From: Flectonema sp. DT1601
Taxonomy: Eukaryota
Length of the DNA: 64,000 nt
NCBI GenBank assembly: GCA_964019425.1
Contig: OZ025781.1
Coordinates: 1,178,001 to 1,242,000 of the forward strand
Direction of reading: 5' to 3'
Of the stretch, positions 1 to 64,000 are shown in pieces. Below the pieces are notes generated by a model. The model did not search any database. It was not told where the DNA came from and saw nothing but the letters and a program-made list of their open reading frames with translations. Within the stretch, counting starts at the first letter, position 1; each line of letters starts with the position of its first letter. Both the position numbers and the translations under genes were made by a program.

Positions 1-302
1 ACACCCTTAGGTACCTGTAGACCAACACATGATAAATGGTCGGCAGCATTACAATCGACGCATATTTTTATTTTATTGTTATCTAAACCTTCTCCCTCTC
101 CAGCGAATATCTCAGAGCTGCAATTACCGTTTGGGTGATATCCTAGACATCCCCAGCAACCTTTGTTACCTCTTTTATCACATCTTTGATGACCAACTCC
201 GAAACATGAATAACAGATTCTGTTGGGGCATTCTCTCCTGGCGTGTGATCCTCCGCAGATATGACACACGATTCCCTTCTCGCTGCTGAAGTAGCGAGAC
301 AT
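1..302 (-). CDS. CCHC zinc-knuckle protein, Air1/2 (ZCCHC7)-like; 3' end runs off the window
   Basis: Not in the ORF track because no stop occurs before the edge. ATG at 302 reads MSRYFSSEKGIV-CHICGGSHARREC-PNRI-CYSCFGVGHQRC-DKRGNKG-CWGCLGYHPNGNC...CVDCNAADHLSC: four knuckle-like motifs after an RYF motif. A pyrimidine-rich acceptor lies upstream at ~320. Confidence 0.75.
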   Translation of the reverse strand, partial: MSRYFSSEKGIVCHICGGSHARRECPNRICYSCFGVGHQRCDKRGNKGCWGCLGYHPNGNCSSEIFAGEGEGLDNNKIKICVDCNAADHLSCVGLQVPKG

Positions 303-580
303 GATTCCCTGCTGTCTTACTTTAGGGTGAAAAGAAAAGATGTTTGTTGTAACAAAATAATTTTTAGTTTCATGCGTCATGCTCTTCCTTCATTTGTCTT
401 TTTTGTTATTTTCTGAATAATATAATGATCAAAAGTAATCAATATTAATACATCACACACAACGTTTGATAAAGATGGTAACAAAATGAATATCTGTAAA
501 GAATATTCGGTATCGGTAATGACAAAAAGACAAATATTTAAAAAAAAAAAAAAAAAAAAAAAAAACATCTATCAATACTG

Positions 581-3500
581 TTAAGGATTCTCAAAAAAAG
601 ATAAGAAGCTAATCTTCTTTTTATTCTTTTTATTCTTTTCGTCAACTCCGCAGAGTCGCTTTGATCCATTCCTCAAATCAACTATTTTAATGCTGCTATC
701 ATCAGAGATTCCAAAGTGGCTGAATACATCATTTCTAGGAAGCTTGGCCCTTGGACTATACTGGGCATCAATTTTATTAGTGAGTTGTGGGATAGGAAGA
801 GGTTTTCGAATGGATCCAAAAACAGCTTTTTTCGAGACAGTTGGTTGCGACTGCACTTCCACTTCTTTTATACAAGGTTTTGATTCAAACAGTATTATTT
901 GACGGAGGTGTTCACGTCTGGAAATGGCAATCTTTTTAGAACTGTCTGTGACTGTGAATAAAATTTTACTTCTCTCAGGTACCTCTACCGTCAACAGGTC
1001 CTCAAAGTATCCCAACATATACTTTCCCGGAATTGTGGGAGCTGTAAATCTGTTGTCACAAAGAAAACCTTTTCCAGATTTTATTAGCCATCCTTTATAA
1101 AGACTAATATAATCAACGCGTGGGTCTTTGCTACCAAGTCGGAATACAGCAAGATAAGCCTGTTCTCTTCTGGTTAAATGATTACACAAGGACCATTTAA
1201 CAAGAAGTCGTTCACCTGGTTGGATGCCCTGGGGGTTTAGGAGAGTTATTTGAGCAGCCTTCTCAATCGTTTTTGAGATATCCTTCTTCGACATCTCAAA
1301 GTTGTGATACTTTCGAGTCAGAAGGTTGACTCTGGTGGTTTCTTTCACTTCAGTTCCGTGGTCAGAGTTCGCGGTGTGGATTCCCGATCCCATTTTTGTT
1401 AATTTCAGACTTTCTACATCACCTAAACTATCAAGGGTATCTCGACGTTGACGAGGTTCTTCTAATATAAAACGAAGAGATCGAGTGTCTGAAATACTCG
1501 ATTTCAACGCTGCAATCTTAACCTTGACACCCCGAAGTTTTGTGTCGTAGTATGCTGATTGCTGCGATGTTCCCCAAACCTTTTGTGTTTGGGTTGTTTT
1601 GTTTATCCAATAAAAATTACAAAAAAGTAACATTTTCATACCTTCGCCAAGAAAGTGGTGGCTTCCAACGTCTCAAGTCTTTCGAGCAGTTTCATTAGGG
1701 TTTCATTGAAAACAGATTCCTCACCGTCATTTATACTTTCCCAGAAAGATAAAAGTATTGCTTTACAACTCACAGAGAAATCTAAAGAGTTCACGGGGTC
1801 AGCTACTTCCTTACTGAGAACTCTCGCAATCCCACTTTTTAGTTCCCAAATAGCTTCCCTAATAACGGATTTAGAGCGACACGTTATAGTCTTCTTCACT
1901 ACTTGTACCTGTTGAGGACCAGGTGCTTCTTGAGAGAGGATACACGCTACAGGTCTGAGATCAATATTTTCAGCACCAGAAAGTATCAAATGAAGCTCTT
2001 CTTGAGCACGTTTACCTGAAGTGAGTGTTGGAGACGTATTCTTTTTTGCAAACAAAGAAGTCTCTCGTATTACAGAAAAACATACCAGCCTGGAAGAGTA
2101 AGTTTCTTCGATCTTCCGATCCTTCAGGTAATCCGCTGGCTAGCTTTAGTTGAAGTTGGACGAGGGGTCGAAGAGTGCAAACATAAAGAGCGCTGTGAGA
2201 TGTCGCATGTGATCTGATAGCTTCAAGTACTTGACAATATATTAAAGAACAGTCTTCAAGGTTCAATTCATCACAAGCTTTTTGAATAAAAACTAAAGCA
2301 GTAAGAGCTGGACGAAGACTACATTCCGGCCAATGCGACAGCTTTGCAGTAGAATTTCGAGGAACCGCCGCAAGAGTTTCCTTCAACCAGTCTAAGTGAA
2401 GCAGAGCTGCTGAATAATGTTCATCTTGCTCAACAGCAAGAATTCCGAATTTCACTACTTCACAACAGAGAATTGTACTCGCATGTGGTAACACTTCTCT
2501 TAGTAAAGGAAATACTGCTACAAGCATTTTAGCATCCTTTCTGTAAAAGCAAAGTTGCCACAGAATTCGAATGTACTCAGGGTGTCTGATTGAGGCTTCT
2601 TTTTCAACAACTTCGAGAGCGTTTATATAAAAACAATCCGACTGCTCTAAATCTGACATTAAATCAGCAACGTCTGACAGCAACTCTCCGAGTTGTAAAT
2701 TTAAAGCTGATCGAAGTGATATTGATTTGTTATAAAGTTCTATTGAAGATTCAACTTGTAATCTGTTCTTCATCGCAACCTCTGCGCTGACTCGTGCTGC
2801 TGCAGTTAGTACTTCGTGGTAGGGATGTGCTCTGTTTGTTTGTTTGTTTGTTTGTTTGTTTGTTTGTTTGTTTGTTTGTTTGTTTGTTTGTTTGTTTGTT
2901 TGTTTGTTTGTTTGTTTGTTTGTTTGTTTGTTTGTTTGTTTGTTTGTTTGTTTGTTTGTTTGTTTGTTTGTTTGTTTGTTTGTTTGTTTGTTTGTTTGTT
3001 TGTTTGTTTGTTTGTTTGTTTGTTTGTTTGTTTGTTTGTTTGTTTGTTTGTTTGTTTGTTTGTTTGTTTGTTTGTTTGTTTGTTTGTTTGTTTGTTTGTT
3101 TGTTTGTTTGTTTGTTTGTTTGTTTGTTTGTTTGTTTGTTTGTTTGTTTGTTTGTTTGTTTGTTTGTTTGTTTGTTTGTTTGTTTGTTTGTTTGTTTGTT
3201 TGTTTGTTTGTTTGTTTGTTTGTTTGTTTGTTTGTTTGTTTGTTTGTTTGTTTGTTTGTTTGTTTGTTTGTTTGTTTGTTTGTTTGTTTGTTTGTTTGTT
3301 TGTTTGTTTGTTTGTTTGTTTGTTTGTTTGTTTGTTTGTTTGTTTGTTTGTTTGTTTGTTTGTTTGTTTGTTTGTTTGTTTGTTTGTTTGTTTGTTTGTT
3401 TGTTTGTTTGTTTGTTTGTTTGTTTGTTTGTTTGTTTGTTTGTTTGTTTGTTTGTTTGTTTGTTTGTTTGTTTGTTTGTTTGTTTGTTTGTTTGTTTGTT

Positions 3501-6500
3501 TGTTTGTTTGTTTGTTTGTTTGTTTGTTTGTTTGTTTGTTTGTTTGTTTGTTTGTTTGTTTGTTTGTTTGTTTGTTTGTTTGTTTGTTTGTTTGTTCGTC
3601 ACATACCGAATTCCGAATTCCTCTTCCATCCGAATGATGGCGAGTCTAACAAGTTCATCAGCATCTCTGCTGCTTTCTGGTCGGATGAGGTCTGCTAATA
3701 AAAGAGAGTCTCTCATCCACTGTAATGGATTGTTGTGACTACATTCATTCTGACTACGAAGTTCAATAACTCTCCTGAGAACTCCAACAGCCAACAACCA
3801 GTCGGACGAGTGAATGTGAATTTGAATCATCGCATCTTGAAGAGGTAACATTTTAGATGCGTGATCCTTATCTACTCCAAGAACAGGTCTCAAACTTGGC
3901 ATTAACTTCGTTCGACGAGATGACATCGCCAACTGACAAGCTTGGATATCTCCTTCCATAATATATTTGATGCATGGAGGGTAGCTCACTGGTGTGAGTG
4001 TTTTTATTTTAGAAGCGACTGTACAGGACACTCCGAGGTTAGTTGAAGTGTCTTTAAATAATCGAAGTCTCAATAAGAAAACTGTTCTCTTCCTTAACAA
4101 GAATTGATCAATTTCCCCATTTGGTAAACACGCTGGGAAGTATTCAGCTGCTAATACTTCTTTTCCCTTCAACGGTATCTGAGGGACTTCAGGATCAAGT
4201 TGCTTCACAGCATCATTGTAACGAGTGATATGGAACAGGTCTCTTCTCGTAAAAGGAACTGCCGCAAATTTAGTTCGTAGCTTTTCTGCGATTGGACCCG
4301 CCCAGAGTCTACCGTCACTGTTGTCCAGTTGAGTGAGTCCTGTGAAGTGTTGTGTTGAATTATAGCAGAAGTTAGGTTTATGGTCCAAACATGAAAAAGA
4401 AATCCTTCTTCGGACCACCCTGGATTATAATCGTCAGAACTGACTATAATTTAATAAAAACAAATAAGAAGAAGCATTCGAAGACCAGCACATGCGACGG
4501 ATAACTTGATTCGTGACTTGTATTCGAAGTGGCTTCTGGCAGCCTGCAATACCAATCAAGTCAATTACATCGGTATTGGGAAATGCTGAAAGATGGAATA
4601 CCTTAAGTGAGGATCCGATGTCGACAATTACACCATGGAAATAAGTATTAATAAGGTTATATAACCACCTTATTTGCGGAAATGTTCAGGTTTTTGCCTT
4701 CTTTTATTCATCACCAACGCTTCTTTCAACAGCAGCTTCTTCGAGCAACTACTACGAATGTTTTAGACAGTGTGAGATAGAAGCATTTACTCAGAATGTG
4801 AACAGAATGTATCGAAGAGAAGTGAAATTTGTAAGTTTGCCGAAATTTAGAATGACCTGTTACACACGGAGGTAGTGTCGGAAGCGCATCATCATCACAG
4901 CGTGTGGGTTTCCCCTGCCCCTGAAGATTAGGAACTCACTCATGAAACAGCTGCCGAAAGCTAATAGGCGGCGAGATACAACAACAGAAATAATACAAAC
5001 CTGCACCAAGAAACGTTCCTAACAGCTGTACTGATATAGCAGCGATGTTCTGCCTCGTACACATATCACATGATAATTGTTGTAAACGATCTCGAACATG
5101 TGATTTTAGGCAACGCGCTGCCATCTCCACGCGAACCAAATCCGAAGCCGCGCGCAGCGTTTTAATCGGAAATCTGATTTTTTCTTCTCTTAACTGTTCG
5201 CTAGTTGAATACTTCGTGTGAGTGGATGGCCACAGTCCGTTGTTTTGTTCAGCAACTTGAATGATTTTTGCAATGAGACCGAGGGAGCTGTAATTTACTC
5301 CATTCTCATGTAAGAATGAACAGAGACCAGAGCTTGAGAACATTCTTATATTATTAAGTGATTGTGAGAGCCATTCCTTTATTAATCCAGGGATTCCAAT
5401 AAGGTAGTGATGAGTAACCGAGTGGACAAGTTCTTCAGAGCGAATCTCTGCTTCAGTACTGTTGTTCCAAGGAGTGCAAGAAGTGCTGCTTAAAGGAGCT
5501 TCAGTAGTCTTCCAAAGATATTCAGGTCGAAGTCTTTCAAGTAAGAAAGTAATACCATCACCATCAGGACCTCGGGGTGAGTTCATTTTAGAAAGTTGAA
5601 ATACCACTTCGTGGATATGATCTTCAGTGGCTTCATTACCGTCAGTGAACGATTCAATATCAGAGTGCATTGACCAAGGGAATAGAGATGCTGCATGACG
5701 TAGGTACAGCCTCCCATCTTTTGGACTAACGTGCGTCTCGATATCTAAACAACTTCCTAAACTGTCAGAAGAGAAGAATGAAGTTCGAATTCCGAGTCTT
5801 TCGCATAATAGTTTACAAGTCAGTCGATGTTCTTCTCTCTTACAAACCTGGTCAGGTGGTGGTCTTGATTTGTGAATAGGAGCGCAGTCGTCTTTGTATC
5901 CTCCGCATTGAAGTGTTTTGGAACTCAACCCCAAATCACACTCAATATATAAACAATACGATCCGTGATATGCGACACAGCAAAGTGGAACATAAATTCC
6001 AACTACACCAGTCGCAATGACTGCCCTGAGAGAGGATAGGTCGAGTGATGTTACTTTTCTTGCTTGTTCCCAACCTCCAAAACATTTTTTTCGATCATTC
6101 GTATCCACAACGTGAAATATCAAACCATCCAGAGAGACGACTCCCTCTCTTTCAGTTTTGATCGATTCCTTGCTGACGGATAATTCTAAGTCGTGAATCG
6201 CGATGGGGATTCTCAATTCCACGAAATCAGAAAAGTCGTCGCAGACTCGAGCAACCCATTCCGTCCATACAACGTAGTCATGGTGTTTTAATCTGTTGTT
6301 TTTTTTTTTTTTTTTTTTTTTCAATAGTGTTTTTAATATCAAAAGTTTCATTAGCTTAGCGATAGCATACCGTTGATGTCCACAAGCTTTTTGAAAAGCC
6401 TCATTAAATATTGAAGCATGAACTACCTCAGAAGGATCCCACTTGAGAGCTGGGTGTGGGAGGTTTATTAAATTGGTTTCTAATTGTTCTGTCATTTCAT

Positions 6501-6693
6501 CGTCATCGTTGTTGTTGATTTCTGAGATGGTTTTATTATTTTGATATTGTTGGTGAGAATCGCTCTTCATCTCTGAAGGTGGTGCTGCTTTTGAGATTAT
6601 AGCATCCGATACTGACCTCACTGAGTTATAATTTATATTCGAATTCATCACAGATTGCGTTCGGAAATGACGAGATCCCCAAGTGCTGTCCAT
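581..6693 (-). CDS. Large CLU (clustered-mitochondria)-domain protein with helical repeats and a C-terminal SKICH/Ig-like segment; 6 exons
   Basis: Exons 6693-6371, 6292-5001, 4339-3607, 2831-2086, 2015-1642, 1579-581. GT-AG introns 6293-6370, 4340-5000, 2832-3606, 2016-2085, 1580-1641 are all phase-compatible with the listed ORFs. CLU-central motifs LHENGVNYSSLG, VEMAARCLK and LWAGPIAEKLRTKF. Confidence 0.75.
2832..3596. repeat. (TTTG)n / (CAAA)n microsatellite of ~760 bp filling an intron
   Basis: Perfect tetranucleotide array. On the minus strand it lies between the donor GTATGT (3606) and the acceptor AAACAG (2832). Confidence 0.95.
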
Positions 6694-6855
6694 TTTGGGA
6701 CACCATTCAACCTGTTGAGAAAGATTATTTCAATTTTTCTGGTTCAAAAAAAAAAAAAACCTTTTTAATAATTTATCAAATCATCTGTTGAATCTATTTA
6801 TCTATTTTTTTATTATTGAATACAATTAGTGAGATGGCAGTAGAGGGGAAGGAAT

Positions 6856-8139
6856 CTATCCCCAGCCATCGAGAGGGTTTTTAAGTATTGGCGACCTCCT
6901 TCCATCAGAGGCATTGGCAGGAGACATTTCAAGAAGCGGATGTCTCTTATTCATTCGAGGAGTTGGTTTTGCCAAACGAGCCTGTTCAGCGGCTGACAGA
7001 AGTGGTGTAGAAGAATGTTTACGAGGAGATGCTAATACTGACAGACGGATACTACTTGTTGGAGGTTCTGAAGGAAGAGGTTGCTGTAGACGAGCGGGGC
7101 TGGGAACTGTGAGAATTGGTCTTGTCGACAACTCCGTTTCCAGCCGCCTGATTTTTTCACTATTTTCAAAAAATTGAATTTCCACTTCCCGAAGTCTTTC
7201 TAACTCTCTCGCAGCGTCTTCGTGTGCCTCCCCCTCCTGCTGGAGCTGCTTCCTCAAAACAGCTGCTTCCCTTCTGCTGTTCGCTAACTCGTTCTCAGTA
7301 ACCTGAACCCCACCGTACTGAAGCTGAAGGTTAGTGAGCTCGTCAAGGAGTTGTTGAAAATCAGTTTTGTGTTTTTGTTTATTTGCGTACAGATCTTTCT
7401 TAATCGCGGCATTGTCAGCCTCTAAAGATGAACAAGTAGCATTAGCAGCTGTGAGTCTATTACTACAATCAGTAAGAGAGTGGTGAAGAGTCTTCTCTCG
7501 ATCTTGTAAAGTTGAGATTGTGTTGGATACCAACTTATCTGTTAATGGATCTGATTTACGTCGTAAGCTGGTCAGTTCTTTCATTGCAGCGGCGTAGCGA
7601 TCGTCACGTGACTGCCAAATGTCTTCTAATCGACAAAGTTCTGCAGAAATATACTTCGTGTGTTTTCGTACGCCATTCTCTAACTCTTTAGCTGTCGAGT
7701 CTCTTTGAATGCGAGTCTGCAACGTCGCCATCTCGGAAGAGTAATTCCTCAACAGTTCCTGTGCCTGTCCAAACAGGGAATCTCCGTGACCCGGAGTCAA
7801 ACTTGGAAGAGGTTGCTGATGGTGAAGCTGTTCCCACAATTCTTGTTTTTCACGTTCTCGCAGCTTTACAATGGAAGCGAGTCTCTCATTCTCAACAATG
7901 TAGTTTTGCATATTATCAGACACTGAAGGAGTTATGATCGATCTTAATGGTGGTTTTCCTCTTTCTCGACTACTCGACATCACTTCCTTTACAGGTGAGG
8001 GAAGACCTTCTTCTATTGTCGGGATTGATTTAGACTTTTCCCGACGACTTCTTCTGCGCATCCAACAAAGCGCCACATTTCCAACCAGTGACAATCCTAA
8101 GAAAGCCGCCAGCATTGCGACAGGTAGCTCGCAATCCAT
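6856..8139 (-). CDS. Hypothetical protein with N-terminal transmembrane helix and long coiled coil
   Basis: Likely start MDCELPVAML at 8139, downstream of the acceptor TTCTCTCTTCAG (8239). Hydrophobic LAAFLGLSLVGNVALCW followed by RRRSRR, then a heptad-rich L/E/Q region. Confidence 0.7.
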   Translation of the reverse strand: MDCELPVAMLAAFLGLSLVGNVALCWMRRRSRREKSKSIPTIEEGLPSPVKEVMSSSRERGKPPLRSIITPSVSDNMQNYIVENERLASIVKLREREKQELWEQLHHQQPLPSLTPGHGDSLFGQAQELLRNYSSEMATLQTRIQRDSTAKELENGVRKHTKYISAELCRLEDIWQSRDDRYAAAMKELTSLRRKSDPLTDKLVSNTISTLQDREKTLHHSLTDCSNRLTAANATCSSLEADNAAIKKDLYANKQKHKTDFQQLLDELTNLQLQYGGVQVTENELANSRREAAVLRKQLQQEGEAHEDAARELERLREVEIQFFENSEKIRRLETELSTRPILTVPSPARLQQPLPSEPPTSSIRLSVLASPRKHSSTPLLSAAEQARLAKPTPRMNKRHPLLEMSPANASDGRRSPILKNPLDGWG

Positions 8140-8366
8140 TGTGTGTAGCGAGCTATTAGATAAAATAAATTTATAACAACTACGGCGCTCTGAAAGATTA
8201 TCTCCCTCTTCGATGTTGTAATTGTGATGAGTTTCATCCTGAAGAGAGAAACAGAATTGAGTGATATTTTCAAACACATTGCCATAAAAAACTACAATAA
8301 GAAAAACCAGATTTAAAATCGAACGGGTAGAGGACAAAGAACAAAAGGAATGGGAGTTGTCGTTCT

Positions 8367-8397
<31 letters not shown>

Positions 8398-8486
8398 CGG
8401 CCTGCTACTCCCCAGGGAGGGATTCCTTTCTCGAAACGATTCGTATAAGTAAGTTACAAAGGATTGTTCCCGAGTGTTGGAGTCAT

Positions 8487-8587
8487 ACGTACTCCCACGT
8501 CAGAGGTGAAATTCTTAGATCGTGGGAAGACGAACTTCTGCGAAAGCATTCGACAAGAATGTCTTCATTAATCAAGAACGAGAAAGT
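8487..8587 (+). pseudogene. 18S (SSU) rRNA fragment of ~100 nt, isolated
   Basis: GTCAGAGGTGAAATTCTTAGATCG...AAGACGAAC...GCGAAAGCATT...TTCATTAATCAAGAACG matches the conserved eukaryotic SSU segment 3' of V4, and the CCCACG/CGTGGG helix is intact. No other rDNA is recognisable in the flanks. Confidence 0.85.
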
Positions 8588-8895
8588 GAGCTTTTTAAAA
8601 AAAAAATAAATAAAAAAAAATATATTCCCCTTTCAAAAGAAGAAGGAAAAATTCGTCTGTAGTTTCAGACGATTTCATTACCAATATCACCATCATTGGG
8701 TTATTAGTATAGAGGATCATTACCTCCTGCTTGAAACTCCCCCTCCGTTGGGCTCCTTTCGCAAGAATTGGTTAATTTTTTTTAATATTTTCTATTTTTC
8801 GTGTTACGAACCGCAAAGCCGGTTTATTTATTTTATCGAAACCGAATTCAAGCAGAAAAAAGCTCTCGGGGGTGGGGTATCCATCATTTTTCATC

Positions 8896-9028
8896 AAAAT
8901 ACAAATGTATTGTATCATAAACAACATAACGATATTTTAACATTAGTTCTGAGATACAGTGACTAAAGGTAATGTTAGTGTAGGTATACACTCTGCGATT
9001 GACGTAAATACTTTACATTATAATAAAT
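8896..9028. repeat. Dispersed repeat family 1, copy A
   Basis: Near-identical to 23670-23802, and its left part recurs at 9087-9157. Confidence 0.85.
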
Positions 9029-9050
9029 GTTTCTAACTTAGCTGCAGTAC

Positions 9051-9167
9051 CTAACTCGGGGGGGTTAACTGTTCGAGTTTGTACGTAAAATACAAATGTT
9101 TTGTATCATAAACAACATAACGATAATTTAACATTAGTTCTGAGATACAGTGACTAACTCGGGGGGG
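9051..9167 (-). mobile_element. Short element family 1, copy B, with 14-bp direct repeats (TSD-like)
   Basis: CTAACTCGGGGGGG at 9051-9064 and 9154-9167 flanks a body starting TTAACTGTTCGAG that is shared with copy C. Confidence 0.75.
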
Positions 9168-10571
9168 GTACCCATCACCTTGGATAACTAAATTTTCCTC
9201 CCAACGCAACGCAGTTGCAAACTGTTAAACCAAATTATTTTATTTTACTTTATTTATTTACGAAGCCTCGTGAGACTAATTTTAAAAAAAAAAGCGGGTG
9301 TCCTCCATTTAAAGAATGGTGAGAATGATAAATAGAATTCAGAGCTGACGTACATTTACAGCTGCGAAACAATTTTCTTTCTTCCCTTTATTCAATCAAG
9401 TTTTGTTGTCAAGAGAAAGGAAAAGAAAGAAGGGGAAAAAAAAATAGAATTCAGTAAAAAAAAAAAAAAAAACATTAAAAGGAAACAATCAGTATTCCTC
9501 TGTGTTTCAATTATTAGATATGAACACAAAAGGAGCGGACCCGCATCACGAAGAATCAGGACATGTCGTGATAGGGCGTAAAAGTAAGCAGAAAGGAGGT
9601 CAGGGTGAATATCTGCGATCTAGCTTCCCAAAGAAGGGGAACAAAAAAAAAAAAAAAAAATTAATTGCTTTCACTAATCAATTCAGGGTAATAAGGTTCT
9701 ACTTTGATGGAAGTGATTTTTTTGAACATATTTCTAATGATCAAAAACAAACTCAACGAACATCAGTAATTTTATGAAAACGCTCGACTTAAAAAAGGTT
9801 GTAAAAATGTAATTTACATTACCATTTCCCTAATCATTTGATGAAGGGGGGTTTGCTTGTTTGCTTGTTTTTCACTTTTCCGCTTTGTGGAAATTATACA
9901 GGCTGAATGCCTCTCAAAGCCAGAATACAGTAGCGGAGCTATCCGCCTTATTGTCAGAGAAAATATCTTTTTTGTGAATGTGTCAACGTTCCTTTTGCTC
10001 TGCAAAAGAAACGAATCTTCATTCACATCGTCAGTCAGGTGAACTCCCGCTTACGAACTGACGCAGTGAAAATAAAATTACTACAGCTGAATGACTCAAA
10101 GCTATATAAACCCCCTATTTTTTTTTTTTTAAAGAAAACAAAAAGAAAAAAAATAAAATTATAACTGAGAGTCCACCGTGAACGGGGACTAAGGATTATA
10201 GACAACAAACAACACCAATACTGACCCAAAAATAGAAAGGACAGTAAAAGGTAACAGAGTCACAACTTCTGTAAAAACTTCTGTAAAAATAAATTAAGGG
10301 GACCCAGCTTTAGACAACAAGCAAGTCACTTACAAACGGAACCTATGATGGGTTTCGCCAACAGGAAGGGTTAGAAATAACTTGAACTACACAAGTAGGT
10401 AACAAATACAACTATAAAGGAACACCACCCAACTGACAGGTAAAGATTTTTTTTTTTTTTTTTTTTTTAAAAAACCTTGAAGTGATAAAAATGACCTGAA
10501 AAAAAAAAAAAAAACAAGCGAGCGCGTCCATTGCCATGAACGACTAGCATGGCAAAAAAAGATAAAGTGGA

Positions 10572-10606
<35 letters not shown>

Positions 10607-10635
10607 ACGTCTCGTTTTTGACAATAATGAAATTC

Positions 10636-10761
10636 CCATTCAGATAAGCGGCCTTGTTTTTTTGTTGATCACCAGACAGTATTACTGACGCATGTGGAAA
10701 TAGATAACATGACATAATAAATAAACGGCTCTTAATCTGAATAGTTTCTTCTCCGACTTCG
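10636..10761. repeat. Dispersed repeat family 3 with imperfect inverted ends, copy 1
   Basis: Second copy at 23231-23357. The last 66 nt are identical (10696-10761 = 23292-23357). ATTCAGATAAG and CTTAATCTGAAT can pair. Confidence 0.8.
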
Positions 10762-12352
10762 CATGGAGGAAAAGAAGTGGGATAAGAAACTGGTTGCTAT
10801 GTGAAAAGATTAAATTGATACGCTTTCTTTTTTTTTTGGAGGGAGTTGCATTATTTTAAATTAAGTCGCTAAACACTAAACATATCATAACATTATTATT
10901 ATTACACTTCACAAATACATATAGTAGGGTTTCCAACCAATCGAAACTCCGAAAAAGAAAAAAAAACTCATTACCCAATTAAGACAAACAAAAAAATAAC
11001 TAAAACTATAAATCAACTTTGAAAAACAAGGCTACCCATCATAATTTCTGTATCTTTTCTTAAACGACGTACAGGAATTATCAATGAAATGCCTTCACAA
11101 GAGAGTACGTAGCTGAAGGAAATGACTACCCAAATACTATGCACCAAAAGCATAGTTGAGGATGCCAGTTTTTCGCCAAAGAAGGTAATAGAAAAAAGAG
11201 GAAGCCAAAAACGATATGAAGGTCAGCCCTCCTCCCAACGGGTGGTCCACAGCAGAGCCGTGAATCTCGGTTTTTACTTTTTTTTACTTCGAACAAAATA
11301 AAAAACCTCCAGCAGAGGATTTTAGTTTGATTCAATATGCTAATTGCAAAGTCTTTTTTTTTTTTTTAAAGAAAGAGTGGGAAAAAAAAAAAAAATGATG
11401 TAACAAGAATGACAAAGTGACAATAAAACACTTTGCTCTTTTTTTTTTTTTTTTTTGAATTGAAGAAACAATATGATAACAAAACAAGCGTTGATCCGCT
11501 ATTGACTTAAGAAAAATAAAAAATAAAAAATTATTTTGTAAAAGAGAGGGCTGCTGCTACCAGATTTAATCCGACTTTAACTTTTACTAACTTTAAAAAA
11601 AAACAAAAAAAAAAAAATAACTTAAAAGAGTTGAGGGAGGGGTGAAGAAAAATTGGAATGAGACAGTGTGTTCATGCAATCAAAGCATGAAGTAATCATC
11701 ATATTATAAACACATTGGAATGAGAAGAAAAAACACTAAGTCTCTTGCATTGCAAAGGGTTTTTTTTTTTTGAAGAAGAAGAAGAAGAAAAACAAAGTAC
11801 TGAGTGAAACAAGAAAGGAAAAACGACAACACGCGACAAGCCTATTTGTCGTTTTTTTTTTCAGAAAAGATAAAAGGCTGTACTAAGTTTTCAGTTCCCA
11901 TCATACGAAGGGAAATTTTTAAAAAAATCTGTTTTTTTTTTTTTGATCTGTGTCTTCCCCCTGACTCAGGTATGATAATAGCGAAACAAAATATTTCCGT
12001 TTTTTGTCCGAAGTATTTCCGCAAAACCCTTCCAAAAGCAGGCATGCGGTCCTCTCCTCTTAACAAACAACAACATTCAGCTTACCCGAATAGGGGTAAT
12101 TGCAGAACCCTTTTTAGAAACGGAAAAAATAATAAAACGAAACAAACCGACAAACAGGACGAACAATAATAAGAAGTAAAAAGGATGATCTCCTTCTGTT
12201 AACGAAGGAAAGAAAGTTTCCTATTTCGCAGACAGAAAAAGTTTCATGAGAAAGGTCGCAAAAAAGTACAATAAATTACTTTTGTAATTTTGACAGCAAC
12301 TATTTGTCTCTGAGAAGTCTCTCAGAAAAAGATTAACCTCATTGAGTGCAAA

Positions 12353-12385
<33 letters not shown>

Positions 12386-12485
12386 ATAATAATAATAAAT
12401 AAATAAATAATTGTCATTCTGACTCTCTGATTCCACTACGACTTTACAGTCGTTATAATCAAAAATACGGAAGAATTGAGACATA

Positions 12486-14972
12486 TTAATCCACGACGTC
12501 AATGGTGAGTCCACTCCTCGGAAATTCGGGTATCATCTTAGCGGCTTCCATTGCAATTACATCTGAACTATCACAACTGTTTAAAATAACATCAGCATTC
12601 CCCTGATTGAAAGCATTTCTATAAGATTCTGACCAACCCCACTCAGATTCTTCTTCTTCAGGTCCGCTGTACGAATTTGAAACTCTTTCGGAGTCTCTCC
12701 AAATCGATGGCGAAGCAGCTCTTTCAATATTAACCTGACAAATTACTAAAATATCTGTTGACACTTTCCAAACATCAATTGGTCGAGTAATCGTTCTCAA
12801 GTAAGGATCCTTATCGATATCTGGTGCCTCTGACATCCCCGTGATGAGAGTAAAACTTGAGATGCCCGCAGCATACACTGCTAATGCTCTACTAACATCA
12901 ACACAAGACCCTACTATAGTAACGAATTTCTGACTGTAATTTCCAACATTTCCCCAACGCAAAGCACCAGATGCAACTCCACAAGAAACACTTCTCTTTT
13001 TGGTCGATAATAAAGATGTGAATCGAATTGTTGAGGAAACATGTTCTCGACAAGGTTTTGATGTGTTCCATCCGACTACGAATGATGAATTACAAACTGA
13101 AGCAATGCAGCCATTCGTTCTTTCAGAACACTGTAAGATTGATGACGCAATCGATTGTAAAGACTTTGTCATCTCTGATTTTGGAATCACAATAGTAGCG
13201 ATAGTCGCATAGTCTCTCTTCTCAAGATGGTCTGGCATGAGTCGTAGATTACCTGATGAACCAGCTAATGGATTCACACCTAACAATGGATTCCTTATCT
13301 CAAGAGGAGGAAGCTCTGATTTTTTCACAGGAGCTGAAAGATCTCTTTTTACAACAGTCGCTCTTCCTGATAGTGTTCCAGGTAGAAGTAAACTAATATT
13401 TATTGGGGTTGTCACTCCTTTAAGTTTCTTTTCACCAACAGGAATAACGATAGTATCAGCGGGGATGCAAGCATTAGCAGCGTAGTTTGGAGTAACTGAT
13501 ATCGATCCAGAATTGGTCGTCAATTCGTGTTTTGCAAAATTTTGAGTCGTCAGCTCAGTGATTGCTTCATTTGAAACAGCAATACATCCGCCAACACATG
13601 CTGCTTCCATTCTCGCTGCTGTATTTACAGTTGGACCAAAATAATCATATCTGCCAGTGACAGGGTTCACTTCACGTTCAACAGGTCCGTGATTTATTCC
13701 AACACGGATTCGGATGCCAGACCAAACTCCAGGTTCTTTTTTTGACGGTGTTATATTATCTAGTTCTGAAGGCCATGCCGCTTCGTAAAGTCTTTCTTGA
13801 ATAAGTAAACCAAACACAATCGCTGTTGACAATTCATCAAAAGCAACCATGAAAGCATCTCCAATAGTTTTAACTTCGTATCCATCGAAAGCCAAAATGT
13901 AATCTCTTATGATTGTGTTGTGTTTTTTTAAAGCACGCTTCATAGTGCCGGTAGCAGCTTCCCATAAAACAGTACTGCTCACAATGTCTGTAAAAACAAT
14001 TGCAGCAAACCCATTGTATCCCGGGGCTGAAATGCCTTGTTCTATTGGAATAAGACAAGAATCACCATTTACTATGAGAGAGGAAGTATGAGGAATTAGT
14101 GCTGAAACTTCCCTGTCAAAAAGAGAATCAGGGAGATAGGGTCGATATAATTTCAAGTTATCGAGCAGCTGAGAAAGGACATCTGCGGAAGCGTTTTCAC
14201 TGTCTTTGATGATTAGCTCTGCTAAGTCTAAGTCAAAGTCAACTAGAGCTGCTGTCACTCTTTCCGACAGGGTGATAGAGTCTTTCAAATGAAGTCGTTC
14301 TGACTCTGCTCTCGCAGAAAAACCTCTCGTAAAATGATAATCTAAAATGAATATTGCTAAGTAATAAAAGAAATTAGTGGAACCACGACTCAACCCAACT
14401 GAACATGGAGGGCTCTTACAGTTCGTTAATTCGACTCTGTCTTCATAGTCTGCAGTTCCTTCAACGTCAAAGAGACCGAATCTGATTGACAATTCTATCT
14501 GTGTAATCATAAGATAAAGTGTTACTCCGACAAGGATTGCTCCTGATGCCCGATATCTAACTTTGCATACTAAGAGAATATCTAAAATTATTATAAAAAT
14601 TGGCCAATTCCTTTCAACCAACACCTGAGCATTGTTAAAATCAGCAAGTAAAGCTGTAAGTGAGTGAATTGCAACAACCAGTTCGATAATACTGTCTGGC
14701 ATGGTTCTAGTCGAGATCAAGTGGATGAGTCCAAAGACGCTCGCTAATAGAGAAGCTAGTATTGCTACACCCAAACCATATCTATGCCTCTTTAATAGCA
14801 TTTCATGATAGATCAGTAGACCGTAAAGCATCATAATACTTGTTGAGATTAGATAAGCGCTGAAATATTTTTTTCTATTCTTCATATCGTAATTATCATT
14901 TTCAACGACAACTCGTCTAAAGAGCGGTCTCAGAAGACGGTCGAGGAGGCTGTTTTTGGTTCGCGATGTCAT
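12486..14972 (-). CDS. Membrane-bound class III adenylate cyclase (multi-TM N-terminus, catalytic domain, degenerate second cyclase-like domain)
   Basis: Start MTSRTK at 14972; the ORF track's extra N-terminus is poly-T/A UTR. Catalytic motifs FTDIVSST, EVKTIGDAFM and YDYFGPTVNTAARME. The C-terminal CGVASG..WGNVG..IVG domain is degenerate. Confidence 0.9.
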   Translation of the reverse strand: MTSRTKNSLLDRLLRPLFRRVVVENDNYDMKNRKKYFSAYLISTSIMMLYGLLIYHEMLLKRHRYGLGVAILASLLASVFGLIHLISTRTMPDSIIELVVAIHSLTALLADFNNAQVLVERNWPIFIIILDILLVCKVRYRASGAILVGVTLYLMITQIELSIRFGLFDVEGTADYEDRVELTNCKSPPCSVGLSRGSTNFFYYLAIFILDYHFTRGFSARAESERLHLKDSITLSERVTAALVDFDLDLAELIIKDSENASADVLSQLLDNLKLYRPYLPDSLFDREVSALIPHTSSLIVNGDSCLIPIEQGISAPGYNGFAAIVFTDIVSSTVLWEAATGTMKRALKKHNTIIRDYILAFDGYEVKTIGDAFMVAFDELSTAIVFGLLIQERLYEAAWPSELDNITPSKKEPGVWSGIRIRVGINHGPVEREVNPVTGRYDYFGPTVNTAARMEAACVGGCIAVSNEAITELTTQNFAKHELTTNSGSISVTPNYAANACIPADTIVIPVGEKKLKGVTTPINISLLLPGTLSGRATVVKRDLSAPVKKSELPPLEIRNPLLGVNPLAGSSGNLRLMPDHLEKRDYATIATIVIPKSEMTKSLQSIASSILQCSERTNGCIASVCNSSFVVGWNTSKPCREHVSSTIRFTSLLSTKKRSVSCGVASGALRWGNVGNYSQKFVTIVGSCVDVSRALAVYAAGISSFTLITGMSEAPDIDKDPYLRTITRPIDVWKVSTDILVICQVNIERAASPSIWRDSERVSNSYSGPEEEESEWGWSESYRNAFNQGNADVILNSCDSSDVIAMEAAKMIPEFPRSGLTIDVVD

Positions 14973-15863
14973 TGTTATATTCTTATTATTATTTTTTTTT
15001 TTTTTTTGACCCCCAAAAAAAAAAAAAAAAAAAAAAAAAAACTCAACCGAAAAAAAGATATCCTGGGGAGGTAGAAAGATCATTATTGTTTTGAAAATAA
15101 CCAAAAGTACTTCGTTGAACTCGTTGAGTAAATATCCTTATGAGTACCTGTAAAAAAGAAAAAAAAAAAAAAAACTTATCAAAAGATTAACCAAATTCGA
15201 TTCTACATTATTCTCTTACGGTTCGTGAACAAATGTTTGTGTTTTTTTTTCCCTGATATTTTTTTGGGGCCAGGGACATTTCGCAAAAAAAAAAAAAAAA
15301 AAAAAAAAGAGAATTCAACAACGTCACCTAGACAGATGACATTCTTTTTGAAACGAATCGGAGTTTAATACTCATCTAAAGGATATCAAACCCAGTCATG
15401 ATAACCTAATATTCAACGTTCTGTGGATACTTGATGGATGTCTTTGCCTGAAAACTTTCAGACGGGTCAACGCCGAGACAACATGTTGGAACAACACGCG
15501 CTAATAGAAGTATCATTCACACACAACATAATAACATCGAGAGAGAGTCACCCAGAAACAGGATACACACTTCCCTTTCTCTGATGTAAATTGGTATCAT
15601 TAGTAGCTGATTGTTACATCATAAAAGGTGGATAAACAAAACAAAAAAAAAAAAGAATTTCTCCATTGCAGGAGTTTCACACAAATAAGAATAATAATAG
15701 AAACGGACAAAATACGATTGATTTTCGTATCTGGATATTCCAGACTTTAAAACAGGGGCAGCCTCTTTAGAAAAGAAGACTCTCATAAAAAATGAAACTC
15801 GTTTTGAGATTCGTGAAGGAGTAGAAAAGAAACCAAAACAATAATAAACGCTTAAGAACGCAC

Positions 15864-16166
15864 TTACTCACTCATAATTGAGAATAGAAACGGTAAAGTC
15901 TTACAGTCGCTGATATCATCAGTGGCAGCCATCAAGGCTTGTACTGGACTCGTTTCTTTTGATCGAAGACCGAGAATTGCACCTCCTCGCATCACACTGG
16001 CGCCACTCTTCCGCCACTCCTTATGCATGTTTTCTTCATCTTTCGCTGATTGTAATTTTCTTGATCTCGCTGGGCACTCTGTTCTGATTGCCGCGGGTGG
16101 CGGTGCTGCTGCCTCATGCGGCATCCCATTCTCAGCTACTCCGATAGCCTTCCTTATCCTGCTCAT
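15864..16166 (-). CDS. Small hypothetical protein, possibly the first exon of a spliced gene
   Basis: GC-richer, protein-like ORF MSRIRKAIG... with upstream acceptor TCTTCTTCAG and a possible donor GTAAGA near 15904. 3' structure unresolved. Confidence 0.45.
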   Translation of the reverse strand: MSRIRKAIGVAENGMPHEAAAPPPAAIRTECPARSRKLQSAKDEENMHKEWRKSGASVMRGGAILGLRSKETSPVQALMAATDDISDCKTLPFLFSIMSE

Positions 16167-16439
16167 TATTATTATTTATTTCTGAAGAAGATTAAAATAA
16201 ATAAACCATCTCATGGTATTATTGAGTGTGAGTGTGGTAAGTGTGTTAACATAGCAGCAGCCGGGATCCACCGAAATAGGTTAGCTGAAAGAGAGTATCA
16301 GTGAAGATCAGAACCGACAGCGCTTGCGCTACGACGCAAAGCAGCAGAATAAAACATTTTATAATAAGGGTTAAAGTTGCGCTTCGCAATAAAGTGAGAA
16401 AAAAACATCGTTACTGTAAAAGTAACCGAGAGACTCTAC

Positions 16440-18581
16440 TCAAACATCCTTCAAGTTCATTACAGTAAAACCTTCACCGTAATTTAAAGACCAGTCAAAG
16501 TTTGAATTATTATTCTCAGATCCGAATGCTTTTAACATCTTTAATTCCTCTTCTCTGTTTCTGAGATGATCTTCTGAAGGCTTCGGAAGGTCAGAGATGG
16601 TTAGATATGGTGATCCTTGACCAAATATTTGTCTGGTTGGTTTATATAAAAATGATGATATAGTTCTGAATGTTAGTGAAATTCGAGCACCACTTTCAAT
16701 TGTTTGATGTGATGGTCGATTTTTTGATTGAAGACTACGTTTATCTGGTCTGATTCCGTGAACTAATCTCCTATTGCTCTCCCATCCTAAAACGAATATT
16801 GAATTGTCCGGGAGCTCAATGAGTTGTTTGCTTCGATGGTTTGAAGGAACATCTTTTTTCGATGATAAAGTCATCGTTCGAGAAGCACCAAAACTAACAT
16901 TAATGATTTCAGATCCTTTCTTTATGTCTAATGTTTTATCGGCGTGAGGTGAGATGTTGTCTTCACCTGTTCTGTATTTTTGAATTAGGACGTGATTTAA
17001 AGTTGATTTCGTAACTTTTTCAACTTCTTGTTTTATTCTAAACACCAGAGGAGACCAGGAACTCTGTTTTGGTTGTGCATCGGCTGGGTGTCTGTAGCAG
17101 GGTTCCGTTCGAAGACCATCATCAACGTCGCCCTGAACGGATACTAGTCTTGGTACCTCTCCTCCTCTGTGTTCCATCGTTTGCCAACAAACATCTGAAT
17201 TTAGTTTTGAAAAAAAGTCGCTTTGATCGTACGGTTCTTTCATGCAACGACCATAGAGCATGCAGTCTCCAATTCCTAAATCCGTGAGTGGTTTTGGATT
17301 TGAATATAATCCAATTTCATCATACATTTCTCGAGTCCAGTTGGTGTTGGTTTCACACAAATGTCGTTTTATAAAAATTATTTCATCAGTTTTTTGATTA
17401 CTATTAATAACCCTCACTAATCTCTTCCAAACTGACATCGGTCCAGTCTTCCACTCCGGAGGAGTTGATTTCTTAACAGACAGATTCGTCTGTTGAACTA
17501 TCCAATACAAGTTTAATTTTCTTAAACAAAAAATATTCGATAACGGAAATCCCTTGTAAACCACAAATGAAAGACTTGCCACTAGCAGCATGTCAGAAGG
17601 TGATAGAGGTAGATTTGATTCAACAATGTCGTCTAATACTAATAATGTCTTTATCAGGTCATGTACCTTTGTGACAACAACATCATCATCTTTAACTCTA
17701 AACACAGAAATCAGTTCAAATAAATGTCTTATTAATTTAACATTTTCAGATTCAGATTTCAATATTAGTTTCAGCAATGAATCACCACAGTAATCTAGTG
17801 AGTTGTGAGTTAAAACCACGTGTTCTAAGATATCATCATCTTTGTTTTTTTTTGTTTTTTTCTTCGATTCATCGAGTTCGTCCTCACCACTCACAGTCTG
17901 ACAGCAATCTCCAACCCTGTCACTGTATTGAAAAGAATGGTTATTCTCAATCAGGAACATCGAAGTTGCAAATGTCAACACATCAGCCTTGTTAGTAACA
18001 ACATGAGATGATGGCGATGGGAGATTTGTTATCAATTTGTAGGTTTCTAACATGGTTATATCAGGCTGGTCGTTCCATGACGACAATATTTTTTGACATG
18101 AACTTTGCGAAGATACCCTCGCAGAGACACAATCAACGGGAACTATGATGTGAGCACAACAGGATCGCAAGTCCTTGATAGTTGATTGAACACATGCTGG
18201 AATGGTTGCCCCTGCAATCACTACCGTCTTATTATAAAAAAAGTTTCTAAGTTTTTGAATATCATCTTCAGTCGTTTGATCAAAAATACTATTACCATTC
18301 TTATACAGGATACGATGTTCTTTTACATCTATCGTTGAAAGTTCAATCTTCTGTCCTAAAGAGGTTGAACAGATGCCGGGTACATTCTTAAATTGGGTAT
18401 TTTGATATTTTGATGATACCAAAACAATTTCACATCCACTCAGCTCATTGATCATCGCAGAGACAACTTTAGCAGAATTTCGGATTGGTTGCGTGTCTTC
18501 TTCGCCAAACACTTGAGCAAACACGCCTTCCAGATTAATGAAATCATGTACCATGTCAATGACTACCACAGTAAGAGACAT
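16440..18581 (-). CDS. Isochorismatase-like (cysteine hydrolase) + AlkB-type 2OG-Fe(II) dioxygenase fusion protein
   Basis: Start MSLTVVVIDM at 18581. Triad-like IDMVHDF / YKNGNS / ACVQST. AlkB-type YRTGEDNISPHADKTLDI, LVHGI and RISLTFR. Confidence 0.85.
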   Translation of the reverse strand: MSLTVVVIDMVHDFINLEGVFAQVFGEEDTQPIRNSAKVVSAMINELSGCEIVLVSSKYQNTQFKNVPGICSTSLGQKIELSTIDVKEHRILYKNGNSIFDQTTEDDIQKLRNFFYNKTVVIAGATIPACVQSTIKDLRSCCAHIIVPVDCVSARVSSQSSCQKILSSWNDQPDITMLETYKLITNLPSPSSHVVTNKADVLTFATSMFLIENNHSFQYSDRVGDCCQTVSGEDELDESKKKTKKNKDDDILEHVVLTHNSLDYCGDSLLKLILKSESENVKLIRHLFELISVFRVKDDDVVVTKVHDLIKTLLVLDDIVESNLPLSPSDMLLVASLSFVVYKGFPLSNIFCLRKLNLYWIVQQTNLSVKKSTPPEWKTGPMSVWKRLVRVINSNQKTDEIIFIKRHLCETNTNWTREMYDEIGLYSNPKPLTDLGIGDCMLYGRCMKEPYDQSDFFSKLNSDVCWQTMEHRGGEVPRLVSVQGDVDDGLRTEPCYRHPADAQPKQSSWSPLVFRIKQEVEKVTKSTLNHVLIQKYRTGEDNISPHADKTLDIKKGSEIINVSFGASRTMTLSSKKDVPSNHRSKQLIELPDNSIFVLGWESNRRLVHGIRPDKRSLQSKNRPSHQTIESGARISLTFRTISSFLYKPTRQIFGQGSPYLTISDLPKPSEDHLRNREEELKMLKAFGSENNNSNFDWSLNYGEGFTVMNLKDV

Positions 18582-19238
18582 CTTGTTGTTATTTATGAGA
18601 AGGGTCTGGGTATGGACCTGGAAAACTAAAAGAGGTTGCATTAACGAAGATTATTTAAGCCAGTCAATTATTCCGTGACGAATGCACTTTTGTTATAAAT
18701 TCACGAACAAAAAGTGTCAAGTTTTTAATTCGTGTTCCCCTTAGATACAAGACCATAGTGTGGTAGTACTGTCTGTTTAAAGAAGTGTTGGATTCATTTT
18801 TATTACGGTTTCAATTCGGTAACACGTCTGTCCCGTGCTAGTAAAGAAGAAGAAGAAGAAGAAGAAGAAGAGCAAAATATTCACCCCTTACGTGAAATTT
18901 CTTGTTGTTTTTTTTTTTTTTTTTTTTTTTAAAAAAACTCTCTCTCTCTCTTTCGGGGTGGGAATATACGTCAACAAACCTGATTGCTTATTTTTTTTTT
19001 AGTTTCGTTCGCTGAGATTTTTTTTTTTTTTTTTCTTCTATGAAAAAAAAAAAAGAGAAAAAAGAGAAAAAAAAACGAGCACATGGTATTCATCCATTGT
19101 CTACAGAAAACAATTCCTTTTATTCACTTTGTGTTTTTTTTTAATTGTTATATTTTTCGGTTTTTTTTTTTTTTTTTTTTTTTTTTTATGCGTACTTGAC
19201 TTCTTTGGATTTCAGAGGACAACAAAGGACAAGTAGCT

Positions 19239-19344
19239 TGTAGCTACTTGGGGTGTGAAACCTTTGACAATGTAAAAACAGTAACAACTTTTTAAATATT
19301 AAAAACAAAATTAATATCAAGTACTTGACTGTAGCTACTTGGGG
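19239..19344 (-). mobile_element. Short element family 2, copy 1, with 15-bp TSD
   Basis: TGTAGCTACTTGGGG at 19239-19253 and 19330-19344. The body matches 21707-21782. Confidence 0.8.
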
Positions 19345-20409
19345 AAGAGAGGAAAAAAAAAAAGTGATTAAACATCCAATTCTGGTGGCTGAGACAGCAA
19401 ACGGAATTGTCCAGAGAAAAGAGAAAAATAAATTAGAAATTCAAGACAGGTTATAACTTTTGCGACAAATAATAATATTATACCAGACAAAAAAAAAAAA
19501 AAAAAAAAAAAAAAAAGGAAAATCAAAAAGATCCACTCGATAAGTCGTTTCACCAAGAAACCACGACCGCAGATAACAGTTTTTTTCTAAAAAAAAAAAA
19601 AAAAAAAAAATGGTTGTAAAAGAGGGGTGAAAAAATCTGAGGAAAACGAAAAAAAAAAATAGACAAATTCACATCTTAACTTTCCAGTCTACGTACAGTC
19701 TTCAACTCGAGGAACATCCTAGCCGACCAAATTGACAAAAGTCTGTTAGATTTTCATCTTGACAGATGCTGAACTAAATTATTAATTCATTTACGAAGCC
19801 TAGGAAGCAATAAAAGTCAGGGGGAAAAAAAAAGTTCACAAAAAATAACCCTAACAAGTAATGTATAACTCCTTGTTGCGATAATTCTCTTCTTCACTCG
19901 TCAACTAGTTTGAGGAGGAAGAATAAAAGTAAGAAGAGAAATCAACAACAACATTCCGTACATCTGATTTTTCATCATCATTGTATTTTTTTTTTTTCTT
20001 TTTTTTACAAAAACAAAAAAAAAAGAGAGAGAAAAAAAACTCAGCCATCCTCACAAATTACATTTTTTTTACACAACATTCTTTACCAAGCACATAGGTT
20101 AGTAGGTACACAAAAAAAAAAAAAAAAATACCTCATTTCTAAAAAAAACAAAATCTAGAAACAAGATAGTTATTACTCATCTCCACAGTAGCATACGCGA
20201 AAACACCTTTTGTATCAGATTGTGGTGGAGTTTCCGAAAACGAGTCGCAAGCAATAATTAAAAAAAAACAAACAATAATATATATTTTTTGTTCAATAAT
20301 GAGGTTTAGTTTATTTGGTGTCAAAGGGATTAGAGCAAATACTCCATTTAGTAATAATAAGTCGGTACATCAAAAACGGTATATCAAAAAAAAAGAAGAA
20401 GAAAAAAAA

Positions 20410-20945
20410 AACAACAACGAGCAAATACACAACACTCGTTATACTTAATAATAGAGGTTCCACTTTTTTTTTTAATTTTTTTTTTTTTTTTAAAATAACG
20501 ATCGCAATAAAAGTGGGAAACAACAGCGCGACAGCAGGTGTTTCCGTTTTTTTTTTTCTTATATAATATTATAACTAACTTAATTATGTTCAAAAAGAGA
20601 TGAAGCTGGAGGTGAAAGATGCTGAGTGAGAACTAGTGTCTCACGTAGAGCATAAGAGTAAGAATTTCTACAACTTGCGATCTCCATACCGATCAGTCGA
20701 TCTCGCTTCATGTTTTAAGGGATGATTCGCAAAGAGTTTGTTTTTTTTTTTTTAAGACAACACCAATACAGTTTTATTGTTGAATCGTGGCATATCAAAC
20801 AACGAGCAATACACAGCACTCGGCATATAGATTCCCCCTTTTTTTTTTTTTTTTTTCAGTTTTTTTTCAGTTTTTTTTTTTCTTTTTTTCTTTTTAATAA
20901 CAATCGCGATTAAGTGGGAAATAAGAGCGTGATAGCAATCGTTCA
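20410..20945. repeat. Diverged local duplication (~20410-20545 and ~20797-20945) with internal poly-T
   Basis: AACGAGCAA(A)TACACA.CACTCG, then poly-T, then TAAC.ATCGC.AT.(A)AAGTGGGAAA.AA.AGCG.GA.AGCA occurs twice. The 17-mer GCAATACACAGCACTCG recurs inverted at 26769-26785. Confidence 0.6.
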
Positions 20946-21679
20946 GGAGGGTTTCCTTTTTTTTTTTTTTTTTTTCGACACCAAGGCGGCTACTAACCTA
21001 GACAATAATTGTCAAAGATTAAATTGGTCACCTGCTGAGATGATCCTTACCTGAGGGGTTCCTTACTATCAACGCAGACTCACCACGAAAATCGGAATAA
21101 AATATAAAAAAAAAAAAAAAAAACTTAAAAAACGGGAATTATCAAGAAACGTTTGCATTTGAGAAAAACTGCCACTCAGCACGCGAAACCATGTACAGAC
21201 TTACCAATGGGTAAAAACGAAAAACACAGTGAAAACAGGTGGCCTCACAAAAAACAAAATTGATAGAGAGAAAAAAAAAACATAAAACATTTATGTTACT
21301 CTTAGACGGTTGAACACCATTGGTTGTGAGAGGAAACAGCGAGATGAAGAACGAAGGGGGGTCAGCTGTTTAAGCATTACGACATTATAAATATCTGGAT
21401 TCGCATCAAAGTTAACTAATTCAGAACATTAGTAATTTACGAGTGACCAAAAAAAGTAACTTGAATACTGACAATTAATCTGGCTAAAATTAAAATAGGG
21501 TTCGGCCAAACCTACATCGTCAGACACTTTTTGAGAGAAACTGTGACTGTTGGGCAAAACTTTGAATAAAAACATTTCACCTTTTTTTTTCTCTTTTTCT
21601 CTTTTTTTTTTTTTTTTTTCCCCTCCTGAGGTAACTGTAAATGTTGTGTGAACTCAACATAATAAAATTAAAAACGACC

Positions 21680-21822
21680 AACATTATTGAGAAAAAGAAA
21701 AAGGGGTGAAACTTTGACAATGTAAAAACAGTAACAACTTTAGATATTAAAGAAAAACAAAATTAATATCAAGTACTTGACTGAAAAATATTTGAAACAT
21801 TATTGAGAAAAAGAAAAAGGGG
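21680..21822 (-). mobile_element. Short element family 2, copy 2, with 27-bp TSD
   Basis: AACATTATTGAGAAAAAGAAAAAGGGG at 21680-21706 and 21796-21822. Confidence 0.8.
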
Positions 21823-22751
21823 GGAAAAAAAAAAAAAAAAACAGAAAAGATAAATAAAACAGCTTCGCATTTTGCACACGGGAAATTCATGGAAGCTCGA
21901 AACTGAGTAACTGTTACGACTTTTTTTTTTTTTTTTAAAATTAGAACATGAGTTTATACTGCACTAAAATATATGAAAAGCTATATAGTTAGGGAACTTG
22001 TGAGAAAATCAGAATTCAAAAAAAAAAAAAAAAAAAAAAAAAAAGACAGATTAAACCCAATACAGCTTTTTATTCCACTGAGAGCACACACGAGATCGGA
22101 ATACACTGTGCTCTACCATCATCATTTTAACTACTCAAGAAATATCTCACTTCAAAAAAGACTGATAGTGTAAGATTGTGACTTTCAGTATACCTGAATA
22201 GATTCTTAAATAACGAACAGTCTCTCTAAAAACTTTGTCCCTTTCAATAAAAACCAAACAAGACAACGACACTCGAAAAGCACAAGAATAATCTGAAAGA
22301 ATTACCTTGTGCGAAGTGATTAAATAAACCACCAAAAGGGGATTAAAAGGGGGGATAATTTGATACTGCATTCTTAAGCTCAAGGGGAGGGGTTAACCAG
22401 AAATCACTCCCCTCTAACAAAAGAAATAATAGAACAATGAAAAAAAAAAACTATTTTTTGGTTAAAATTAGTGGGCAAGAACACCGATTTGCTGGATTAA
22501 GAAAAAACGCGATTGCGGAGAACTAACAACAACAAAAAGAAGGGGAAAATCAAAAAAAAAAAAACAGCACTCCTTTTTTTTGCATTGGTTTTTGAGTGCA
22601 GAAGGGGGTTATGTGGGGAGGTTAACTGCTTTGAGCATACTTACAATGATATAAATGTAATATGATGCATTGTATCAAAAGTGTAACTACTACTAACAAT
22701 TAGTAATATACGAGAGACAGTAATTGCGATGTATAAGGGAAAAAAAAAAGG

Positions 22752-22784
<33 letters not shown>

Positions 22785-23230
22785 CCGGCTTATAATGTCA
22801 CCAAAAAAAGGAAAGCACGTAAAGAAAAGACTCATCCAAAAAAAAAAAAAAGGTGCTTCTAAGAGAGTGCGCCCACAACTAAGGCTACTGATGAGAGGAG
22901 AAAAGCTCTTAGAAAAATATAAGAACGTAGATATATTAACAACAAGTTGATTAGTAAGTTTAACTAACTACCGAGTAGCAGTTGGTTCTTCGAAGATCCC
23001 CAATACCGCAGTGGTTGATTGAACAAAGAAAAGCCTTGTTAGTTTATCTCCCTTTTTAAAAAAAAAAAAAAGAAAAAAGAGCCAAGTATTCACTACTGTT
23101 TAGCCGTACGTACTAATAAAATAGCCGCGGAGTTGGGAAAAGAATTAAAAATAAAAAAAATGAACACCACTAACGAAAAATGCTCTCCGTCAAAAAACAC
23201 TCATAACGATTTGAACATGATAAACAGAAA

Positions 23231-23357
23231 CCATTCAGATAAGCAGCCTTATTATATTTTGTTGATCGCAGCTAGTTTTACTGGCGCACAGGGAAATAGA
23301 TAACATGACATAATAAATAAACGGCTCTTAATCTGAATAGTTTCTTCTCCGACTTCG
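23231..23357. repeat. Dispersed repeat family 3, copy 2
   Basis: Matches 10636-10761. Confidence 0.8.
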
Positions 23358-23635
23358 TCGGTGCAAAAAAAAAACACTCTCTTTATGTACAAACAAAGAA
23401 TCACTTTTCGATCAAAAATTCAGCTTGAGCGAGAGAAGTCAAAACATTCTTGTATGCAGTCTCATTAAAATAAAAAAATTAAAAAAAATACCAAGGCCCG
23501 TAAGAAACAAAATAAATAATTTTTTTTTTTTTTGCAGGTATGCGCGAGTTGACTTTTATTCTGAGTAAAACAAACGAGGAGGGAGGACGTAAGCCCCCCG
23601 CACATCTACTTCTGCCATAACATAAATAGCACCGC

Positions 23636-23813
23636 TCTTTCAGGGGGTTAACTGTTCGAGTTTGTACGTAAAATACAAATGTTTTGTATCATAGACAACA
23701 TAACGATAATTTAACATTAGTTCTGAGATACAGTGACTAAAGGTAATGTTAGTGTAGGTATACACTCTGCGATTGACGTAAATACTTTACATTATAATAA
23801 ATCTTTCAGGGGG
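23636..23813 (-). mobile_element. Short element family 1, copy C, with 12-bp TSD
   Basis: TCTTTCAGGGGG at 23636-23647 and 23802-23813 flanks a 154-bp body. Confidence 0.8.
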
Positions 23814-24202
23814 GTGATAATTATGTAAAAACTATAACAAAAACTTTCAAAAACCCAAGATAAGTATTAAGGTTAAACCGAGAAGTAAAACAGCAGATTA
23901 AGCTTTCACTTTCATTTTTCAGAATCGTATTGTATTGTACCAAAAGTTTATTAATTTAAACGATTAGTGTGGGTAGACCTTCGCCCGTTTAATTACTTGT
24001 CTAAAAAAGTCAGATAACTGATACTCTGGACCACAAAGGGATATATAGCTTGATGGGAGGCAAGGAGAAAAAAAAAAAAAAAAAAAAAAAAATAGTAGTA
24101 ATGTAAAATACCGTGTGTATACCACACTACGAAAAAAAAAAAAACAAATAAAAAAGATGTTGTAGCACTAATCGTGGGAAAACCCCCGACAAAAGCTCAG
24201 AA

Positions 24203-24233
<31 letters not shown>

Positions 24234-25646
24234 GGAGAGGGGAAAAAAAAAATAGTAACTGGATATAGAAAAATCGTTGTATTCTAAACATCATGTATCA
24301 CCGATGGAGAAGAAAGAAGTAGGAAGTTATCCCACATAAAATTGAAATTACCACCACCGAGATAAGAGAGAATAGCAACTGTCAAAGTATCGAAAAGAAT
24401 CTCATTATGTAATTAAGAGTACTCTTTTAAGGGAAGGGGGAAGAGAGAGATATAAAAACAGAATCAGCTGGAAGTTTACGTGTGCTGCCAACTTTTTTCT
24501 TACAATACTTGTTAAATGCCAAAAAAAAAAAATAAAAAATTAGTGTTTTTCCCTCCATGTGAAAAAATATTCTTCCTGGGAAAAAAAAACTAGAACCCAA
24601 CAGCGCAAGAACTCAGTTTATTTCATTCTCAACAACTAACAGGAACCAACAATCTGACAAACGCAAACAATACACCGAGAAGAAGAAAATCACAAGGCCT
24701 TCCCCCCCTCAACTAAATTTACACACACAATAACAACAATAACAACAAGCACGTACTCCTTAACGCGAAACGATGAGAGAAAAAAAGAGGGTGAAAAAAA
24801 AAAAAGAAAAGAAAGAAAAAAAGGAGAGTCTGTTGTTGCTGTTTTTTTTTTTTTTTGCTGTCCAAGCAAAAAAAAACACACAAAATCGAACTAAAAAAAA
24901 AACAAGGCCCAAAGCCTCAACAGAGACACTCAAGGGACAGAAGGAACAAAAAGTAACGAGTTTTCCACATTTTTTTTAAGACACACAAGTAGCTGCTAGT
25001 AACTTTTAAAGGAGATTGCGCAAACATCGTGTTGAGGTTAACACTTCGATAGTGTTGTTGCAGCCAGTCGCTCCCACTGTTACGCACAGAAGGGACCCAA
25101 GTGTTGGAATCATTTCTGAAAAGACTTTTTTGCTTTGTTTTGTTTTTTTTTGTACGAAAAATTTTACTACCGCAGCAGAAGAAGAAAGAAATAATAATAA
25201 TAAATAGCCGGAAAAGTTAGTTAGCAAAATAAAAACATTGAACTTTAGAAAAAGAAGAGAAAAAAGAAAAAAAAAGAAACTTGGCTTTGTTTGTGTGCAT
25301 GCAATCCATAATTAGTAACAACCTCCAAAACACACCAAATAAAAAGAAATAAAGGCAGAATAGCGGCAGGACAAATTATAAAACTCACACACGCTTGCTC
25401 AGCAAATTTTTCTTTTTTTCGACAATTTTTTCACTGGTTGAAACAAAAAAAAATATCTCTACTTTCTGTTTGAATAGAGTGTACCAGTTAGGTAGCATCA
25501 GGTAAATAGGAATTCAGTTGGCCATCTTTTCGTTATCCTCTCGTTCATTTCAATAAAATAATTTTTATATAAAAAAAAATAAAATAAAATAAAAAAGAAC
25601 ACGCGACTAGGAATAGAACAGAAAATCCTAAAGTGTGTGTTTGACA

Positions 25647-25677
<31 letters not shown>

Positions 25678-26020
25678 CTTGTTTTTTTTTTAATGCAGAG
25701 ATTGGGAGAGAGCAGATGACACTGAAAATAAATAATAACAAAATAAAATAATAATAAAAACGATGACACAATTCACTTTCTATCCAAGGAAGATTCGCTA
25801 AGTAACAGACACAGGATACATTCTTCAATTTGTTTACTAACCAAGGCAATACAAACGACTACACTGATTCTCTTTCTACTAAAAAAAACAATACAAATTT
25901 CGTAGTTATAAAAAAGGAAACACATTGCCGGCTGCTAACATTGAGATTAGGGAAACAGTTAATATATGAATTTACTGCATTGCACTAAATATTAAAAAAA
26001 ACTGATTGGATTTGTTTTTC

Positions 26021-26134
26021 CGCGCAACCGTACAAAATCCTAATAAAGGAATAGGTTAGTTACGCGTGTCACAATTCTCTTTCTACCGAACAATAGGTTT
26101 GTAGGTACAAAAAAAAAAAAAAAAAAAAAAAAAA
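26021..26134 (+). mobile_element. Poly(A)-tailed SINE-like repeat (family 4)
   Basis: GCGCAACCG..AAAATCCTAATAAAGGAATAGGT..CACAATTCTCTTTCTACCGAACAAT.GGTTTGTAGGT followed by an A-tail. Inverted copy at 32174-32283; decayed 3' copy near 20073-20128. Confidence 0.7.
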
Positions 26135-27565
26135 GGGAAGGGAAGGGAAGGGAAGGGAAAACATCGTGGCAAAATAGCTTACACGAATTTCAAAGAGGGA
26201 AAAAAACAAGAATCGCGTTTTCGTTTTTTTTTTTTTTACTTCTTGACGTGGTGCCCCCAGACAAGTAATATCTGCACCTCTTCTCTTCTCAATCTGGAAA
26301 AGTAGGGAACTTCTTATGAGATAGGACTTCTAAAACTCCCTTATTCCTTTTTTTTTTTTTTTTTTTCTTTTGAATGCTACCTTTGCTAGAAAATATACAA
26401 AAGGGGGGAAAAGAAGAAATCATGAAAACACACGCATGAACATAGCACAACATGAGAAGGGCAAGTAGGCCACTAAATCTTTTTTTTTCTCTCTTTTTTA
26501 ATTTTTTTTTTGTTTTAAAAAACTCATACTTGCCAGTAAGCAGAGCCCCGGATGAAGATTACCGAACATTTTCAAAAAAAAAAAGGGGGGAAAAAAAAGG
26601 TTTTCAATAAAAGCAACGATCTCATTAGTTCGTATAATCGATGGATTGTTATTAGCTGAAGCTAATCGCCTGAACGCTCCAATTCATTGACGCCCCAAAA
26701 AAAAAAAAAATAAATATAAAAAAAACAAAAAAAATTCATCATTTCTGACTACAGAACAATAATACAGTCGAGTGCTGTGTATTGCCGAGCATCGAACGTT
26801 GTTTTTTTTTTTCTTTTTTTTCTTTTTTGCCAACAAGAAATAAAATAATAACCTGAAAAACAAAAAAAGAATTTTCATTTCACAATCACGTGGGAGATAG
26901 CACATTTATTTATTTTTTTAATTTTTTTTTTTTTCCTTTCTTGTTCTTTTCATTATTATTTTGCACAAACATAATAAGGTTTCGACTATTTTTTATAAAA
27001 AAATCAATTTTAGACAATTGTTCAAACCGAATTTTTCCATTTTTATATTTTTTTTTATTTTTTTTTTCCGGTTTCGTACACAAAACAAAACATCAGTGTT
27101 GTATTACTATTTTCTGTATAGTTTTAAGATAAAGCCAATTCTTTTTACTTCTGTTTCACATAATTTCTGTTCAACAACTCGATTATGTTGAATTTTTTTT
27201 ATTTATTTTTTAAATTTTTTTTCTTAAAAGTCTCATCAACAACAGAGACACGAAAGGAAAAAAAAAAAAAAAAATTAAAAACGTTTGTTAGGTTCAAAAG
27301 ACCTTTTTTTATTTTTTTATTTTGTATTTGTTTTTTTGTACATTAACGTTAGTCCAGCAAGGTTTTGATTCCTTTTTTTTTTTTTCCTTAATTTCTCATT
27401 ATCCCTTTTTTTTTTTTTTTTTCCAAACAGAAACATTTGAGGAAGATTTATTTTAAAAAAAAAAAAAAAAAAAACGACACAAACATCACACGTAGCATGG
27501 CATAAAAAAACAATACTTTTTTTTTTTTTTGTTGTTGTTTTTTTTTCTCCCGAAAAAAATCAGGA

Positions 27566-28924
27566 CTATATAGAAACCCCTTCCCGGTCTTCATCAGCGA
27601 GCGCTTTTTCCCTCATATTGGCATTGTGGATGTCGGTGGCGATGTCCCACACCCAAGAAGGCTGTTCCAAGCCGTCGTTAAACAGGCTAGCTACCAGACC
27701 ACCAAGCTGCTGGTCTTGAGATTCGGCTTCACTGACTTGAGGGGGTCCAATAATCCCAACATCAGTACTTGTTGATTTCTGCAGTGAGTCAACTCTATCC
27801 CATAACGACTGATGAGAGATTATTGAAGATAACGGCGTCCGTCCTTTGTATCCACGTTTACCTGCTTGAGTTGGTGACCACTTTTCTAATCCCATTTGGC
27901 AATACAGAAATTGTGATTTTATTTGAACCAACATCTGAGAAGTACAGTTCTCTGATAAATTATTAGACAGATCTGTTGGGTCTACAATGAATAAAGGATC
28001 ATTTGAGTGTTTTATCCCAGGGGTTCTCATTGATCCACAGACCGCATGTTTTTCAAACGAAAAGTCACATCCATACTCCAAAAGGAATCTGTGAAGGATT
28101 TCTGCTGCGTCTGAGGAATCGCAGCCGCGGCAGACTCTAATCACCATCACTAATAAAGCACATGAAGAAAGGCCACCTGTTCTCACATCACCACATCTAA
28201 CCTGACTAATAACATGTCTCAGAATGCTATGTACGGATCTCGCATGCGGAAATTCTTTCAACCACTGTTGAATAGTTGCAGTGAAATTCTTAACTCTTTT
28301 GTTTTCACTTTCAGAGAATGTTATGTTCACTTTAACTCTTCTTGTAGTGGTTTCAACTTGCAAGAATCCCTCACTCCCCTGACAAACCATATTTAAAACT
28401 TTAAAGGTGTGGCTTAGTGTAGCCACTGATCTAGGAAGTACAGCACAAATACCTGAACACAATTCACAAGACAAGTCAATAGCAGAGCTGGGTGATGATG
28501 TACCGTAAGCGAAAGATCCGTAGACACAAACCTTAGCACTCGGAAAGACTGATTTCAGCCACTGCTCAAGGGATTGGATGACGGATATTCTAATCGATCT
28601 TTCTTGTTCAGATATGCGGACGAATTTTGAAAAAATTTGAATCTCATCACTCAAAGAGATATCATATTTTCTACAACCTTCAGGTAACCATGGTGTACAA
28701 ACAACTACTTCACCACCTGAGTCTTTAGGGCTGTGACCTTTCCTCCTTGGTCTAGATCCATTTGATACGAGACTTCCTCTGTTGTTAGTTGAACCAGAAT
28801 GACCACCGATAGTAAAAGTAGTGCCTTGTGATCCACAGTCCAATGTCGATTCTGATCTCGGAGAGTGCAATGGAGATGATGGACCACTAGAACAGAGAGT
28901 ATCAACACTTTGTGAACAATACAT
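27566..28924 (-). CDS. TRF4/PAP2-family non-canonical poly(A) polymerase-like protein, probably catalytically inactive
   Basis: Motifs VYGSFAYGTSSPSSAIDL, VKVNITF and TGGLSS, plus PAP-associated LFIVDPTDLSNNL. Confidence 0.8.
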   Translation of the reverse strand: MYCSQSVDTLCSSGPSSPLHSPRSESTLDCGSQGTTFTIGGHSGSTNNRGSLVSNGSRPRRKGHSPKDSGGEVVVCTPWLPEGCRKYDISLSDEIQIFSKFVRISEQERSIRISVIQSLEQWLKSVFPSAKVCVYGSFAYGTSSPSSAIDLSCELCSGICAVLPRSVATLSHTFKVLNMVCQGSEGFLQVETTTRRVKVNITFSESENKRVKNFTATIQQWLKEFPHARSVHSILRHVISQVRCGDVRTGGLSSCALLVMVIRVCRGCDSSDAAEILHRFLLEYGCDFSFEKHAVCGSMRTPGIKHSNDPLFIVDPTDLSNNLSENCTSQMLVQIKSQFLYCQMGLEKWSPTQAGKRGYKGRTPLSSIISHQSLWDRVDSLQKSTSTDVGIIGPPQVSEAESQDQQLGGLVASLFNDGLEQPSWVWDIATDIHNANMREKALADEDREGVSI

Positions 28925-29098
28925 ATTTATAATAGAACGGTAACTTTATAGAGAATAATAAAAATAATAAAAAATAATAACACAAGCATAATATAATAAA
29001 TAAAATTGATCGCCAAAACAAAAATCGCGAAAGGCGCGGAGGTAAATGAATTTTTTCTTTCTTTTTTTTTTTTTTTGCGATACAGAAGTATGCAAGGC

Positions 29099-32000
29099 TT
29101 ACTTTCCCACATTCACATCAACTAAACACGTCAGGACTCTCGTATCAGAACTCGACAGAGCAATCGATAATAAAACAGAACCGACTGAGACTGCTGATCG
29201 AGTTCTGAGTGAAATAGATCGAAGTATCTCCTGCAATACAATAGGAGAACACTTACAAGACCAGCTAAATTCCAAATGAATCAAAGTAGGTGTAATTGAA
29301 GTCGCCAATGCTACCAGATTCGCTCCCGAGTAGAATCCTCCATCTTTTAATTTCAATCCTTCAAGAGAATTTTTTGAAAGATCAAAGTGAAGAACGTCAG
29401 ATTCACAATTGCTGGTTATCGTCACGTAGCCGGATTCAAAATTGTGATTGGGTGCAAGGTTTAGTAGCAGCCTTGGGAATAAAGATCCTGATTCACCAGT
29501 TCTTATCATAACCGAACTCTTCATCCTCGGCAGGGTAATAATCGGCGACGCTACAGAAATTACAATTCGTTTACGTCCTTCTCGAACATTAATTCCATCC
29601 CCGACACGAATTTCATACGTACTCGCAACTTGTTTTCCTGATTTTGCTAAAAACCCAGGATTCGTAAAATATATACAACTCAACAAGTATTGAACCGCGT
29701 GCATGGAAACACATGGCTTACTATCACCATCGTCTGATAGTCTTGTCGCATATGCTGGTTTAAAGTTAATTACTACGTTGTGACCTCCCAATGCTACTTT
29801 GGTTTTTGGATATGAAACGGTGGCAAATGAAATTCCATTTTCTACAAAAATCAAACGATTATCTTCAGTGATTTCAAATAAATATTTCATCGGATCTTCT
29901 AGGTGTAGTTTGGCGTAGATTGATATCAATTTCCTTTTCGCATTTTTAATTTGGACAAGTTGCTGTTCAGTCGTCAAAATTTCAAAACGATCACCTCTAT
30001 GCCCTCCGTTACTCAATTCGACTTTAATGTGTCCTTTATCAAACCACGGAGTGTCAGGATCATCAACAAACGTTCTGTGTAAAGGAGCTATCAAAAACGG
30101 ATTTTCACTATCATCTCTGATTGGACGATAAAATAACTTAGAAGTTTCAACGTGAATAGAAGTAATATCATCAACCTCCTGAAGATCAATTCCGATGACT
30201 AGCTTTGATACGGAAGGTCCTAATCGAGTTGTTATTCTTAATACACGTTGTTGGCAATTAGGACATGCAGAGCTGTGGGGAAATTATTATTTTTTTTTTT
30301 TTTTTTCCTCTTAACCCCATTCAAACAAAAACATAAACAGACCTGTTGAAATAACTCAACGATCTTAACACGATAACGACGTCTCGTCTTCGAACTTCTT
30401 TTGTGAATCTTATTCTAATCGCGCATGTCGGAGTCGTTTCCACGACTGACCATCCGATGAATCTTCCTTCCAATAAAAGTTCATAATACTTCGCCAACCG
30501 TTCAGATTCAACCGCAACCTTTTCACCAGCAACTCTCGTTAGTAATTTAAAGTCCTGTTGGTAGTATGTACTGGTACTGGTTGCACACTAATAAGGTAAA
30601 TTTATTTACAAAAAATGAAAGCATACCTTCTGAGTTGAAAGTCTCCGTTGTACTTCTCCTTGTAATTTTCCTCTGATTTTGTTAACTTTTTTATCAAGGG
30701 TTCTGTCAGATAAAGTTGATGTTACTGTCGGTTGATTTTTAATCGACGGCAGTGGAATTGATTTCGTTGGACTCCGAACTACATCAGAGAGAGCATCAGA
30801 TGTTTGAACTGTTGATTTATTAGAGACTTTGTTTGAAGAGTTTGAATGACGTGATGATGGTCGAGATCTAGACGAGGATTCTTTTATGATGTGAGGAACT
30901 GATTCTCTCCCCTCAGCAGAATCGAATATGTTTACACCTGCTGGAGGTGGTGATGATAAACAAACTAACTGAATGCTGTCCCTCTCAGATATGAGTAGTG
31001 AATCATCACAGTCTGGAGGAGTCACCATTTCAATAAAAAGATGAGAATAATCCCAAACATCAATTTCATGAAGGATGTCAAAAGCAGCAATTCGCATGGC
31101 TGAACTCCCTTCTAAATACTTCACAGTTGGAGTGTGTTGCAACCTCGCTCCCAACACCGACAGCATCGGTAGAGCAATTTTAATACTAATCTGTTTCACG
31201 ATTGGTGAAGGCATCTCGTCTGCTAATCCCTCCATCTGTTTTCCAGCTACTGTATTAATAACGATCGTCTTACCCAACTGCAGATAGATTTCAACTATTT
31301 TGGTACACAACTTCGGAGGCTCAATTAAATTACTATATCGAAATGATCTCAGTAAGCCTTGTATTGATGATAGGCTTACCCTCTTATCGAATAGAATTGT
31401 TATTGTCTTTAGAGCTTTTTGACAAGCAGAAACAAGTAAACGTTGACAAAAACAGGTACAAATAATTAACAATCGAAGCTTTGCTAACCAAGATGGAGGA
31501 GGATTGTCAAGACCTCGTATTGGAAGTTGAAATCCTTTAGTCATTCTTGGTAAGGAGATTCCTGATGAATGTTGCTGTTTGAATCCCTTTAATTTAATCG
31601 ATTTCGCTAAGAATTTTACTTTTTTTGCTCCTGTTGATGTTTTTCTTGGATCAGTCCCCGACAACCTTCCAATCACTTTACCCTTCCAACTAACCACACC
31701 TTTAGCCGTTGTATCTACTCCACTCGTCTTATCGTTTGAAATCGTCAGACAATCTCCAGGAACACAACTTGTTGTTATCGACAAGACCAAGAAACCTCCT
31801 GAAATAAAATCTGTGTCGATATCTAGTAACCTACATCCAGGGAATAGTGATAATGTCTCACTTGCTCCTCGAGTGAAATATTGACGGTGTTCAGGAGAAC
31901 AGAATCTTGGAGATTGTTGATTATAAACTGACTTAGACTCGACGAGTATCAGCTCTGTTGGTTGATCTTCGTGTGATACATTCACACGTATCACTTGACT

Positions 32001-34852
32001 TGATGAGCTTAGTGTATCGGTCAGGGTTACTAGTACTTCTCGGTATCCCAAAATCGGGTTACACGATTCGTTACTAAAACGAACACACTTAAATAATCTA
32101 CACAAAGCATCGTATGAAGTTTGTGGGTTTAGAAATATTGATATTTTACCTCCTCCGTTGGTTGTTGCTATTCCTGTTTTTTTTTTTTTTTCTTCTTGCA
32201 CCTACAAACCCATTGTTCGGTAGAAAGAGAATTGTGGCAGCGTAACTACCTATTCCTTTATTAGGATTTTCTACCGGTTGCGCACAAACAAAAGTTTAGA
32301 TGCAAAAGTTTTGTTATACAAGTACACACAAGTATAATGAACTTGGTGATTAAGTGGTGTGTGTGGATCATCGACGGTCACAAATATTTAACGAAGCCTC
32401 CCACAACAGGGGGAACCTACACATCAAGGCAACACCACAACACACATCATGAAAATTGTAAGTAAAACACATACCTACTTGATCCAGTCTACCTATACTA
32501 ATGTCGTTACCAGAGTGAAATATATCACCCGACTCTCCGAGATGAATGTCTCTCACTGTTCGGAAGAATAGTCTGTCGTGAATGACTGGATCGTAACAAA
32601 ATGAAATCTCAAGTGAAATGAGATTTCTATTTTCCATTTGTAATAATTCTCTAACCACAGCCCCAGACAGTAAATCAGATGAGTCATTCTCACATTCGTG
32701 TTTTATAATTCGATTTTTCAAAGGATAGTAAAAGATTGGCTGCAACACATTAACAACAACTCTCTGACATGACAAACTACACCCATCAGAGAGGCCATGC
32801 TTTATTCTGATCGATACTGACAACTCTTGGGTAAATATCGGAGCATGTGTTTGTACTTTACAAGAAGAAGGATCACCAGTACAGATGTAAGTCAATTTCT
32901 CCAAAGATTGTTTGAGAGACTTAATATCACCAGTTGCTGTGGTTTGTTTTGTTGACAAAAATTGATTGTCATTTTTTACTTAAAAAAAGTGGATACATAC
33001 CTCGGTAAGTCCAGACTCCATCAGCCTTATGAATCTTATTCGAATCAATAAACAGAAACTCAACACAATGAACTGGAACATTATCAGTCTGTTGAGGTGC
33101 TATAATGACTTCGAAGTCAGTCACCGTCACCTTTTCATTTTTCAACTGCGATGCCGGAGGTAAATATTTCTTAGCAGCGTAGATATTTTCCAGTATGCGT
33201 ATGGGATTACTGCTGGAAATAAACTTCGAAACTTCCCCAAAAGCCAAATAATCGTCTCTAGCAGAGCGGGTGGTTCCTCCAGTCTGTGATTCTTCATAAA
33301 AGTATCTAGAAGCGGATTTTACTTCTGATAATTTGATTGAGATGTCGGCTTCTCTTCGAACAATGTGATTGTATTGGTCTTCCCAGTCTGGTGAGATTTC
33401 AACATCAATGACCAGTTCTTGTAAGACAGCAATTGATCCTGTCTTATCACTTTGTGTTATGTAATGGTGGATTTCATTCTTGTGATGTATTATGCAAGTC
33501 GGTAAAGTTTCAATGAGTTCTTTTGTTTGTTTTTCAAGTGCAAAAAATCCCACACCAATCGAGGTGATTTGCTTTGTTAATTTCGCCAAAGCCGCAAACG
33601 GTGGAGTCATTTTCGTATACGACGATGAGATGTGTCTTCTCATTGTTGCTTCTCGTGATGATATCACATTTAGACTTCGTGAATGAGATCGAAGCTGTTT
33701 TTGAGCAAACACATTCCAGATGTTTTTTATGATACAAAAACCACGAGTTTCTAAATCATTTTCAATTTGATTTCTCTTTTCAATTTCTAATTCCTTTAAC
33801 TGATTTCTCTCACATTCAATTTGTAAGACTACATCCCAACTTTGAACACTCATAGACCAGTATCTGTTATTTTCGTTTTCTTGCTCTAGTTCGATTCCGT
33901 GTCGATGACCAGTCTCGTTCTCGCAGTGGGATATTCGTTTCAATTTATTCTCCTTGATTCTCGATGTTTCCTCAACCTTCGACATCCCCCAAGAGCAGTA
34001 ACATTGCTTGGTTAGAACAGTAAAAGCTTTTTTCTCAAAGAAAAAAATTGATTGCCGAGAGAGGGATTCGAACTTGGAGAAATTGTTCAACTGCAAGCGG
34101 TGCCAGTTGGATTCAAGATAGGATCGGGTGAGGAATTCTGCTTTACAGATTTCAAGTTTTTCGGATTCGTGGTGTTCAGCAATGAGGGACTCACGATGGT
34201 TTTTCACAACACGTGCATGACCCCTTTTCATAGATGTACGAAGTAAAGACCTCTGGCGGTCTTCTTCCTGGTTGATTTCATTATTTCTGAATGTTGTCTC
34301 TTGAAGAACCAAATCCGACCGATGGCTAAGCAGATTGGCTCTCCAGTTCTGAAAACCCACGCGGATTGCCTCCTGTTGAAGTCTCCGTTGATGAGTTTGA
34401 GTATTTGCTGCATTCTGTGCTGCTATTTGAGATAAAACATTACCATCTTCACCAATCACTTTTAAGATATTATATTTTTGTATTAACTTAGCGATTACAG
34501 ATGTAGTTTCCTTAGACACCAAAGCACCCGTCAGGTCAATTGACCGAACCACCGGATTTGCCTCCAAAAACGAATCCAAAATAATAATATCCCTCTCTAC
34601 GATAGAGATATTTCCAAGGTAAAGTAGTTCCTGATCGATTCTCTGTTGAAGCAATTTTTTTAACGTGTTCTTTTCTCCGACCCGCTTCTTCAATCTATCG
34701 TGATACTTACCGGATAATAAAACCCCACTTCGAGGGTCTTCTTTCCAACTGGACCTTCTCAACAAAGATTTCGGATGGTCCTTACCATAGAGTTGAAGCA
34801 GAGCCTTTCTGGATACACTTTGCTTACTCTCAGAGTGCTGTTGAGTAGACAT
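29099..34852 (-). CDS. Large hypothetical protein (N-terminal LRR-like, coiled coil, repeated beta-rich domains); at least 5 exons
   Basis: Exons 34852-33001, 32936-32475, 32173-30627, 30554-30343, 30272-29099. Introns 32937-33000, 32174-32474, 30555-30626, 30273-30342 are all phase-compatible. Exact 3' end uncertain. Confidence 0.75.
32174..32283 (-). mobile_element. SINE-like family 4 copy forming the 3' end of an intron
   Basis: Reverse complement of 26021-26134. Its A-rich tail ends AAAAAAACAG at the acceptor 32174. Confidence 0.7.
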
Positions 34853-35874
34853 TACCAGTGAAGCATTGTTGTGCTTGCTCGTTATGCCCCTGTTGGAAGA
34901 AAAAATATTAGACTCACAGTATCATTTTTTAATGCGGTATTAATTTGACTCTCTGACTGACTATATTATAACAACGGTCCTGGTAAAAAGGGAAAATGAT
35001 GGATGAGTTTTTTTTTATATTCGAACCTAACAATGAAAAAAAAAAAAAAACCGACCAATTTCAAATAAATTCATAAAGCTGTGATTGTTTTTTTGATTTC
35101 TTTTTTTTTTTCTAAAGTAGCCAGCAAAAACTATAAAAAAAAACATTAAAAAAAAACGATGGTGGCGCATCGACAGGCAAATTCCAAAAAGGAATTCCAT
35201 ACAGCAGGAATAGTTAATTAAAAATAATAATCAGCAGTCGCTGCACACCCTATTTACTCTTTCTAAACAGTCATTGCTACTAAACGGCCAGCAGGCCGAC
35301 TACCATTCAGTTCCTTTGATATTTTTTTTATTCTTTCTTTTTTTTTTTGATTCTTTCTTAGCAAAACATGATTAAAACTAACTACAGATTTGTGTTGGTT
35401 AGGGTGAGGTAAAAAAAGCCTCATTTTCCAACTTATTTTTTTTCTCCCTTTTTTTTTGCCCTAAGTTAGGGCTAAGAACAGACAGTTTACTACAATACTT
35501 TTATTTGTGACAAAATAAAATGCCAAGAACCTTTATCACGTTGTTATTTTTGAAAAAAAAAAAAAAAAAAAAACATTTGGCTAAATAAAACAATTTAACC
35601 TCATCGTGCTGACGTATGTAAACAACACGTTTTCCGTCCAGACATTTTTTTTTTTTTTTTTTTTCTAACTAACGTCGACCAATCAAGATGTACGCTTTTT
35701 TACCTGGCAATACATTATTCTTAATCTTATCTTTGTTGATATCATTAATGAAGGTTTTTTTTTCAATAATTTTTAAAGTATTTTTCTCATCGTGAAATAC
35801 GACTGTTATAGTTTCTGCCTCACCGTCGGCATAATCACATGAATATCACCACCTGAAGAGTAGAGAATATCGTC

Positions 35875-36656
35875 TTATGCGTTTGATGCTGTTGGAATTG
35901 GAGGTGCCCACTGAAATTCTTTAATACGACGTTGCTTTGAATAACGAACGTCCGGATCTCTTGGAAGGGTCTCTGGAGGGGATGGAACCTGAGCCTGCAC
36001 CAACTGCGAATTCACTGAATACGCGTTCCACGATGACATCGCTAATTCCATTGTTCCTAATAAGATAGCTCCAGTACGAGCTCCGTTGAGTATTTCTCTT
36101 CTTCCTCCTGAGAGGTTGGTGAAGGCTCCAGCACCAGCACCAGCCATGATTGGATTAATCAAATCCTCTGTACCACCTGTTTATGTTTGTTGTTTGGTTA
36201 TTGTCGTATTAGCTGTGAGGAATAGTTCTTGTTTTTCATCATACCTCTCAACTTAATAACAGAGCATTCTGTTACTGAGAATGCGGTCGTCCATGCGGCA
36301 AAACTTCCACCGTTGGCAGGACACTGAGTAATGATTCTATCTTTTATTACTCTCCATCTCTTACCTGGTGCAGCCATCTTGCATCCTTGATAACTCTCTG
36401 TGGGGTTGGTTGTTTTTGTTGTTTTTTTTGTTCTTTCTGCGAAGCGGCGGTTGTTCAGTTTTAAAAAAAAAATAATAATAAACATACGCATAAGCAAACC
36501 CAGAACTATACCAAAACCAAATCCAATACCACATTCATCGAGAACTCTCCACCAACATGGGTCTCTCCCTCTTTCAATACTGGTTACAATGCCTCCATCG
36601 TGTACACATACTGGTTGATATACATGTTCCCAGATGAGCTCAGATAAAGTGGGCAT
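35875..36656 (-). CDS. TIM17: Mitochondrial import inner membrane translocase Tim17-family protein; 3 exons
   Basis: Motifs RDPCWWRVLDECGIGFGFG, GGSFAAW, ECSVIKLRGGTEDLINPIMAGAGAG. Introns 36398-36487 and 36177-36244 restore the frame. Confidence 0.85.
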
Positions 36657-37363
36657 GTGTGTGTGTTTTTTTTGTTTTTTTCAGAAACAGAAAAAGAAAG
36701 GCCCTAGATCGTTGGAATTATTATTATTATTTTATTACAGCACCAATAACTGTTGTAAGTTTTCAAACCAAAAAAACAACATCCGAACAACTTATCAGAA
36801 AATGGGTAAATTGAGTTCTTTTGTATGCTGAAGTAGGGGCCATCACCGGTACCTCGTTTGGCGACAATGTTATCGGAACCTTATAAAATACCGAAAATAC
36901 AACACAATTTTTCCATTCCCCCCCGACCCCCTACCTGAATGAGGAAAAATAAAAAAAAGGTATAATAATAAAAAATAAACACAAAGAAAAACCAATGCAC
37001 AACCTATTCTTCTTTGCACAAAAAAAATATTAAATACAGAAAATTATCATAGGTGTTTTTTTCAAACAACAAAGCCATGGTGGTAATGAAAAAAAGGCTA
37101 ATCTAATTTAGACGCCGTACCGTCAGAAACGCGTCTTTTTTTTTTTTTTTTTTTATGTGAAAGGAAATTTTTTGTTTTTTTGTTTTTTTTTAAGAACGAA
37201 TTTTTGTAAACCAAATTTTAAAAAAAAAAAAAAAACTTAAAGAAAAGATATAAATAATAAAAGGAGGTTTACTGCAAAAAAAAAAAATGTTATTTAAGAA
37301 AAAAAAAACAAAAATAAATAAATAACAATAATAATAATAATAATAAATGAGAATTTTTTTTTC

Positions 37364-40300
37364 TTATGTCTTAAGACCTAATATACACGCAACACCTCTC
37401 TTTATCCAATGCGACTCCTCACACGAGATTGGTATCTCAAGAGTCAACACAAAGTTAGTAGAGTGTCCAGTCGTGGATAAGGTTCCAGCCCTGGCAAGAG
37501 TTTTGTACAAAGGACACTTATAACGTGATTCTGGAGGGACTCGATCTTGAACAGGTTGAAACCAAATTTCCGGAAATGAAGTAAACAACTCTTTTGGTCG
37601 AGACTCGATTAACGCAGAAGTAATTTTATCCCAACGAGCTCCTTCAACAAATAATCCATCGACGTAGACTCCGTGTTCAGGTTTCTTTGTCGGCCTCTCT
37701 GCCAACGGTATGGTATTAAAAGTAATCGTATCGATCGATACTTTCTGAGATCTCGCATAATTCTGTTTCGTCCCGGTAATGAAGGCTTGAGGGAAGTAGA
37801 ATCCAGATAACCAAAACACGCTCGGAATCCCCTTCTCATACCAGTCCTGTTTGGAGGGTTGTTTTTTTTTTTTTTTTTAATCATAACAAAAGTTCCCTCA
37901 CAGTATACAGTAAGTAAACCACGCACCTGTATAAATCTTACTCGTTGGAGGAGATCGACAACCCAGGCAGAGAGAGATTTCAGAGATGGATAAGCGACTA
38001 CGGACCATTTTACAGGTACCTGTTGGTTTGTTTTATTATGTTTTGTTTTTTTAAAGAAGAAACAAAAATAAAAAATTAAAAAAAAAAAACCAAACCTGAT
38101 TCATAAAAATGGAATTTCCCATCTCTTCCAAATCGGCTGCCATAACGACCTCTCCACGAAGAGCTCTGGTAAAGTCTTTTAGTGACTTTGCTGCAACTCG
38201 AAGTAGTTTGTTAAATCTGACAGCTTCCTGAACAAGAACTGTATTCATCGATTCATTGTATAGGACTGGGTACTTTTCTTGAAATCCTCTGAGATCGAAT
38301 TCAGGAGGAGTCTTTGAAAGAATATCCGTAGCAGTTTCCATTAAAATATCTTCACGTCGTTTACCTCCAACTGATGAGCCCCCTGTTTCCATTGACAAGA
38401 CTGTGTCTAACAGTAGAAATGAAGTCATTCTCGCTGATGTAATGTCCGCGTTGTCATGTAATCCGAACGTCTCAGGGGCTGCGTTGATCGGTCTGCTTTC
38501 TAAGTAATCCAAATAATAAGACCTATTACCCGATGGTAATGTTGAATACACTCCGCTAGGTGAGAATCTATAATCCAATTCCAATACTTTAGGTGACATA
38601 TAATCGTCTAAAAGTGTTGTTAAACAACGTCGATCCCAATCATCAGTCACCCGACCTCCGTAATTAACTTGTCCAGTAAGGAAGTGAAGAACGGGGAATG
38701 GAACTTCTTCATACATGTCGATAAACTTATGAAGTTGGCGATTACAACACTTCAAGTCGCTGTCATTAAACTCATAAGGGATGTTGAACCCAAGAGATCC
38801 ATAACCACGACGGTCTTGAATAACAGCGTGGAACAACCCCAATGAGAATAAAAGTCTTTTGAACTCTTCTGTTTTTGAACTACTGTCTAGCCACTCATCA
38901 GTGAATCCTGTGTATGATCTCGTGAGGTTGGCTCGAAGACCTTTCGGAGGTTCATTAGTCATTTTAACACCAATCTGCAATACCGAAACTGGAAAAGTCT
39001 TACTTGGCATACTTGTCAACCAAAGTCTAAATTCTCTCTTCATGGTGTCAGGGTTGAAATTTTCAATTACAGTTTCTAACTTTGGCATCCATGATGTTGC
39101 CAAGTGACAATTTTGCAATACCACCCAAGTACCTCTATCGATACCACCTGTTATTAATGCTTGAGCACGAGGACCTTGACCCTGACCAAGTGATATTGGA
39201 TGCATTTTACTTTGCATTCTCATCTTAGCTGCGAACTTTTGTAATTCATCCATAGGATCTGCTCCAGTTGAAAGAATAAAGATTAATGGTGTTGCTGGAT
39301 CAGAGTCTTTGTAAGAACTTTCTAAATCGAAGGTTGGAGCGATTATGAATTTTTCTGGTAAATATGTCGTGACGTATCTTTGAATTGCTAAAATGATCTT
39401 GTCAGCACGTAGAACTCTCACTAAAACAAGACGAAGGAATGGAGTGACCTTACTGTCCCAGTCGGGATGCATGGGTTCAAGGTGAGGCTCAAGAGAATCA
39501 AAGACTTTCTTGTAATGTTTGTGATGTAGTGAAAAGTGATCAGCAAATCCTTTACAACTTGTGAGATTACTATCAATGAATTGAATATCATCCCACGTTG
39601 CTTCTGTTAACCAATCTGGAGAAGGATTGATAAGAGAACCAGAACCCGTTGAACCTGTTAGTAAGAAACGATATTCAAGAGGATCAACCTTCCCTTCAGG
39701 TTTTATAATTGAAACACACAGACAGAATGAAAACATTAATTTATGTCTTTCGAATAACGATCTGCAAACATTCGTATAAAATGAGAAAGTGAAATATTCA
39801 ATCAAATTGCTCAACCTGATATCTAAATCGCTATCTTGTTCTGCCTTATCAATTGATGATATAAATAAATTTAAAAACCATTGTAAGCTGTACTGATACA
39901 TCGGATCTACAGATGCTAATGACGCAACACAAAAGAACAGCAGAGCAGCTCTAAACGCAACCGGTCTGTATCTATTTCTTGTTTCATCAATAACCTTTTC
40001 AGTCTCTTGAGCTTCTGCTACTGCTAAGTTGATTTCTTTTGATTTTACTTTACTTTTTTCAAGTGTTTCAATCAGTTCTTCGTTGTCTAAAATTTCTCCT
40101 TCACACTCCTGTAGCATCCGTAAGATGAGTGCCTGTAAGGAAGTCAATTCTTTCAGCATCGCAGCATTTTGTCTTGTTAAGCTGTTCTTCTGATCTTCTA
40201 AATCTTTTCTTTCCTTTCCAACTAACTTTCCTAAAAGTTGATCTTCAAGACCACCTGGAGTAATGTAAAAGTTTAGAAGCGAAACTTTAACGCTGGTTTC

Positions 40301-43300
40301 TGGAGCAAAGTGGGGATTTGGTAGTTTCGTAGTCATGTATAGTTTGAAATTAGAATCGTAAGGTATAGCGTTCTCTCCTAACTTCATCATAACACTACTT
40401 CCTTCTAAGTATGTTTGTTTTAGTAAGATAGGTTCAAGAAGAGGGTCTAGGTCTTCAAGCACGTTCTCTAACAGACACGACGCTCCCAATCGAATGGCTC
40501 CTTCTAGAATTTGTGCATACTTTGGATCTGAAACCTTTGCAGTTACCAGTGGTGGTCTGCCGCTTTGATTGTCCTTTCCTTCCATAGTTTTAATCCAGGC
40601 ATTCGCTTGACCCTGAGGATCTATGATTAGAGGCCAACGGGTTCCCTTTGCTAATATAATCGCGTTTTCGGTACTTAAAGTATCCGAAGGAAGTCCTTGA
40701 AGGTTCCATTGTTGGATTTGAACAGGGTTGCCACAAGTAGCGGAGAGGGATACATCATCGCTGTGAGGGATTTCGATTTTATCGAGTTCACGTGCCCATA
40801 ACTGAGTTATTTCATTTCTGTAGTCGGAAGTGTATGGACCAAGATAGGCGACATAACCAGAAGCGATAATTACATCTCCGAGTACGTTCTTTTCTTGTCT
40901 CTCATACATGGCAACCAGTTCTATCCATCTACTCTTCTCACCAGAGAGACCGTCGATCAGTCTCGCTGCTCTGTCAAGACGAGCCTCAGTTTGAGCGACT
41001 TCCGCCTGCAGTTCTTGTTGCTTTGCAATAGCTGTGTTGAAATTAAATTCCAGCTCAGCTATTTTTGATTCCACGGCAGCGAGTTTTTTACTCGTGATTT
41101 CTAATGCGTCTTCCACAACTCGGAGTTCTTTTTCTGCTCCTTCAAGTTCTCGCCTTTTTGGTTCAACTTCGAGGTTCACGTGGTAATAACGAAACATAGC
41201 ATGAACCCATTGACACATACCAGCACATGGAACGGAAACTTTCTTTACTTCGATCGGACTGAACTTGTCATCGTCGATGAATTTCTGAAGTTGTCCGATG
41301 AGTGTTTTTGACATTTTATCTGCTTCGTAGTTCAACATGAACTCGTGAAGTCCTGAAGCATCGCGGAGTTCTTCTCTAGCAGGAGTCCACCAATCTTCTT
41401 CTTTTTGTCCTCCCTTGTTGACTTTGTTAGCACCACGTCCTTTAACTGTTAAAACAGCCTGCATGACAAGCAGAACACCTCCCGGAGGAGAGGAATACTT
41501 TCCAACCTCTTGGAGATCTCTCACTTTTAGATTTCGAAGAATCTTTTTAGCCTCATCAAGTGCCGGTAGAGCTTCGTCAAGCATCTCTTGAGCTTGTTTT
41601 TTAATACCACTGCAAACCGCTGCTTTTTCTGAAGCAGCGGTTTCTTCGACCTTGGCAGCATCTCTGGCTACGTCTGCTTCTTCTTTATCGACGGATATCT
41701 GTTCCATCATTAAATTAACTTCGTCTTGTGTTTTAACGAGTTCAGGTTGTCTTGCTTGAAGAGTTACTTGGAGATCGCTTACTGTGTCTTCAGTTTCGTG
41801 GAGTTTTGTAAGACCGTTTAGAAGTCGTTGTTTGTTTTGAGTAGTCTCTTGTCTCTTTTCAGCTAACATTCTCTGAAACACATCTAACAGTCCGAGATAC
41901 GACGCAGGAGTTACATAAGTCTGTCTTCGTTTTTCAGTAAAAAACTTTATCGTCAACTCCTGAGATGATCTGTGTAAGATTGTGAACATTTTATTAACCA
42001 GCTGCATAGTTTCAGCTGTCCCTATGACACAACCAGACTTACAAAACGTATCTGTTGCGACACTACAAAGAGCCTCAGCAGGCCATGGGTCATACCAGTC
42101 TATTGTGCAACAGTTACTTAGACTTGGGAACTGCCTCATACGAGTTCTGAATGCCTCTCCGATTGGACTAAACGCCAATACGATGTGTAAGTTACGTCTT
42201 ACCTGACTAATAAATCGTGAGTATAAGGATAACTTTGTTGTTGGTAATCGTTCCGCCTGACATACTGATCTAAAGTAGTTGTGAATGTTGTCAAGTTCAG
42301 CTCCGTCGAATAAATTTGGTACGTCAGCCGTTCCTAACAAACTCGCAACATCTTCCATAAAGATTGGTTTTATTATTTGAGTATCAGTAAATAAGAAACA
42401 AGTTCCCTTATCTTCAACACCAGCATCGTTCATAAGACTTCTGAGTGATTCTTTCCAATCTGCTACGGTGAAAGATTTCGTAATCTCAAGATAAAAAACT
42501 TCCAACTCAGGAATGTATGTTGCCAATCTAGCAAGTGATTTCCTACCAGAACCACCAATCCCGAGAAGCAATGCGTGACCTGATGGCATCTGAAGAACTC
42601 TCGAGATCCGAGCAACGTGTTCAGCAGCGTCTAAGAATATTACTAGCGGCATAGCAGGTCTGGAACTGTCAGATGTTTCATTATAGTCTTGAAGATACTG
42701 TGACATTGATGTTACGAATGCATGCATATCAGTCACCTCATCATATACTCTAGACTCAATATCGGGTATCATAAAGTCACCATAGACAAGTCTTTCTGTA
42801 GTGATGATGTCTTTTAAACCATTTTCAACTTCAAAAGTATTTTTACACAACCTGTCTAACTCATCATTTAGAGTATTCCGATCTGCTACACAGATTAATC
42901 TATCTCTGAAGACTCGAATACACTCATGACACCATAACTTTATCATATTTATCGGAGTTGTTATAATACGTGGTTCAATGTTATAGATCAGAGTAAAGAC
43001 TTTTGTGATGTCTCGCAGATTAAACACATAGTGAACGTGATTAGGAGTTGGTAAAAAACTCTTACAAACGAAATGAAATAAACTAGTCGTCGCTGAAATA
43101 ATCTGAGGAATGATTTCCATCACATCTTGAGACAGAGAAACTGTTGCTAATCTTCCTTTCATCATAACTGTTTCGAATATTAACATTACGGATTCGTCAT
43201 CCATTTCTGGAAATGATACGATATTAAAGTGTCTTAGAAATCGATTTGTAACATGTTGGCGTCCACCACCAGGAGGACCCATCGAACATGTCAAAACAAC

Positions 43301-46300
43301 GTCAATAACTTCGTTATATTTAATTGGAGGAAGATAGTTATAAAACCCAGCGTGGTCTAAAAACTGCCTCAACAATTCAATTGGTGGTTGGGCTCCATAC
43401 TGTTCCTTGATTGGCATGTTGGCGTCATCAACGAATATTACGAAGGTCTTTCCAATTGAAGGCCCCCATGTAGTCGACTCAATTCCGTTTCTACGTTTTT
43501 CAACTTTTCCCATCAACGTATTCTGACATTGGTTACTATGAGTCTGAGCACTGAATGATAAAAAGATACCACTGTACTTCTCTGGAAGTCCTCCCATGAT
43601 CAGACTCTGAATGCCAACAGTTTTACCTGTTCCTGTTGGTCCAGCAGCAATCAAGTTCGATCCCCCCTTGATTAATAATTTACACAGAAAATTTGATCTG
43701 ATCGTGTCTTTAGTTCGGACAATGAGATCTCCGAATTTCGCTTTTGGATCGATCGTTACTTGAGGTTCAGTTGAAAGCCAATGTTTCCATCCTAACTCCT
43801 TGTCTTCATCCCATTCGTAATAAAGATCATACAAAGTGATTTGTGAACCTTCGTATTCAGTCGGTATTTGAGATAGTAGAGCCTCGTCATTCTCTGATAA
43901 CATTTTAGTTAAAAACTCTGAAAACTTAACTCTACCTTCACTGTTACAAGATCCACCAATTGACCAAACAATCGACAACAAGAAGTATGGCTTAATGGTT
44001 AATTCAACAGCCTGTATTATTTCATCACTCGGTTCGAGTCCCCCACAGAGAGCAACAAATTGAGAAATGAACCCATCCATGACACGGAATGCGGAGTCCA
44101 CAAGATTATTATCAACTGTAGGAACGTATTCAACACAATTTAATCTGATAAAGTCGATACACTTTGAGTAGTAGATGATGGATCTTTCTTCCAATAAAGT
44201 TGCGTATTTTGAGTACAGAGGAGGAAGCCTTTGAACCCATGACTTTATTCTATCAGCAGTCGGTGTACAAGACTGCGGTTCCATATAAATCATTCCACAT
44301 CGAGATACCGTAGCAGGAGACGCCACAGCTAAGTCTTCTACCTCGAAGACCATCGTCATACATCTCGACATTTGAATAATTTCACCACTTACTAGACAGA
44401 GTTTTTTATTATCATCTAAAACAGTATTCATCGATTCGATCCAAAGAGCGTCAACTGGACCATCAAATACGACCCATTGTTTAGCACCACTCGAGTCTTT
44501 AGCTGCTCTTCTGAATAGCACGCAGAGAATACCATCGCTCCATTCGTGAGTAGTCTCATCGTAGGCTCCGTAAAGTTGATTCATAGTGATGCTCTTTGGG
44601 TTGCAAATGTGTGTTTTTACTTTTGAATATTTCTTTGTTTCCGTAGTTTGAACTTTTTGATTTGCAATTCCAATCATCGCCTGTTGAAGAACCTTGTAGT
44701 TACAAGTCTTTCCACCTCCTGCCTGACCAACCAACATGAGTCCGTGACGTAAGACAGTCACTTCATAGAGTTGAACACATTTATGAATGAATTCAGGAAC
44801 CTGTTTTGGTTTGTTGTTGTTTTTTTGTTTTTAATAACGTTGTCTGGTTCACGTACTTGAGTGTACTCAGCATACCTGTTGCAGTCCAAACTTTTCAATA
44901 GCGCTTGCAATTCCTTGCATTAAAACTCCGTAGTCAACTTGTGGTAGTTTCACTCCAGGAAACAAGTCTGAAATAATGTTTTCAAACAAAACGATATCAG
45001 CTTTTAAAAATTTTGGAACATTCGAGTCTCTAAGAGATCGAAGTAGTAATTGCGACTCGTCTTCATTTGGTAATTCTCGTTTATTAATCCCCGCAGCAGT
45101 GATGACCGTATTCACAGCTCTCATTCCAAAATCGTAGTGGTCCTGGGTACTCAACTGTTCACTTGACAATTGAAAAGTTTGGTTCATTTTCTTACTCAGA
45201 GGACGTGCATTTCGATATCCGTATGAAAACAGTCTTATCTCACCAATTAAAGCATAGTCGGGAACCATGCATGCGACAGGTCTGAATAAAACCTTTAAAT
45301 TATCAGGTAACTCTGTTCTACCAGCGTATCCTGGATTCATTGTAATGAAGACAGCATGAGTTGGATCGACTACAATTTCAGATCCCTCGAATTCTATTCG
45401 GTATTGTTGTCGTTTTAAAGCTTCCTGGAGGTCGCTTACCTGTTTGATTTGTTTTGTTTTTGTTTTGTTTTTTTTAAAGAGAGAAAGGCACAAGTGGCTG
45501 AACATACCTGTTGGGCAACAACTGAAAGCACTTCAACATCAATTCTGTTAAATTCATCAAAACAAGCCCAGGCTCCAGTCATTGCCAATCCTTTAAAGAA
45601 CTTTCCCATTGCTCTGAAATCAAGACCTTCCTGACAATTAAATACAACGCATTGCTTCGCAAGTGCTTTTGCTAAATCTTTTGTTGTTTCGGTTTTACCA
45701 GTTCCGGCTGGACCTGCAGGAGCACCACCAAGACACAATGCAAGAGCTCCAGTCAGCGTTAAGTAAATTCTGTCTGTTAAAGGAGTAACTACTAATCTCA
45801 TGGTATTTCCGAGGTATTCACCTCCGTAGATAAATTCAGCATCGACTTGTCTGATTTTACATCTTTCATCAGAAGTGTCGTAGTAGTATCGAAGTTGTTT
45901 AATCCAATCAAAACTTGTGATTGAATCTGTTTTACTTGACAACATATTAAAACAAGTATCCTTAGCATGAACTTCTATAGTGATGAGTGCTCCCATGTTG
46001 ACACGTTGTCTTCTATCTAATGGTGACTGAACTACTTCAACTAATTCCAGTAGTTGGAGTTCACTCTTTTTAGCGTACTTCTCAAGACCAAGGATCCCTT
46101 CGTTGTTTAACGCTTCTTCAATTTCAAGAGTCCAATAGATCTGAGCAGCTGCGATGACGATTTGACCAGCGTGGTCAAGAACCCATTTTCTTCTTTCAGT
46201 TTCTACGTATGTAGTGTTAGCGATTGTTACTGCCTGGTGTAATCCAAGTTTCATTCCAAGTTCAATTTCACCCAACCAGACTTCAACATTGTTCAGTGGG

Positions 46301-49300
46301 AGGATTGGTTTTACGAATGATATCATTTCATCGTCTGAAGAGATCCATCCGAGCATTTCATTATCAGTTTCACCCCACTGAAGACAAGTCATGAATTCCA
46401 TTAATTTAGTTAAGTGATTGTCTACTGCTCTCGGATCTCTTGTTTGAGATAATATTTCAAGCAACTCCTCATCAGATAAGAAGTAAAATCTACCAAACAA
46501 TTGTCTCTTCTCACCGAGATAGTCGTTTAGACCTTTTTGAACGACTTCTAAATTTTTGTTGGCATCCACGAACTGGTCAAGAAGTTTATTTGATTTGGTG
46601 CAGAAGTCCATCGCGAATGGATTCTGACTCGCTTGTCCGAGAATCTTCCTCCAAGTTCTGTCAACTTTGTCGAATTTTTTCGCTAAAACTGGGAGTTGCA
46701 TTTGGATATCTTCAGCAGCGAAGATCGGCTGTAAGTACAACCATGCTCTCTGACACTCTAACCATTGTTCTAAGATTTCTGATACGAGAGAGAGTGCCTG
46801 ATCCCATTCCAATATCTGATCTTCAAAGTGAGCTTTAAAAGGACTGAATGACAATTGTTGAGTCAGGTTCACATCATCGTCTAGTCTTGCCTGAACATCT
46901 TCAGATCCTTTCATCATATAAGTCTTTGTTTCTTTGTAAGGTTCAATCTTGAAAGCAACATCCTTCCATTTCTGATACATTCCAGCCAAACTTGATTCAA
47001 TGCCGTGTTCCTTAGCAGCGACTTCACAAACTTTTATTATCGTCTCTTTGTATGTTATCAGATCGCGGTCTCTACAGTCCTGAAGAGTTTGAATTGAGTC
47101 TGCAGGACTATCAGGATTGAGAGTACCTGCGGGTAACCTTCCAGCTAATTCCTTCCAATGACGTTCTTTCATACCAGGATTTCTTAACGACTGAACAATA
47201 GGAACTAAAGGTGAAAAGTCTTGTAGCTGCATACGAATTTCGTCGACGATCTTAATTTGAGGTTTGTCGCGGAAGACTTTTCGTAAAGCTACCATCGTTT
47301 TCTCAGCTTGTTCGACGTTTTTCTTTAACTCGTCTGGGTCTAGTGTTACAAACGGATCCTTGTGCCAACCGTCGGTCCAATTTTGCCAATCGTTTGTTGT
47401 GATCCAGAGCTCAGCATACGGTTTGAATTCTTTACCTACTTCTAGGATTTGACGATAAGCAACAACCTCATCTCCGAATAGCTCTTGTTTTCTATTGAAT
47501 TCAGCTGACAGTTCTCTTGCGTCGTTTATTCTCTTCTGAAGAGACTTTACGTCAGCAGCCAACGAAGCAACGTTAACTTGTAAATCAGTTTGAGCTGAAA
47601 ATTTCTGAACATCTCTCGCGACTTTTTCAATTTCTTTTTTGAACGTATCCTGTTCTACGATCATCGCGTCGTGTAACTTTTCAGCTTCAGCATCAAGTCT
47701 TTTGGTCACAGCGTCGATTTGAAGTTCTAATTTTTTTGGCCAATAAATAGCATCCCATTTACCACGAAAGTCTTCATCAGTAAGTTGATACTGAAATTGT
47801 TCTAAAATGGAATAGAAGGTTTTCATGTCGTCAATCTTTGATAATAATCCTTCTGGGGAATGGACCTGTTCTGGTATTTCTTTTTTTATAAATGATCTCG
47901 TGTTGAATAAAGCTTCTACAGTCTGAGCTGGTCTTTGCATCATCGCTGATATTTTCGTGAATTGTTCTCGAATTGCTTTTGCTTTTTCCTTTGCTAAGTC
48001 TTTAATCAAATCTTCAACACATTTTTTTAACTCATCGTGTTTTCTCTCCATTGCAGTTCTGAAAGTAGTGCAGTCAACAAAGAAATTTCCAACTTCCATG
48101 TAGTGGGGAATTTCTTTTCTGACTTCTTTTTTTTTCCTTTCATGTTTTTTAATCTCTGCAGCCATCTCATCGGTCGGGTTTTTTGCGTCAGGATCGGTAC
48201 ACTGTGTCTGAAAATCACGTATATAAACAGCTTTATCAAGACAAATGATGTCTGTGTATTTTAAATATGTTTCTTTGTATTCTTGAAGTGGTGCGAGTGA
48301 TTTTCTAACAGCAGCAATAACTCGATTTCTCATCTCGACTACTCTTCTGTCAGTAGGGGAAACACTGTCACAAAACGGACCATTATCTTCAGGCCAAAAA
48401 TAATTTTGCATGACGTATTTCTCTAATTGCGGGATATTATGAATCGAAAGCACTGCTCGGTCAAAAAGATTGACCATTGTTTGTTCAAATTTTATTATAG
48501 GAGTGTTATAGCTGAAGTCACCATCTCTCTCAACCAACTCGAGTGTAAATAAAGGAGTTTTTTCAATCGCGGCTGGATCGTCACTGCCAGGCCATGAGTT
48601 ATGAACTATGTACATGTCCTTCACAGTGACTGAGAAGTTTGATACATCTTCAATAAATTCAGTAAAGCAAGTTATCGATTCAAGTACAAGAAAGTGAAGG
48701 GTGTCTTCCATCATGTATTTCACAGTTGTTAAAAATTTCTTTAATTTCGAAATGTCGTAAATTTCTTTATTCTTTTCTTCTAAATTAAGCCATCCCTTAC
48801 CCACACCAGCGATATGATTCACAACACAATCTTTTAAAAGTCTTTTCCAATCATTTTTTAAAAAGTGAACTCGTTCAGTCAGAACATCCTGTTGTAAACT
48901 TTCAAAATCCTGAAGACTCATGTGACGCTCTTTAGGAAACATAAATAACGGTTCCTTCAATACGTCTTGACAGGCTTCTCTAACTGCAGCAAGTGAGTTG
49001 ATTACTTCTGGTTGCGTAAAGTACGTAGAAAAATTAAAAGCTTGATTCCCAGCAATGAATTCCTGACGAGCTCCAGGTGGAACCGCGGCAACCTTCTCAA
49101 GAGCCTTTGGAGAAGTCATATCTGATGGACCTTGTTGAATATTAGACTTAGAAAGACCCCTGAAGATATCTGTTAAGTTATTTGCTTCTACATCAGTTAT
49201 TGATTCCAGTTTATGTTCAAGCATGACTCTGTTCATGCATCTGTTCCAATCAAGAGTGAATTCTTGGACTAATGCTTCTTCCTGGCTTTTAATATTCTTC

Positions 49301-50243
49301 CTGTCCTCCGCTGGCAATGATCTAATTTGTGTTCCCAAACGTGTTATTACTTCCAGGAGAGATGATTTTATTTTTGGTAGCTCATCCGTTGGCATTGAAT
49401 CGCAGCAGAGTTTGTATCTGATTAGATTAGTTTATTATGAGAGTCTTCGGTATCACACTTTACAGTCTACTATTTGTTAAACAAGAAATAAATTTCATAC
49501 CGTAGCCATTCAAGTGCTTGATTTCTCTGTTTTGAAGCCTTCACAAGTCTTTGAGTGTAGGGAGTTGGGTCTTCTGATAAAAAGTTAACAAGTAGTCGAG
49601 GAAGCCATGATGATTCTTCAATTTCAGAAGGTTTAGCACCCCAAAGAATTCGAAGTTTATTCGATTCTTTATTCCAATCAACAACTCTGCAGTAGTCAAA
49701 GGTCCACTGACTAGTCGTCTTGTCTTTATGAAGTGCTTTAGCTGGTAGGTAGAAATGAGTTTCTGGAGCATTATCAGGAACTCCATCATGTGCTAAACTC
49801 ATCCACTCATCAGCAGTGCGAGGATCAAATGAAGTATCGTCAAAGATCTCAAGTGGGAGAGTGAGACCTTCCCGAGTCCCAATCTCGTTGAGAGAGAGAC
49901 CAGCAATTTGACAAAGCCTTTCAATGTCTTGTGCTTCGTATTGTCGACGTTTTCTTTCCATCTCAATCTTTCGTGGAACTCTACCCCTAACATGTTCATA
50001 TGGTAGCAGTACTTTGGGTTCTAATGCCCTCGGAGGTAAATTGTCATAAAGTTTGTGGTGGGGAACACCAGAAGCCCTCGCAATCAAAGCGCCATCACCA
50101 GGATCGGTATGAGATCTCGGGGACTCGACAACTTCGTCTTCTTCTTCTTCCAATATAACTTGCGGAGGAGGTGTTTTTTGACTGCTTACCTTCGGTTTAG
50201 CTTTTGGCCTGAGTGTGCTTCTCAGCTTTCCGTTATTTCCCAT
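37364..50243 (-). CDS. DNAH1: Axonemal inner-arm dynein heavy chain, DNAH1-like; 6 exons
   Basis: P-loops [33 protein letters not shown]-terminal HWIKRGVA; N-terminal [13 protein letters not shown] and LPLEIFDD, which I recall as DNAH1-like (subtype less certain than family). Introns 49418-49500, 45440-45507, 44801-44875, 38020-38095, 37847-37926. Confidence 0.9.
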
Positions 50244-51349
50244 TCGTCAGCCCTGACTGCGACTCTCGGCGCAGACAGAACTTCCCCAATGTCCACCACT
50301 GTAATAAGAAACTGAATTAAGTGATTGAAATGAAGAAAGAAAGACAGAAAACGCAACAGACGTGACATAAGCGATAACTCATAAGTCAGTCAGTAGAATG
50401 CTCAGCACCTATTAAACACACCGAAGGGTTCTTTAATATCATTCTCTCGTATCTACATATCCCAACTCTGGAAGGGGGATAAAGAATTGTGAGGGTAATT
50501 ACTGAACAGAAGAGAAAAATAAATAGAAAGAGAAAGAAAAAAAAATATAAATAAAAAAAAATAAAAAATGAAATCAAAATTTAAAAACAATAAGCTACAG
50601 GCATATCTAAATTGAAATGAAAAAAAAAAAAAAGTACATATAAAAAAACCCCCTTCAGACACAGACGATTCTCAACATTATTGCAGCGGATAAATCCTAT
50701 GCGAGTGTTTCTTTTTTTGGATTATTAAAAATTTATGTTTTTTTTTTTTTTTTTTTCTGATGATGAGGTCACAGTTAAGTAACCAACCATCAATTAATAT
50801 ATAAATATAACCATAGAAGGAAAATTTTTTATTAAATCGGTTTTTTTTAGTGAGAAAAAAAAAAAAAAAAAAAAAAAAAAAAGGTACAAAAAAAATTAAA
50901 TAAAGAAGGAAAGAGGAGCACTCTATTCTCACTAGTTCCCCTTATAAATTTGTAATGCTAAAAAAAAAAACAAAAAGAAAACTCTGTGCTGTTTTCTGTC
51001 CAACAGTTTTGTTTATTTTTCTCCTCCGAGTATGAATATGGTTAAGTGAGTTTTCTGCCCTCCCCCAGAATACTGATTCCACGACTACTAGTAGGAGGAG
51101 GAGGAGGAAAAATAAAATAAAATAAATAAATCTATTTGGGGAAAAAAAAAAAAAAAAATTAAAAATTAAAAAACAATACGAACTAAAAATAAATTTAACA
51201 AAAATAAGACACCTTTTCCTTTCATTTTTTTTTTTTTTTTCTTTCTTTCTCAAGGAGCCCCACAGCTAATGGCGCCGTACAGAAACAAATACAAATTCCA
51301 CCACCTTTTAGTAATCAAGGGGTTGTGATAAAACACATGTCAACTTTTA

Positions 51350-54300
51350 TTAATATGTTTGTCCAGGAAGTTCACTTACGTGACATCTGTTTTAGTTTGT
51401 TTGGTTTTTTTTTTTATTCTTCCAAAAAAAAAAAATATTTTCGTTGTATACATACTTTGAACCATCAGGAAGCAATACCAATCCATCAGAAGTAGGTACC
51501 CAGTCAGGATGACTTGGGTTAAGAGGTGACTTACTGTTGAATGGTGAATAACGATTCGTGATTAACTTGTAGGGATTACTTTGAACGTTGCGAGACATCT
51601 TTTTAAGCCGTTTTACCATATCTAAGGAGTGAGCTGCTGAAGGGTTTGCTTTAACCGTTTTTGGATCTGATGGATTGTAATTTGGTGATCGAGAACGGGT
51701 TCTGTGATTGCTACTCGCACTTCTCACAGACCTTCCAGGTAGAGTCGTACTGTATAAATGACCAGCTTGAGGTGCCCCAGCCATTGAAACTCTACTAAAG
51801 GTGGGAACACTAAAAGAACTATCGCTATTAGTAACAACAGCACCTGATTGTTTACTACTAAACTTATCTCTTGAACGTGGTGCTAACTGTTTAGCTGATG
51901 GAACTGAAGAACAGAATATTTCTTGATCAAATTGGCGTTTAACTCTCTTATTCATTTCTCTTTCACTACTATAGAGTACCTTAGCCTCATCAATATTATC
52001 TTGGACTCTTTGAAGATGAAGCCATTTTCGATATTCTTCAGCAACTTGTTCGTCTTCTTCAAGTCGTTTATCTTCAACAACACGAGCCCATAGAAGTTGA
52101 GCTCTGTGACGCTGTTCTTGATGTTGTTGTTCTGCTATGCGGAATCTTTGTTCATCTTCTAATCGCTCTCTCTGAAGTTGTCTTTGTTGCATTACATTAA
52201 AGTCTTCTTTTAGAACGTCTAATACTCTCAGTAGGTGTTCTTGTTCTTTTCGTTCTGTTTGAATTCTGTATCCCTCTTCAGCCATTTTAAAGTCACTTTG
52301 TTCCAAAGCGTCTCTCATTGGTCTGTCACGATGCCACTTGTCGTGAAGACCGTGTAGATCTTTTCTTTTTAAGTCTCCTAAGTGATGCATTTGATCGAGT
52401 TCTAATTTTCTAACTGCTAACCTGCTTCGCTCTTCTTCTCTAACGAGGTCTTGAAGCATTAGAGCTCCCTCGAGTAGTGATTCTTTTCGGAGTTCGTATT
52501 CTGTTCTCTTGGCGTATATTTGAGATAACAATGAACGACACGCTGACTGAATCATCGCAACTTTTTTATTGCTGCGAAGGATTGCAGTTATCCAACGAGA
52601 TCGTCGCAGATGAGCGAATTTCTGAACCAAAACAGCATGATGATTTAAAGCTCTGGTTCTGGCTTCTTCAACTACTGACCACGATTCTGATTTTAGAAAT
52701 ACTTTTGTTCTTCCAACCTGACCGAGAGTTGAATTTATATTAAGTTTCGACAACACAGTAGCAGCAGTCTTTGCGTGATCACCCGGCGTTGCGTCATTGC
52801 CAGCTATTGCTCTGTATCTGGTTATGAATTCAGTGAATGAAAGTCTCACTGAATATCCCATTTTTCTTATTCTAACAGTCTCTAAGACACCAGCTGAACG
52901 GAGTTGGTTCATTACTTCTTGTCCAGAAAACTTTCTCGGTTTCTTACTGTGATGTGGTTTCACACATCGAATCCAATGCGGGTTCGTTGCATTTATAACC
53001 GACATTAACTCTTGGAGTTGTGTTTTATAAAGACGAGATACTGTTGGTTTTCTACCGATGATTTCAACAGGTGGAGGAATGACTTCTCCAACAAATTGAT
53101 CAGCACTTCCTCTTATGATTCTCTTAATTGAGTCTTTTAGAGTATCCATATTCTTTTCTCTCCATCCATCGACGTTATACATGACAGTCGATGCGTAGTG
53201 TCGAATTCCGAATGCAGACTGGTCAATTCTGTGTTTGACATAAGAAGGATGGGATCCTTGAGCCTCTGCTAACTTACTAGCAAATGACAGGTCAGATCCT
53301 TTTCCAAGTTGAACCTCTTCGTCGAGGAGAGATAAAACACCGAGAGTCGACGTGATCAAATCAAGAGTCGGAGCATTGTCGCTAAAAATAATACTTTGAG
53401 TATTAATACCTTCGTCTTTACATTCTTGCAAGTCTTTCGTAAATATAAAATTGTTGTAGTGATTTTGCAACTGTTCATTCGTTAAATTAATACACATCTG
53501 TTCAAAACTGTTATGTTCAAAGTGCTCAAATCCAAAAATGTCCAATAAACCAATCCAGTTCGATTCCGACGAAGCGTCAATTAAACTGTTAATTTTTCCG
53601 ACTAACCACAAAAAGATATTTTCATATAAAGTTTTACACATCGATGCTTTTTGTTCAGTTGCCTTGACTAGATCTAAAGAAGTAGTAAAGGTGTCGGCAG
53701 CGACAGTTCTTGTTGTAGTTGTAAGTTCAGTATAGAGTCGATTTGGATTTATTTTTAATAAATGAGTTCCAACGAACTCAAGAAGTTCCTTATCAGAATC
53801 GGATAGACAAGCTCTTCCATCCTTCTCTCTAAATGACATATTTGTTATGTGAAGAACAGCTGCTAATATGTTATACAAAGAATCTTGTTCAGACTTACTG
53901 ATACCGACTGTCGTCATTGCATTTCTAGTGTTTAAATATTCTTCAGCATCGTTGACACCTTCAATTGTAACAGCTTTACCAGAGCTGAGTGATTTATAGT
54001 CTGTGACTCTACCGAGTCTCATTCTGATTCTGTCTTCTGCACTGGCTCCTTGAACTAATTGATAAAAAGAATGATATCCACGTTCACCTTGACTGTGTGA
54101 AATAACTCTACTCTTCTCAAGCAAGTAGGGTGTTATATGAGCTCCAACTAGTACTCCTTCGGAATTAAATCTTAATTTCATGTATTTACCAAATCTCGAT
54201 GAGTTGTCATTTCGTGTAGTTTTTGCATTTCCAAAGGTTTCTAAAATCGGAGATGTTTTATTCACTTTTAGGTTTATCTGTCTCGCAATTTCACGTTGTT

Positions 54301-54859
54301 TCGCAGTAGCAGCCATCGTGCTTAACTCTCCAACGTATTTCATTACTATTTTTACTGCTTCGGTTTTCCCAGCTCCGGATTCTCCAGAAACCAAAATACT
54401 TTGATTTTCTCTCTTAGAAACCATAAGGCAATAAGCCTGATGAGCAATTGACCACGAATGAGGTAATTGTTTTGATCCTCTAGTCAAAGCTCTTGCACCC
54501 TCTTCAAGGTATCTAGGCATACAGTCATCAGTATAGTGAGGTAGTGTGTAGTCATAAGGATTGAGTGCTAGTACAATAGGCCCAATATTAGTATAAATAA
54601 TGTTGTCGCTGTATCGTTTTCTGACATGATAAAGTAGAGTACTGTCGTGTAGGTAACTCATTCTTAATAAATCATGAATAGGTGATAGAGACGATTCGAC
54701 TACCTTATGAACGCCTAATTCCTGTACGCTATGGCGACTTCCATCTTCACCTTCGCAGCTTCTAACTTTTCCCTGAATGTCCCGAACCGTTCCAATCACC
54801 CAACTCTCTTCGGGGTGAAGGAAAAAAACTCGGTCACCCACTTCGACCGAGCTTGTCAT
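51350..54859 (-). CDS. Unconventional myosin (motor, IQ-like motifs, coiled-coil and basic tail); 2 exons
   Basis: Motifs GESGAGKT, FGNAKTTRNDNSSRFGKY, LLEKSRV, DIFGFE, WIRCVKP. Terminal intron 51387-51455, then K-CHVSELPGQTY* ending at 51350. Confidence 0.93.
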
Positions 54860-55457
54860 TTTTTTTTTTACTTTTTCCTAAAAGAAAAAAAATGATGTTT
54901 TTTTTTGGGGGGAAAAAAAAAAAAACAAAGCATTTTTTAAAAAAAACACATCGATAGCACAACAATACTCTAAAAGGAATTTAAATCTAAAGAGGAAAAA
55001 AATCAAACTCTAAAAGTAAACAGAGAAAAAAAAAACTATTCTAGACAGTATACAGGAACAAACAGAATAGAATCGTTTCAGCTATTCCACTAACAGCAAC
55101 TTACAACAGCAAAGAAAGCCTTCACCTGTTTTTTTTTTTTTCAATTTAGTCAGAGAATTAATAGCATAAATGAAATTATGCAGTTTCTCTCATTCTCTTT
55201 TTTTTAAAGCATACCTTGAGAGTTTCTCTAAATTACGAAATTGTGTCAGCGGCGAATTCTTATGAACATTTCTGTTTTTGTTGTTGTTGGTTCGATGAAT
55301 TGATAAAAAAAAATAAGAGCGACAACCAAAAGACGATCAATACCGACAGCATTAGGTTCTCAGACGCAAATGTAAATACGTCGTCGTTCCGAGTGGACTC
55401 AAAAAAGAAAAACCTCTATTAAAGATTCAGATTGAAATAACACGAAAACATACATAC

Positions 55458-55800
55458 CTGACTGTTACAGTAGACTCTGGTATATCAAACGGGAGAAGTC
55501 TTTGAATGTCATCACTCTGATAGTCTTCTTCTTCAGTTAACTTCGATTCCAGTTTTTGCAAACGAGCTTCCAACGCCTCGTTTTTTAACTCTTCCCACGA
55601 CATAGAGTTCTTGTTCTTTGGAGTCTCAGAAACTGGAGGATGATTTACGGCATTATTGTTGTTATTGTTACCACCACCACCATGTTCAGGTGTTACATTC
55701 GATAAAGGAATCAATTGAGGTGCCGAAGGATTCTTCATCTCTATTTTTGTAGTAATATCCATTAACTGAACTAGCGATGGCTGGTTCAAATACGCTCGGT
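55458..55800 (-). CDS. Internal exon of an unresolved hypothetical gene
   Basis: Open protein-like frame bounded by acceptor AACAAACAG (55801) and donor GTATGT (55457). Further splice-like sites near 55272, 55215 and 55127. Upstream exons not found. Confidence 0.5.
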
Positions 55801-56227
55801 CTGTTTGTTATTAACTTTAATAGGGATTCTCTTAAAAAGTTAAAAGATTGGTGAAATGAAGTTGTATCTAAATTCTAAGAAGAATAACAGAGGTTTTTCG
55901 CGTTTAAGAAAAACGAGTTGCACACTTCTTGGTAATCAGAATAGCCCAAATTTCCTTGCACATGAGATACCCATTCCGCATCGAGATAATACACTCGGGA
56001 TACCAAGTCACATAAGATACCAGTTAGGACAATGAGAGGTAGATGGAATACTCTCGAAACCTAAAAAAGTAATTAAAGTCCGAACCTGATGTTTTATGTT
56101 GAATTGGTAGTGTAATCTCATCTTTCTGCTCTTGTATATGTGTTGTCAACTAAGTGATCCTCAGTTAGGACTGAAAAAGGAAGATCTTCGACAGAAACAG
56201 GAATTAATAATTAACTAATTTACAAGA

Positions 56228-56336
56228 GAAAGGCCTAAGAGCCAAGGAAGAAGAGCTACAGCAACGACAACGGCTGCTCATCGAAGAACACAACAAGGAC
56301 GTAGGGAACAAGAACTTTGTCCTGCAACGCCAACTC
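56228..56336 (+). mobile_element. Decayed, inverted fragment of the retrotransposon ORF1
   Basis: GAAAGGCCTAAGAGCCAAGGAAGAAGAGCTACAGCAACGACAACGG...CTGCAACGCCAACTC aligns to the reverse complement of 62754-62871 (KGLRAKEEELQQRQR...LQRQL) with substitutions and indels. Confidence 0.8.
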
Positions 56337-56765
56337 GTTTCTTTGAAGAGTTTTTGCCAAAGTGAAAAAACGCAAGATATCCGTAAGACGTGACAAGGCA
56401 AGAAGTAAAGAGCGCTTTTATTCTTTTTTTTTATTTTATTTATTTATTTATTTATTTAGTCACATCCCCCCTGTCTTTCCACTTTATTTTTCTTCATTCT
56501 GAGCATTCTTGCCCTTCTTATTTTTTGATAAAGTAAACAAGTAAAAACAAGCGCAACTGTCCTGAGTCCGTTGGAGGACTTCCCCGGATAGGAATCTCAA
56601 GACACAGTTAATATAAAGCGAAGGATCAGTACAGGGACGGTGGCCAAAGACCACTGGGTTACCTACGAGCCATGAAGCTCTGCGGATGTCCTCAGAGAAA
56701 TTAGGAGATGGTTAAGGAGTGTGATAAGGGAGAATGATACTAATGAATTAGCAACTACCAATCAG

Positions 56766-59700
56766 TTAACAGTTTGATAAGCCTGTTCGTTGTTCCAAAT
56801 GCCATAAGTAGCCGGCTAGGGCATGAAGATTTCTCGTCGCAAACATTATTGAAAGATTTAGTTTGGTCTCGGAGATTCTCGCTTCCTGAATGTTTGATCT
56901 AATTGTTCCTTCTCTAATGCGGACCACGTCACCATCCTCGCAATCAAATATTAGATGTCTGGCAGAAGAGTCTGTTCTTTTGCAGAAGGGGCACTTTATC
57001 GGTAGTTCATTTACCCTGAGCAGGGGGTGAGAGCCCGTTCTGAACCTGGCTATCCTTATCTCTGATTCTCTCAGCATGTCCTTGGGGTATCGAGCCGCTC
57101 TCAGGCCTCCGGTAGCATCAAGATACTGCCTAAGCATCACCCGTTTGATCGGTGGTTTCGCCCTTGTTGAACCCTCCATAATCTTACCAAACAGCTTTCT
57201 GTTAGCTTCCCTCGTTATCCTTGACTTATGTGCGAAGAAGTCCATAGTCGTTGACACCGGCTTGCTCTTAACATCTTTTGAAATCTTTTTCGCCAGTTCA
57301 TCTGCCTTGTCATGCGGTTCAATTCCCACGTGAGCTGGGATGAATTGAAGGTGTACGAATGAGTCTAATTTTCTTATCCCTTCTAGTATCGAGAGAGAGT
57401 TCAGCTTCCTCTGAGCCGCAATTCCACCACGCAGCTCATCCAGATTGGATTTAGAATCACTGAAGACTCTCGTGATTCCAGATCTGGGACCCAAGACAGA
57501 GGTTGCTTTTCCAAATTCACTTATTAACAGCTTCAGAGTTACCTGTTCAGCTTTATAACTACTTTCCGTTGCAACAAGTCTCGATGCCATGGTCCGTTCA
57601 CACGGCGTGATCTGCACTGCTGCTGCGCCTGCCGTGTAGTTGACAGGGTCGTGGGATCCGTCAACAAAAATGGACGAGGTACATGGCCTAAGTTCGCTGC
57701 AGTACTCCTCGAACTTAGCCTTGTCCACTTCAGCAACACCGGTCTTCGAATGTCCATATCCGCAAGATATCTCCAGGTTCGGAACATCTATCCATGGCTC
57801 GATGCTGTCAGGCATGACAATCCCCTGGATCTCCATATTTCGGTCCTCGGCCGGTAAAGTTGAACTCCAAGTTCCACTAGCGATCCCCTTCGTAGAAGGA
57901 ACCCAATCCAGTGATCGATACCTGAACAAAGCTATCCTGGCCTGCTTCTCAATCTGCAGTCTCATCGGGAGTATGTTCGCCTCCCACAGTAACGGAAGGG
58001 ACCTTGTGTTGAAGCCGCAGCCGGTGATCTTTCTAGCTATCTTCCTCAGATTCAGGTCAATAGGTTTTAGCTGTTCATCTGTCAAGAAAGGTCCATAGCT
58101 CTCAAGCCCATACAGAATCCTTGAGAGGATGTATAAGTTCTTGATCATGTTCAGCGTTTTGAAATCAAAGTTGAATTGCTCCAACTTTCGAAGCAGTACA
58201 AGTCCCTTCCTCGTCTCATCCATTAGTTTATCCACTTGTGTACCATATGTAAGGTCATCGTCAATATGGACACCCAAGTACTTTACACTATCCACCATCG
58301 GCATGAGTACGGCAGTCAGCAACTTCACCCAGGTCGGATCCGGTCCCACTGGCATCAGTTCTAGAAGTTCACTTGCCTTCGTAACCTCCGTGTCACCCAG
58401 CTTGAGGATCATCGCCCCATTTCCAAGTAATGGCCTACCTTCTTCATTTGACCGAATCATCCCAGCCAGTTCCTCCCTACTGATCCGAAAGAGGTTCTCT
58501 CCTGACGTTCTGGGGAATCCCAGTCTCCAATACATATTCCTAGGACAATCCACCGGCATCCCGCAGGTCTTCGAAACCGACAGTGCCATGTCATTATCTT
58601 TGCACCAACGATCCACTAACCCGAGGACCAATTGCGCCATCCGGTAAGTTACTTTAAAATCCTTATTCGAGACCACACAAGCTGTGTCGTCTGCGTAGAG
58701 TGCTGAAACACATCCAGTCTTCTCAAGTTTCTTAGCCAGGTCGTCGACATATATCAGATAAAGGAGAGGCCCAACAATCGACCCTTGCGGAACACCTTTC
58801 GTCACAGTTCTGTATGCGCTCAGATTGCCATTGACACTAACCTTTGCCTTCCTTCGCGTCAGAAAGTTAGCGACCCATCCGATGAATGGTGAAGGAATCC
58901 CCATCGCCACCATTTTAGCAATCAGTTTAACATGATTTATCCTATCAAAAGCCTCAGTGAAGTCGAAAGAGAGCAGTATCGAACTCTTACCACCTTTTCT
59001 CGCACCATGAAGCGCATTGACCAGCAGTGAGATTTGCTCGCAAGTATTCCTACCCCTTCTGAAACCTGCCTGGATGGAGGACAAGGCATTATTTGACGTC
59101 AACCAATACATTAGCCTGTCGTAAATTATCCGTTCAAGCATTTTGCCGACTACAGATGTCAACGTGATCGGCCTGTAGCTGGATAGCTTTTCTTTGGGTT
59201 TACCCGGTTTGTATACCGGTTTAATCATACCCTCTTTCCAAACTTTTGGTACCTTAGCCGCGAGCCAGGAGTCGTTAAACACCGATAAGAGAAATCTTCT
59301 ACCGGTTGCGGAAAGGTTCTTGAGCATCGCCCCGTGGATTCCATCAGGACCCGGGGCCTTTCCCGCCTTTATTTTCTTGATTGCACGCTCAAGCTCAGAC
59401 ATTACTAGAGGTCCACAAACACCCACGTAATCATTCGGCTTCAGCTTAGGAGATTTCAATCGTTTCCTGACAGAGGTCTTCACGAATTGCTCAAGGAATT
59501 TAATAGGGAGTTGGTCCTCACTGAATTCAGGGATTTGAATCTCCTGACCCCCATCGGCATCCAGGTCTTTAATTTTCTTAAAAGCAAACGCAAATCCTTC
59601 ACCCTGAGCCAATTTCTCGGCAACGAATTTTCCCTTCGCTTGTTTAGTCTCTGGAGTCGAAGCATTCCACATTCGCCTCCTCTTACCCTGGATCCTAAGC

Positions 59701-60629
59701 CGTCTTCGGATGTTTTTCTTCGCCACATGAAGCAGGATACGGTTAAATGTTGCTGCCCTGATACCCACCTTCGGCATACTGTTCACCTTGCTTAGTCGGT
59801 AGTCCAGATCGCATCGGAACGAAAGCCAATCAGCTGTATTGAAGTCCCAGACCGATTTTTTCGAGGCTTGGTTGTTCACAGTCTCCAGAGGTGAGAACGT
59901 ATCAAAGACAGCAGCAAGTGGTAAGTGATCAGACCCATGTTCGGTACCATCACCAATAAGCCCGAAGTGTAACAATTGTAATTCCTCATGGTGGAGAATA
60001 ACATCCGGCGAAGTACCGTGTCTCGGCAACGTTGCAAATCTCGGATCGTTTGCTATCAGGAGGTTATTCGATTGGCTCCAGCCCAGGAGTTGGCATCCCT
60101 TCGTGTCCGTTTTCTTCGACCAGAGTTTATGATGAGCGTTGAGGTCTCCAGCTATTATGAATCTTTCGTCACTCCTCAGAGGGAATAGATCAAAGTCTAT
60201 CTTAGAGCTTGGTGGCGAGTATATATTGAGAATATTTACCTCATCATTGATTCTAACACCCAATGTCTCTACAATTCCTCTTGCCGCCGGGATACTAACT
60301 TCATAGCATGCGTGCTGAATACCTCTCTTTACCATAGTGATGATTCCACCACCTCTACCCGGTCTATCTCTTCTATACGTTATATAGTTCCAGTGGAAGA
60401 GAGGTTTTCGTACTGAGGTCTCCTGGAGGCATAATACGTCGGGACAATACTTGCTCAGGGTGTAGCCAATGAACTCCTCCCTTCCATTAATTGTTCTGCA
60501 GTTCCAGCTTATGACTTTCAGCTCCGAGGAGGGTCCATCCTGCCGGCGTCTTGGTCCAGGGTTCCTTTCAACGTCACCAGCCAGCAGTAGTAGACGCCTA
60601 CGCGTTTCCGCCCAGTCCCGTCCATCATG
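56766..60629 (-). CDS. Retrotransposon ORF2: 2A peptide, AP endonuclease, reverse transcriptase, RNase H, CCHC finger (no initiator ATG)
   Basis: The frame stays open upstream of the track's 60335 start: ...LLLLAGDVERNPGP...LKVISWNCRTING..PDVLCLQET..GRGGGI. Further motifs GDLNAH, GSDHLP, YRPITL, QGS, YADD, KYLG, VDGS, FSDSKS, FIPAHVGIEPHDKADELAK and CPFC..HLIFDC. Confidence 0.92.
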   Translation of the reverse strand, partial: HDGRDWAETRRRLLLLAGDVERNPGPRRRQDGPSSELKVISWNCRTINGREEFIGYTLSKYCPDVLCLQETSVRKPLFHWNYITYRRDRPGRGGGIITMVKRGIQHACYEVSIPAARGIVETLGVRINDEVNILNIYSPPSSKIDFDLFPLRSDERFIIAGDLNAHHKLWSKKTDTKGCQLLGWSQSNNLLIANDPRFATLPRHGTSPDVILHHEELQLLHFGLIGDGTEHGSDHLPLAAVFDTFSPLETVNNQASKKSVWDFNTADWLSFRCDLDYRLSKVNSMPKVGIRAATFNRILLHVAKKNIRRRLRIQGKRRRMWNASTPETKQAKGKFVAEKLAQGEGFAFAFKKIKDLDADGGQEIQIPEFSEDQLPIKFLEQFVKTSVRKRLKSPKLKPNDYVGVCGPLVMSELERAIKKIKAGKAPGPDGIHGAMLKNLSATGRRFLLSVFNDSWLAAKVPKVWKEGMIKPVYKPGKPKEKLSSYRPITLTSVVGKMLERIIYDRLMYWLTSNNALSSIQAGFRRGRNTCEQISLLVNALHGARKGGKSSILLSFDFTEAFDRINHVKLIAKMVAMGIPSPFIGWVANFLTRRKAKVSVNGNLSAYRTVTKGVPQGSIVGPLLYLIYVDDLAKKLEKTGCVSALYADDTACVVSNKDFKVTYRMAQLVLGLVDRWCKDNDMALSVSKTCGMPVDCPRNMYWRLGFPRTSGENLFRISREELAGMIRSNEEGRPLLGNGAMILKLGDTEVTKASELLELMPVGPDPTWVKLLTAVLMPMVDSVKYLGVHIDDDLTYGTQVDKLMDETRKGLVLLRKLEQFNFDFKTLNMIKNLYILSRILYGLESYGPFLTDEQLKPIDLNLRKIARKITGCGFNTRSLPLLWEANILPMRLQIEKQARIALFRYRSLDWVPSTKGIASGTWSSTLPAEDRNMEIQGIVMPDSIEPWIDVPNLEISCGYGHSKTGVAEVDKAKFEEYCSELRPCTSSIFVDGSHDPVNYTAGAAAVQITPCERTMASRLVATESSYKAEQVTLKLLISEFGKATSVLGPRSGITRVFSDSKSNLDELRGGIAAQRKLNSLSILEGIRKLDSFVHLQFIPAHVGIEPHDKADELAKKISKDVKSKPVSTTMDFFAHKSRITREANRKLFGKIMEGSTRAKPPIKRVMLRQYLDATGGLRAARYPKDMLRESEIRIARFRTGSHPLLRVNELPIKCPFCKRTDSSARHLIFDCEDGDVVRIREGTIRSNIQEARISETKLNLSIMFATRNLHALAGYLWHLEQRTGLSNC
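60552..60599 (-). other. 2A-like ribosomal StopGo peptide RRLLLLAGDVERNPG|P
   Basis: Exact match to the D(V/I)ExNPGP consensus with an upstream leucine run. The Pro codon is at 60554-60552. Confidence 0.9.
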
Positions 60630-63600
60630 TCACTTGCTCCCTACAAGTGTCATCAACAGGCGCTCAAGACGATCTAATCTCTCATCAACTGAATTCTTCT
60701 TTTGCTCCTCCTCCTTTGAGGGTTTATTCTTTTCCTTCTTAACCTGTTTCTGCTCGGCCAACTGTATCTGTGCCACCGTCGAATGAGTTGCCTTAGTCTT
60801 CAGCTCCACTTCCCCCCACAGACGGATTCCCTTCTTCTTACCATGGAAGGCTACGAATTCAGCACGCGTATACCATTTACCACCCGTGCCCTCCGATGGA
60901 TCCTTTCGCTTCTCCGGCTTTTGCTCCCTCACTTTAGGGGTTGCCTTCACTGATTTAGCAGCCTCCTTTTTCCCTATCGATTCAGTGAGACAAAGCACAC
61001 CATCAATGGTTACTGTTTCACCCTCCCTCACCGGACCACGCACTACCATCCATCTCATACCGCTTCGGACACCCTCCTTCATCTTCCTCACATTCCATCC
61101 TTCCCTCGAGATGAGGTACTTCACCGCGTCATCCGTCGGGGTACCTATTGGGATTCCAGATATCCTGGTCTCCGGTAGTTTGGCCGGTAGGTGGAGCTTC
61201 ACTCTTGCAGCCTTCTCATGCCAGCAGTTCACCCTGATCCCTAAGCCATGCTCATTAAGAACAAGTCCCAGACCTCCCTCAATCTCCTCCACTTTGTCCC
61301 TTGCCACGCTAATCGTGTCATCCTTCGGAAGCCACATCACCGAAGCCTTCACTGCTAATTCACCCAGATGATCCTTTTCCTTGGTGAAGATCCCTTCTTT
61401 ACCAGATTCCTTCAGGAAGCCTCTCACCTCTGTCGCCTTCACACGCAACATGACGGTAACGTTCAGGTCGTTTACCCTTGCGTTATATGTGTCTACGTAG
61501 CCAGGCAACTTCCTCAGTTCATTGGTGATTTTCAATGGTGCGCGCTTCACCTCCAACCATCTCTTATCATCAACCCACTTCTTATCGATCCGTACAACCA
61601 TCTCACTGGTCTTCACCGTCGCGTCCACATCGGTTCCTTTTGGAAAGATCTCCCTACCCATGGTAGAAAGCCACACCCTCTTCAGGATTCTTTTCATGCC
61701 ATCGTCCTTTTTCTCTTTCATCACTACCTGTACCTCCTTCGCTTCCTTGGCGGGAGGGAACAGGGTGACTAGCGTCAGCGATGCCCATGCTTCCGGTTTG
61801 GCTCCAGCCATCCTCTTCCTCACCTCCGTAGTCGTCGTGAGGTATACCCCTCTGCCACCTGCAGCATACTCGTCCTCCGACAGTATCATTTTTTCCGGCC
61901 AATATTCCGGTGCTAACTCAAACCTACCAGTGTAAGCAACCTCCTTCCGTGCGTCTGCCTCAAATTTTTCCTGCACCGGAGCCAGACTTCCCGAGTCTCC
62001 AAACATCCGTAACCTGATCCACTCACGCTCCTCCAGTTGACAATCCACGATTGTCTTCACACCCTTCTTCCTTTCACTATCGAGCCCACTCACTTTTTCT
62101 TGGAGCAGAGTTAAGCCCTGCCCTTCCGTTCGTTGGCTTGTGGCATCGTCTACTTCCATTCCGGAATCCTCATGCCCTTCCGATGACCTTAGTTGGTTGA
62201 GGCCCTTCACCTGCGCTCGCTCCGCTTCCAGCTCTTGCAAGTAACGTTCTTGCATTACCGTCGATTCTCTCTTCGCCGCCTCCCTCATTTCTCTGGCTTC
62301 CGTTCGCTGCAGATTCAGCTGTTGCGTCACTTCCTCCAGTTGCTTCTTCAGTGATCTCAGAAGATCCCTGAGTTCACCCTTCTCGGCTCTTTCCTGTCTC
62401 AGCTCCTCCTGTAGCTCCTCAAACCGGGGGTCTTGAGGCGGTTGGTAGTGGGCGTTGCTAGAGGTGGCGTACGGCTGGTGAACGTAATAATGATCCATCC
62501 GTTCTTCCTTTTCTTGAAAGATTTGTTGTTGTTGTTGGAGTTGTTGTTGCTGTTGATACAGGCTGGTTCTCTGATTTTCAATTTCCATGTCCATCTCGGT
62601 CCTTAGACTCGACAATTCCTTCCTACCTTTTTCAATTTCTTCCTCCTGTTGTCGTTGTAGTTGGAGACGTTGGATTTGGAGGTCCTCTTCCTGTTTTTTG
62701 AGTTCCTCACTCCTCTGTTGTTGATGCTGTTTTTCTTGATGGTTTTGTTCGCTGAGTTGGCGTTGCAGGACAAGCAGTTCTTGTTTCCCAACATCATTTT
62801 CCTTGGCATGCTCTTCGATGAGCTTCCGTTGTCGTTGCTGCAGTTCTTCTTCCTTGGCTCGTAGGCCTTTCGCTTGCTCCTTGCTTTTTTTCTCGAGCTG
62901 CTTCTGTAAGGTAAGCAACTCCAGTTTCCCCTTCTCAAGCTCATCATCGAACTGTTGTTGGAGTAGCTGCTGTTTATCTTCCAGGTTGGCCTGCTGTAGT
63001 TGTAGCTCCTGTTGAATCTGAAGCTGTTCTTGTTGCTGTTGACGGTGGTTTTCCTCGAGTTGGCATCTTCTCCTTCGGAGAGACTCACTCTCGATTGCCT
63101 TCTCCTTCTGGTGTTTCTGTTCCAGTTGTTGTTGCTGTGCAATTATTATTTGCTGTTTCTGACGGATATCTTCCTTGTACTGAAGCAACTCCTGCTGTTG
63201 ACGGTTTAGCAGTTCTTGACTCTGTAGTTGGCTTTCCTGCTGTTGTTGGACTTGATGATCGAGTTGCTGTTGCTGTTGTAGATGTTTCTCCTTCTGCTGT
63301 TGGACTTGATAATTAAGTTGCTGTTGTTGCTGCAGTTGTTTTTCTTGTTGCTGTTGGACTTGATGATCAAGTTGTTGCTGCTGTTGCAGTTGTTTTTCCT
63401 GCTGTTGCTGTTGTTGGCTCTCCAATTCCAGTTGCATCTGGTGTTTTGTTTGGTGGAGCTCGAGTTGCTGCTGCTGGTGTTGATTTTCCAGTAGTTGCTG
63501 ATTCGTCTCCTGTTGACTCCTGTGTGCATCCAGGTCGTGTTCTAGTTGTAATTTTTCTTGGAAGAGGTCAAGCTGTTGCTGCTTGTGCTGTTCATCTAGC

Positions 63601-63905
63601 TCAGCCTGCTGGGCTTCTAGAAGTTCCTGCTTGCGAAGCAGTTCCTTCCTTTCCTCCTCCTGTTCTTCCTGCTGCTGCTTGAGCTTACGCTCCTCCGGGT
63701 TCTTCCGCGTTTCACCGCGGTCAACCACCGCGTTTGCCCGGTCCAGCCTTTCCCTGTCATCTTTCTTTGGTCCGTTCCCGTTAGCTGAGTGAGCCAACTT
63801 GTTCATCTCTTTTCTGGAGAGCGACGCGTTGGCTGTACGTGCTCCCCCTTGATCCCTACAAATTTTTGTCGGCCTCAGCCGTCCGAGACCGCCGCGTGGA
63901 GGCAT
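60630..63905 (-). CDS. Retrotransposon ORF1 (1091 aa): Q/E-rich coiled coil plus C-terminal globular region
   Basis: First ATG at 63905, 12 nt after the SL; the track's TTG start lies inside the SL. Ends at TGA 60632-60630, in frame with ORF2. An 18-aa (54-nt) tandem repeat QQQQEKQLQQQQQLDHQV lies near 63230-63410. Confidence 0.85.
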   Translation of the reverse strand: MPPRGGLGRLRPTKICRDQGGARTANASLSRKEMNKLAHSANGNGPKKDDRERLDRANAVVDRGETRKNPEERKLKQQQEEQEEERKELLRKQELLEAQQAELDEQHKQQQLDLFQEKLQLEHDLDAHRSQQETNQQLLENQHQQQQLELHQTKHQMQLELESQQQQQQEKQLQQQQQLDHQVQQQQEKQLQQQQQLNYQVQQQKEKHLQQQQQLDHQVQQQQESQLQSQELLNRQQQELLQYKEDIRQKQQIIIAQQQQLEQKHQKEKAIESESLRRRRCQLEENHRQQQQEQLQIQQELQLQQANLEDKQQLLQQQFDDELEKGKLELLTLQKQLEKKSKEQAKGLRAKEEELQQRQRKLIEEHAKENDVGKQELLVLQRQLSEQNHQEKQHQQQRSEELKKQEEDLQIQRLQLQRQQEEEIEKGRKELSSLRTEMDMEIENQRTSLYQQQQQLQQQQQIFQEKEERMDHYYVHQPYATSSNAHYQPPQDPRFEELQEELRQERAEKGELRDLLRSLKKQLEEVTQQLNLQRTEAREMREAAKRESTVMQERYLQELEAERAQVKGLNQLRSSEGHEDSGMEVDDATSQRTEGQGLTLLQEKVSGLDSERKKGVKTIVDCQLEEREWIRLRMFGDSGSLAPVQEKFEADARKEVAYTGRFELAPEYWPEKMILSEDEYAAGGRGVYLTTTTEVRKRMAGAKPEAWASLTLVTLFPPAKEAKEVQVVMKEKKDDGMKRILKRVWLSTMGREIFPKGTDVDATVKTSEMVVRIDKKWVDDKRWLEVKRAPLKITNELRKLPGYVDTYNARVNDLNVTVMLRVKATEVRGFLKESGKEGIFTKEKDHLGELAVKASVMWLPKDDTISVARDKVEEIEGGLGLVLNEHGLGIRVNCWHEKAARVKLHLPAKLPETRISGIPIGTPTDDAVKYLISREGWNVRKMKEGVRSGMRWMVVRGPVREGETVTIDGVLCLTESIGKKEAAKSVKATPKVREQKPEKRKDPSEGTGGKWYTRAEFVAFHGKKKGIRLWGEVELKTKATHSTVAQIQLAEQKQVKKEKNKPSKEEEQKKNSVDERLDRLERLLMTLVGSK

Positions 63906-63917
63906 TTTGTGTGGTCC

Positions 63918-63956
63918 CAATAAAGTACAGAAACTGTAGCTTTAGAATCGTTGGTT
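63918..63956 (-). other. Complete 39-nt diplonemid-type spliced-leader exon in genomic DNA
   Basis: AACCAACGATTCTAAAGCTACAGTTTCTGTACTTTATTG is 39 nt with the 3' core CAGTTTCTGTACTTTATTG shared by kinetoplastid and diplonemid SLs. It is followed by GGACC, not by an SL-intron GT donor. Confidence 0.93.
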
Positions 63957-63970
63957 AAATAAATAAAATT

Positions 63971-64000
63971 TTTATTTATTTATTTATTTAGTCACATCCC
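63971..64000 (-). repeat. Exact 30-nt copy of the element's 3'-end region (next tandem copy or long TSD)
   Basis: (TTTA)5 GTCACATCCC is identical to 56439-56468 and runs off the window edge. Confidence 0.75.

Follow-up and report, generated by a model that had tools for sequence, protein, structure and literature searches.

How a single spliceosome chooses between cis-splicing and leader trans-splicing is an old question, and it is sharpest where transcription is polycistronic and genes are rich in introns. The locus analysed here, a 64,000-nt stretch of DNA (the window), raises the question in terms of base composition: a sequence-only reading had set cis introns, said to end mostly without a U-rich tract, against AGs upstream of start codons, said to follow pyrimidine tracts. 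Compositionally distinct acceptor classes, if true, would make the choice testable by tract swaps.

The window is a one-directional gene array

Judged by its sequence, the window is a nuclear gene array of a diplonemid, a marine flagellate. The best protein matches of the dynein are to Diplonema japonicum (78% identity) and D. ambulator (77%), with kinetoplastids at about 50%, which bears out the diplonemid host named in the sequence-only reading, and a second gene has matches in D. papillatum, Namystynia and Artemidia. Eleven host genes and 19 GT-AG introns were recognised, all on the minus strand. An Rfam search gave no match, the CLU-gene exon had no homologue among longer proteins, a homologue search with the last exon of the Tim17-family gene returned only itself, and no related dynein locus was found in the metagenome contigs searched. 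Intergenic sense DNA has T 0.39 and A 0.30, with T also at 0.39-0.46 downstream of stop codons. A and T runs are plentiful throughout the non-coding DNA of the window.

Excluded from the counts were a retroelement, ORF 16166-15864 (gene status doubtful), the blind-model introns 55457-54804, 29102-28908, 15867-15782 and 15715-14860, judged spurious or mis-joined, and likewise the blind-model intron 181-118. AG 55801 was also excluded, and the gene at 55765, whose start position is ambiguous, is not among the 10 gene starts used below. This AG is A-rich and could act in cis-splicing or as the 5' acceptor of that gene; as a leader site, it would speak against a reading with two compositions.

Cis introns end in an A/C-rich tract

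Each acceptor coordinate of the sequence-only reading is the last base of a minus-strand AG with the flank that had been quoted for it. Seven acceptors (49418, 37847, 36398, 32174, 30555, 55272 and 55126) were added to the 12 cis acceptors listed there, giving n = 19. Eight of the 19 introns are supported by homologues or Pfam and 11 by frame alone; the dynein homologues used for gap-free intron alignment are transcript-derived. For acceptors 36398, 2832 and 1580 the blind model picked a different in-frame AG. The introns are:

55272..55457, minus strand: probable intron of the small gene 55765-55122, 186 nt, A/C-rich acceptor; frame only, uncertain
55126..55214, minus strand: probable intron of the same small gene, 89 nt, A-run acceptor; frame only, uncertain
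51387..51455, minus strand: myosin last intron, 69 nt, A/C-rich acceptor; frame and blind gene model
49418..49500, minus strand: dynein intron 1, 83 nt; gap-free alignment to P0002, P0003 and P0006
45440..45507, minus strand: dynein intron 2, 68 nt, A/C-rich acceptor; gap-free alignment to homologues
44801..44875, minus strand: dynein intron 3, 75 nt, A/C-rich acceptor; gap-free alignment to homologues
38020..38095, minus strand: dynein intron 4, 76 nt, U-rich 5' half, A/C-rich acceptor; gap-free alignment to homologues
37847..37926, minus strand: dynein intron 5, 80 nt, A/C-rich acceptor; gap-free alignment to homologues; absent from the earlier list
36398..36499, minus strand: Tim17-family gene intron 1, 102 nt, A/C-rich acceptor; frame (blind model preferred an in-frame AG 12 nt downstream)
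36177..36244, minus strand: Tim17-family gene intron 2, 68 nt, A/C-rich acceptor; Pfam (junction joins Pfam Tim17 positions 34-74 to 75-110)
32937..33000, minus strand: gene 34852-29099 intron 1, 64 nt, A/C-rich; frame, blind model and rough colinearity with P0126
32174..32474, minus strand: gene 34852-29099 intron 2, 301 nt; frame and blind model (the A tail of a 120-nt dispersed repeat, which matches 26011-26129 at 90% identity, forms the acceptor A-run)
30555..30626, minus strand: gene 34852-29099 intron 3, 72 nt, A/C-rich acceptor; alignment to P0124 and P0125 (two CAGs upstream of the acceptor bypassed)
30273..30342, minus strand: gene 34852-29099 intron 4, 70 nt, A-run then C-rich; alignment to P0124, P0125 and P0126
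6293..6370, minus strand: CLU-domain gene intron 1, 78 nt, A-run acceptor; frame and blind model (next exon carries Pfam CLU)
4340..5000, minus strand: CLU-domain gene intron 2, at most 661 nt, A/C-rich acceptor with some U; frame and blind model (donor uncertain, a further exon may hide inside)
2832..3606, minus strand: CLU-domain gene intron 3, 775 nt, nearly all 191 copies of CAAA; frame
2016..2085, minus strand: CLU-domain gene intron 4, 70 nt, C/U-rich acceptor; frame and blind model
1580..1641, minus strand: CLU-domain gene intron 5, 62 nt, A/C-rich, AAG acceptor; frame only (blind model preferred an in-frame CAG 18 nt downstream)

At positions -20 to -4, the 12 acceptors listed earlier have A 0.64, C 0.26, G 0.01 and T 0.10, and all 19 have A 0.64, C 0.24, G 0.015 and T 0.10, so that a pyrimidine tract between branch and AG is absent. 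None of the 228 bases at -15 to -4 in the 19 introns is a G, the acceptor is CAG in 18 of 19, and A occupies -4 in 17. A flank free of G and with at most two T was found at 16/19 cis acceptors versus 6/177 intergenic CAGs. On a leave-one-out composition score, with values of at least 0 taken as cis-like, 17/19 cis acceptors reached the cut-off, as did 9/177 intergenic sense, 34/223 antisense and 15/454 coding CAGs. The two below it are 2016, the clearest exception to the A/C rule (score -5.3), and dynein intron 1 (49418), a partial exception with an A/U-rich end, CTAAT-like motifs and T 0.35. The exceptions named previously were 2016, 4340 and 30273; 49418 had been missed. A/C-rich intron ends lacking a U-rich tract are confirmed in this diplonemid, and more strongly than first noted.

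All 19 introns are GT-AG, and none has the non-GT-AG ends of euglenozoan non-conventional introns. The donor reads G/GTWTG, with G at +5 in 19/19 and T at +4 in 18/19. A U-rich tract adjoins the donor (in the 15 short introns, T is 0.46 at +7 to +30 versus 0.11 at -20 to -4), and the last 30 nt are A/C-rich and G-free. The longest pyrimidine tract of the short introns starts at a median of +9 and ends a median of 45 nt before the intron end, and in 11 of the 15 at least one AG, in some cases a CAG, lies between this tract and the acceptor. Matches to the branch consensus YTRAY occur within the last 50 nt of 5/19 introns and CTRAC in 2/19. A fixed branch motif, or a fused branch-acceptor of the Trichomonas/Giardia type, was rejected on this scarcity of CTRAC and the lack of a fixed T column. 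Two proposals for the origin of the introns were also rejected: target-site duplication (junction repeats 3.42 vs 3.42 permuted, p 0.56) and introners, as intron-intron matches are confined to low-complexity tracts.

AGs upstream of start codons differ from cis acceptors

The following candidate leader acceptors and upstream AGs are predicted from sequence only:

54878..54897, minus strand: candidate before myosin, U-rich TAG, 18 nt before the ATG
50299..50331, minus strand: candidates 50299 and 50312 before dynein, U-rich CAGs, 55-68 nt upstream of the homologue-confirmed ATG; absent from the earlier list
36704..36770, minus strand: Tim17 upstream AGs 36704 and 36750, neither U-rich nor cis-like
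34890..34909, minus strand: candidate 37 nt before ATG 34852, short upstream ORF between
28944..28963, minus strand: candidate before the nucleotidyltransferase start, U-rich AAG, sole AG there without an upstream ATG; absent from the earlier list
18618..18637, minus strand: candidate, U-rich CAG, 36 nt before ATG 18581
15148..15167, minus strand: candidate before the cyclase gene, 175 nt from ATG 14972, ATG between; on the earlier list
8239..8258, minus strand: candidate 99 nt before ATG 8139; on the earlier list
6712..6758, minus strand: candidates 6712 and 6739 before CLU-gene ATG 6693; absent from the earlier list
320..339, minus strand: candidate, pyrimidine-rich AAG, 17 nt before ATG 302; absent from the earlier list

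The five AGs on which the pyrimidine rule had been based are indeed U-rich (T 0.65), but they cover only 5/10 starts and were chosen for their tracts in U-rich intergenic DNA, where enrichment is marginal (p 0.05-0.2); moreover, at 8239, 15148 and 34890 another ATG intervenes before the main start. In the case of 8239, which directly precedes an out-of-frame ATG, the alternative is 8153 (U/A-rich TAG), and for the cyclase gene the alternatives to 15148 are 15063 (C/U-rich) and 14982 (A-rich AAG). The Tim17-family gene departs from the rule, with no U-rich AG within 130 nt.

The broader claim that start-proximal AGs are unlike cis acceptors survived a non-circular test, which rests on one window and 10 gene starts. 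No CAG with a score of at least 0 was present within 150 nt of the 10 ATGs (8 genes have a CAG there), and the best cis-like AG in this interval scored below the cis acceptors (p 0.003 for any AG, 4e-5 for CAG only), also when compared with the 8 homology-backed acceptors alone (CAG p 8e-5; any AG p 0.034). Six of the 10 starts do have, within 150 nt, a non-CAG AG whose cis-like score is positive (e.g. 14982 and 29057). Under fixed picking rules (nearest AG, YAG or CAG), T was above that of cis acceptors in all three (p <= 0.0015). Since no cis-type CAG is found near the 10 starts, leader acceptors probably differ from cis acceptors, and the cell may use base composition to separate intron removal from leader addition at the predicted leader sites.

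Compared with intergenic background, the best pyrimidine tract before an AG near ATGs gave p 0.049-0.21 (mean test, six settings) and the count test p 0.095-0.30; an AG with a 70% pyrimidine tract is present in 35-55% of random 100-nt intergenic windows.

A proposed division of acceptors and its alternatives

The short introns here end in a G-free A/C tract plus CAG, and we consider it an even call that the predicted leader acceptors keep an ancestral U-tract plus AG, a split that would likely shield gene bodies from leader addition and the polyadenylation coupled to it. By analogy with trypanosomes, a U-tract plus AG would recruit the trans-spliceosome and trigger cleavage about 100 nt upstream. 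In a genome that is polycistronic and rich in introns, U-rich intron ends would cut mRNAs short, and A/C-rich ends would escape leader splicing and the coupled polyadenylation. U1 at the donor would define introns of 62-102 nt over their whole length, with the U-tract aiding as in fungi, and the A/C tract would provide branch adenosines near the AG without a U2AF65-bound tract. More generally, and with somewhat less than even confidence, two compositionally opposite 3' codes may share one nucleus in some diplonemids, the U-tract (U2AF-type) serving leader addition and polyadenylation and the A/C tract (another factor or branch step) serving cis-splicing, with retroposon A tails and CAAA microsatellites usable as acceptors. 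Sense-inserted retroposon A tails acting as acceptors would then be the mirror image of antisense Alu tails. If true, two codes would help gene prediction in diplonemid genomes.

In C. elegans, cis versus trans is set by whether a donor lies upstream. The same may hold here, which we regard as possible though doubtful: the A/C tract would be a cis-only branch or 3' signal, the upstream donor would decide, and leader AGs would be loosely chosen and U-rich by intergenic background, making the contrast real but a by-product. The strong donor in 19/19 introns, the T content of intergenic sense DNA and of DNA after stop codons, and the marginal tract enrichment near ATGs fit this explanation, as does the relaxed trans-site choice of T. 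brucei (PMC2936537). Against it stand the T maximum 26-75 nt before ATGs (0.41-0.48) and the lower share of cis-like CAGs on the intergenic sense than on the antisense strand, a difference that strand skew may explain. Should leader sites prove to be AGs loosely selected within U-rich DNA, the finding would reduce to an already published intron feature in a second species.

It is unlikely that the A/C ends are a mutational product of slippage, microsatellites and A-tailed retroposons, tolerated by a spliceosome with few requirements other than GT, CAG and avoidance of G. A dispersed repeat contributes its A tail to one acceptor, a CAAA array forms one of the introns, and runs of A or T are common in all non-coding DNA, yet a non-trivial dispersed repeat was found in only 1/19 introns, the tract is biased to the 3' end on the sense strand despite the U-rich background, and a general bias towards T-run-then-A-run order was rejected for intergenic DNA (46 vs 38, p 0.45).

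A single code with other spacing is very improbable. In this view the intron U-tract would act as a distal polypyrimidine tract, splicing would take the first AG beyond it as in kinetoplastids, and the A/C stretch would be no more than an AG-free spacer. Most short introns do have a pyrimidine tract, which stops 32-65 nt short of the intron end, and kinetoplastid intron tracts lack a fixed position (PMC11613528), but the earlier AGs in 11/15 short introns led us to reject first-AG scanning, a median tract start of +9 leaves no space for a branch upstream, and the spacer avoids U in addition to G. Pairing of the U-rich 5' half with the A-rich 3' half as a stem, as in euglenozoan non-conventional introns, is largely refuted and scarcely credible: dynein intron 4 folds end to end and hemistasiid diplonemids have structured introns, but own ends pair no better than swapped ones (-4.0 vs -4.8 kcal/mol, p 0.95), the mean folding z is -0.5 over 15 introns and most 3' tracts are predicted to be unpaired.

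Comparison with known systems

A division of acceptors by composition, if true, would account for the puzzling A-rich tract of D. japonicum despite its kept U2AF. For D. japonicum, intron ends rich in A have been described before: A is the commonest tract base and U2AF1/2 are present (Thakur et al. 2025, PMC12621601), so that non-standard recognition there does not equal U2AF loss. In the available text of that paper, D. japonicum resembles our species in GT-AG ends, a (G)/GTATG donor, a CAG end, A as the commonest base, CA-rich motifs and rarity of YTRAY (13.9% there), and differs in being another species (dynein 78% identical) with a median intron length of 41 nt rather than the 62-102 nt found here. 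A leader-acceptor analysis is absent from this text ('spliced leader' and 'outron' have 0 occurrences each), which also leaves a 5' U-tract unmentioned; we found no diplonemid cis-versus-trans acceptor comparison in the literature, although the supplements of PMC12621601 and PMC10161547 might contain one.

Kinetoplastids share the polycistronic arrays, and their U-tract plus AG upstream of genes resembles the candidates here, but their cis introns number only 2-3 and retain pyrimidine tracts, and their leader sites are mapped, whereas ours are predicted (PMC9639853, PMC2936537, PMC13601561). In T. brucei, purines in the tract impair trans-splicing, and polyadenylation occurs about 100 nt upstream of the tract (PMC9639853). 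Euglena gracilis is likewise a euglenozoan with both splicing modes and a U-poor cis tract, but its cis introns and outrons have a common C-rich tract, the opposite of what is proposed here (PMC11170887). As cis and trans acceptors are alike in Euglena, and cis tracts are C-rich in P. papillatum as well as in other diplonemids (for the latter PMC12621601), a compositional split is unnecessary for the two modes to coexist. Trichomonas vaginalis has a similar GTATGT donor and A/C-rich end without a pyrimidine tract (PMC13548475), and fungi a 5'-located U-tract 8-40 nt from the donor (PMC5677156); unlike the introns here, with CTRAC in just 2/19, both have a fixed branch consensus. In Schistosoma mansoni, trans acceptors are also more U-rich and have longer tracts than cis acceptors, but this difference is graded within one pyrimidine code, whereas the cis acceptors of the window are dominated by A (PMC5832876).

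Gene content and intron models

The analysis was based on 64 kb of DNA and on homologous proteins. All 11 host genes in the window run in a single direction, on the minus strand, and every cis and trans acceptor quoted in the sequence-only reading is an AG dinucleotide of that strand. Transcript-derived proteins from Diplonema japonicum and D. ambulator share 78% and 77% identity, respectively, with the dynein heavy chain, against about 50% for kinetoplastids; relatives of a second gene occur in D. papillatum, Namystynia and Artemidia. The host is therefore a diplonemid, as had been proposed, and is neither D. japonicum nor D. ambulator. One gene (16440–18581, minus strand) is a fusion of an isochorismatase and a 2OG-Fe(II) oxygenase (AlkB-like).

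A blind gene model, in which the non-coding background was strand-symmetric and sequence preceding the AG carried no weight, placed 12 of the 19 final cis acceptors (named by the last base of the AG) at the exact position, picked a different in-frame AG for five (45440, 30273, 36398, 2832 and 1580) and lacked 55272 and 55126. Homologue alignments decide for the A/C-rich site over the model's AG at 45440 and 30273, and the reading frame is the only basis for 36398, 2832 and 1580. Independent backing from homologues or Pfam was obtained for 8 of the 19 introns: all five dynein junctions are gap-free against three homologues, two junctions of the gene at 34852–29099 align to relatives, and one junction of the Tim17 gene brings Pfam positions 74 and 75 together. 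Two proteins homologous to the gene at 34852–29099 (P0124 and P0125), each predicted on a single long contig, cover the junctions at 30626–30555 and at 30342–30273, a hint that these introns are absent from the genomes encoding them.

Cis introns end in A/C-rich sequence

The proposal that cis introns mostly lack a U-rich end held over the 19 acceptors, with A 0.64, C 0.24, G 0.015 and T 0.10 at positions −20 to −4, CAG in 18/19, A at −4 in 17/19 and no G among the 228 bases at −15 to −4. A leave-one-out composition score of the sequence before the AG (cis-like score) was at least 0 for 17/19 cis acceptors and, among other CAGs, for 9/177 in intergenic sense, 34/223 in antisense and 15/454 in coding DNA. 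Among the partial exceptions previously named, 2016 is indeed one and 4340 and 30273 are only weak, as is 30555; 49418 is an exception that had not been listed. Donors carry G at −1 (18/19), T at +4 (18/19) and G at +5 (19/19). The 15 short introns are also polar, with T 0.46 at +7 to +30 and A 0.66–0.68 over the last 30 nt, which had gone unremarked.

The available text of PMC12621601 gives A as the most frequent base of D. japonicum tracts, describes a weak A in Lacrimia and Rhynchopus and CA-rich motifs, and notes that U2AF1/2 are retained; leader acceptors are not analysed there. The A/C-rich intron end is real, a published feature extended to another species with an added 5'-U/3'-A polarity. 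A mutational origin of these ends contributes in places, since the A tail of a 120-nt dispersed repeat serves as acceptor 32174 and intron 3606–2832 holds 191 copies of CAAA. The following repeats were observed:

32177–32292 (minus) and 26011–26129 (plus): 120-nt A-tailed repeat, copies 90% identical
2833–3596: perfect 191-copy tetranucleotide array, from 9 nt past the donor to the acceptor
8869–9157, 23643–23807, 10673–10761 and 23269–23357: short dispersed intergenic repeats, copies 92–99% identical
56430–64000 (minus): non-LTR retrotransposon, ORF2 with Pfam RVT_1 and endonuclease, in frame after the TGA of ORF1

By motif, the start of this ORF2 is presumably a 2A-like peptide. The retrotransposon 3' tail is present both at 56470 and at 64000, suggesting head-to-tail copies.

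AGs upstream of start codons are probably not cis-like

A leader is present on all diplonemid mRNAs (according to the available text of PMC10161547). The five trans acceptors originally put forward are U-rich (T 0.65); they had been selected for U-richness and account for only 5 of the 10 gene starts, and in three cases the AG and the main start are separated by another ATG. Two tests were added in which the AG was not selected by its tract. If the cis signal also served leader sites, each ATG should be preceded by an AG that resembles a cis acceptor. Within 150 nt of the ATG, even the AG with the highest cis-like score fell short of the cis set (p 0.003 with every AG considered, 6e-5 with YAG only, in 9 genes, and 4e-5 with CAG only, in 8 genes) and of the 8 backed introns (p 0.034 for any AG, 8e-5 for CAG), and no CAG within 150 nt before an ATG reached a score of 0. 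As counter-evidence, some non-CAG AG scored positive at 6/10 starts. Against intergenic sense DNA (T 0.39, A 0.30), the best pyrimidine tract near ATGs stood above random intergenic windows only at p 0.049–0.21 over six settings. A U-rich acceptor fits four starts omitted earlier (dynein, nucleotidyltransferase, the CLU gene and ATG 302) and does not fit the Tim17 start. On this evidence, the claim that start-proximal AGs are not cis-like is supported, and a polypyrimidine code at candidate leader acceptors is plausible but not established. The 25 nt directly before the 10 start codons are A-rich (0.46), distinct from the U-rich zone at 26–75 nt.

A-rich CAGs also occur outside the intron set:

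55801 (minus): A-rich CAG ahead of the gene at 55765
35079, 24830, 24839, 19012, 18980 and 11929 (minus): intergenic A-rich cis-like CAGs

The first is a candidate cis acceptor of a first exon or a candidate leader site; if leader-accepting, it would be the decisive counter-example to the cis/trans contrast. The six intergenic CAGs, with donor-like sites upstream only at 35079 and 11929, are possibly UTR introns or unannotated exons.

Proposed discrimination of cis and trans acceptors

In Trypanosoma brucei, leader addition is directed by a U-rich tract in which purines are harmful, any upstream A can serve as branch, and polyadenylation lies about 100 nt upstream (available text of PMC9639853); its U2 is described as lacking the branch-pairing motif (available text of PMC13601561). 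Where a related genome is both polycistronic and intron-rich, introns ending in a U-tract and AG would tend to attract leader addition and cleavage within the gene. The introns of the window, with the U-tract beside the donor and an A/C-rich end, would escape such cleavage, and introns may be defined from the donor, with branch adenosines within the A/C tract. That base composition discriminates cis from trans, as had been suggested, is about an even prospect. Overall, the original observation is confirmed in part and its interpretation is supported in part. Two compositionally opposite 3' splice-site codes in one nucleus (U-tract for trans, A/C for cis) are somewhat less probable.

The composition contrast could instead be a by-product, the presence of an upstream donor being what decides, as it does in Caenorhabditis elegans; we consider this rather unlikely. 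End-to-end pairing of introns (p 0.95) and target-site duplication at introns (p 0.56) both failed, as did a scanning model in which the first AG beyond a distal tract is used, since 11/15 introns skip an AG.

In the literature covered, which for the P. papillatum genome and PMC12621601 was the available article text, no diplonemid comparison of cis and trans acceptors was found; the contrast between cis and leader acceptors is a reasonable, cheaply testable and apparently unpublished hypothesis. In the available text of the respective papers, Schistosoma trans acceptors are more U-rich than cis acceptors (PMC5832876), and introns and outrons of Euglena share one C-rich tract (PMC11170887). 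The U-tract near the donor is shared with fungi (PMC5677156), and the A/C-rich end recalls Trichomonas introns (PMC13548475), whose fixed branch hexamer is lacking here, with CTRAC in 2/19 introns.

What the first reader, a model, noticed from the sequence alone, without database searches (positions are those of the whole stretch)
60552..60632. Double recoding cassette in a LINE: single in-frame UGA, stem-loop and 2A StopGo join ORF1 to an ATG-less ORF2
Seen: ORF1 ends ...AGC AAG TGA CAT GAT GGA CGG GAC TGG GCG GAA ACG CGT AGG CGT CTA CTA CTG CTG GCT GGT GAC GTT GAA AGG AAC CCT GGA CCA, and the same frame continues unbroken through APE, RT and RNase H to 56766. No in-frame ATG occurs until 60335, which is already past the APE SWN and LQET motifs, so a complete ORF2 cannot start from its own ATG. 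Known: UGA followed by C is the leakiest stop context, and 2A peptides occur in trypanosomatid L1Tc/Ingi elements. Inference: rare readthrough sets a low ORF2:ORF1 ratio, then 2A releases a free ~1262-aa Pro-initiated ORF2 from the coiled-coil ORF1. I do not know of this readthrough-plus-StopGo combination being described for a non-LTR element.
Basis: partly seen in the sequence, partly recalled or inferred. Interest (0 to 1): 0.92.

Follow-up and report, generated by a model that had tools for sequence, protein, structure and literature searches.

The report
Retrotransposon with stop-plus-2A gene junction
A jumping-gene family, likely from a diplonemid protist, has a conserved stop codon followed by a start-codon-less ribosome-skipping (2A) peptide between its two genes; its copying enzyme is likely made by occasional read-through of the stop followed by skipping, a pairing I did not find described for this kind of element.

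Summary
A full-length APE-RT LINE (minus strand, 63956-56439) has ORF1 (1091 aa; predicted coiled coil plus two RRM-like domains), one in-frame UGA-C, a 25-codon spacer ending in a canonical 2A motif, and a 1262-aa ORF2 with no AUG before codon 99. All 22 of 22 ORF1 sequences in four clusters stop at this place. A frameshifted sister copy (ORF1 69% identical), which reads the junction off-frame, implies the same UGA+pyrimidine, the same frame and spacer length, and no AUG. By the closest-codon reading, codons 2-26 keep their amino acids, with 13 third-position and 0 second-position changes. So the spacer is likely translated from about codon 2 on. Readthrough followed by StopGo is the best explanation (about 0.5), but it is untested; L1-style AUG-independent reinitiation is the main rival (0.25). 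Also found: a spliced-leader exon and a likely HDV-like ribozyme overlapping the ORF1 start. The element works like Ingi/L1Tc but has an ORF1, and nearby relatives start ORF2 with their own Met before 2A. Verdict: new variant of a known kind.

The parts
63971..64000 (-). 30-nt copy of the element's 3' end with (TAAA)n: target-site duplication or end of a tandem copy (window ends here)
   Evidence: 100% match to 56439-56468
63918..63956 (-). Complete 39-nt euglenozoan spliced-leader exon at the element's 5' end
   Evidence: 37 of 39 identical to consensus 'Euglenozoa 14' in PMC3795323; the only match in the window
63856..63918 (-). Predicted HDV-like ribozyme; its first G is the last G of the spliced leader and the ORF1 ATG (63905) lies inside it
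   Evidence: Rfam CPEB3 weak match E 0.8, below gathering score; own descriptor hits only here, 0 of 200 shuffles (descriptor written after seeing the site); ORF1 relatives begin MP[PS]RGGLG
60630..63905 (-). ORF1, 1091 aa: Gln-rich predicted coiled coil, then folded C-terminal half, ending in a short conserved helix
   Evidence: no Pfam hit; model pLDDT 85; related domain lies before APE-RT in single-ORF elements P0273 and P0313
61368..61616 (-). RRM-like domain 1 of ORF1 (predicted fold)
   Evidence: VIA Z 7.9, rmsd 2.3, 71 aligned to MEC-8 RRM; Z under 8 may be only a common fold
60972..61178 (-). RRM-like domain 2 of ORF1 (predicted fold)
   Evidence: VIA Z 7.6-7.7 to p65 and TRMT2A RRM-type domains
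60630..60632 (-). Conserved in-frame UGA, followed by C
60555..60629 (-). 25-codon AUG-less spacer / 2A peptide under protein-level constraint in the ORF1/ORF2 frame
   Evidence: 13 third-position vs 0 second-position changes in codons 2-26 of the sister copy; 8 of 8 listed changes silent in run X1
60623..60628 (-). Two out-of-frame (+1) ATGs right after the stop; the second is kept in the sister copy, the first is not
60591..60624 (-). Predicted hairpin after the stop; not conserved
56766..60554 (-). Predicted Pro-initiated ORF2, 1262 aa: APE (about 60512-59925), RT (about 59198-58266), RNase H-like region (about 57670-57290), C-terminal CxxC..HxxxxC
56439..56765 (-). 3' untranslated region and (TAAA)n tail; no SECIS match

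Best explanation
This LINE family likely makes its endonuclease-reverse transcriptase by occasional read-through of the conserved UGA-C at the end of ORF1, after which the 2A peptide 25 codons on would make the ribosome skip a bond and release a free Pro-initiated ORF2p. Shown: one in-frame UGA; no AUG before the APE motifs; stop position shared across the family; spacer evolving as protein in this frame; canonical 2A motif. Inferred: most ribosomes stop and give abundant ORF1p (1091 aa). A small share, probably at the basal UGA-C rate since no conserved RNA stimulator exists, insert an amino acid and make ORF1p-X-2A (1117 aa) plus ORF2p (1262 aa). The template is likely one two-gene RNA, since this copy carries an exact spliced-leader exon at its 5' end. 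The state is likely derived from relatives whose ORF2 starts with its own Met 21-35 codons before 2A.
For: (1) Stop conserved: 22 of 22 sequences in four ORF1 clusters (one is the window's own) end LVG[SG]K. 4 of 6 in a 57%-identical family end at the same alignment column; the other 2 are N-terminal fragments. (2) Frameshifted sister copy P0239 reads the junction in +1 without gaps. It implies xGA+pyrimidine (TGA, as its cluster ends there), no possible in-frame ATG in spacer codons 1-36, and unchanged amino acids at codons 2-26 by the closest-codon reading. Third- vs second-position changes are 13:0 (P 1e-4), 5:0 in codons 2-12 (P 0.03) and 4:0 in codons 2-8 (P 0.06; P 0.003 if the spacer were neutral). 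(3) The decoding matches real DNA: 13 of 16 listed differences of an independent contig in run X1 have the same letter. It also gives 23 of 23 consistent codons for P0244 vs P0241, whose stop is again TGA+pyrimidine. (4) The only AUGs beside the stop are out of frame; they would divert reinitiating ribosomes but not elongating ones (inference). (5) All 7 listed ORF2 cluster members that reach the N-terminus start at the internal Met (16 of 74 members seen). (6) No fused close relative among 12 long hits (weak).
Against: No expression data: readthrough is not observed. The context is UGA-CAU (sister UGA-CYU by parsimony), not the consensus UGA-CUA/CGG. The hairpin is not conserved, and silent sites after the stop change as often as elsewhere, unlike the readthrough signals of Firth 2011. 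Spacer evidence for codons 1-13 rests on one damaged copy, where first codon positions are mostly hidden. Mammalian L1 ORF2 tolerates replacing its AUG by other sense codons (as cited in PMC1965478), so an AUG-less ORF2 does not require readthrough. Related families P0005, P0180 and Flectonema P0004/P0164 have a Met before 2A, so 2A predates any readthrough role. No 2A was visible after the stop in P0244 (by-hand reading).
Confidence: 0.5

Rival explanations
1. AUG-independent termination-reinitiation, as proposed for mammalian L1. Ribosomes stop at UGA, a few stay on the RNA and restart in frame at or next to spacer codon 1-2, and 2A then gives ORF2p a uniform N-terminus.
For: Also explains coding from codon 2 and the free change of codon 1. 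L1 precedent as cited in PMC1965478 and PMC5972666; caliciviral reinitiation tolerates non-AUG codons. No readthrough structure is conserved.
Against: Out-of-frame AUGs 2 and 5 nt after the stop should capture restarting ribosomes. No TURBS core TGGGA in the 130 nt upstream. Reinitiation after long ORFs usually uses an out-of-frame start (PMC10275272).
Confidence: 0.25
2. Initiation at a near-cognate codon inside the spacer (ACG, codon 9), by reinitiation or by leaky scanning on an RNA trans-spliced near the end of ORF1, giving a 17-aa 2A.
For: ACG is in frame and compatible with the sister copy. An AG with a modest pyrimidine run lies at 60642. Some relatives have only 18-22 aa up to the skip site (P0018, P0180).
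Against: Codons 2-8, upstream of ACG, change only at third positions (4:0; P 0.06, or 0.003 under neutrality). The AG is not among the top 15 candidates of the element.
Confidence: 0.1
3. ORF2 really starts at the conserved +1 ATG (60625) and gains the frame by a one-base slip, or the assembly systematically lacks one G there, which would give Met-Gly-Arg-Asp-Trp before 2A.
For: This ATG is kept in both subfamilies. Relatives have Met 21-35 codons before the skip site, and Flectonema P0004 begins MDG. No raw read covers this base: the X1 contig ends at 60619.
Against: No slippery site. Both long ORFs of this copy are intact, so the local error rate is low. 7 of 7 listed N-termini lack the extension, and two diverged sequence contexts would need the same error.
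Confidence: 0.07
4. A 36-nt in-frame GT..AG intron (60633-60598) removes the stop in some transcripts.
For: Ends and length fit; diplonemids have many cis introns (PMC10161547).
Against: The would-be intron evolves as protein (5:0 in codons 2-12). No intron-less fused copy was found.
Confidence: 0.05

Closest known systems
Ingi/L1Tc clade LINEs of trypanosomatids
   Same: APE-RT-RNase H layout, 2A directly before APE, HDV-like ribozyme at the 5' end (PMC3708506, PMC4035085, PMC12278014; passages)
   Different: Ingi elements are reported to lack ORF1 and start 2A from their own ORF; this element has a 1091-aa ORF1, an in-frame stop and no AUG before 2A
CR1-26_BF, CR1-53_BF, CR1-1_LG (2A-bearing LINEs with ORF1; Odon 2013, Luke 2013)
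   Same: Both an ORF1 and a 2A at the N-terminus of ORF2; proposed as intermediates in the loss of ORF1
   Different: The passages read give no in-frame single stop, AUG-less start or readthrough for them ('readthrough' occurs 0 times in PMC3708506); their junctions were not examined here
Mammalian L1 and silkworm SART1 ORF2 translation
   Same: Two-gene RNA with low ORF2 output; L1 tolerates loss of the AUG
   Different: They use termination-reinitiation (63-nt spacer, or UAAUG), have a natural AUG and no 2A
MuLV gag-pol and alphavirus UGA readthrough
   Same: In-frame stop between structural/accessory and polymerase parts; UGA-C context
   Different: They have conserved 3' RNA stimulators and are not cut by 2A (protease processing is recalled, not from a call)
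Providence virus; cardioviruses (two recodings in one genome)
   Same: Readthrough and 2A both occur in Providence virus; cardioviruses couple StopGo with a nearby frameshift
   Different: In Providence virus the readthrough stop and the 2A sites are in different ORFs; in cardioviruses StopGo comes first. Here a stop precedes 2A by 25 codons in one frame

Membership tests
APE-type non-LTR retrotransposon (LINE) | APE and RT domains in one ORF | tested here: met
   Pfam PF03372/PF14529 and PF00078 above cut-off
APE-type non-LTR retrotransposon (LINE) | Multi-copy, 5'-truncated copies, simple-repeat tail | tested here: met
   74-member ORF2 cluster with many truncated members; (TAAA)n tail
APE-type non-LTR retrotransposon (LINE) | Target-site duplication | tested here: inconclusive
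   30-nt repeat at both ends but cut by the window edge
Ingi/L1Tc clade | RT phylogeny groups with L1Tc/ingi | not testable with these tools
   No reference Ingi sequence came from any call; the tree holds only unnamed and Flectonema relatives
Ingi/L1Tc clade | RNase H domain after RT | tested here: inconclusive
   No Pfam hit on this protein; PF00075 on aligned relatives
Ingi/L1Tc clade | 5' HDV-like ribozyme (Pr77) | tested here: inconclusive
   HDV-like fold predicted, below Rfam threshold; sequence likeness to Pr77 and activity not tested
Ingi/L1Tc clade | Single ORF, no ORF1 | tested here: not met
   1091-aa ORF1 with conserved stop
Class A 2A/StopGo peptide | (G/H)D(V/I)ExNPGP with hydrophobic upstream tract | tested here: met
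   LLLLAGDVERNPGP, under silent-only change
Class A 2A/StopGo peptide | Measured skipping activity | not testable with these tools
   needs a reporter assay
Structure-stimulated UGA readthrough (Firth 2011) | UGA-CUA or UGA-CGG context | tested here: not met
   UGA-CAU here; UGA-CUU or UGA-CCU in the sister by parsimony
Structure-stimulated UGA readthrough (Firth 2011) | Conserved 3' stem with low silent-site change | tested here: not met
   hairpin broken in the sister; two-sequence consensus fold of 126 nt no better than 55-57 of 60 shuffles; longer-range pairing not tested
Selenocysteine recoding | SECIS in the 3' UTR | tested here: inconclusive
   no Rfam SECIS match at E<=5; divergent forms could be missed

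The most novel reading that the evidence does not exclude
A LINE lineage lost the start codon of its polymerase gene and now expresses it by two recoding events in series in one frame: leaky UGA readthrough sets the ORF1:ORF2 ratio and 2A StopGo 25 codons later frees the enzyme. The RNA's 5' end is made either by an HDV-like ribozyme that overlaps the ORF1 start or by spliced-leader trans-splicing onto the same G.
Probability: 0.45. Interest if true: 0.85.

Novelty: new variant of a known kind. Interest (0 to 1): 0.7.

Why it matters
How LINEs translate ORF2 from a two-gene RNA is called an open question in the 2A-retrotransposon papers read here (PMC3894237, PMC3708506). This family packs the problem into 78 nt that can be dropped into a dual reporter, with natural variants and with close relatives that keep the AUG as controls. 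If readthrough is confirmed, it adds a third route besides reinitiation and single-ORF 2A. It would also give a concrete intermediate between two-ORF and single-ORF elements, and a natural case of stop-readthrough and StopGo acting in series. If reinitiation is the answer, it is a natural AUG-less ORF2 in which 2A makes the start site irrelevant.

Tried and rejected
No whole genome is held, so sister copies could be read only as proteins. No RNA holder listed; the single run X1 covers 60313-60619 and misses the stop and both +1 ATGs. Metagenome scans: 0 relatives with the junction protein; 68 distant loci (24-42% identity), 0 of 68 with a 2A-like motif; viral contigs 0. Off-frame junction ORFs are not in the protein collection as exact sequences (0 of 7). 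Rejected: private nonsense mutation; UGA=Trp host code; conserved stem-loop; a functional +1 ORF (0 of 8 changes silent and a stop in X1). First ORF1 model was low-confidence (pLDDT 46); Foldseek gave no match at E<=0.001 for the second. Atlas search of ORF1 gave only scores of 0.76; the ORF2 search did not complete. No earlier scan findings. What follows the stop in the P0241/P0244 family could not be decoded with confidence.
Full report
Observation. On the minus strand a 1091-aa ORF1 (ATG 63905) ends in TGA at 60632-60630, followed by C. The same frame stays open for 1287 codons to 56766. The first ATG in it is codon 99 (60335), past the APE motifs SWN and LQET; no GTG or TTG comes earlier, and the in-frame near-cognate codons before the skip site are ACG (9), AGG (11), CTG (15, 16) and AGG (22). 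Codons 13-26 are LLLLAGDVERNPGP, the only 2A-type match in six frames of the window. APE and RT pass Pfam cut-offs. Two out-of-frame ATGs follow the stop directly (60628, 60625). UGA is a stop in this host.

Is the stop private? No whole genome is held, so I used protein clusters. All 22 of 22 sequences in four ORF1 clusters (69-100% identical, one being the window's own) end LVG[SG]K. In a 57%-identical family, 4 of 6 end at the same column and 2 are N-terminal fragments. Of 16 seen members of the 74-member ORF2 cluster, the 7 that reach the N-terminus all start at the internal Met. Shared contig lengths pair the diverged ORF1 types with these ORF2s (inference). No close fused relative appeared among 12 long hits (weak by the tool's own note).

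Is the spacer translated? A profile search returned P0239, a frameshifted copy of a sister subfamily (69% identical ORF1) whose last 54 residues read the junction in the +1 frame without gaps. A +1 translation shows second and third codon positions almost directly. It implies xGA plus a pyrimidine at the stop (TGA, since that cluster ends there) and no possible in-frame ATG in codons 1-36. By the closest-codon reading the amino acids are identical at codons 2-26; only codon 1 differs. Third- versus second-position changes: 13:0 in codons 2-26 (P 1e-4), 5:0 in 2-12 (P 0.03), 4:0 in 2-8 (P 0.06), 4:1 in 1-8 (P 0.19). If the spacer were neutral at the silent rate of 0.57, 0 of 7 second-position changes has P 0.003 and at most 1 of 8 has P 0.013. 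Controls: 13 of 16 listed differences in a real contig of run X1 carry the same letter as the decoding, and 8 of 8 of its listed changes in codons 14-26 are silent. The same method gives 23 of 23 consistent codons for P0244 against P0241 (about 40% identical family), again with TGA+pyrimidine. Limits: codons 1-13 rest on one damaged copy, first positions are mostly hidden, and 7 further X1 differences near the piece ends were not listed.

The stem-loop. A hairpin 5 nt after the stop folds well in a 45-nt window (z -3.3) but not in 60 or 130 nt. In the sister 3 of 12 pairs break without compensation (z -0.3), and a two-sequence consensus over 126 nt is no better than 55-57 of 60 column shuffles. 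The context is not the UGA-CUA/CGG consensus (PMC3159437, passages).

Surroundings. The element begins with an exact 39-nt spliced-leader exon (63956-63918; 37 of 39 identical to a euglenozoan consensus in PMC3795323, table passage). Its last G starts a predicted HDV-like ribozyme (Rfam CPEB3 E 0.8, sub-threshold; own descriptor hits only here and in 0 of 200 shuffles, but was written after seeing the site). The ORF1 ATG lies inside it, and 9 of 11 printed ORF1 N-termini carry MP[PS]RGGL; the other 2 are cut inside it. An exact exon boundary suggests that a trans-spliced RNA holding ORF1, stop and ORF2 was the template of this insertion (inference); P0229 suggests not every copy has the leader. 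The ORF1 C-half models at pLDDT 85 with two RRM-like domains (Z 7.6-7.9; a common fold), and related domains precede APE-RT in single-ORF elements P0273 and P0313.

History. In an ORF2 tree of 15 sequences the window's family, P0002 and P0149 form a clade (support 1.0), sister to Flectonema neradi P0004. P0004 and P0164 (transcript calls) and families P0005 and P0180 have a Met 21-35 codons before the skip site (for the genomic calls the Met may be GTG or TTG). So the AUG-less state is likely derived. For P0002 and P0149 the junction is unseen, and P0149 has a Met just before APE.

Mechanism. Ribosomes must be in this frame by about codon 2 with no start codon, while the nearest AUGs are out of frame. 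Elongation through the stop is the simplest reading, at a basal UGA-C rate, and 2A would then cut ORF2p from the coiled-coil ORF1p (0.5). AUG-independent reinitiation as for L1 (PMC1965478 and PMC5972666, passages) fits nearly as well (0.25). ACG initiation (0.1), a slip or missing base at the +1 ATG (0.07) and a 36-nt intron (0.05) fit worse. Nothing here measures translation.

Known or new. 2A before APE is known in Ingi/L1Tc and in CR1, L2, Rex1 and Crack elements, mostly without ORF1; three exceptions have both (PMC3708506, passages; PMC3894237, parts 1-2 of 3). The element works like Ingi but fails the single-ORF feature, and its clade could not be tested. Providence virus has readthrough and 2A in different ORFs (PMC6548363, passage); cardioviruses pair StopGo with a frameshift (PMC5009743, passages). 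Searches (listings and abstract starts) and passage searches in PMC12846837, bioRxiv 10.64898/2026.09.24.754024, PMC10275272, PMC4035085, PMC12278014 and PMC10161547 (supplements of the last searched without hits) showed no LINE with readthrough followed by 2A. The library lacks most subscription papers, and the preprint's supplements (330 2A-bearing retroelement contigs) were not seen and could hold such a case. Verdict: real, conserved, new variant of a known kind; interest 0.7.

Noticed in passing
window 63918-63956 (-): Exact spliced-leader exon at the 5' end of a LINE insertion, its last G doubling as the first base of the predicted ribozyme; suggests retrotransposition of a trans-spliced, uncleaved RNA.
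   Followed up: partly
window 63856-63918 (-): Predicted HDV-like ribozyme overlapping the first 15 codons of ORF1; explains the conserved MP[PS]RGGLG start while the rest of the N-terminus diverges.
   Followed up: partly
window 63957-63982: A perfect palindrome of the (TAAA)n tail sits between the 30-nt repeat and the spliced leader, possibly a scar of 5' junction formation.
   Followed up: no
proteins P0237 vs P0121-P0129; P0197 vs P0198/P0199: Subfamilies have ORF2 96% identical (90% in the first 200 aa) but ORF1 only 69% identical: likely mosaic elements with exchanged 5' halves.
   Followed up: no
proteins P0273, P0313, P0269: Distant single-ORF elements carry an ORF1-like domain, then an OTU-like cysteine protease (Pfam hit in P0273; similar motif by eye in the other two), then APE-RT in P0273 and P0313: possibly a protease-based alternative to 2A for separating ORF1 from ORF2.
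   Followed up: partly
proteins P0247-P0257 and others: A roughly 40-aa motif near the ORF1 C-terminus (KRRDP..G..YT..EF..FHG...G..LW) recurs in several copies in many unrelated-looking proteins; no Pfam family was reported for it in the two scanned.
   Followed up: no
window 56223-56336 (+): Inverted 84%-identical fragment of ORF1-like sequence just past the element's 3' end.
   Followed up: no
proteins P0180 vs P0007; P0004 vs P0164: Within single families, some copies have a Met before 2A and others are called without it, or have different N-termini joined just before 2A: the ORF2 start is labile in this lineage.
   Followed up: partly

What the first reader, a model, noticed from the sequence alone, without database searches (positions are those of the whole stretch)
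63903..63956. Retrotransposon begins precisely with a full spliced-leader exon: retroposition through an SL trans-spliced mRNA
Seen: the 39-nt SL is complete from its first base, is fused directly to a 12-nt UTR and the ORF1 ATG, has no SL intron GT after it, and is co-oriented with the host gene cluster. Inference: this copy was reverse transcribed to the very cap of a trans-spliced element mRNA. The element would then use host polycistronic transcription and trans-splicing to define its 5' end, instead of the internal promoter/HDV-like ribozyme (Pr77) of L1Tc/Ingi. The original acceptor is lost on insertion, so further activity would need re-splicing, for example at the AG in SL ...CTACAG|TTTCTG, which would regenerate the same 5' sequence with a relict SL as known in dinoflagellates.
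Basis: partly seen in the sequence, partly recalled or inferred. Interest (0 to 1): 0.85.

Follow-up and report, generated by a model that had tools for sequence, protein, structure and literature searches.

The report
Spliced leader joined to retrotransposon ribozyme
A young jumping gene in a marine flagellate's genome begins with the complete 39-letter leader that the cell splices onto its mRNAs, and that leader ends exactly on the first letter of a predicted self-cutting RNA; this copy was likely made from a leader-capped message, and the predicted self-cutter would trim the leader off again.

Summary
Observation confirmed, interpretation half right. 63956-63918 (-) is a real SL exon: the same 39-mer is followed by GT in SL-RNA-gene-like loci, and its 3' part heads about 100 transcript-like contigs. 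It heads an intact, young, multi-copy Ingi-related LINE (ORF1, 2A motif, APE, RT, RNase H-like) whose closest named relatives are from the diplonemid Flectonema. An HDV-like fold starts exactly at the SL's last G (Rfam CPEB3 E=0.03; descriptor 1 site in 128 kb, 0 in 60 shuffles). Eight of 8 tested sister copies fused to host genes start in the same register. Best model (0.55): a host A plus ribozyme G1 forms an AG acceptor; splicing swaps G1 for the SL's G; an uncleaved capped mRNA was copied to its cap; cleavage would later reset the 5' end, so no relict is needed. Main rival: a source copy inside an SL RNA gene. Only one SL-headed copy was seen; no reads or whole genome were available; ribozyme activity is untested. 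The scan earlier noted SL-headed retrotransposons in dinoflagellate and euglenid DNA, but no ribozyme link.

The parts
63918..63956 (-). Complete 39-nt diplonemid-type spliced-leader exon; its last base (63918) is also G1 of the ribozyme fold
63858..63918 (-). Predicted HDV-like self-cleaving ribozyme: P1 63918-63913/63890-63885, P2 63910-63904/63864-63858 (1 mismatch), P3 63903-63901/63893-63891, L3 63900-63894, P1.1 GG 63884-63883, P4 63881-63870, J4/2 63869-63865 with the candidate catalytic C at 63868
   Evidence: register kept in sister proteins
63906..63917 (-). 12-nt 5' UTR (ribozyme P1, J1/2 and P2 strands); the ATG lies at the P2/P3 boundary
60630..63905 (-). ORF1, 1091 aa: Q/E-rich N-terminal half, a family-specific C-terminal region, and a short motif also found in Diplonema host proteins; no Pfam family
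56766..60629 (-). ORF2, 1287 codons, in frame behind the ORF1 TGA, with no in-frame ATG before the endonuclease
60552..60578 (-). 2A-like ribosome-skipping motif GDVERNPGP
   Evidence: signature from PMC3708506
59916..60512 (-). AP-type endonuclease domain
   Evidence: Pfam PF03372 and PF14529
58266..59198 (-). Reverse transcriptase domain (YADD)
   Evidence: Pfam PF00078 E=1.2e-37
57285..57677 (-). RNase H-like domain (approximate); no Pfam hit in the window protein, but a hit in its 49% homologue P0004
56940..56993 (-). C-terminal Cys/His motif (CX2C...H...C)
56459..56765 (-). Presumed 3' UTR
56424..56458 (-). (TAAA)n/A-rich tail
63971..64000 (-). 5' flank identical to 56439-56468 up to the window edge: either the 3' end of an upstream tandem copy or a target duplication of at least 30 bp
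63957..63968 (-). 12-nt inverted (fold-back) copy of the adjacent tail repeat, a templated insertion at the 5' junction
56177..56336 (+). Decayed, inverted fragments of a related ORF1 (about 84-87% identity) just beyond the 3' end

Best explanation
This is a full-length copy of a young two-ORF Ingi-related LINE of a diplonemid whose first base coincides with G1 of a predicted HDV-like ribozyme, and it was likely copied from an mRNA that had received the host spliced leader by trans-splicing exactly at that G. Shown: the SL exon, the shared G, the element's anatomy, and the register kept in sister copies. Predicted: the ribozyme fold. Inferred steps: (1) a source copy lying behind a host A, or behind its own (TAAA)n tail in a tandem, has an AG acceptor made of that A and G1; (2) on the polycistronic precursor, trans-splicing at this AG competes with self-cleavage one base upstream; (3) because the SL ends in G, splicing restores G1, giving a capped, translatable RNA with a whole ribozyme; (4) here cleavage was slow, and the RT copied the RNA to the cap; (5) transcripts of this SL-headed copy would be trimmed back to G1 by the ribozyme, so the SL is an optional, non-accumulating passenger and the copy is no dead end.
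For: SL boundaries and identity. Ribozyme: the two best Rfam matches in 63700-64000 are HDV-type, CPEB3 at 63918-63870 (E=0.03) and HDV-F-prausnitzii (E=4.1). A descriptor finds one core site in both strands of the 64-kb window, starting at 63918, and 0 in 60 shuffles of the element. None of the 163 SL 3' ends in the fetched loci (duplicates included) is followed by such a fold. The window's alternative frame across the junction (WDHTKCLHAAVSD) matches the junction peptides of host-fused sister copies, including Flectonema's WDRVTRLHAAVSD. In 8 of 8 such proteins tested, the P1/P3/L3/P1.1 core is compatible in the window's register, with G1 at the junction codon's second base; background is 7 of 53,423 positions. 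Family D's residues require a different P1 sequence on both strands, consistent with pairing. The junction has three G (SL's G plus GG): splicing predicts three, ligation of a whole SL to a cleaved RNA predicts four. Copy P0217 has Q ahead of GPHKM, compatible with CAG/G; three other copies follow A-runs. The family is young and dispersed: ORF2 cluster of 74 members, five full-length copies about 96-97% identical; ORF1 copies over 99% identical on other contigs. The contig is genomic DNA of 1.01 Mb with GT-AG introns in the dynein gene. R2 precedent for cleavage erasing upstream sequence at each cycle: PMC3774820 passages.
Against: Only one SL-headed copy was seen and no DNA of other copies could be read; their junctions are inferred from proteins. 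Both Rfam matches are far below their gathering scores (17.7 vs 35 and 13.5 vs 44 bits). The descriptor was written after the fold had been spotted. In pseudoknot-free folding an alternative 8-bp hairpin outcompetes P1 (mean P1 pairing 0.20 alone, 0.04 with the SL, 0.004 with more downstream sequence), and the MFE z-score of the ribozyme stretch is only -1.0, so this copy's ribozyme may be weak or dead. G is not enriched after the SL in 102 transcript-like contigs (21 of 102), and a UTR of 12 nt or less is rare there (2 of 102). Putative host trans-acceptors in the window mostly follow pyrimidine tracts, whereas the A+G1 acceptor would follow an A-run (the two dynein cis-introns do end in A-rich tracts). 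Several sister junctions have T or G before G1, so no AG forms there. L1Tc RNAs were found to be unspliced (PMC1874656 section 19). A source copy in an SL gene would give the same product.
Confidence: 0.55

Rival explanations
1. A source copy sits in an SL RNA gene at the exon-intron boundary and is transcribed from the SL promoter. The capped SL-element RNA arises without splicing and was retroposed to this dispersed site. The ribozyme still resets the 5' end.
For: SL genes read exon-G/GT, which offers GG microhomology to the element's start. Sister families appear to insert at fixed positions of multi-copy host genes. CRE, SLACS and CZAR live in SL genes (PMC12278014 and PMC5814959 passages). 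L062 and L072 show the 3' part of an SL directly followed by non-GT sequence next to RT-coding frames.
Against: This copy has no SL-gene flank or SL remnant at its 3' end. Copies of the closest subfamilies with a visible junction follow A-runs or other sequence, not SL. The known SL-targeting elements are RLE-type and insert between nt 11 and 12; this one is APE-type. Splicing predicts the exact exon end with no further assumption.
Confidence: 0.2
2. The RT copied a ribozyme-cleaved RNA to G1 and then jumped, using the single shared G, onto a free SL exon (a splicing intermediate); or a related 5'-joining accident occurred. No trans-splicing of the element was involved.
For: The element ends at G1 in all families, which is where an RT runs off a cleaved RNA. 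The junction already carries a templated 12-nt insertion and a possible tandem partner. P0217 has a duplicated 5' start. A putative template jump to a cellular RNA is listed for R2 (PMC3774820).
Against: It needs a jump onto the exact 3' end of the exon, a short-lived intermediate (established knowledge); a jump onto SL RNA or an mRNA would bring intron or UTR sequence along. End-to-end ligation would give four G, not three.
Confidence: 0.12
3. One reading: the family has no ribozyme or promoter of its own, trans-splicing alone defines the 5' end, and SL-headed copies go on by re-splicing inside the SL.
For: SL fused at the exon end; co-orientation with host genes; the predicted ribozyme may misfold in this copy; a 16-nt relict exists in L106 from another organism.
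Against: An HDV-like fold lies at the junction and is kept in register across families and in Flectonema. This copy has no relict. Sister copies start at G1 without SL.
Confidence: 0.08
4. The joint is an assembly or library chimera.
For: The joint could not be checked against reads. Some copies in the same collection carry frameshifts (P0001, P0337), so the assembly may contain errors.
Against: The contig is 1.01 Mb of intron-containing genomic DNA. The SL is complete to its first base and lies between genomic-type junction sequence and the exact G1. The fold-back insertion looks like a DNA-level integration scar (inference).
Confidence: 0.05

Closest known systems
L1Tc/Ingi of trypanosomatids (Pr77 promoter plus L1TcRz HDV-like ribozyme)
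   Same: APE-RT-RNase H-type ORF with an N-terminal 2A motif; an HDV-like fold at base 1; a host with polycistronic transcription; single and tandem copies (PMC3185411, PMC4035085, PMC5814959, PMC3708506 passages). The RT falls in a 14-row group with the Angomonas deanei protein P0073 (SH-aLRT 92, quick tree).
   Different: L1Tc RNAs are unspliced and lack the SL (PMC1874656 section 19). Ingi-clade elements are described as lacking ORF1 (PMC3708506), whereas this element has a 1091-aa ORF1 whose ATG lies inside the ribozyme, a (TAAA)n tail, and an SL joined at G1. Promoter activity was not testable.
R2 and other non-LTR elements with HDV-like ribozymes
   Same: Self-cleavage releases the element from a host co-transcript and erases upstream sequence each cycle; 5' junctions vary and carry extra nucleotides (PMC3774820 passages).
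   Different: R2 is RLE-type and rDNA-specific, with no trans-splicing. Here the cleavage site coincides with a splice joint.
CRE1/SLACS/CZAR (and NeSL) SL-gene-specific retrotransposons
   Same: SL sequence directly next to a non-LTR element.
   Different: They are RLE-type, insert between SL nt 11 and 12 inside SL RNA genes (PMC5814959, PMC12278014 passages) and keep SL-gene flanks. This copy is APE-type, dispersed, and has no SL-gene flank.
Dinoflagellate SL-tagged retrogenes
   Same: A genomic SL is the footprint of a reverse-transcribed trans-spliced mRNA (PMC12014239 passages).
   Different: Those are passive host-gene copies that accumulate relicts. Here the autonomous element itself carries a whole SL, has no relict, and has a predicted means of removing it.

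Membership tests
Euglenozoan SL exon | 39-nt exon followed by GT in SL RNA genes and found at mRNA 5' ends | tested here: met
   Identical 39-mer + GT at 7 sites in 6 loci; 106 of 130 matches of its 3' part lie within 60 nt of a contig end
SL RNA gene | Exon followed by a GT intron within an SL repeat unit | tested here: not met
   Followed by GG and ORF1; the upstream flank repeats the element's 3' end
HDV-like ribozyme | Nested double pseudoknot P1, P1.1, P2, P3, P4 with L3 consensus and C-N-R-A in J4/2 | tested here: met
   All parts present, P2 with one mismatch; Rfam CPEB3 E=0.03, below gathering
HDV-like ribozyme | Structure kept across homologues | tested here: inconclusive
   Core compatible in register in 8 of 8 host-fused and 4 of 4 ATG-bearing proteins (the latter with the window's UTR assumed, one being the window's own); background 7 of 53,423; based on back-translation, not DNA
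HDV-like ribozyme | Self-cleavage 5' of G1 | not testable with these tools
   Needs an in vitro assay; a competing hairpin is predicted
Ingi/L1Tc clade | APE and RT domains | tested here: met
Ingi/L1Tc clade | RNase H domain | tested here: inconclusive
   No Pfam hit in the window protein; motif residues present; hit in the 49% homologue P0004
Ingi/L1Tc clade | 2A motif ahead of APE | tested here: met
   GDVERNPGP at ORF2 residues 18-26; 2A also occurs in other clades
Ingi/L1Tc clade | Single ORF, no ORF1 | tested here: not met
   A separate 1091-aa ORF1, kept in sister families and in Flectonema
Ingi/L1Tc clade | RT phylogeny within Ingi | tested here: inconclusive
   Groups with Flectonema elements (98) and loosely with Angomonas P0073 (92); quick tree, no named Ingi references
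Ingi/L1Tc clade | Pr77 sequence with promoter activity and unspliced RNA | not tested
   No Pr77 sequence was on hand from a tool; activity needs experiments
CRE/SLACS/CZAR | RLE endonuclease; insertion between SL nt 11 and 12 in SL genes | tested here: not met
   APE endonuclease; no SL sequence at the 3' flank
TPRT insertion | Target site duplication flanking the copy | tested here: inconclusive
   A repeat of at least 30 nt is cut by the window edge; TSD and tandem copy cannot be told apart

The most novel reading that the evidence does not exclude
This diplonemid LINE lineage runs a two-way switch on one nucleotide. G1 of its HDV-like ribozyme is at once the self-cleavage boundary and the G of a trans-splice acceptor completed by the A-rich target or the element's own tail. 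Splicing yields the capped mRNA that makes ORF1, whose start codon is buried in the ribozyme. Cleavage yields the uncapped template for transposition. Because the SL ends in G, the spliced RNA can still be converted into the cleaved form. Sister families solve the same problem differently, by inserting in frame at fixed sites of multi-copy host genes and borrowing their acceptor and start codon.
Probability: 0.25. Interest if true: 0.85.

Novelty: new variant of a known kind. Interest (0 to 1): 0.62.

Why it matters
Ribozyme-cut retrotransposon RNAs have no cap, and how they are translated is an open question; for L1Tc an IRES has been suggested (PMC3185411 passages). In a host where essentially all mRNAs are SL-capped (PMC10161547 passage), an SL joined precisely at the cleavage nucleotide points to a simple alternative: splice to translate, cleave to transpose. 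It can be tested with one 100-nt RNA and SL-primed sequencing. It also extends 5' HDV-like ribozymes and 2A-bearing Ingi-related LINEs to diplonemids, in a two-ORF form. If the joint proves a one-off, what remains is a clear record of an RT reaching the cap and a new diplonemid LINE lineage.

Tried and rejected
No whole genome is held for the window, so copies could not be counted by their 5' ends and the flank beyond 64000 could not be read. No sequencing run was listed for 60000-64000 (none was listed, which is no evidence), so no reads were laid. The element's own 5' sequence gave 0 matches in metagenome contigs. The ORF2 search of viral contigs gave no relative. Rfam at gathering threshold found nothing in the window; the ribozyme appeared only with the E-value threshold. 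tblastn of ORF1 and ORF2 proteins against all 136 loci then held found no member of this family behind an SL; the only hits were a distant RT (L072) and a short host motif (L014). No SL-derived peptide was found in the first 120 residues of any fetched protein, but an in-frame stop in the SL would hide it in the ORF1 frame. A search for short ORF1 N-terminal pieces gave one protein, which starts at the same Met and says nothing on the junction. I first read the host-fused sister ORF1s as evidence of a lineage without a 5' module of its own, and dropped that once their junction peptides proved to be the ribozyme read in another frame. The idea that the SL's 5' arm shuts the ribozyme by pairing with G1-G2 got only 0.19-0.58 pairing probability and is not relied on. 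The viral record could not be searched as a whole. The protein atlas did not answer. The careful RT tree did not finish; the quick tree was used. The original CZAR and CRE1 papers are not held, so CRE1's duplication reaching the exon end is recalled only. In the supplements of PMC10161547, 7 files were searched with no SL hit; its Additional file 1 text on repeats may not have been among them and could bear on novelty.

Full report
1. Observation. The minus strand carries a 39-nt SL exon at 63956-63918, a 12-nt UTR and the ATG of a 1091-codon ORF at 63905; GG follows the exon, not GT. No other 12-mer of it occurs in the window. The exact 39-mer is followed by GT at 7 sites in 6 loci, one of which (L018) also carries U4, U5 and SRP RNA genes. 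So it is a genuine SL exon, complete at both ends. It differs at 2 positions from the 'Euglenozoa 14' leader listed in PMC3795323 (passage); that this row is Diplonema's leader is recalled. 19 of 21 long ORFs share the element's strand.

2. Host and element. The window is genomic DNA: two GT-AG introns interrupt a dynein gene, and its proteins are recorded on a 1,013,941-bp contig. Behind ORF1's TGA, in the same frame, runs a 1287-codon ORF2 with a 2A-like motif, AP endonuclease, RT, an RNase H-like region and a C-terminal Cys/His motif. A presumed 3' UTR and a (TAAA)n tail follow. The best named ORF2 relatives are Flectonema neradi transcripts at 41-49% identity, with which the window's RT forms a clade (SH-aLRT 98, quick tree). 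ORF1 has a Flectonema relative and shares a short motif with Diplonema proteins. The host is therefore inferred to be a classical diplonemid. The family is young: the ORF2 cluster has 74 members, five other full-length copies are about 96-97% identical, and two ORF1 copies on other contigs are over 99% identical.

3. The 5' end is a ribozyme. With an E-value threshold, the two best of three Rfam matches in 63700-64000 are HDV-type ribozymes; the better (CPEB3, E=0.03, 17.7 bits against a gathering score of 35) starts at 63918, the SL's last base. The 61 nt from there contain every part of the HDV fold: P1 (6 bp), P2 (7 bp, one mismatch), P3, a 7-nt L3 of the consensus type, the P1.1 GG, a 4-bp P4, and a J4/2 with C-N-R-A. 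A descriptor, written after I had seen the fold, finds this one site in both strands of the window and none in 60 dinucleotide shuffles of the 7.56-kb element. A relaxed version finds none behind 163 SL ends in the fetched loci, duplicates included. The ORF1 start codon lies at the P2/P3 boundary.

Independent support comes from sister copies whose ORF1 was called as a fusion to a host gene. Three follow BspA-type LRR genes, three follow cathepsin-like genes, four follow another gene, and one Flectonema transcript (two isoforms) follows an LRR-like N-terminus. Their junction peptides are the ribozyme read in another frame: window WDHTKCLHAAVSD, Flectonema WDRVTRLHAAVSD, others WDHDTCLLAAVPD and RELCICLLGALLD. 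I tested 8 of these 11 proteins by degenerate back-translation. In all 8 the core is compatible in the window's register, with G1 at the second base of the junction codon; background is 7 of 53,423 positions in 14 control proteins. The 8 represent only three independent families. So the lineage's 5' end is G1 of this fold, and in the window that G is supplied by, or shared with, the SL.

Against activity in this copy: pseudoknot-free folding prefers an alternative 8-bp hairpin, with P1 pairing at 0.20 alone, 0.04 with the SL and 0.004 with more 3' sequence, and the MFE z-score is -1.0. Attenuation by downstream sequence is reported for L1TcRz (PMC3185411, passages).

4. The flank. The 30 nt at 63971-64000 are identical to 56439-56468, the 3' end and tail of the element, up to the window edge. 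Between them and the SL lie two A and 12 nt that are the reverse complement of the tail. This is either a head-to-tail tandem or a long target duplication, with a fold-back insertion at the joint; the window cannot tell which. It is not an SL RNA gene.

5. Mechanism. Since the SL ends in G and the element starts GGG, an A before G1 makes an AG acceptor whose use swaps G1 for the SL's G and leaves the ribozyme whole. The three G at the joint fit this; ligation of a whole SL to a cleaved RNA would leave four. Such an A is easy to come by: the element's own tail ends in A, three truncated copies follow A-runs, and copy P0217 has Q ahead of GPHKM, compatible with CAG/G. I infer that a capped, uncleaved mRNA of that kind was copied to its cap. 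This copy has no relict, so its parent was not re-spliced inside an SL. Cleavage at G1 would strip the SL from this copy's transcripts, as R2 cleavage erases upstream sequence each cycle (PMC3774820, passages).

Results against this reading: G is not favoured after the SL (21 of 102 transcript-like contigs) and UTRs of 12 nt or less are rare (2 of 102) (matches more than 60 nt from a contig end, and those followed by GTAT, GTAA or GTAC, were left out of that count). Putative host trans-acceptors mostly follow pyrimidine tracts. Several sister junctions have T or G before G1. L106 shows that the internal-AG relict exists in another organism. A source copy inside an SL RNA gene, transcribed from the SL promoter, would give the same product and cannot be excluded (0.2). 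A template jump onto a free SL exon is possible (0.12). In the best model and the first rival alike, the template was an SL-headed RNA copied to its first base (about 0.75 together).

6. Comparison. It works like L1Tc/Ingi in carrying an HDV-like fold at base 1 and a 2A-APE-RT protein, but it has a separate ORF1, which Ingi-clade elements are said to lack (PMC3708506, passages), and L1Tc RNAs lack the SL (PMC1874656, abstract and section 19). I therefore call it Ingi-related, not a member. It is not a CRE/SLACS/CZAR element (PMC12278014, PMC5814959 and PMC3636483 passages). It differs from dinoflagellate retrogenes in being autonomous and relict-free (PMC12014239, passages). The Diplonema genome paper lists LINE and SLACS ORFs and defers a rigorous analysis (PMC10161547, passages and a search of 7 supplementary files). 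PMC4035085 was seen as passages.

7. Novelty. Nine literature searches (listings and abstract starts, plus the passages cited) showed no paper on an SL joined to the ribozyme start of a LINE, nor on a 5' ribozyme in a diplonemid LINE; the library lacks most subscription papers. The scan's own notes report SL-headed retrotransposons in a dinoflagellate and a euglenid (unchecked) and none with a ribozyme at the joint. Verdict: a new variant of a known kind. Interest 0.62, limited by the single copy and the lack of reads and assays.

Noticed in passing
L001-L004, L126-L136 (three IMG/VR contigs); L061, L065, L112, L121: Virus-like contigs carry the same or a near-identical SL exon without GT, ahead of ORFs and mostly about 15-20 nt behind an AAAA(T)TGA motif (giant-virus early promoter, recalled): 9 distinct sites in one 238-kb contig, one each in two other viral contigs and in four metagenome contigs. 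This suggests giant viruses of diplonemids that hard-code the host leader; the scan noted the like for kinetoplastid viruses.
   Followed up: partly
proteins P0200, P0224, P0336, P0231; P0232, P0330, P0331; P0327, P0328, P0332, P0333: Sister LINE families are joined in frame to host genes at fixed positions: the same repeat register in different BspA-LRR genes (also in Flectonema) and the same codon in two cathepsin paralogues that are 58% identical while the element parts are over 99% identical. They have no Met for 91-288 residues after the joint. This suggests site-specific insertion into multi-copy protein genes with a borrowed start codon; gene calling favours in-frame cases.
   Followed up: partly
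window 60552-60632 (-): ORF2 follows ORF1's TGA in the same frame with no in-frame ATG before the 2A motif; an ATG ATG lies out of frame just behind the stop. Related families have an in-frame Met before the 2A. Readthrough, reinitiation with a frameshift, or a 1-nt lesion are all possible.
   Followed up: no
window 45436-45505 and 44737-44867 region (-): The two cis-introns of the dynein gene end in A/C-rich tracts before the AG, not in pyrimidine tracts, unlike most putative trans-splice acceptors of the window.
   Followed up: no
L072 694-718 (-) and L062 20-44 (+): An A-run joined to the last ~29 nt of an SL and then to non-GT sequence: in L072 at the 3' end of an APE-RT-RNase H element, in L062 ahead of a 2965-codon frame with an RT match. 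This resembles CRE-type tandem junctions, but one neighbour is APE-type.
   Followed up: partly
L106 67-107: An SL followed directly by a 16-nt SL relict, the product expected from splicing at the SL's internal AG.
   Followed up: no
L018; L079: An SL RNA gene clustered with U4, U5, SRP and a weak U3 match (L018), and one next to eight tRNA genes (L079).
   Followed up: no
window 60780-60900 (-), ORF1 residues about 998-1034: ORF1 contains one copy of a ~35-aa motif that is repeated in Diplonema host proteins and in L014, with no Pfam family.
   Followed up: partly
window 56177-56336 (+): Decayed inverted pieces of a related ORF1 lie next to the 3' end.
   Followed up: no
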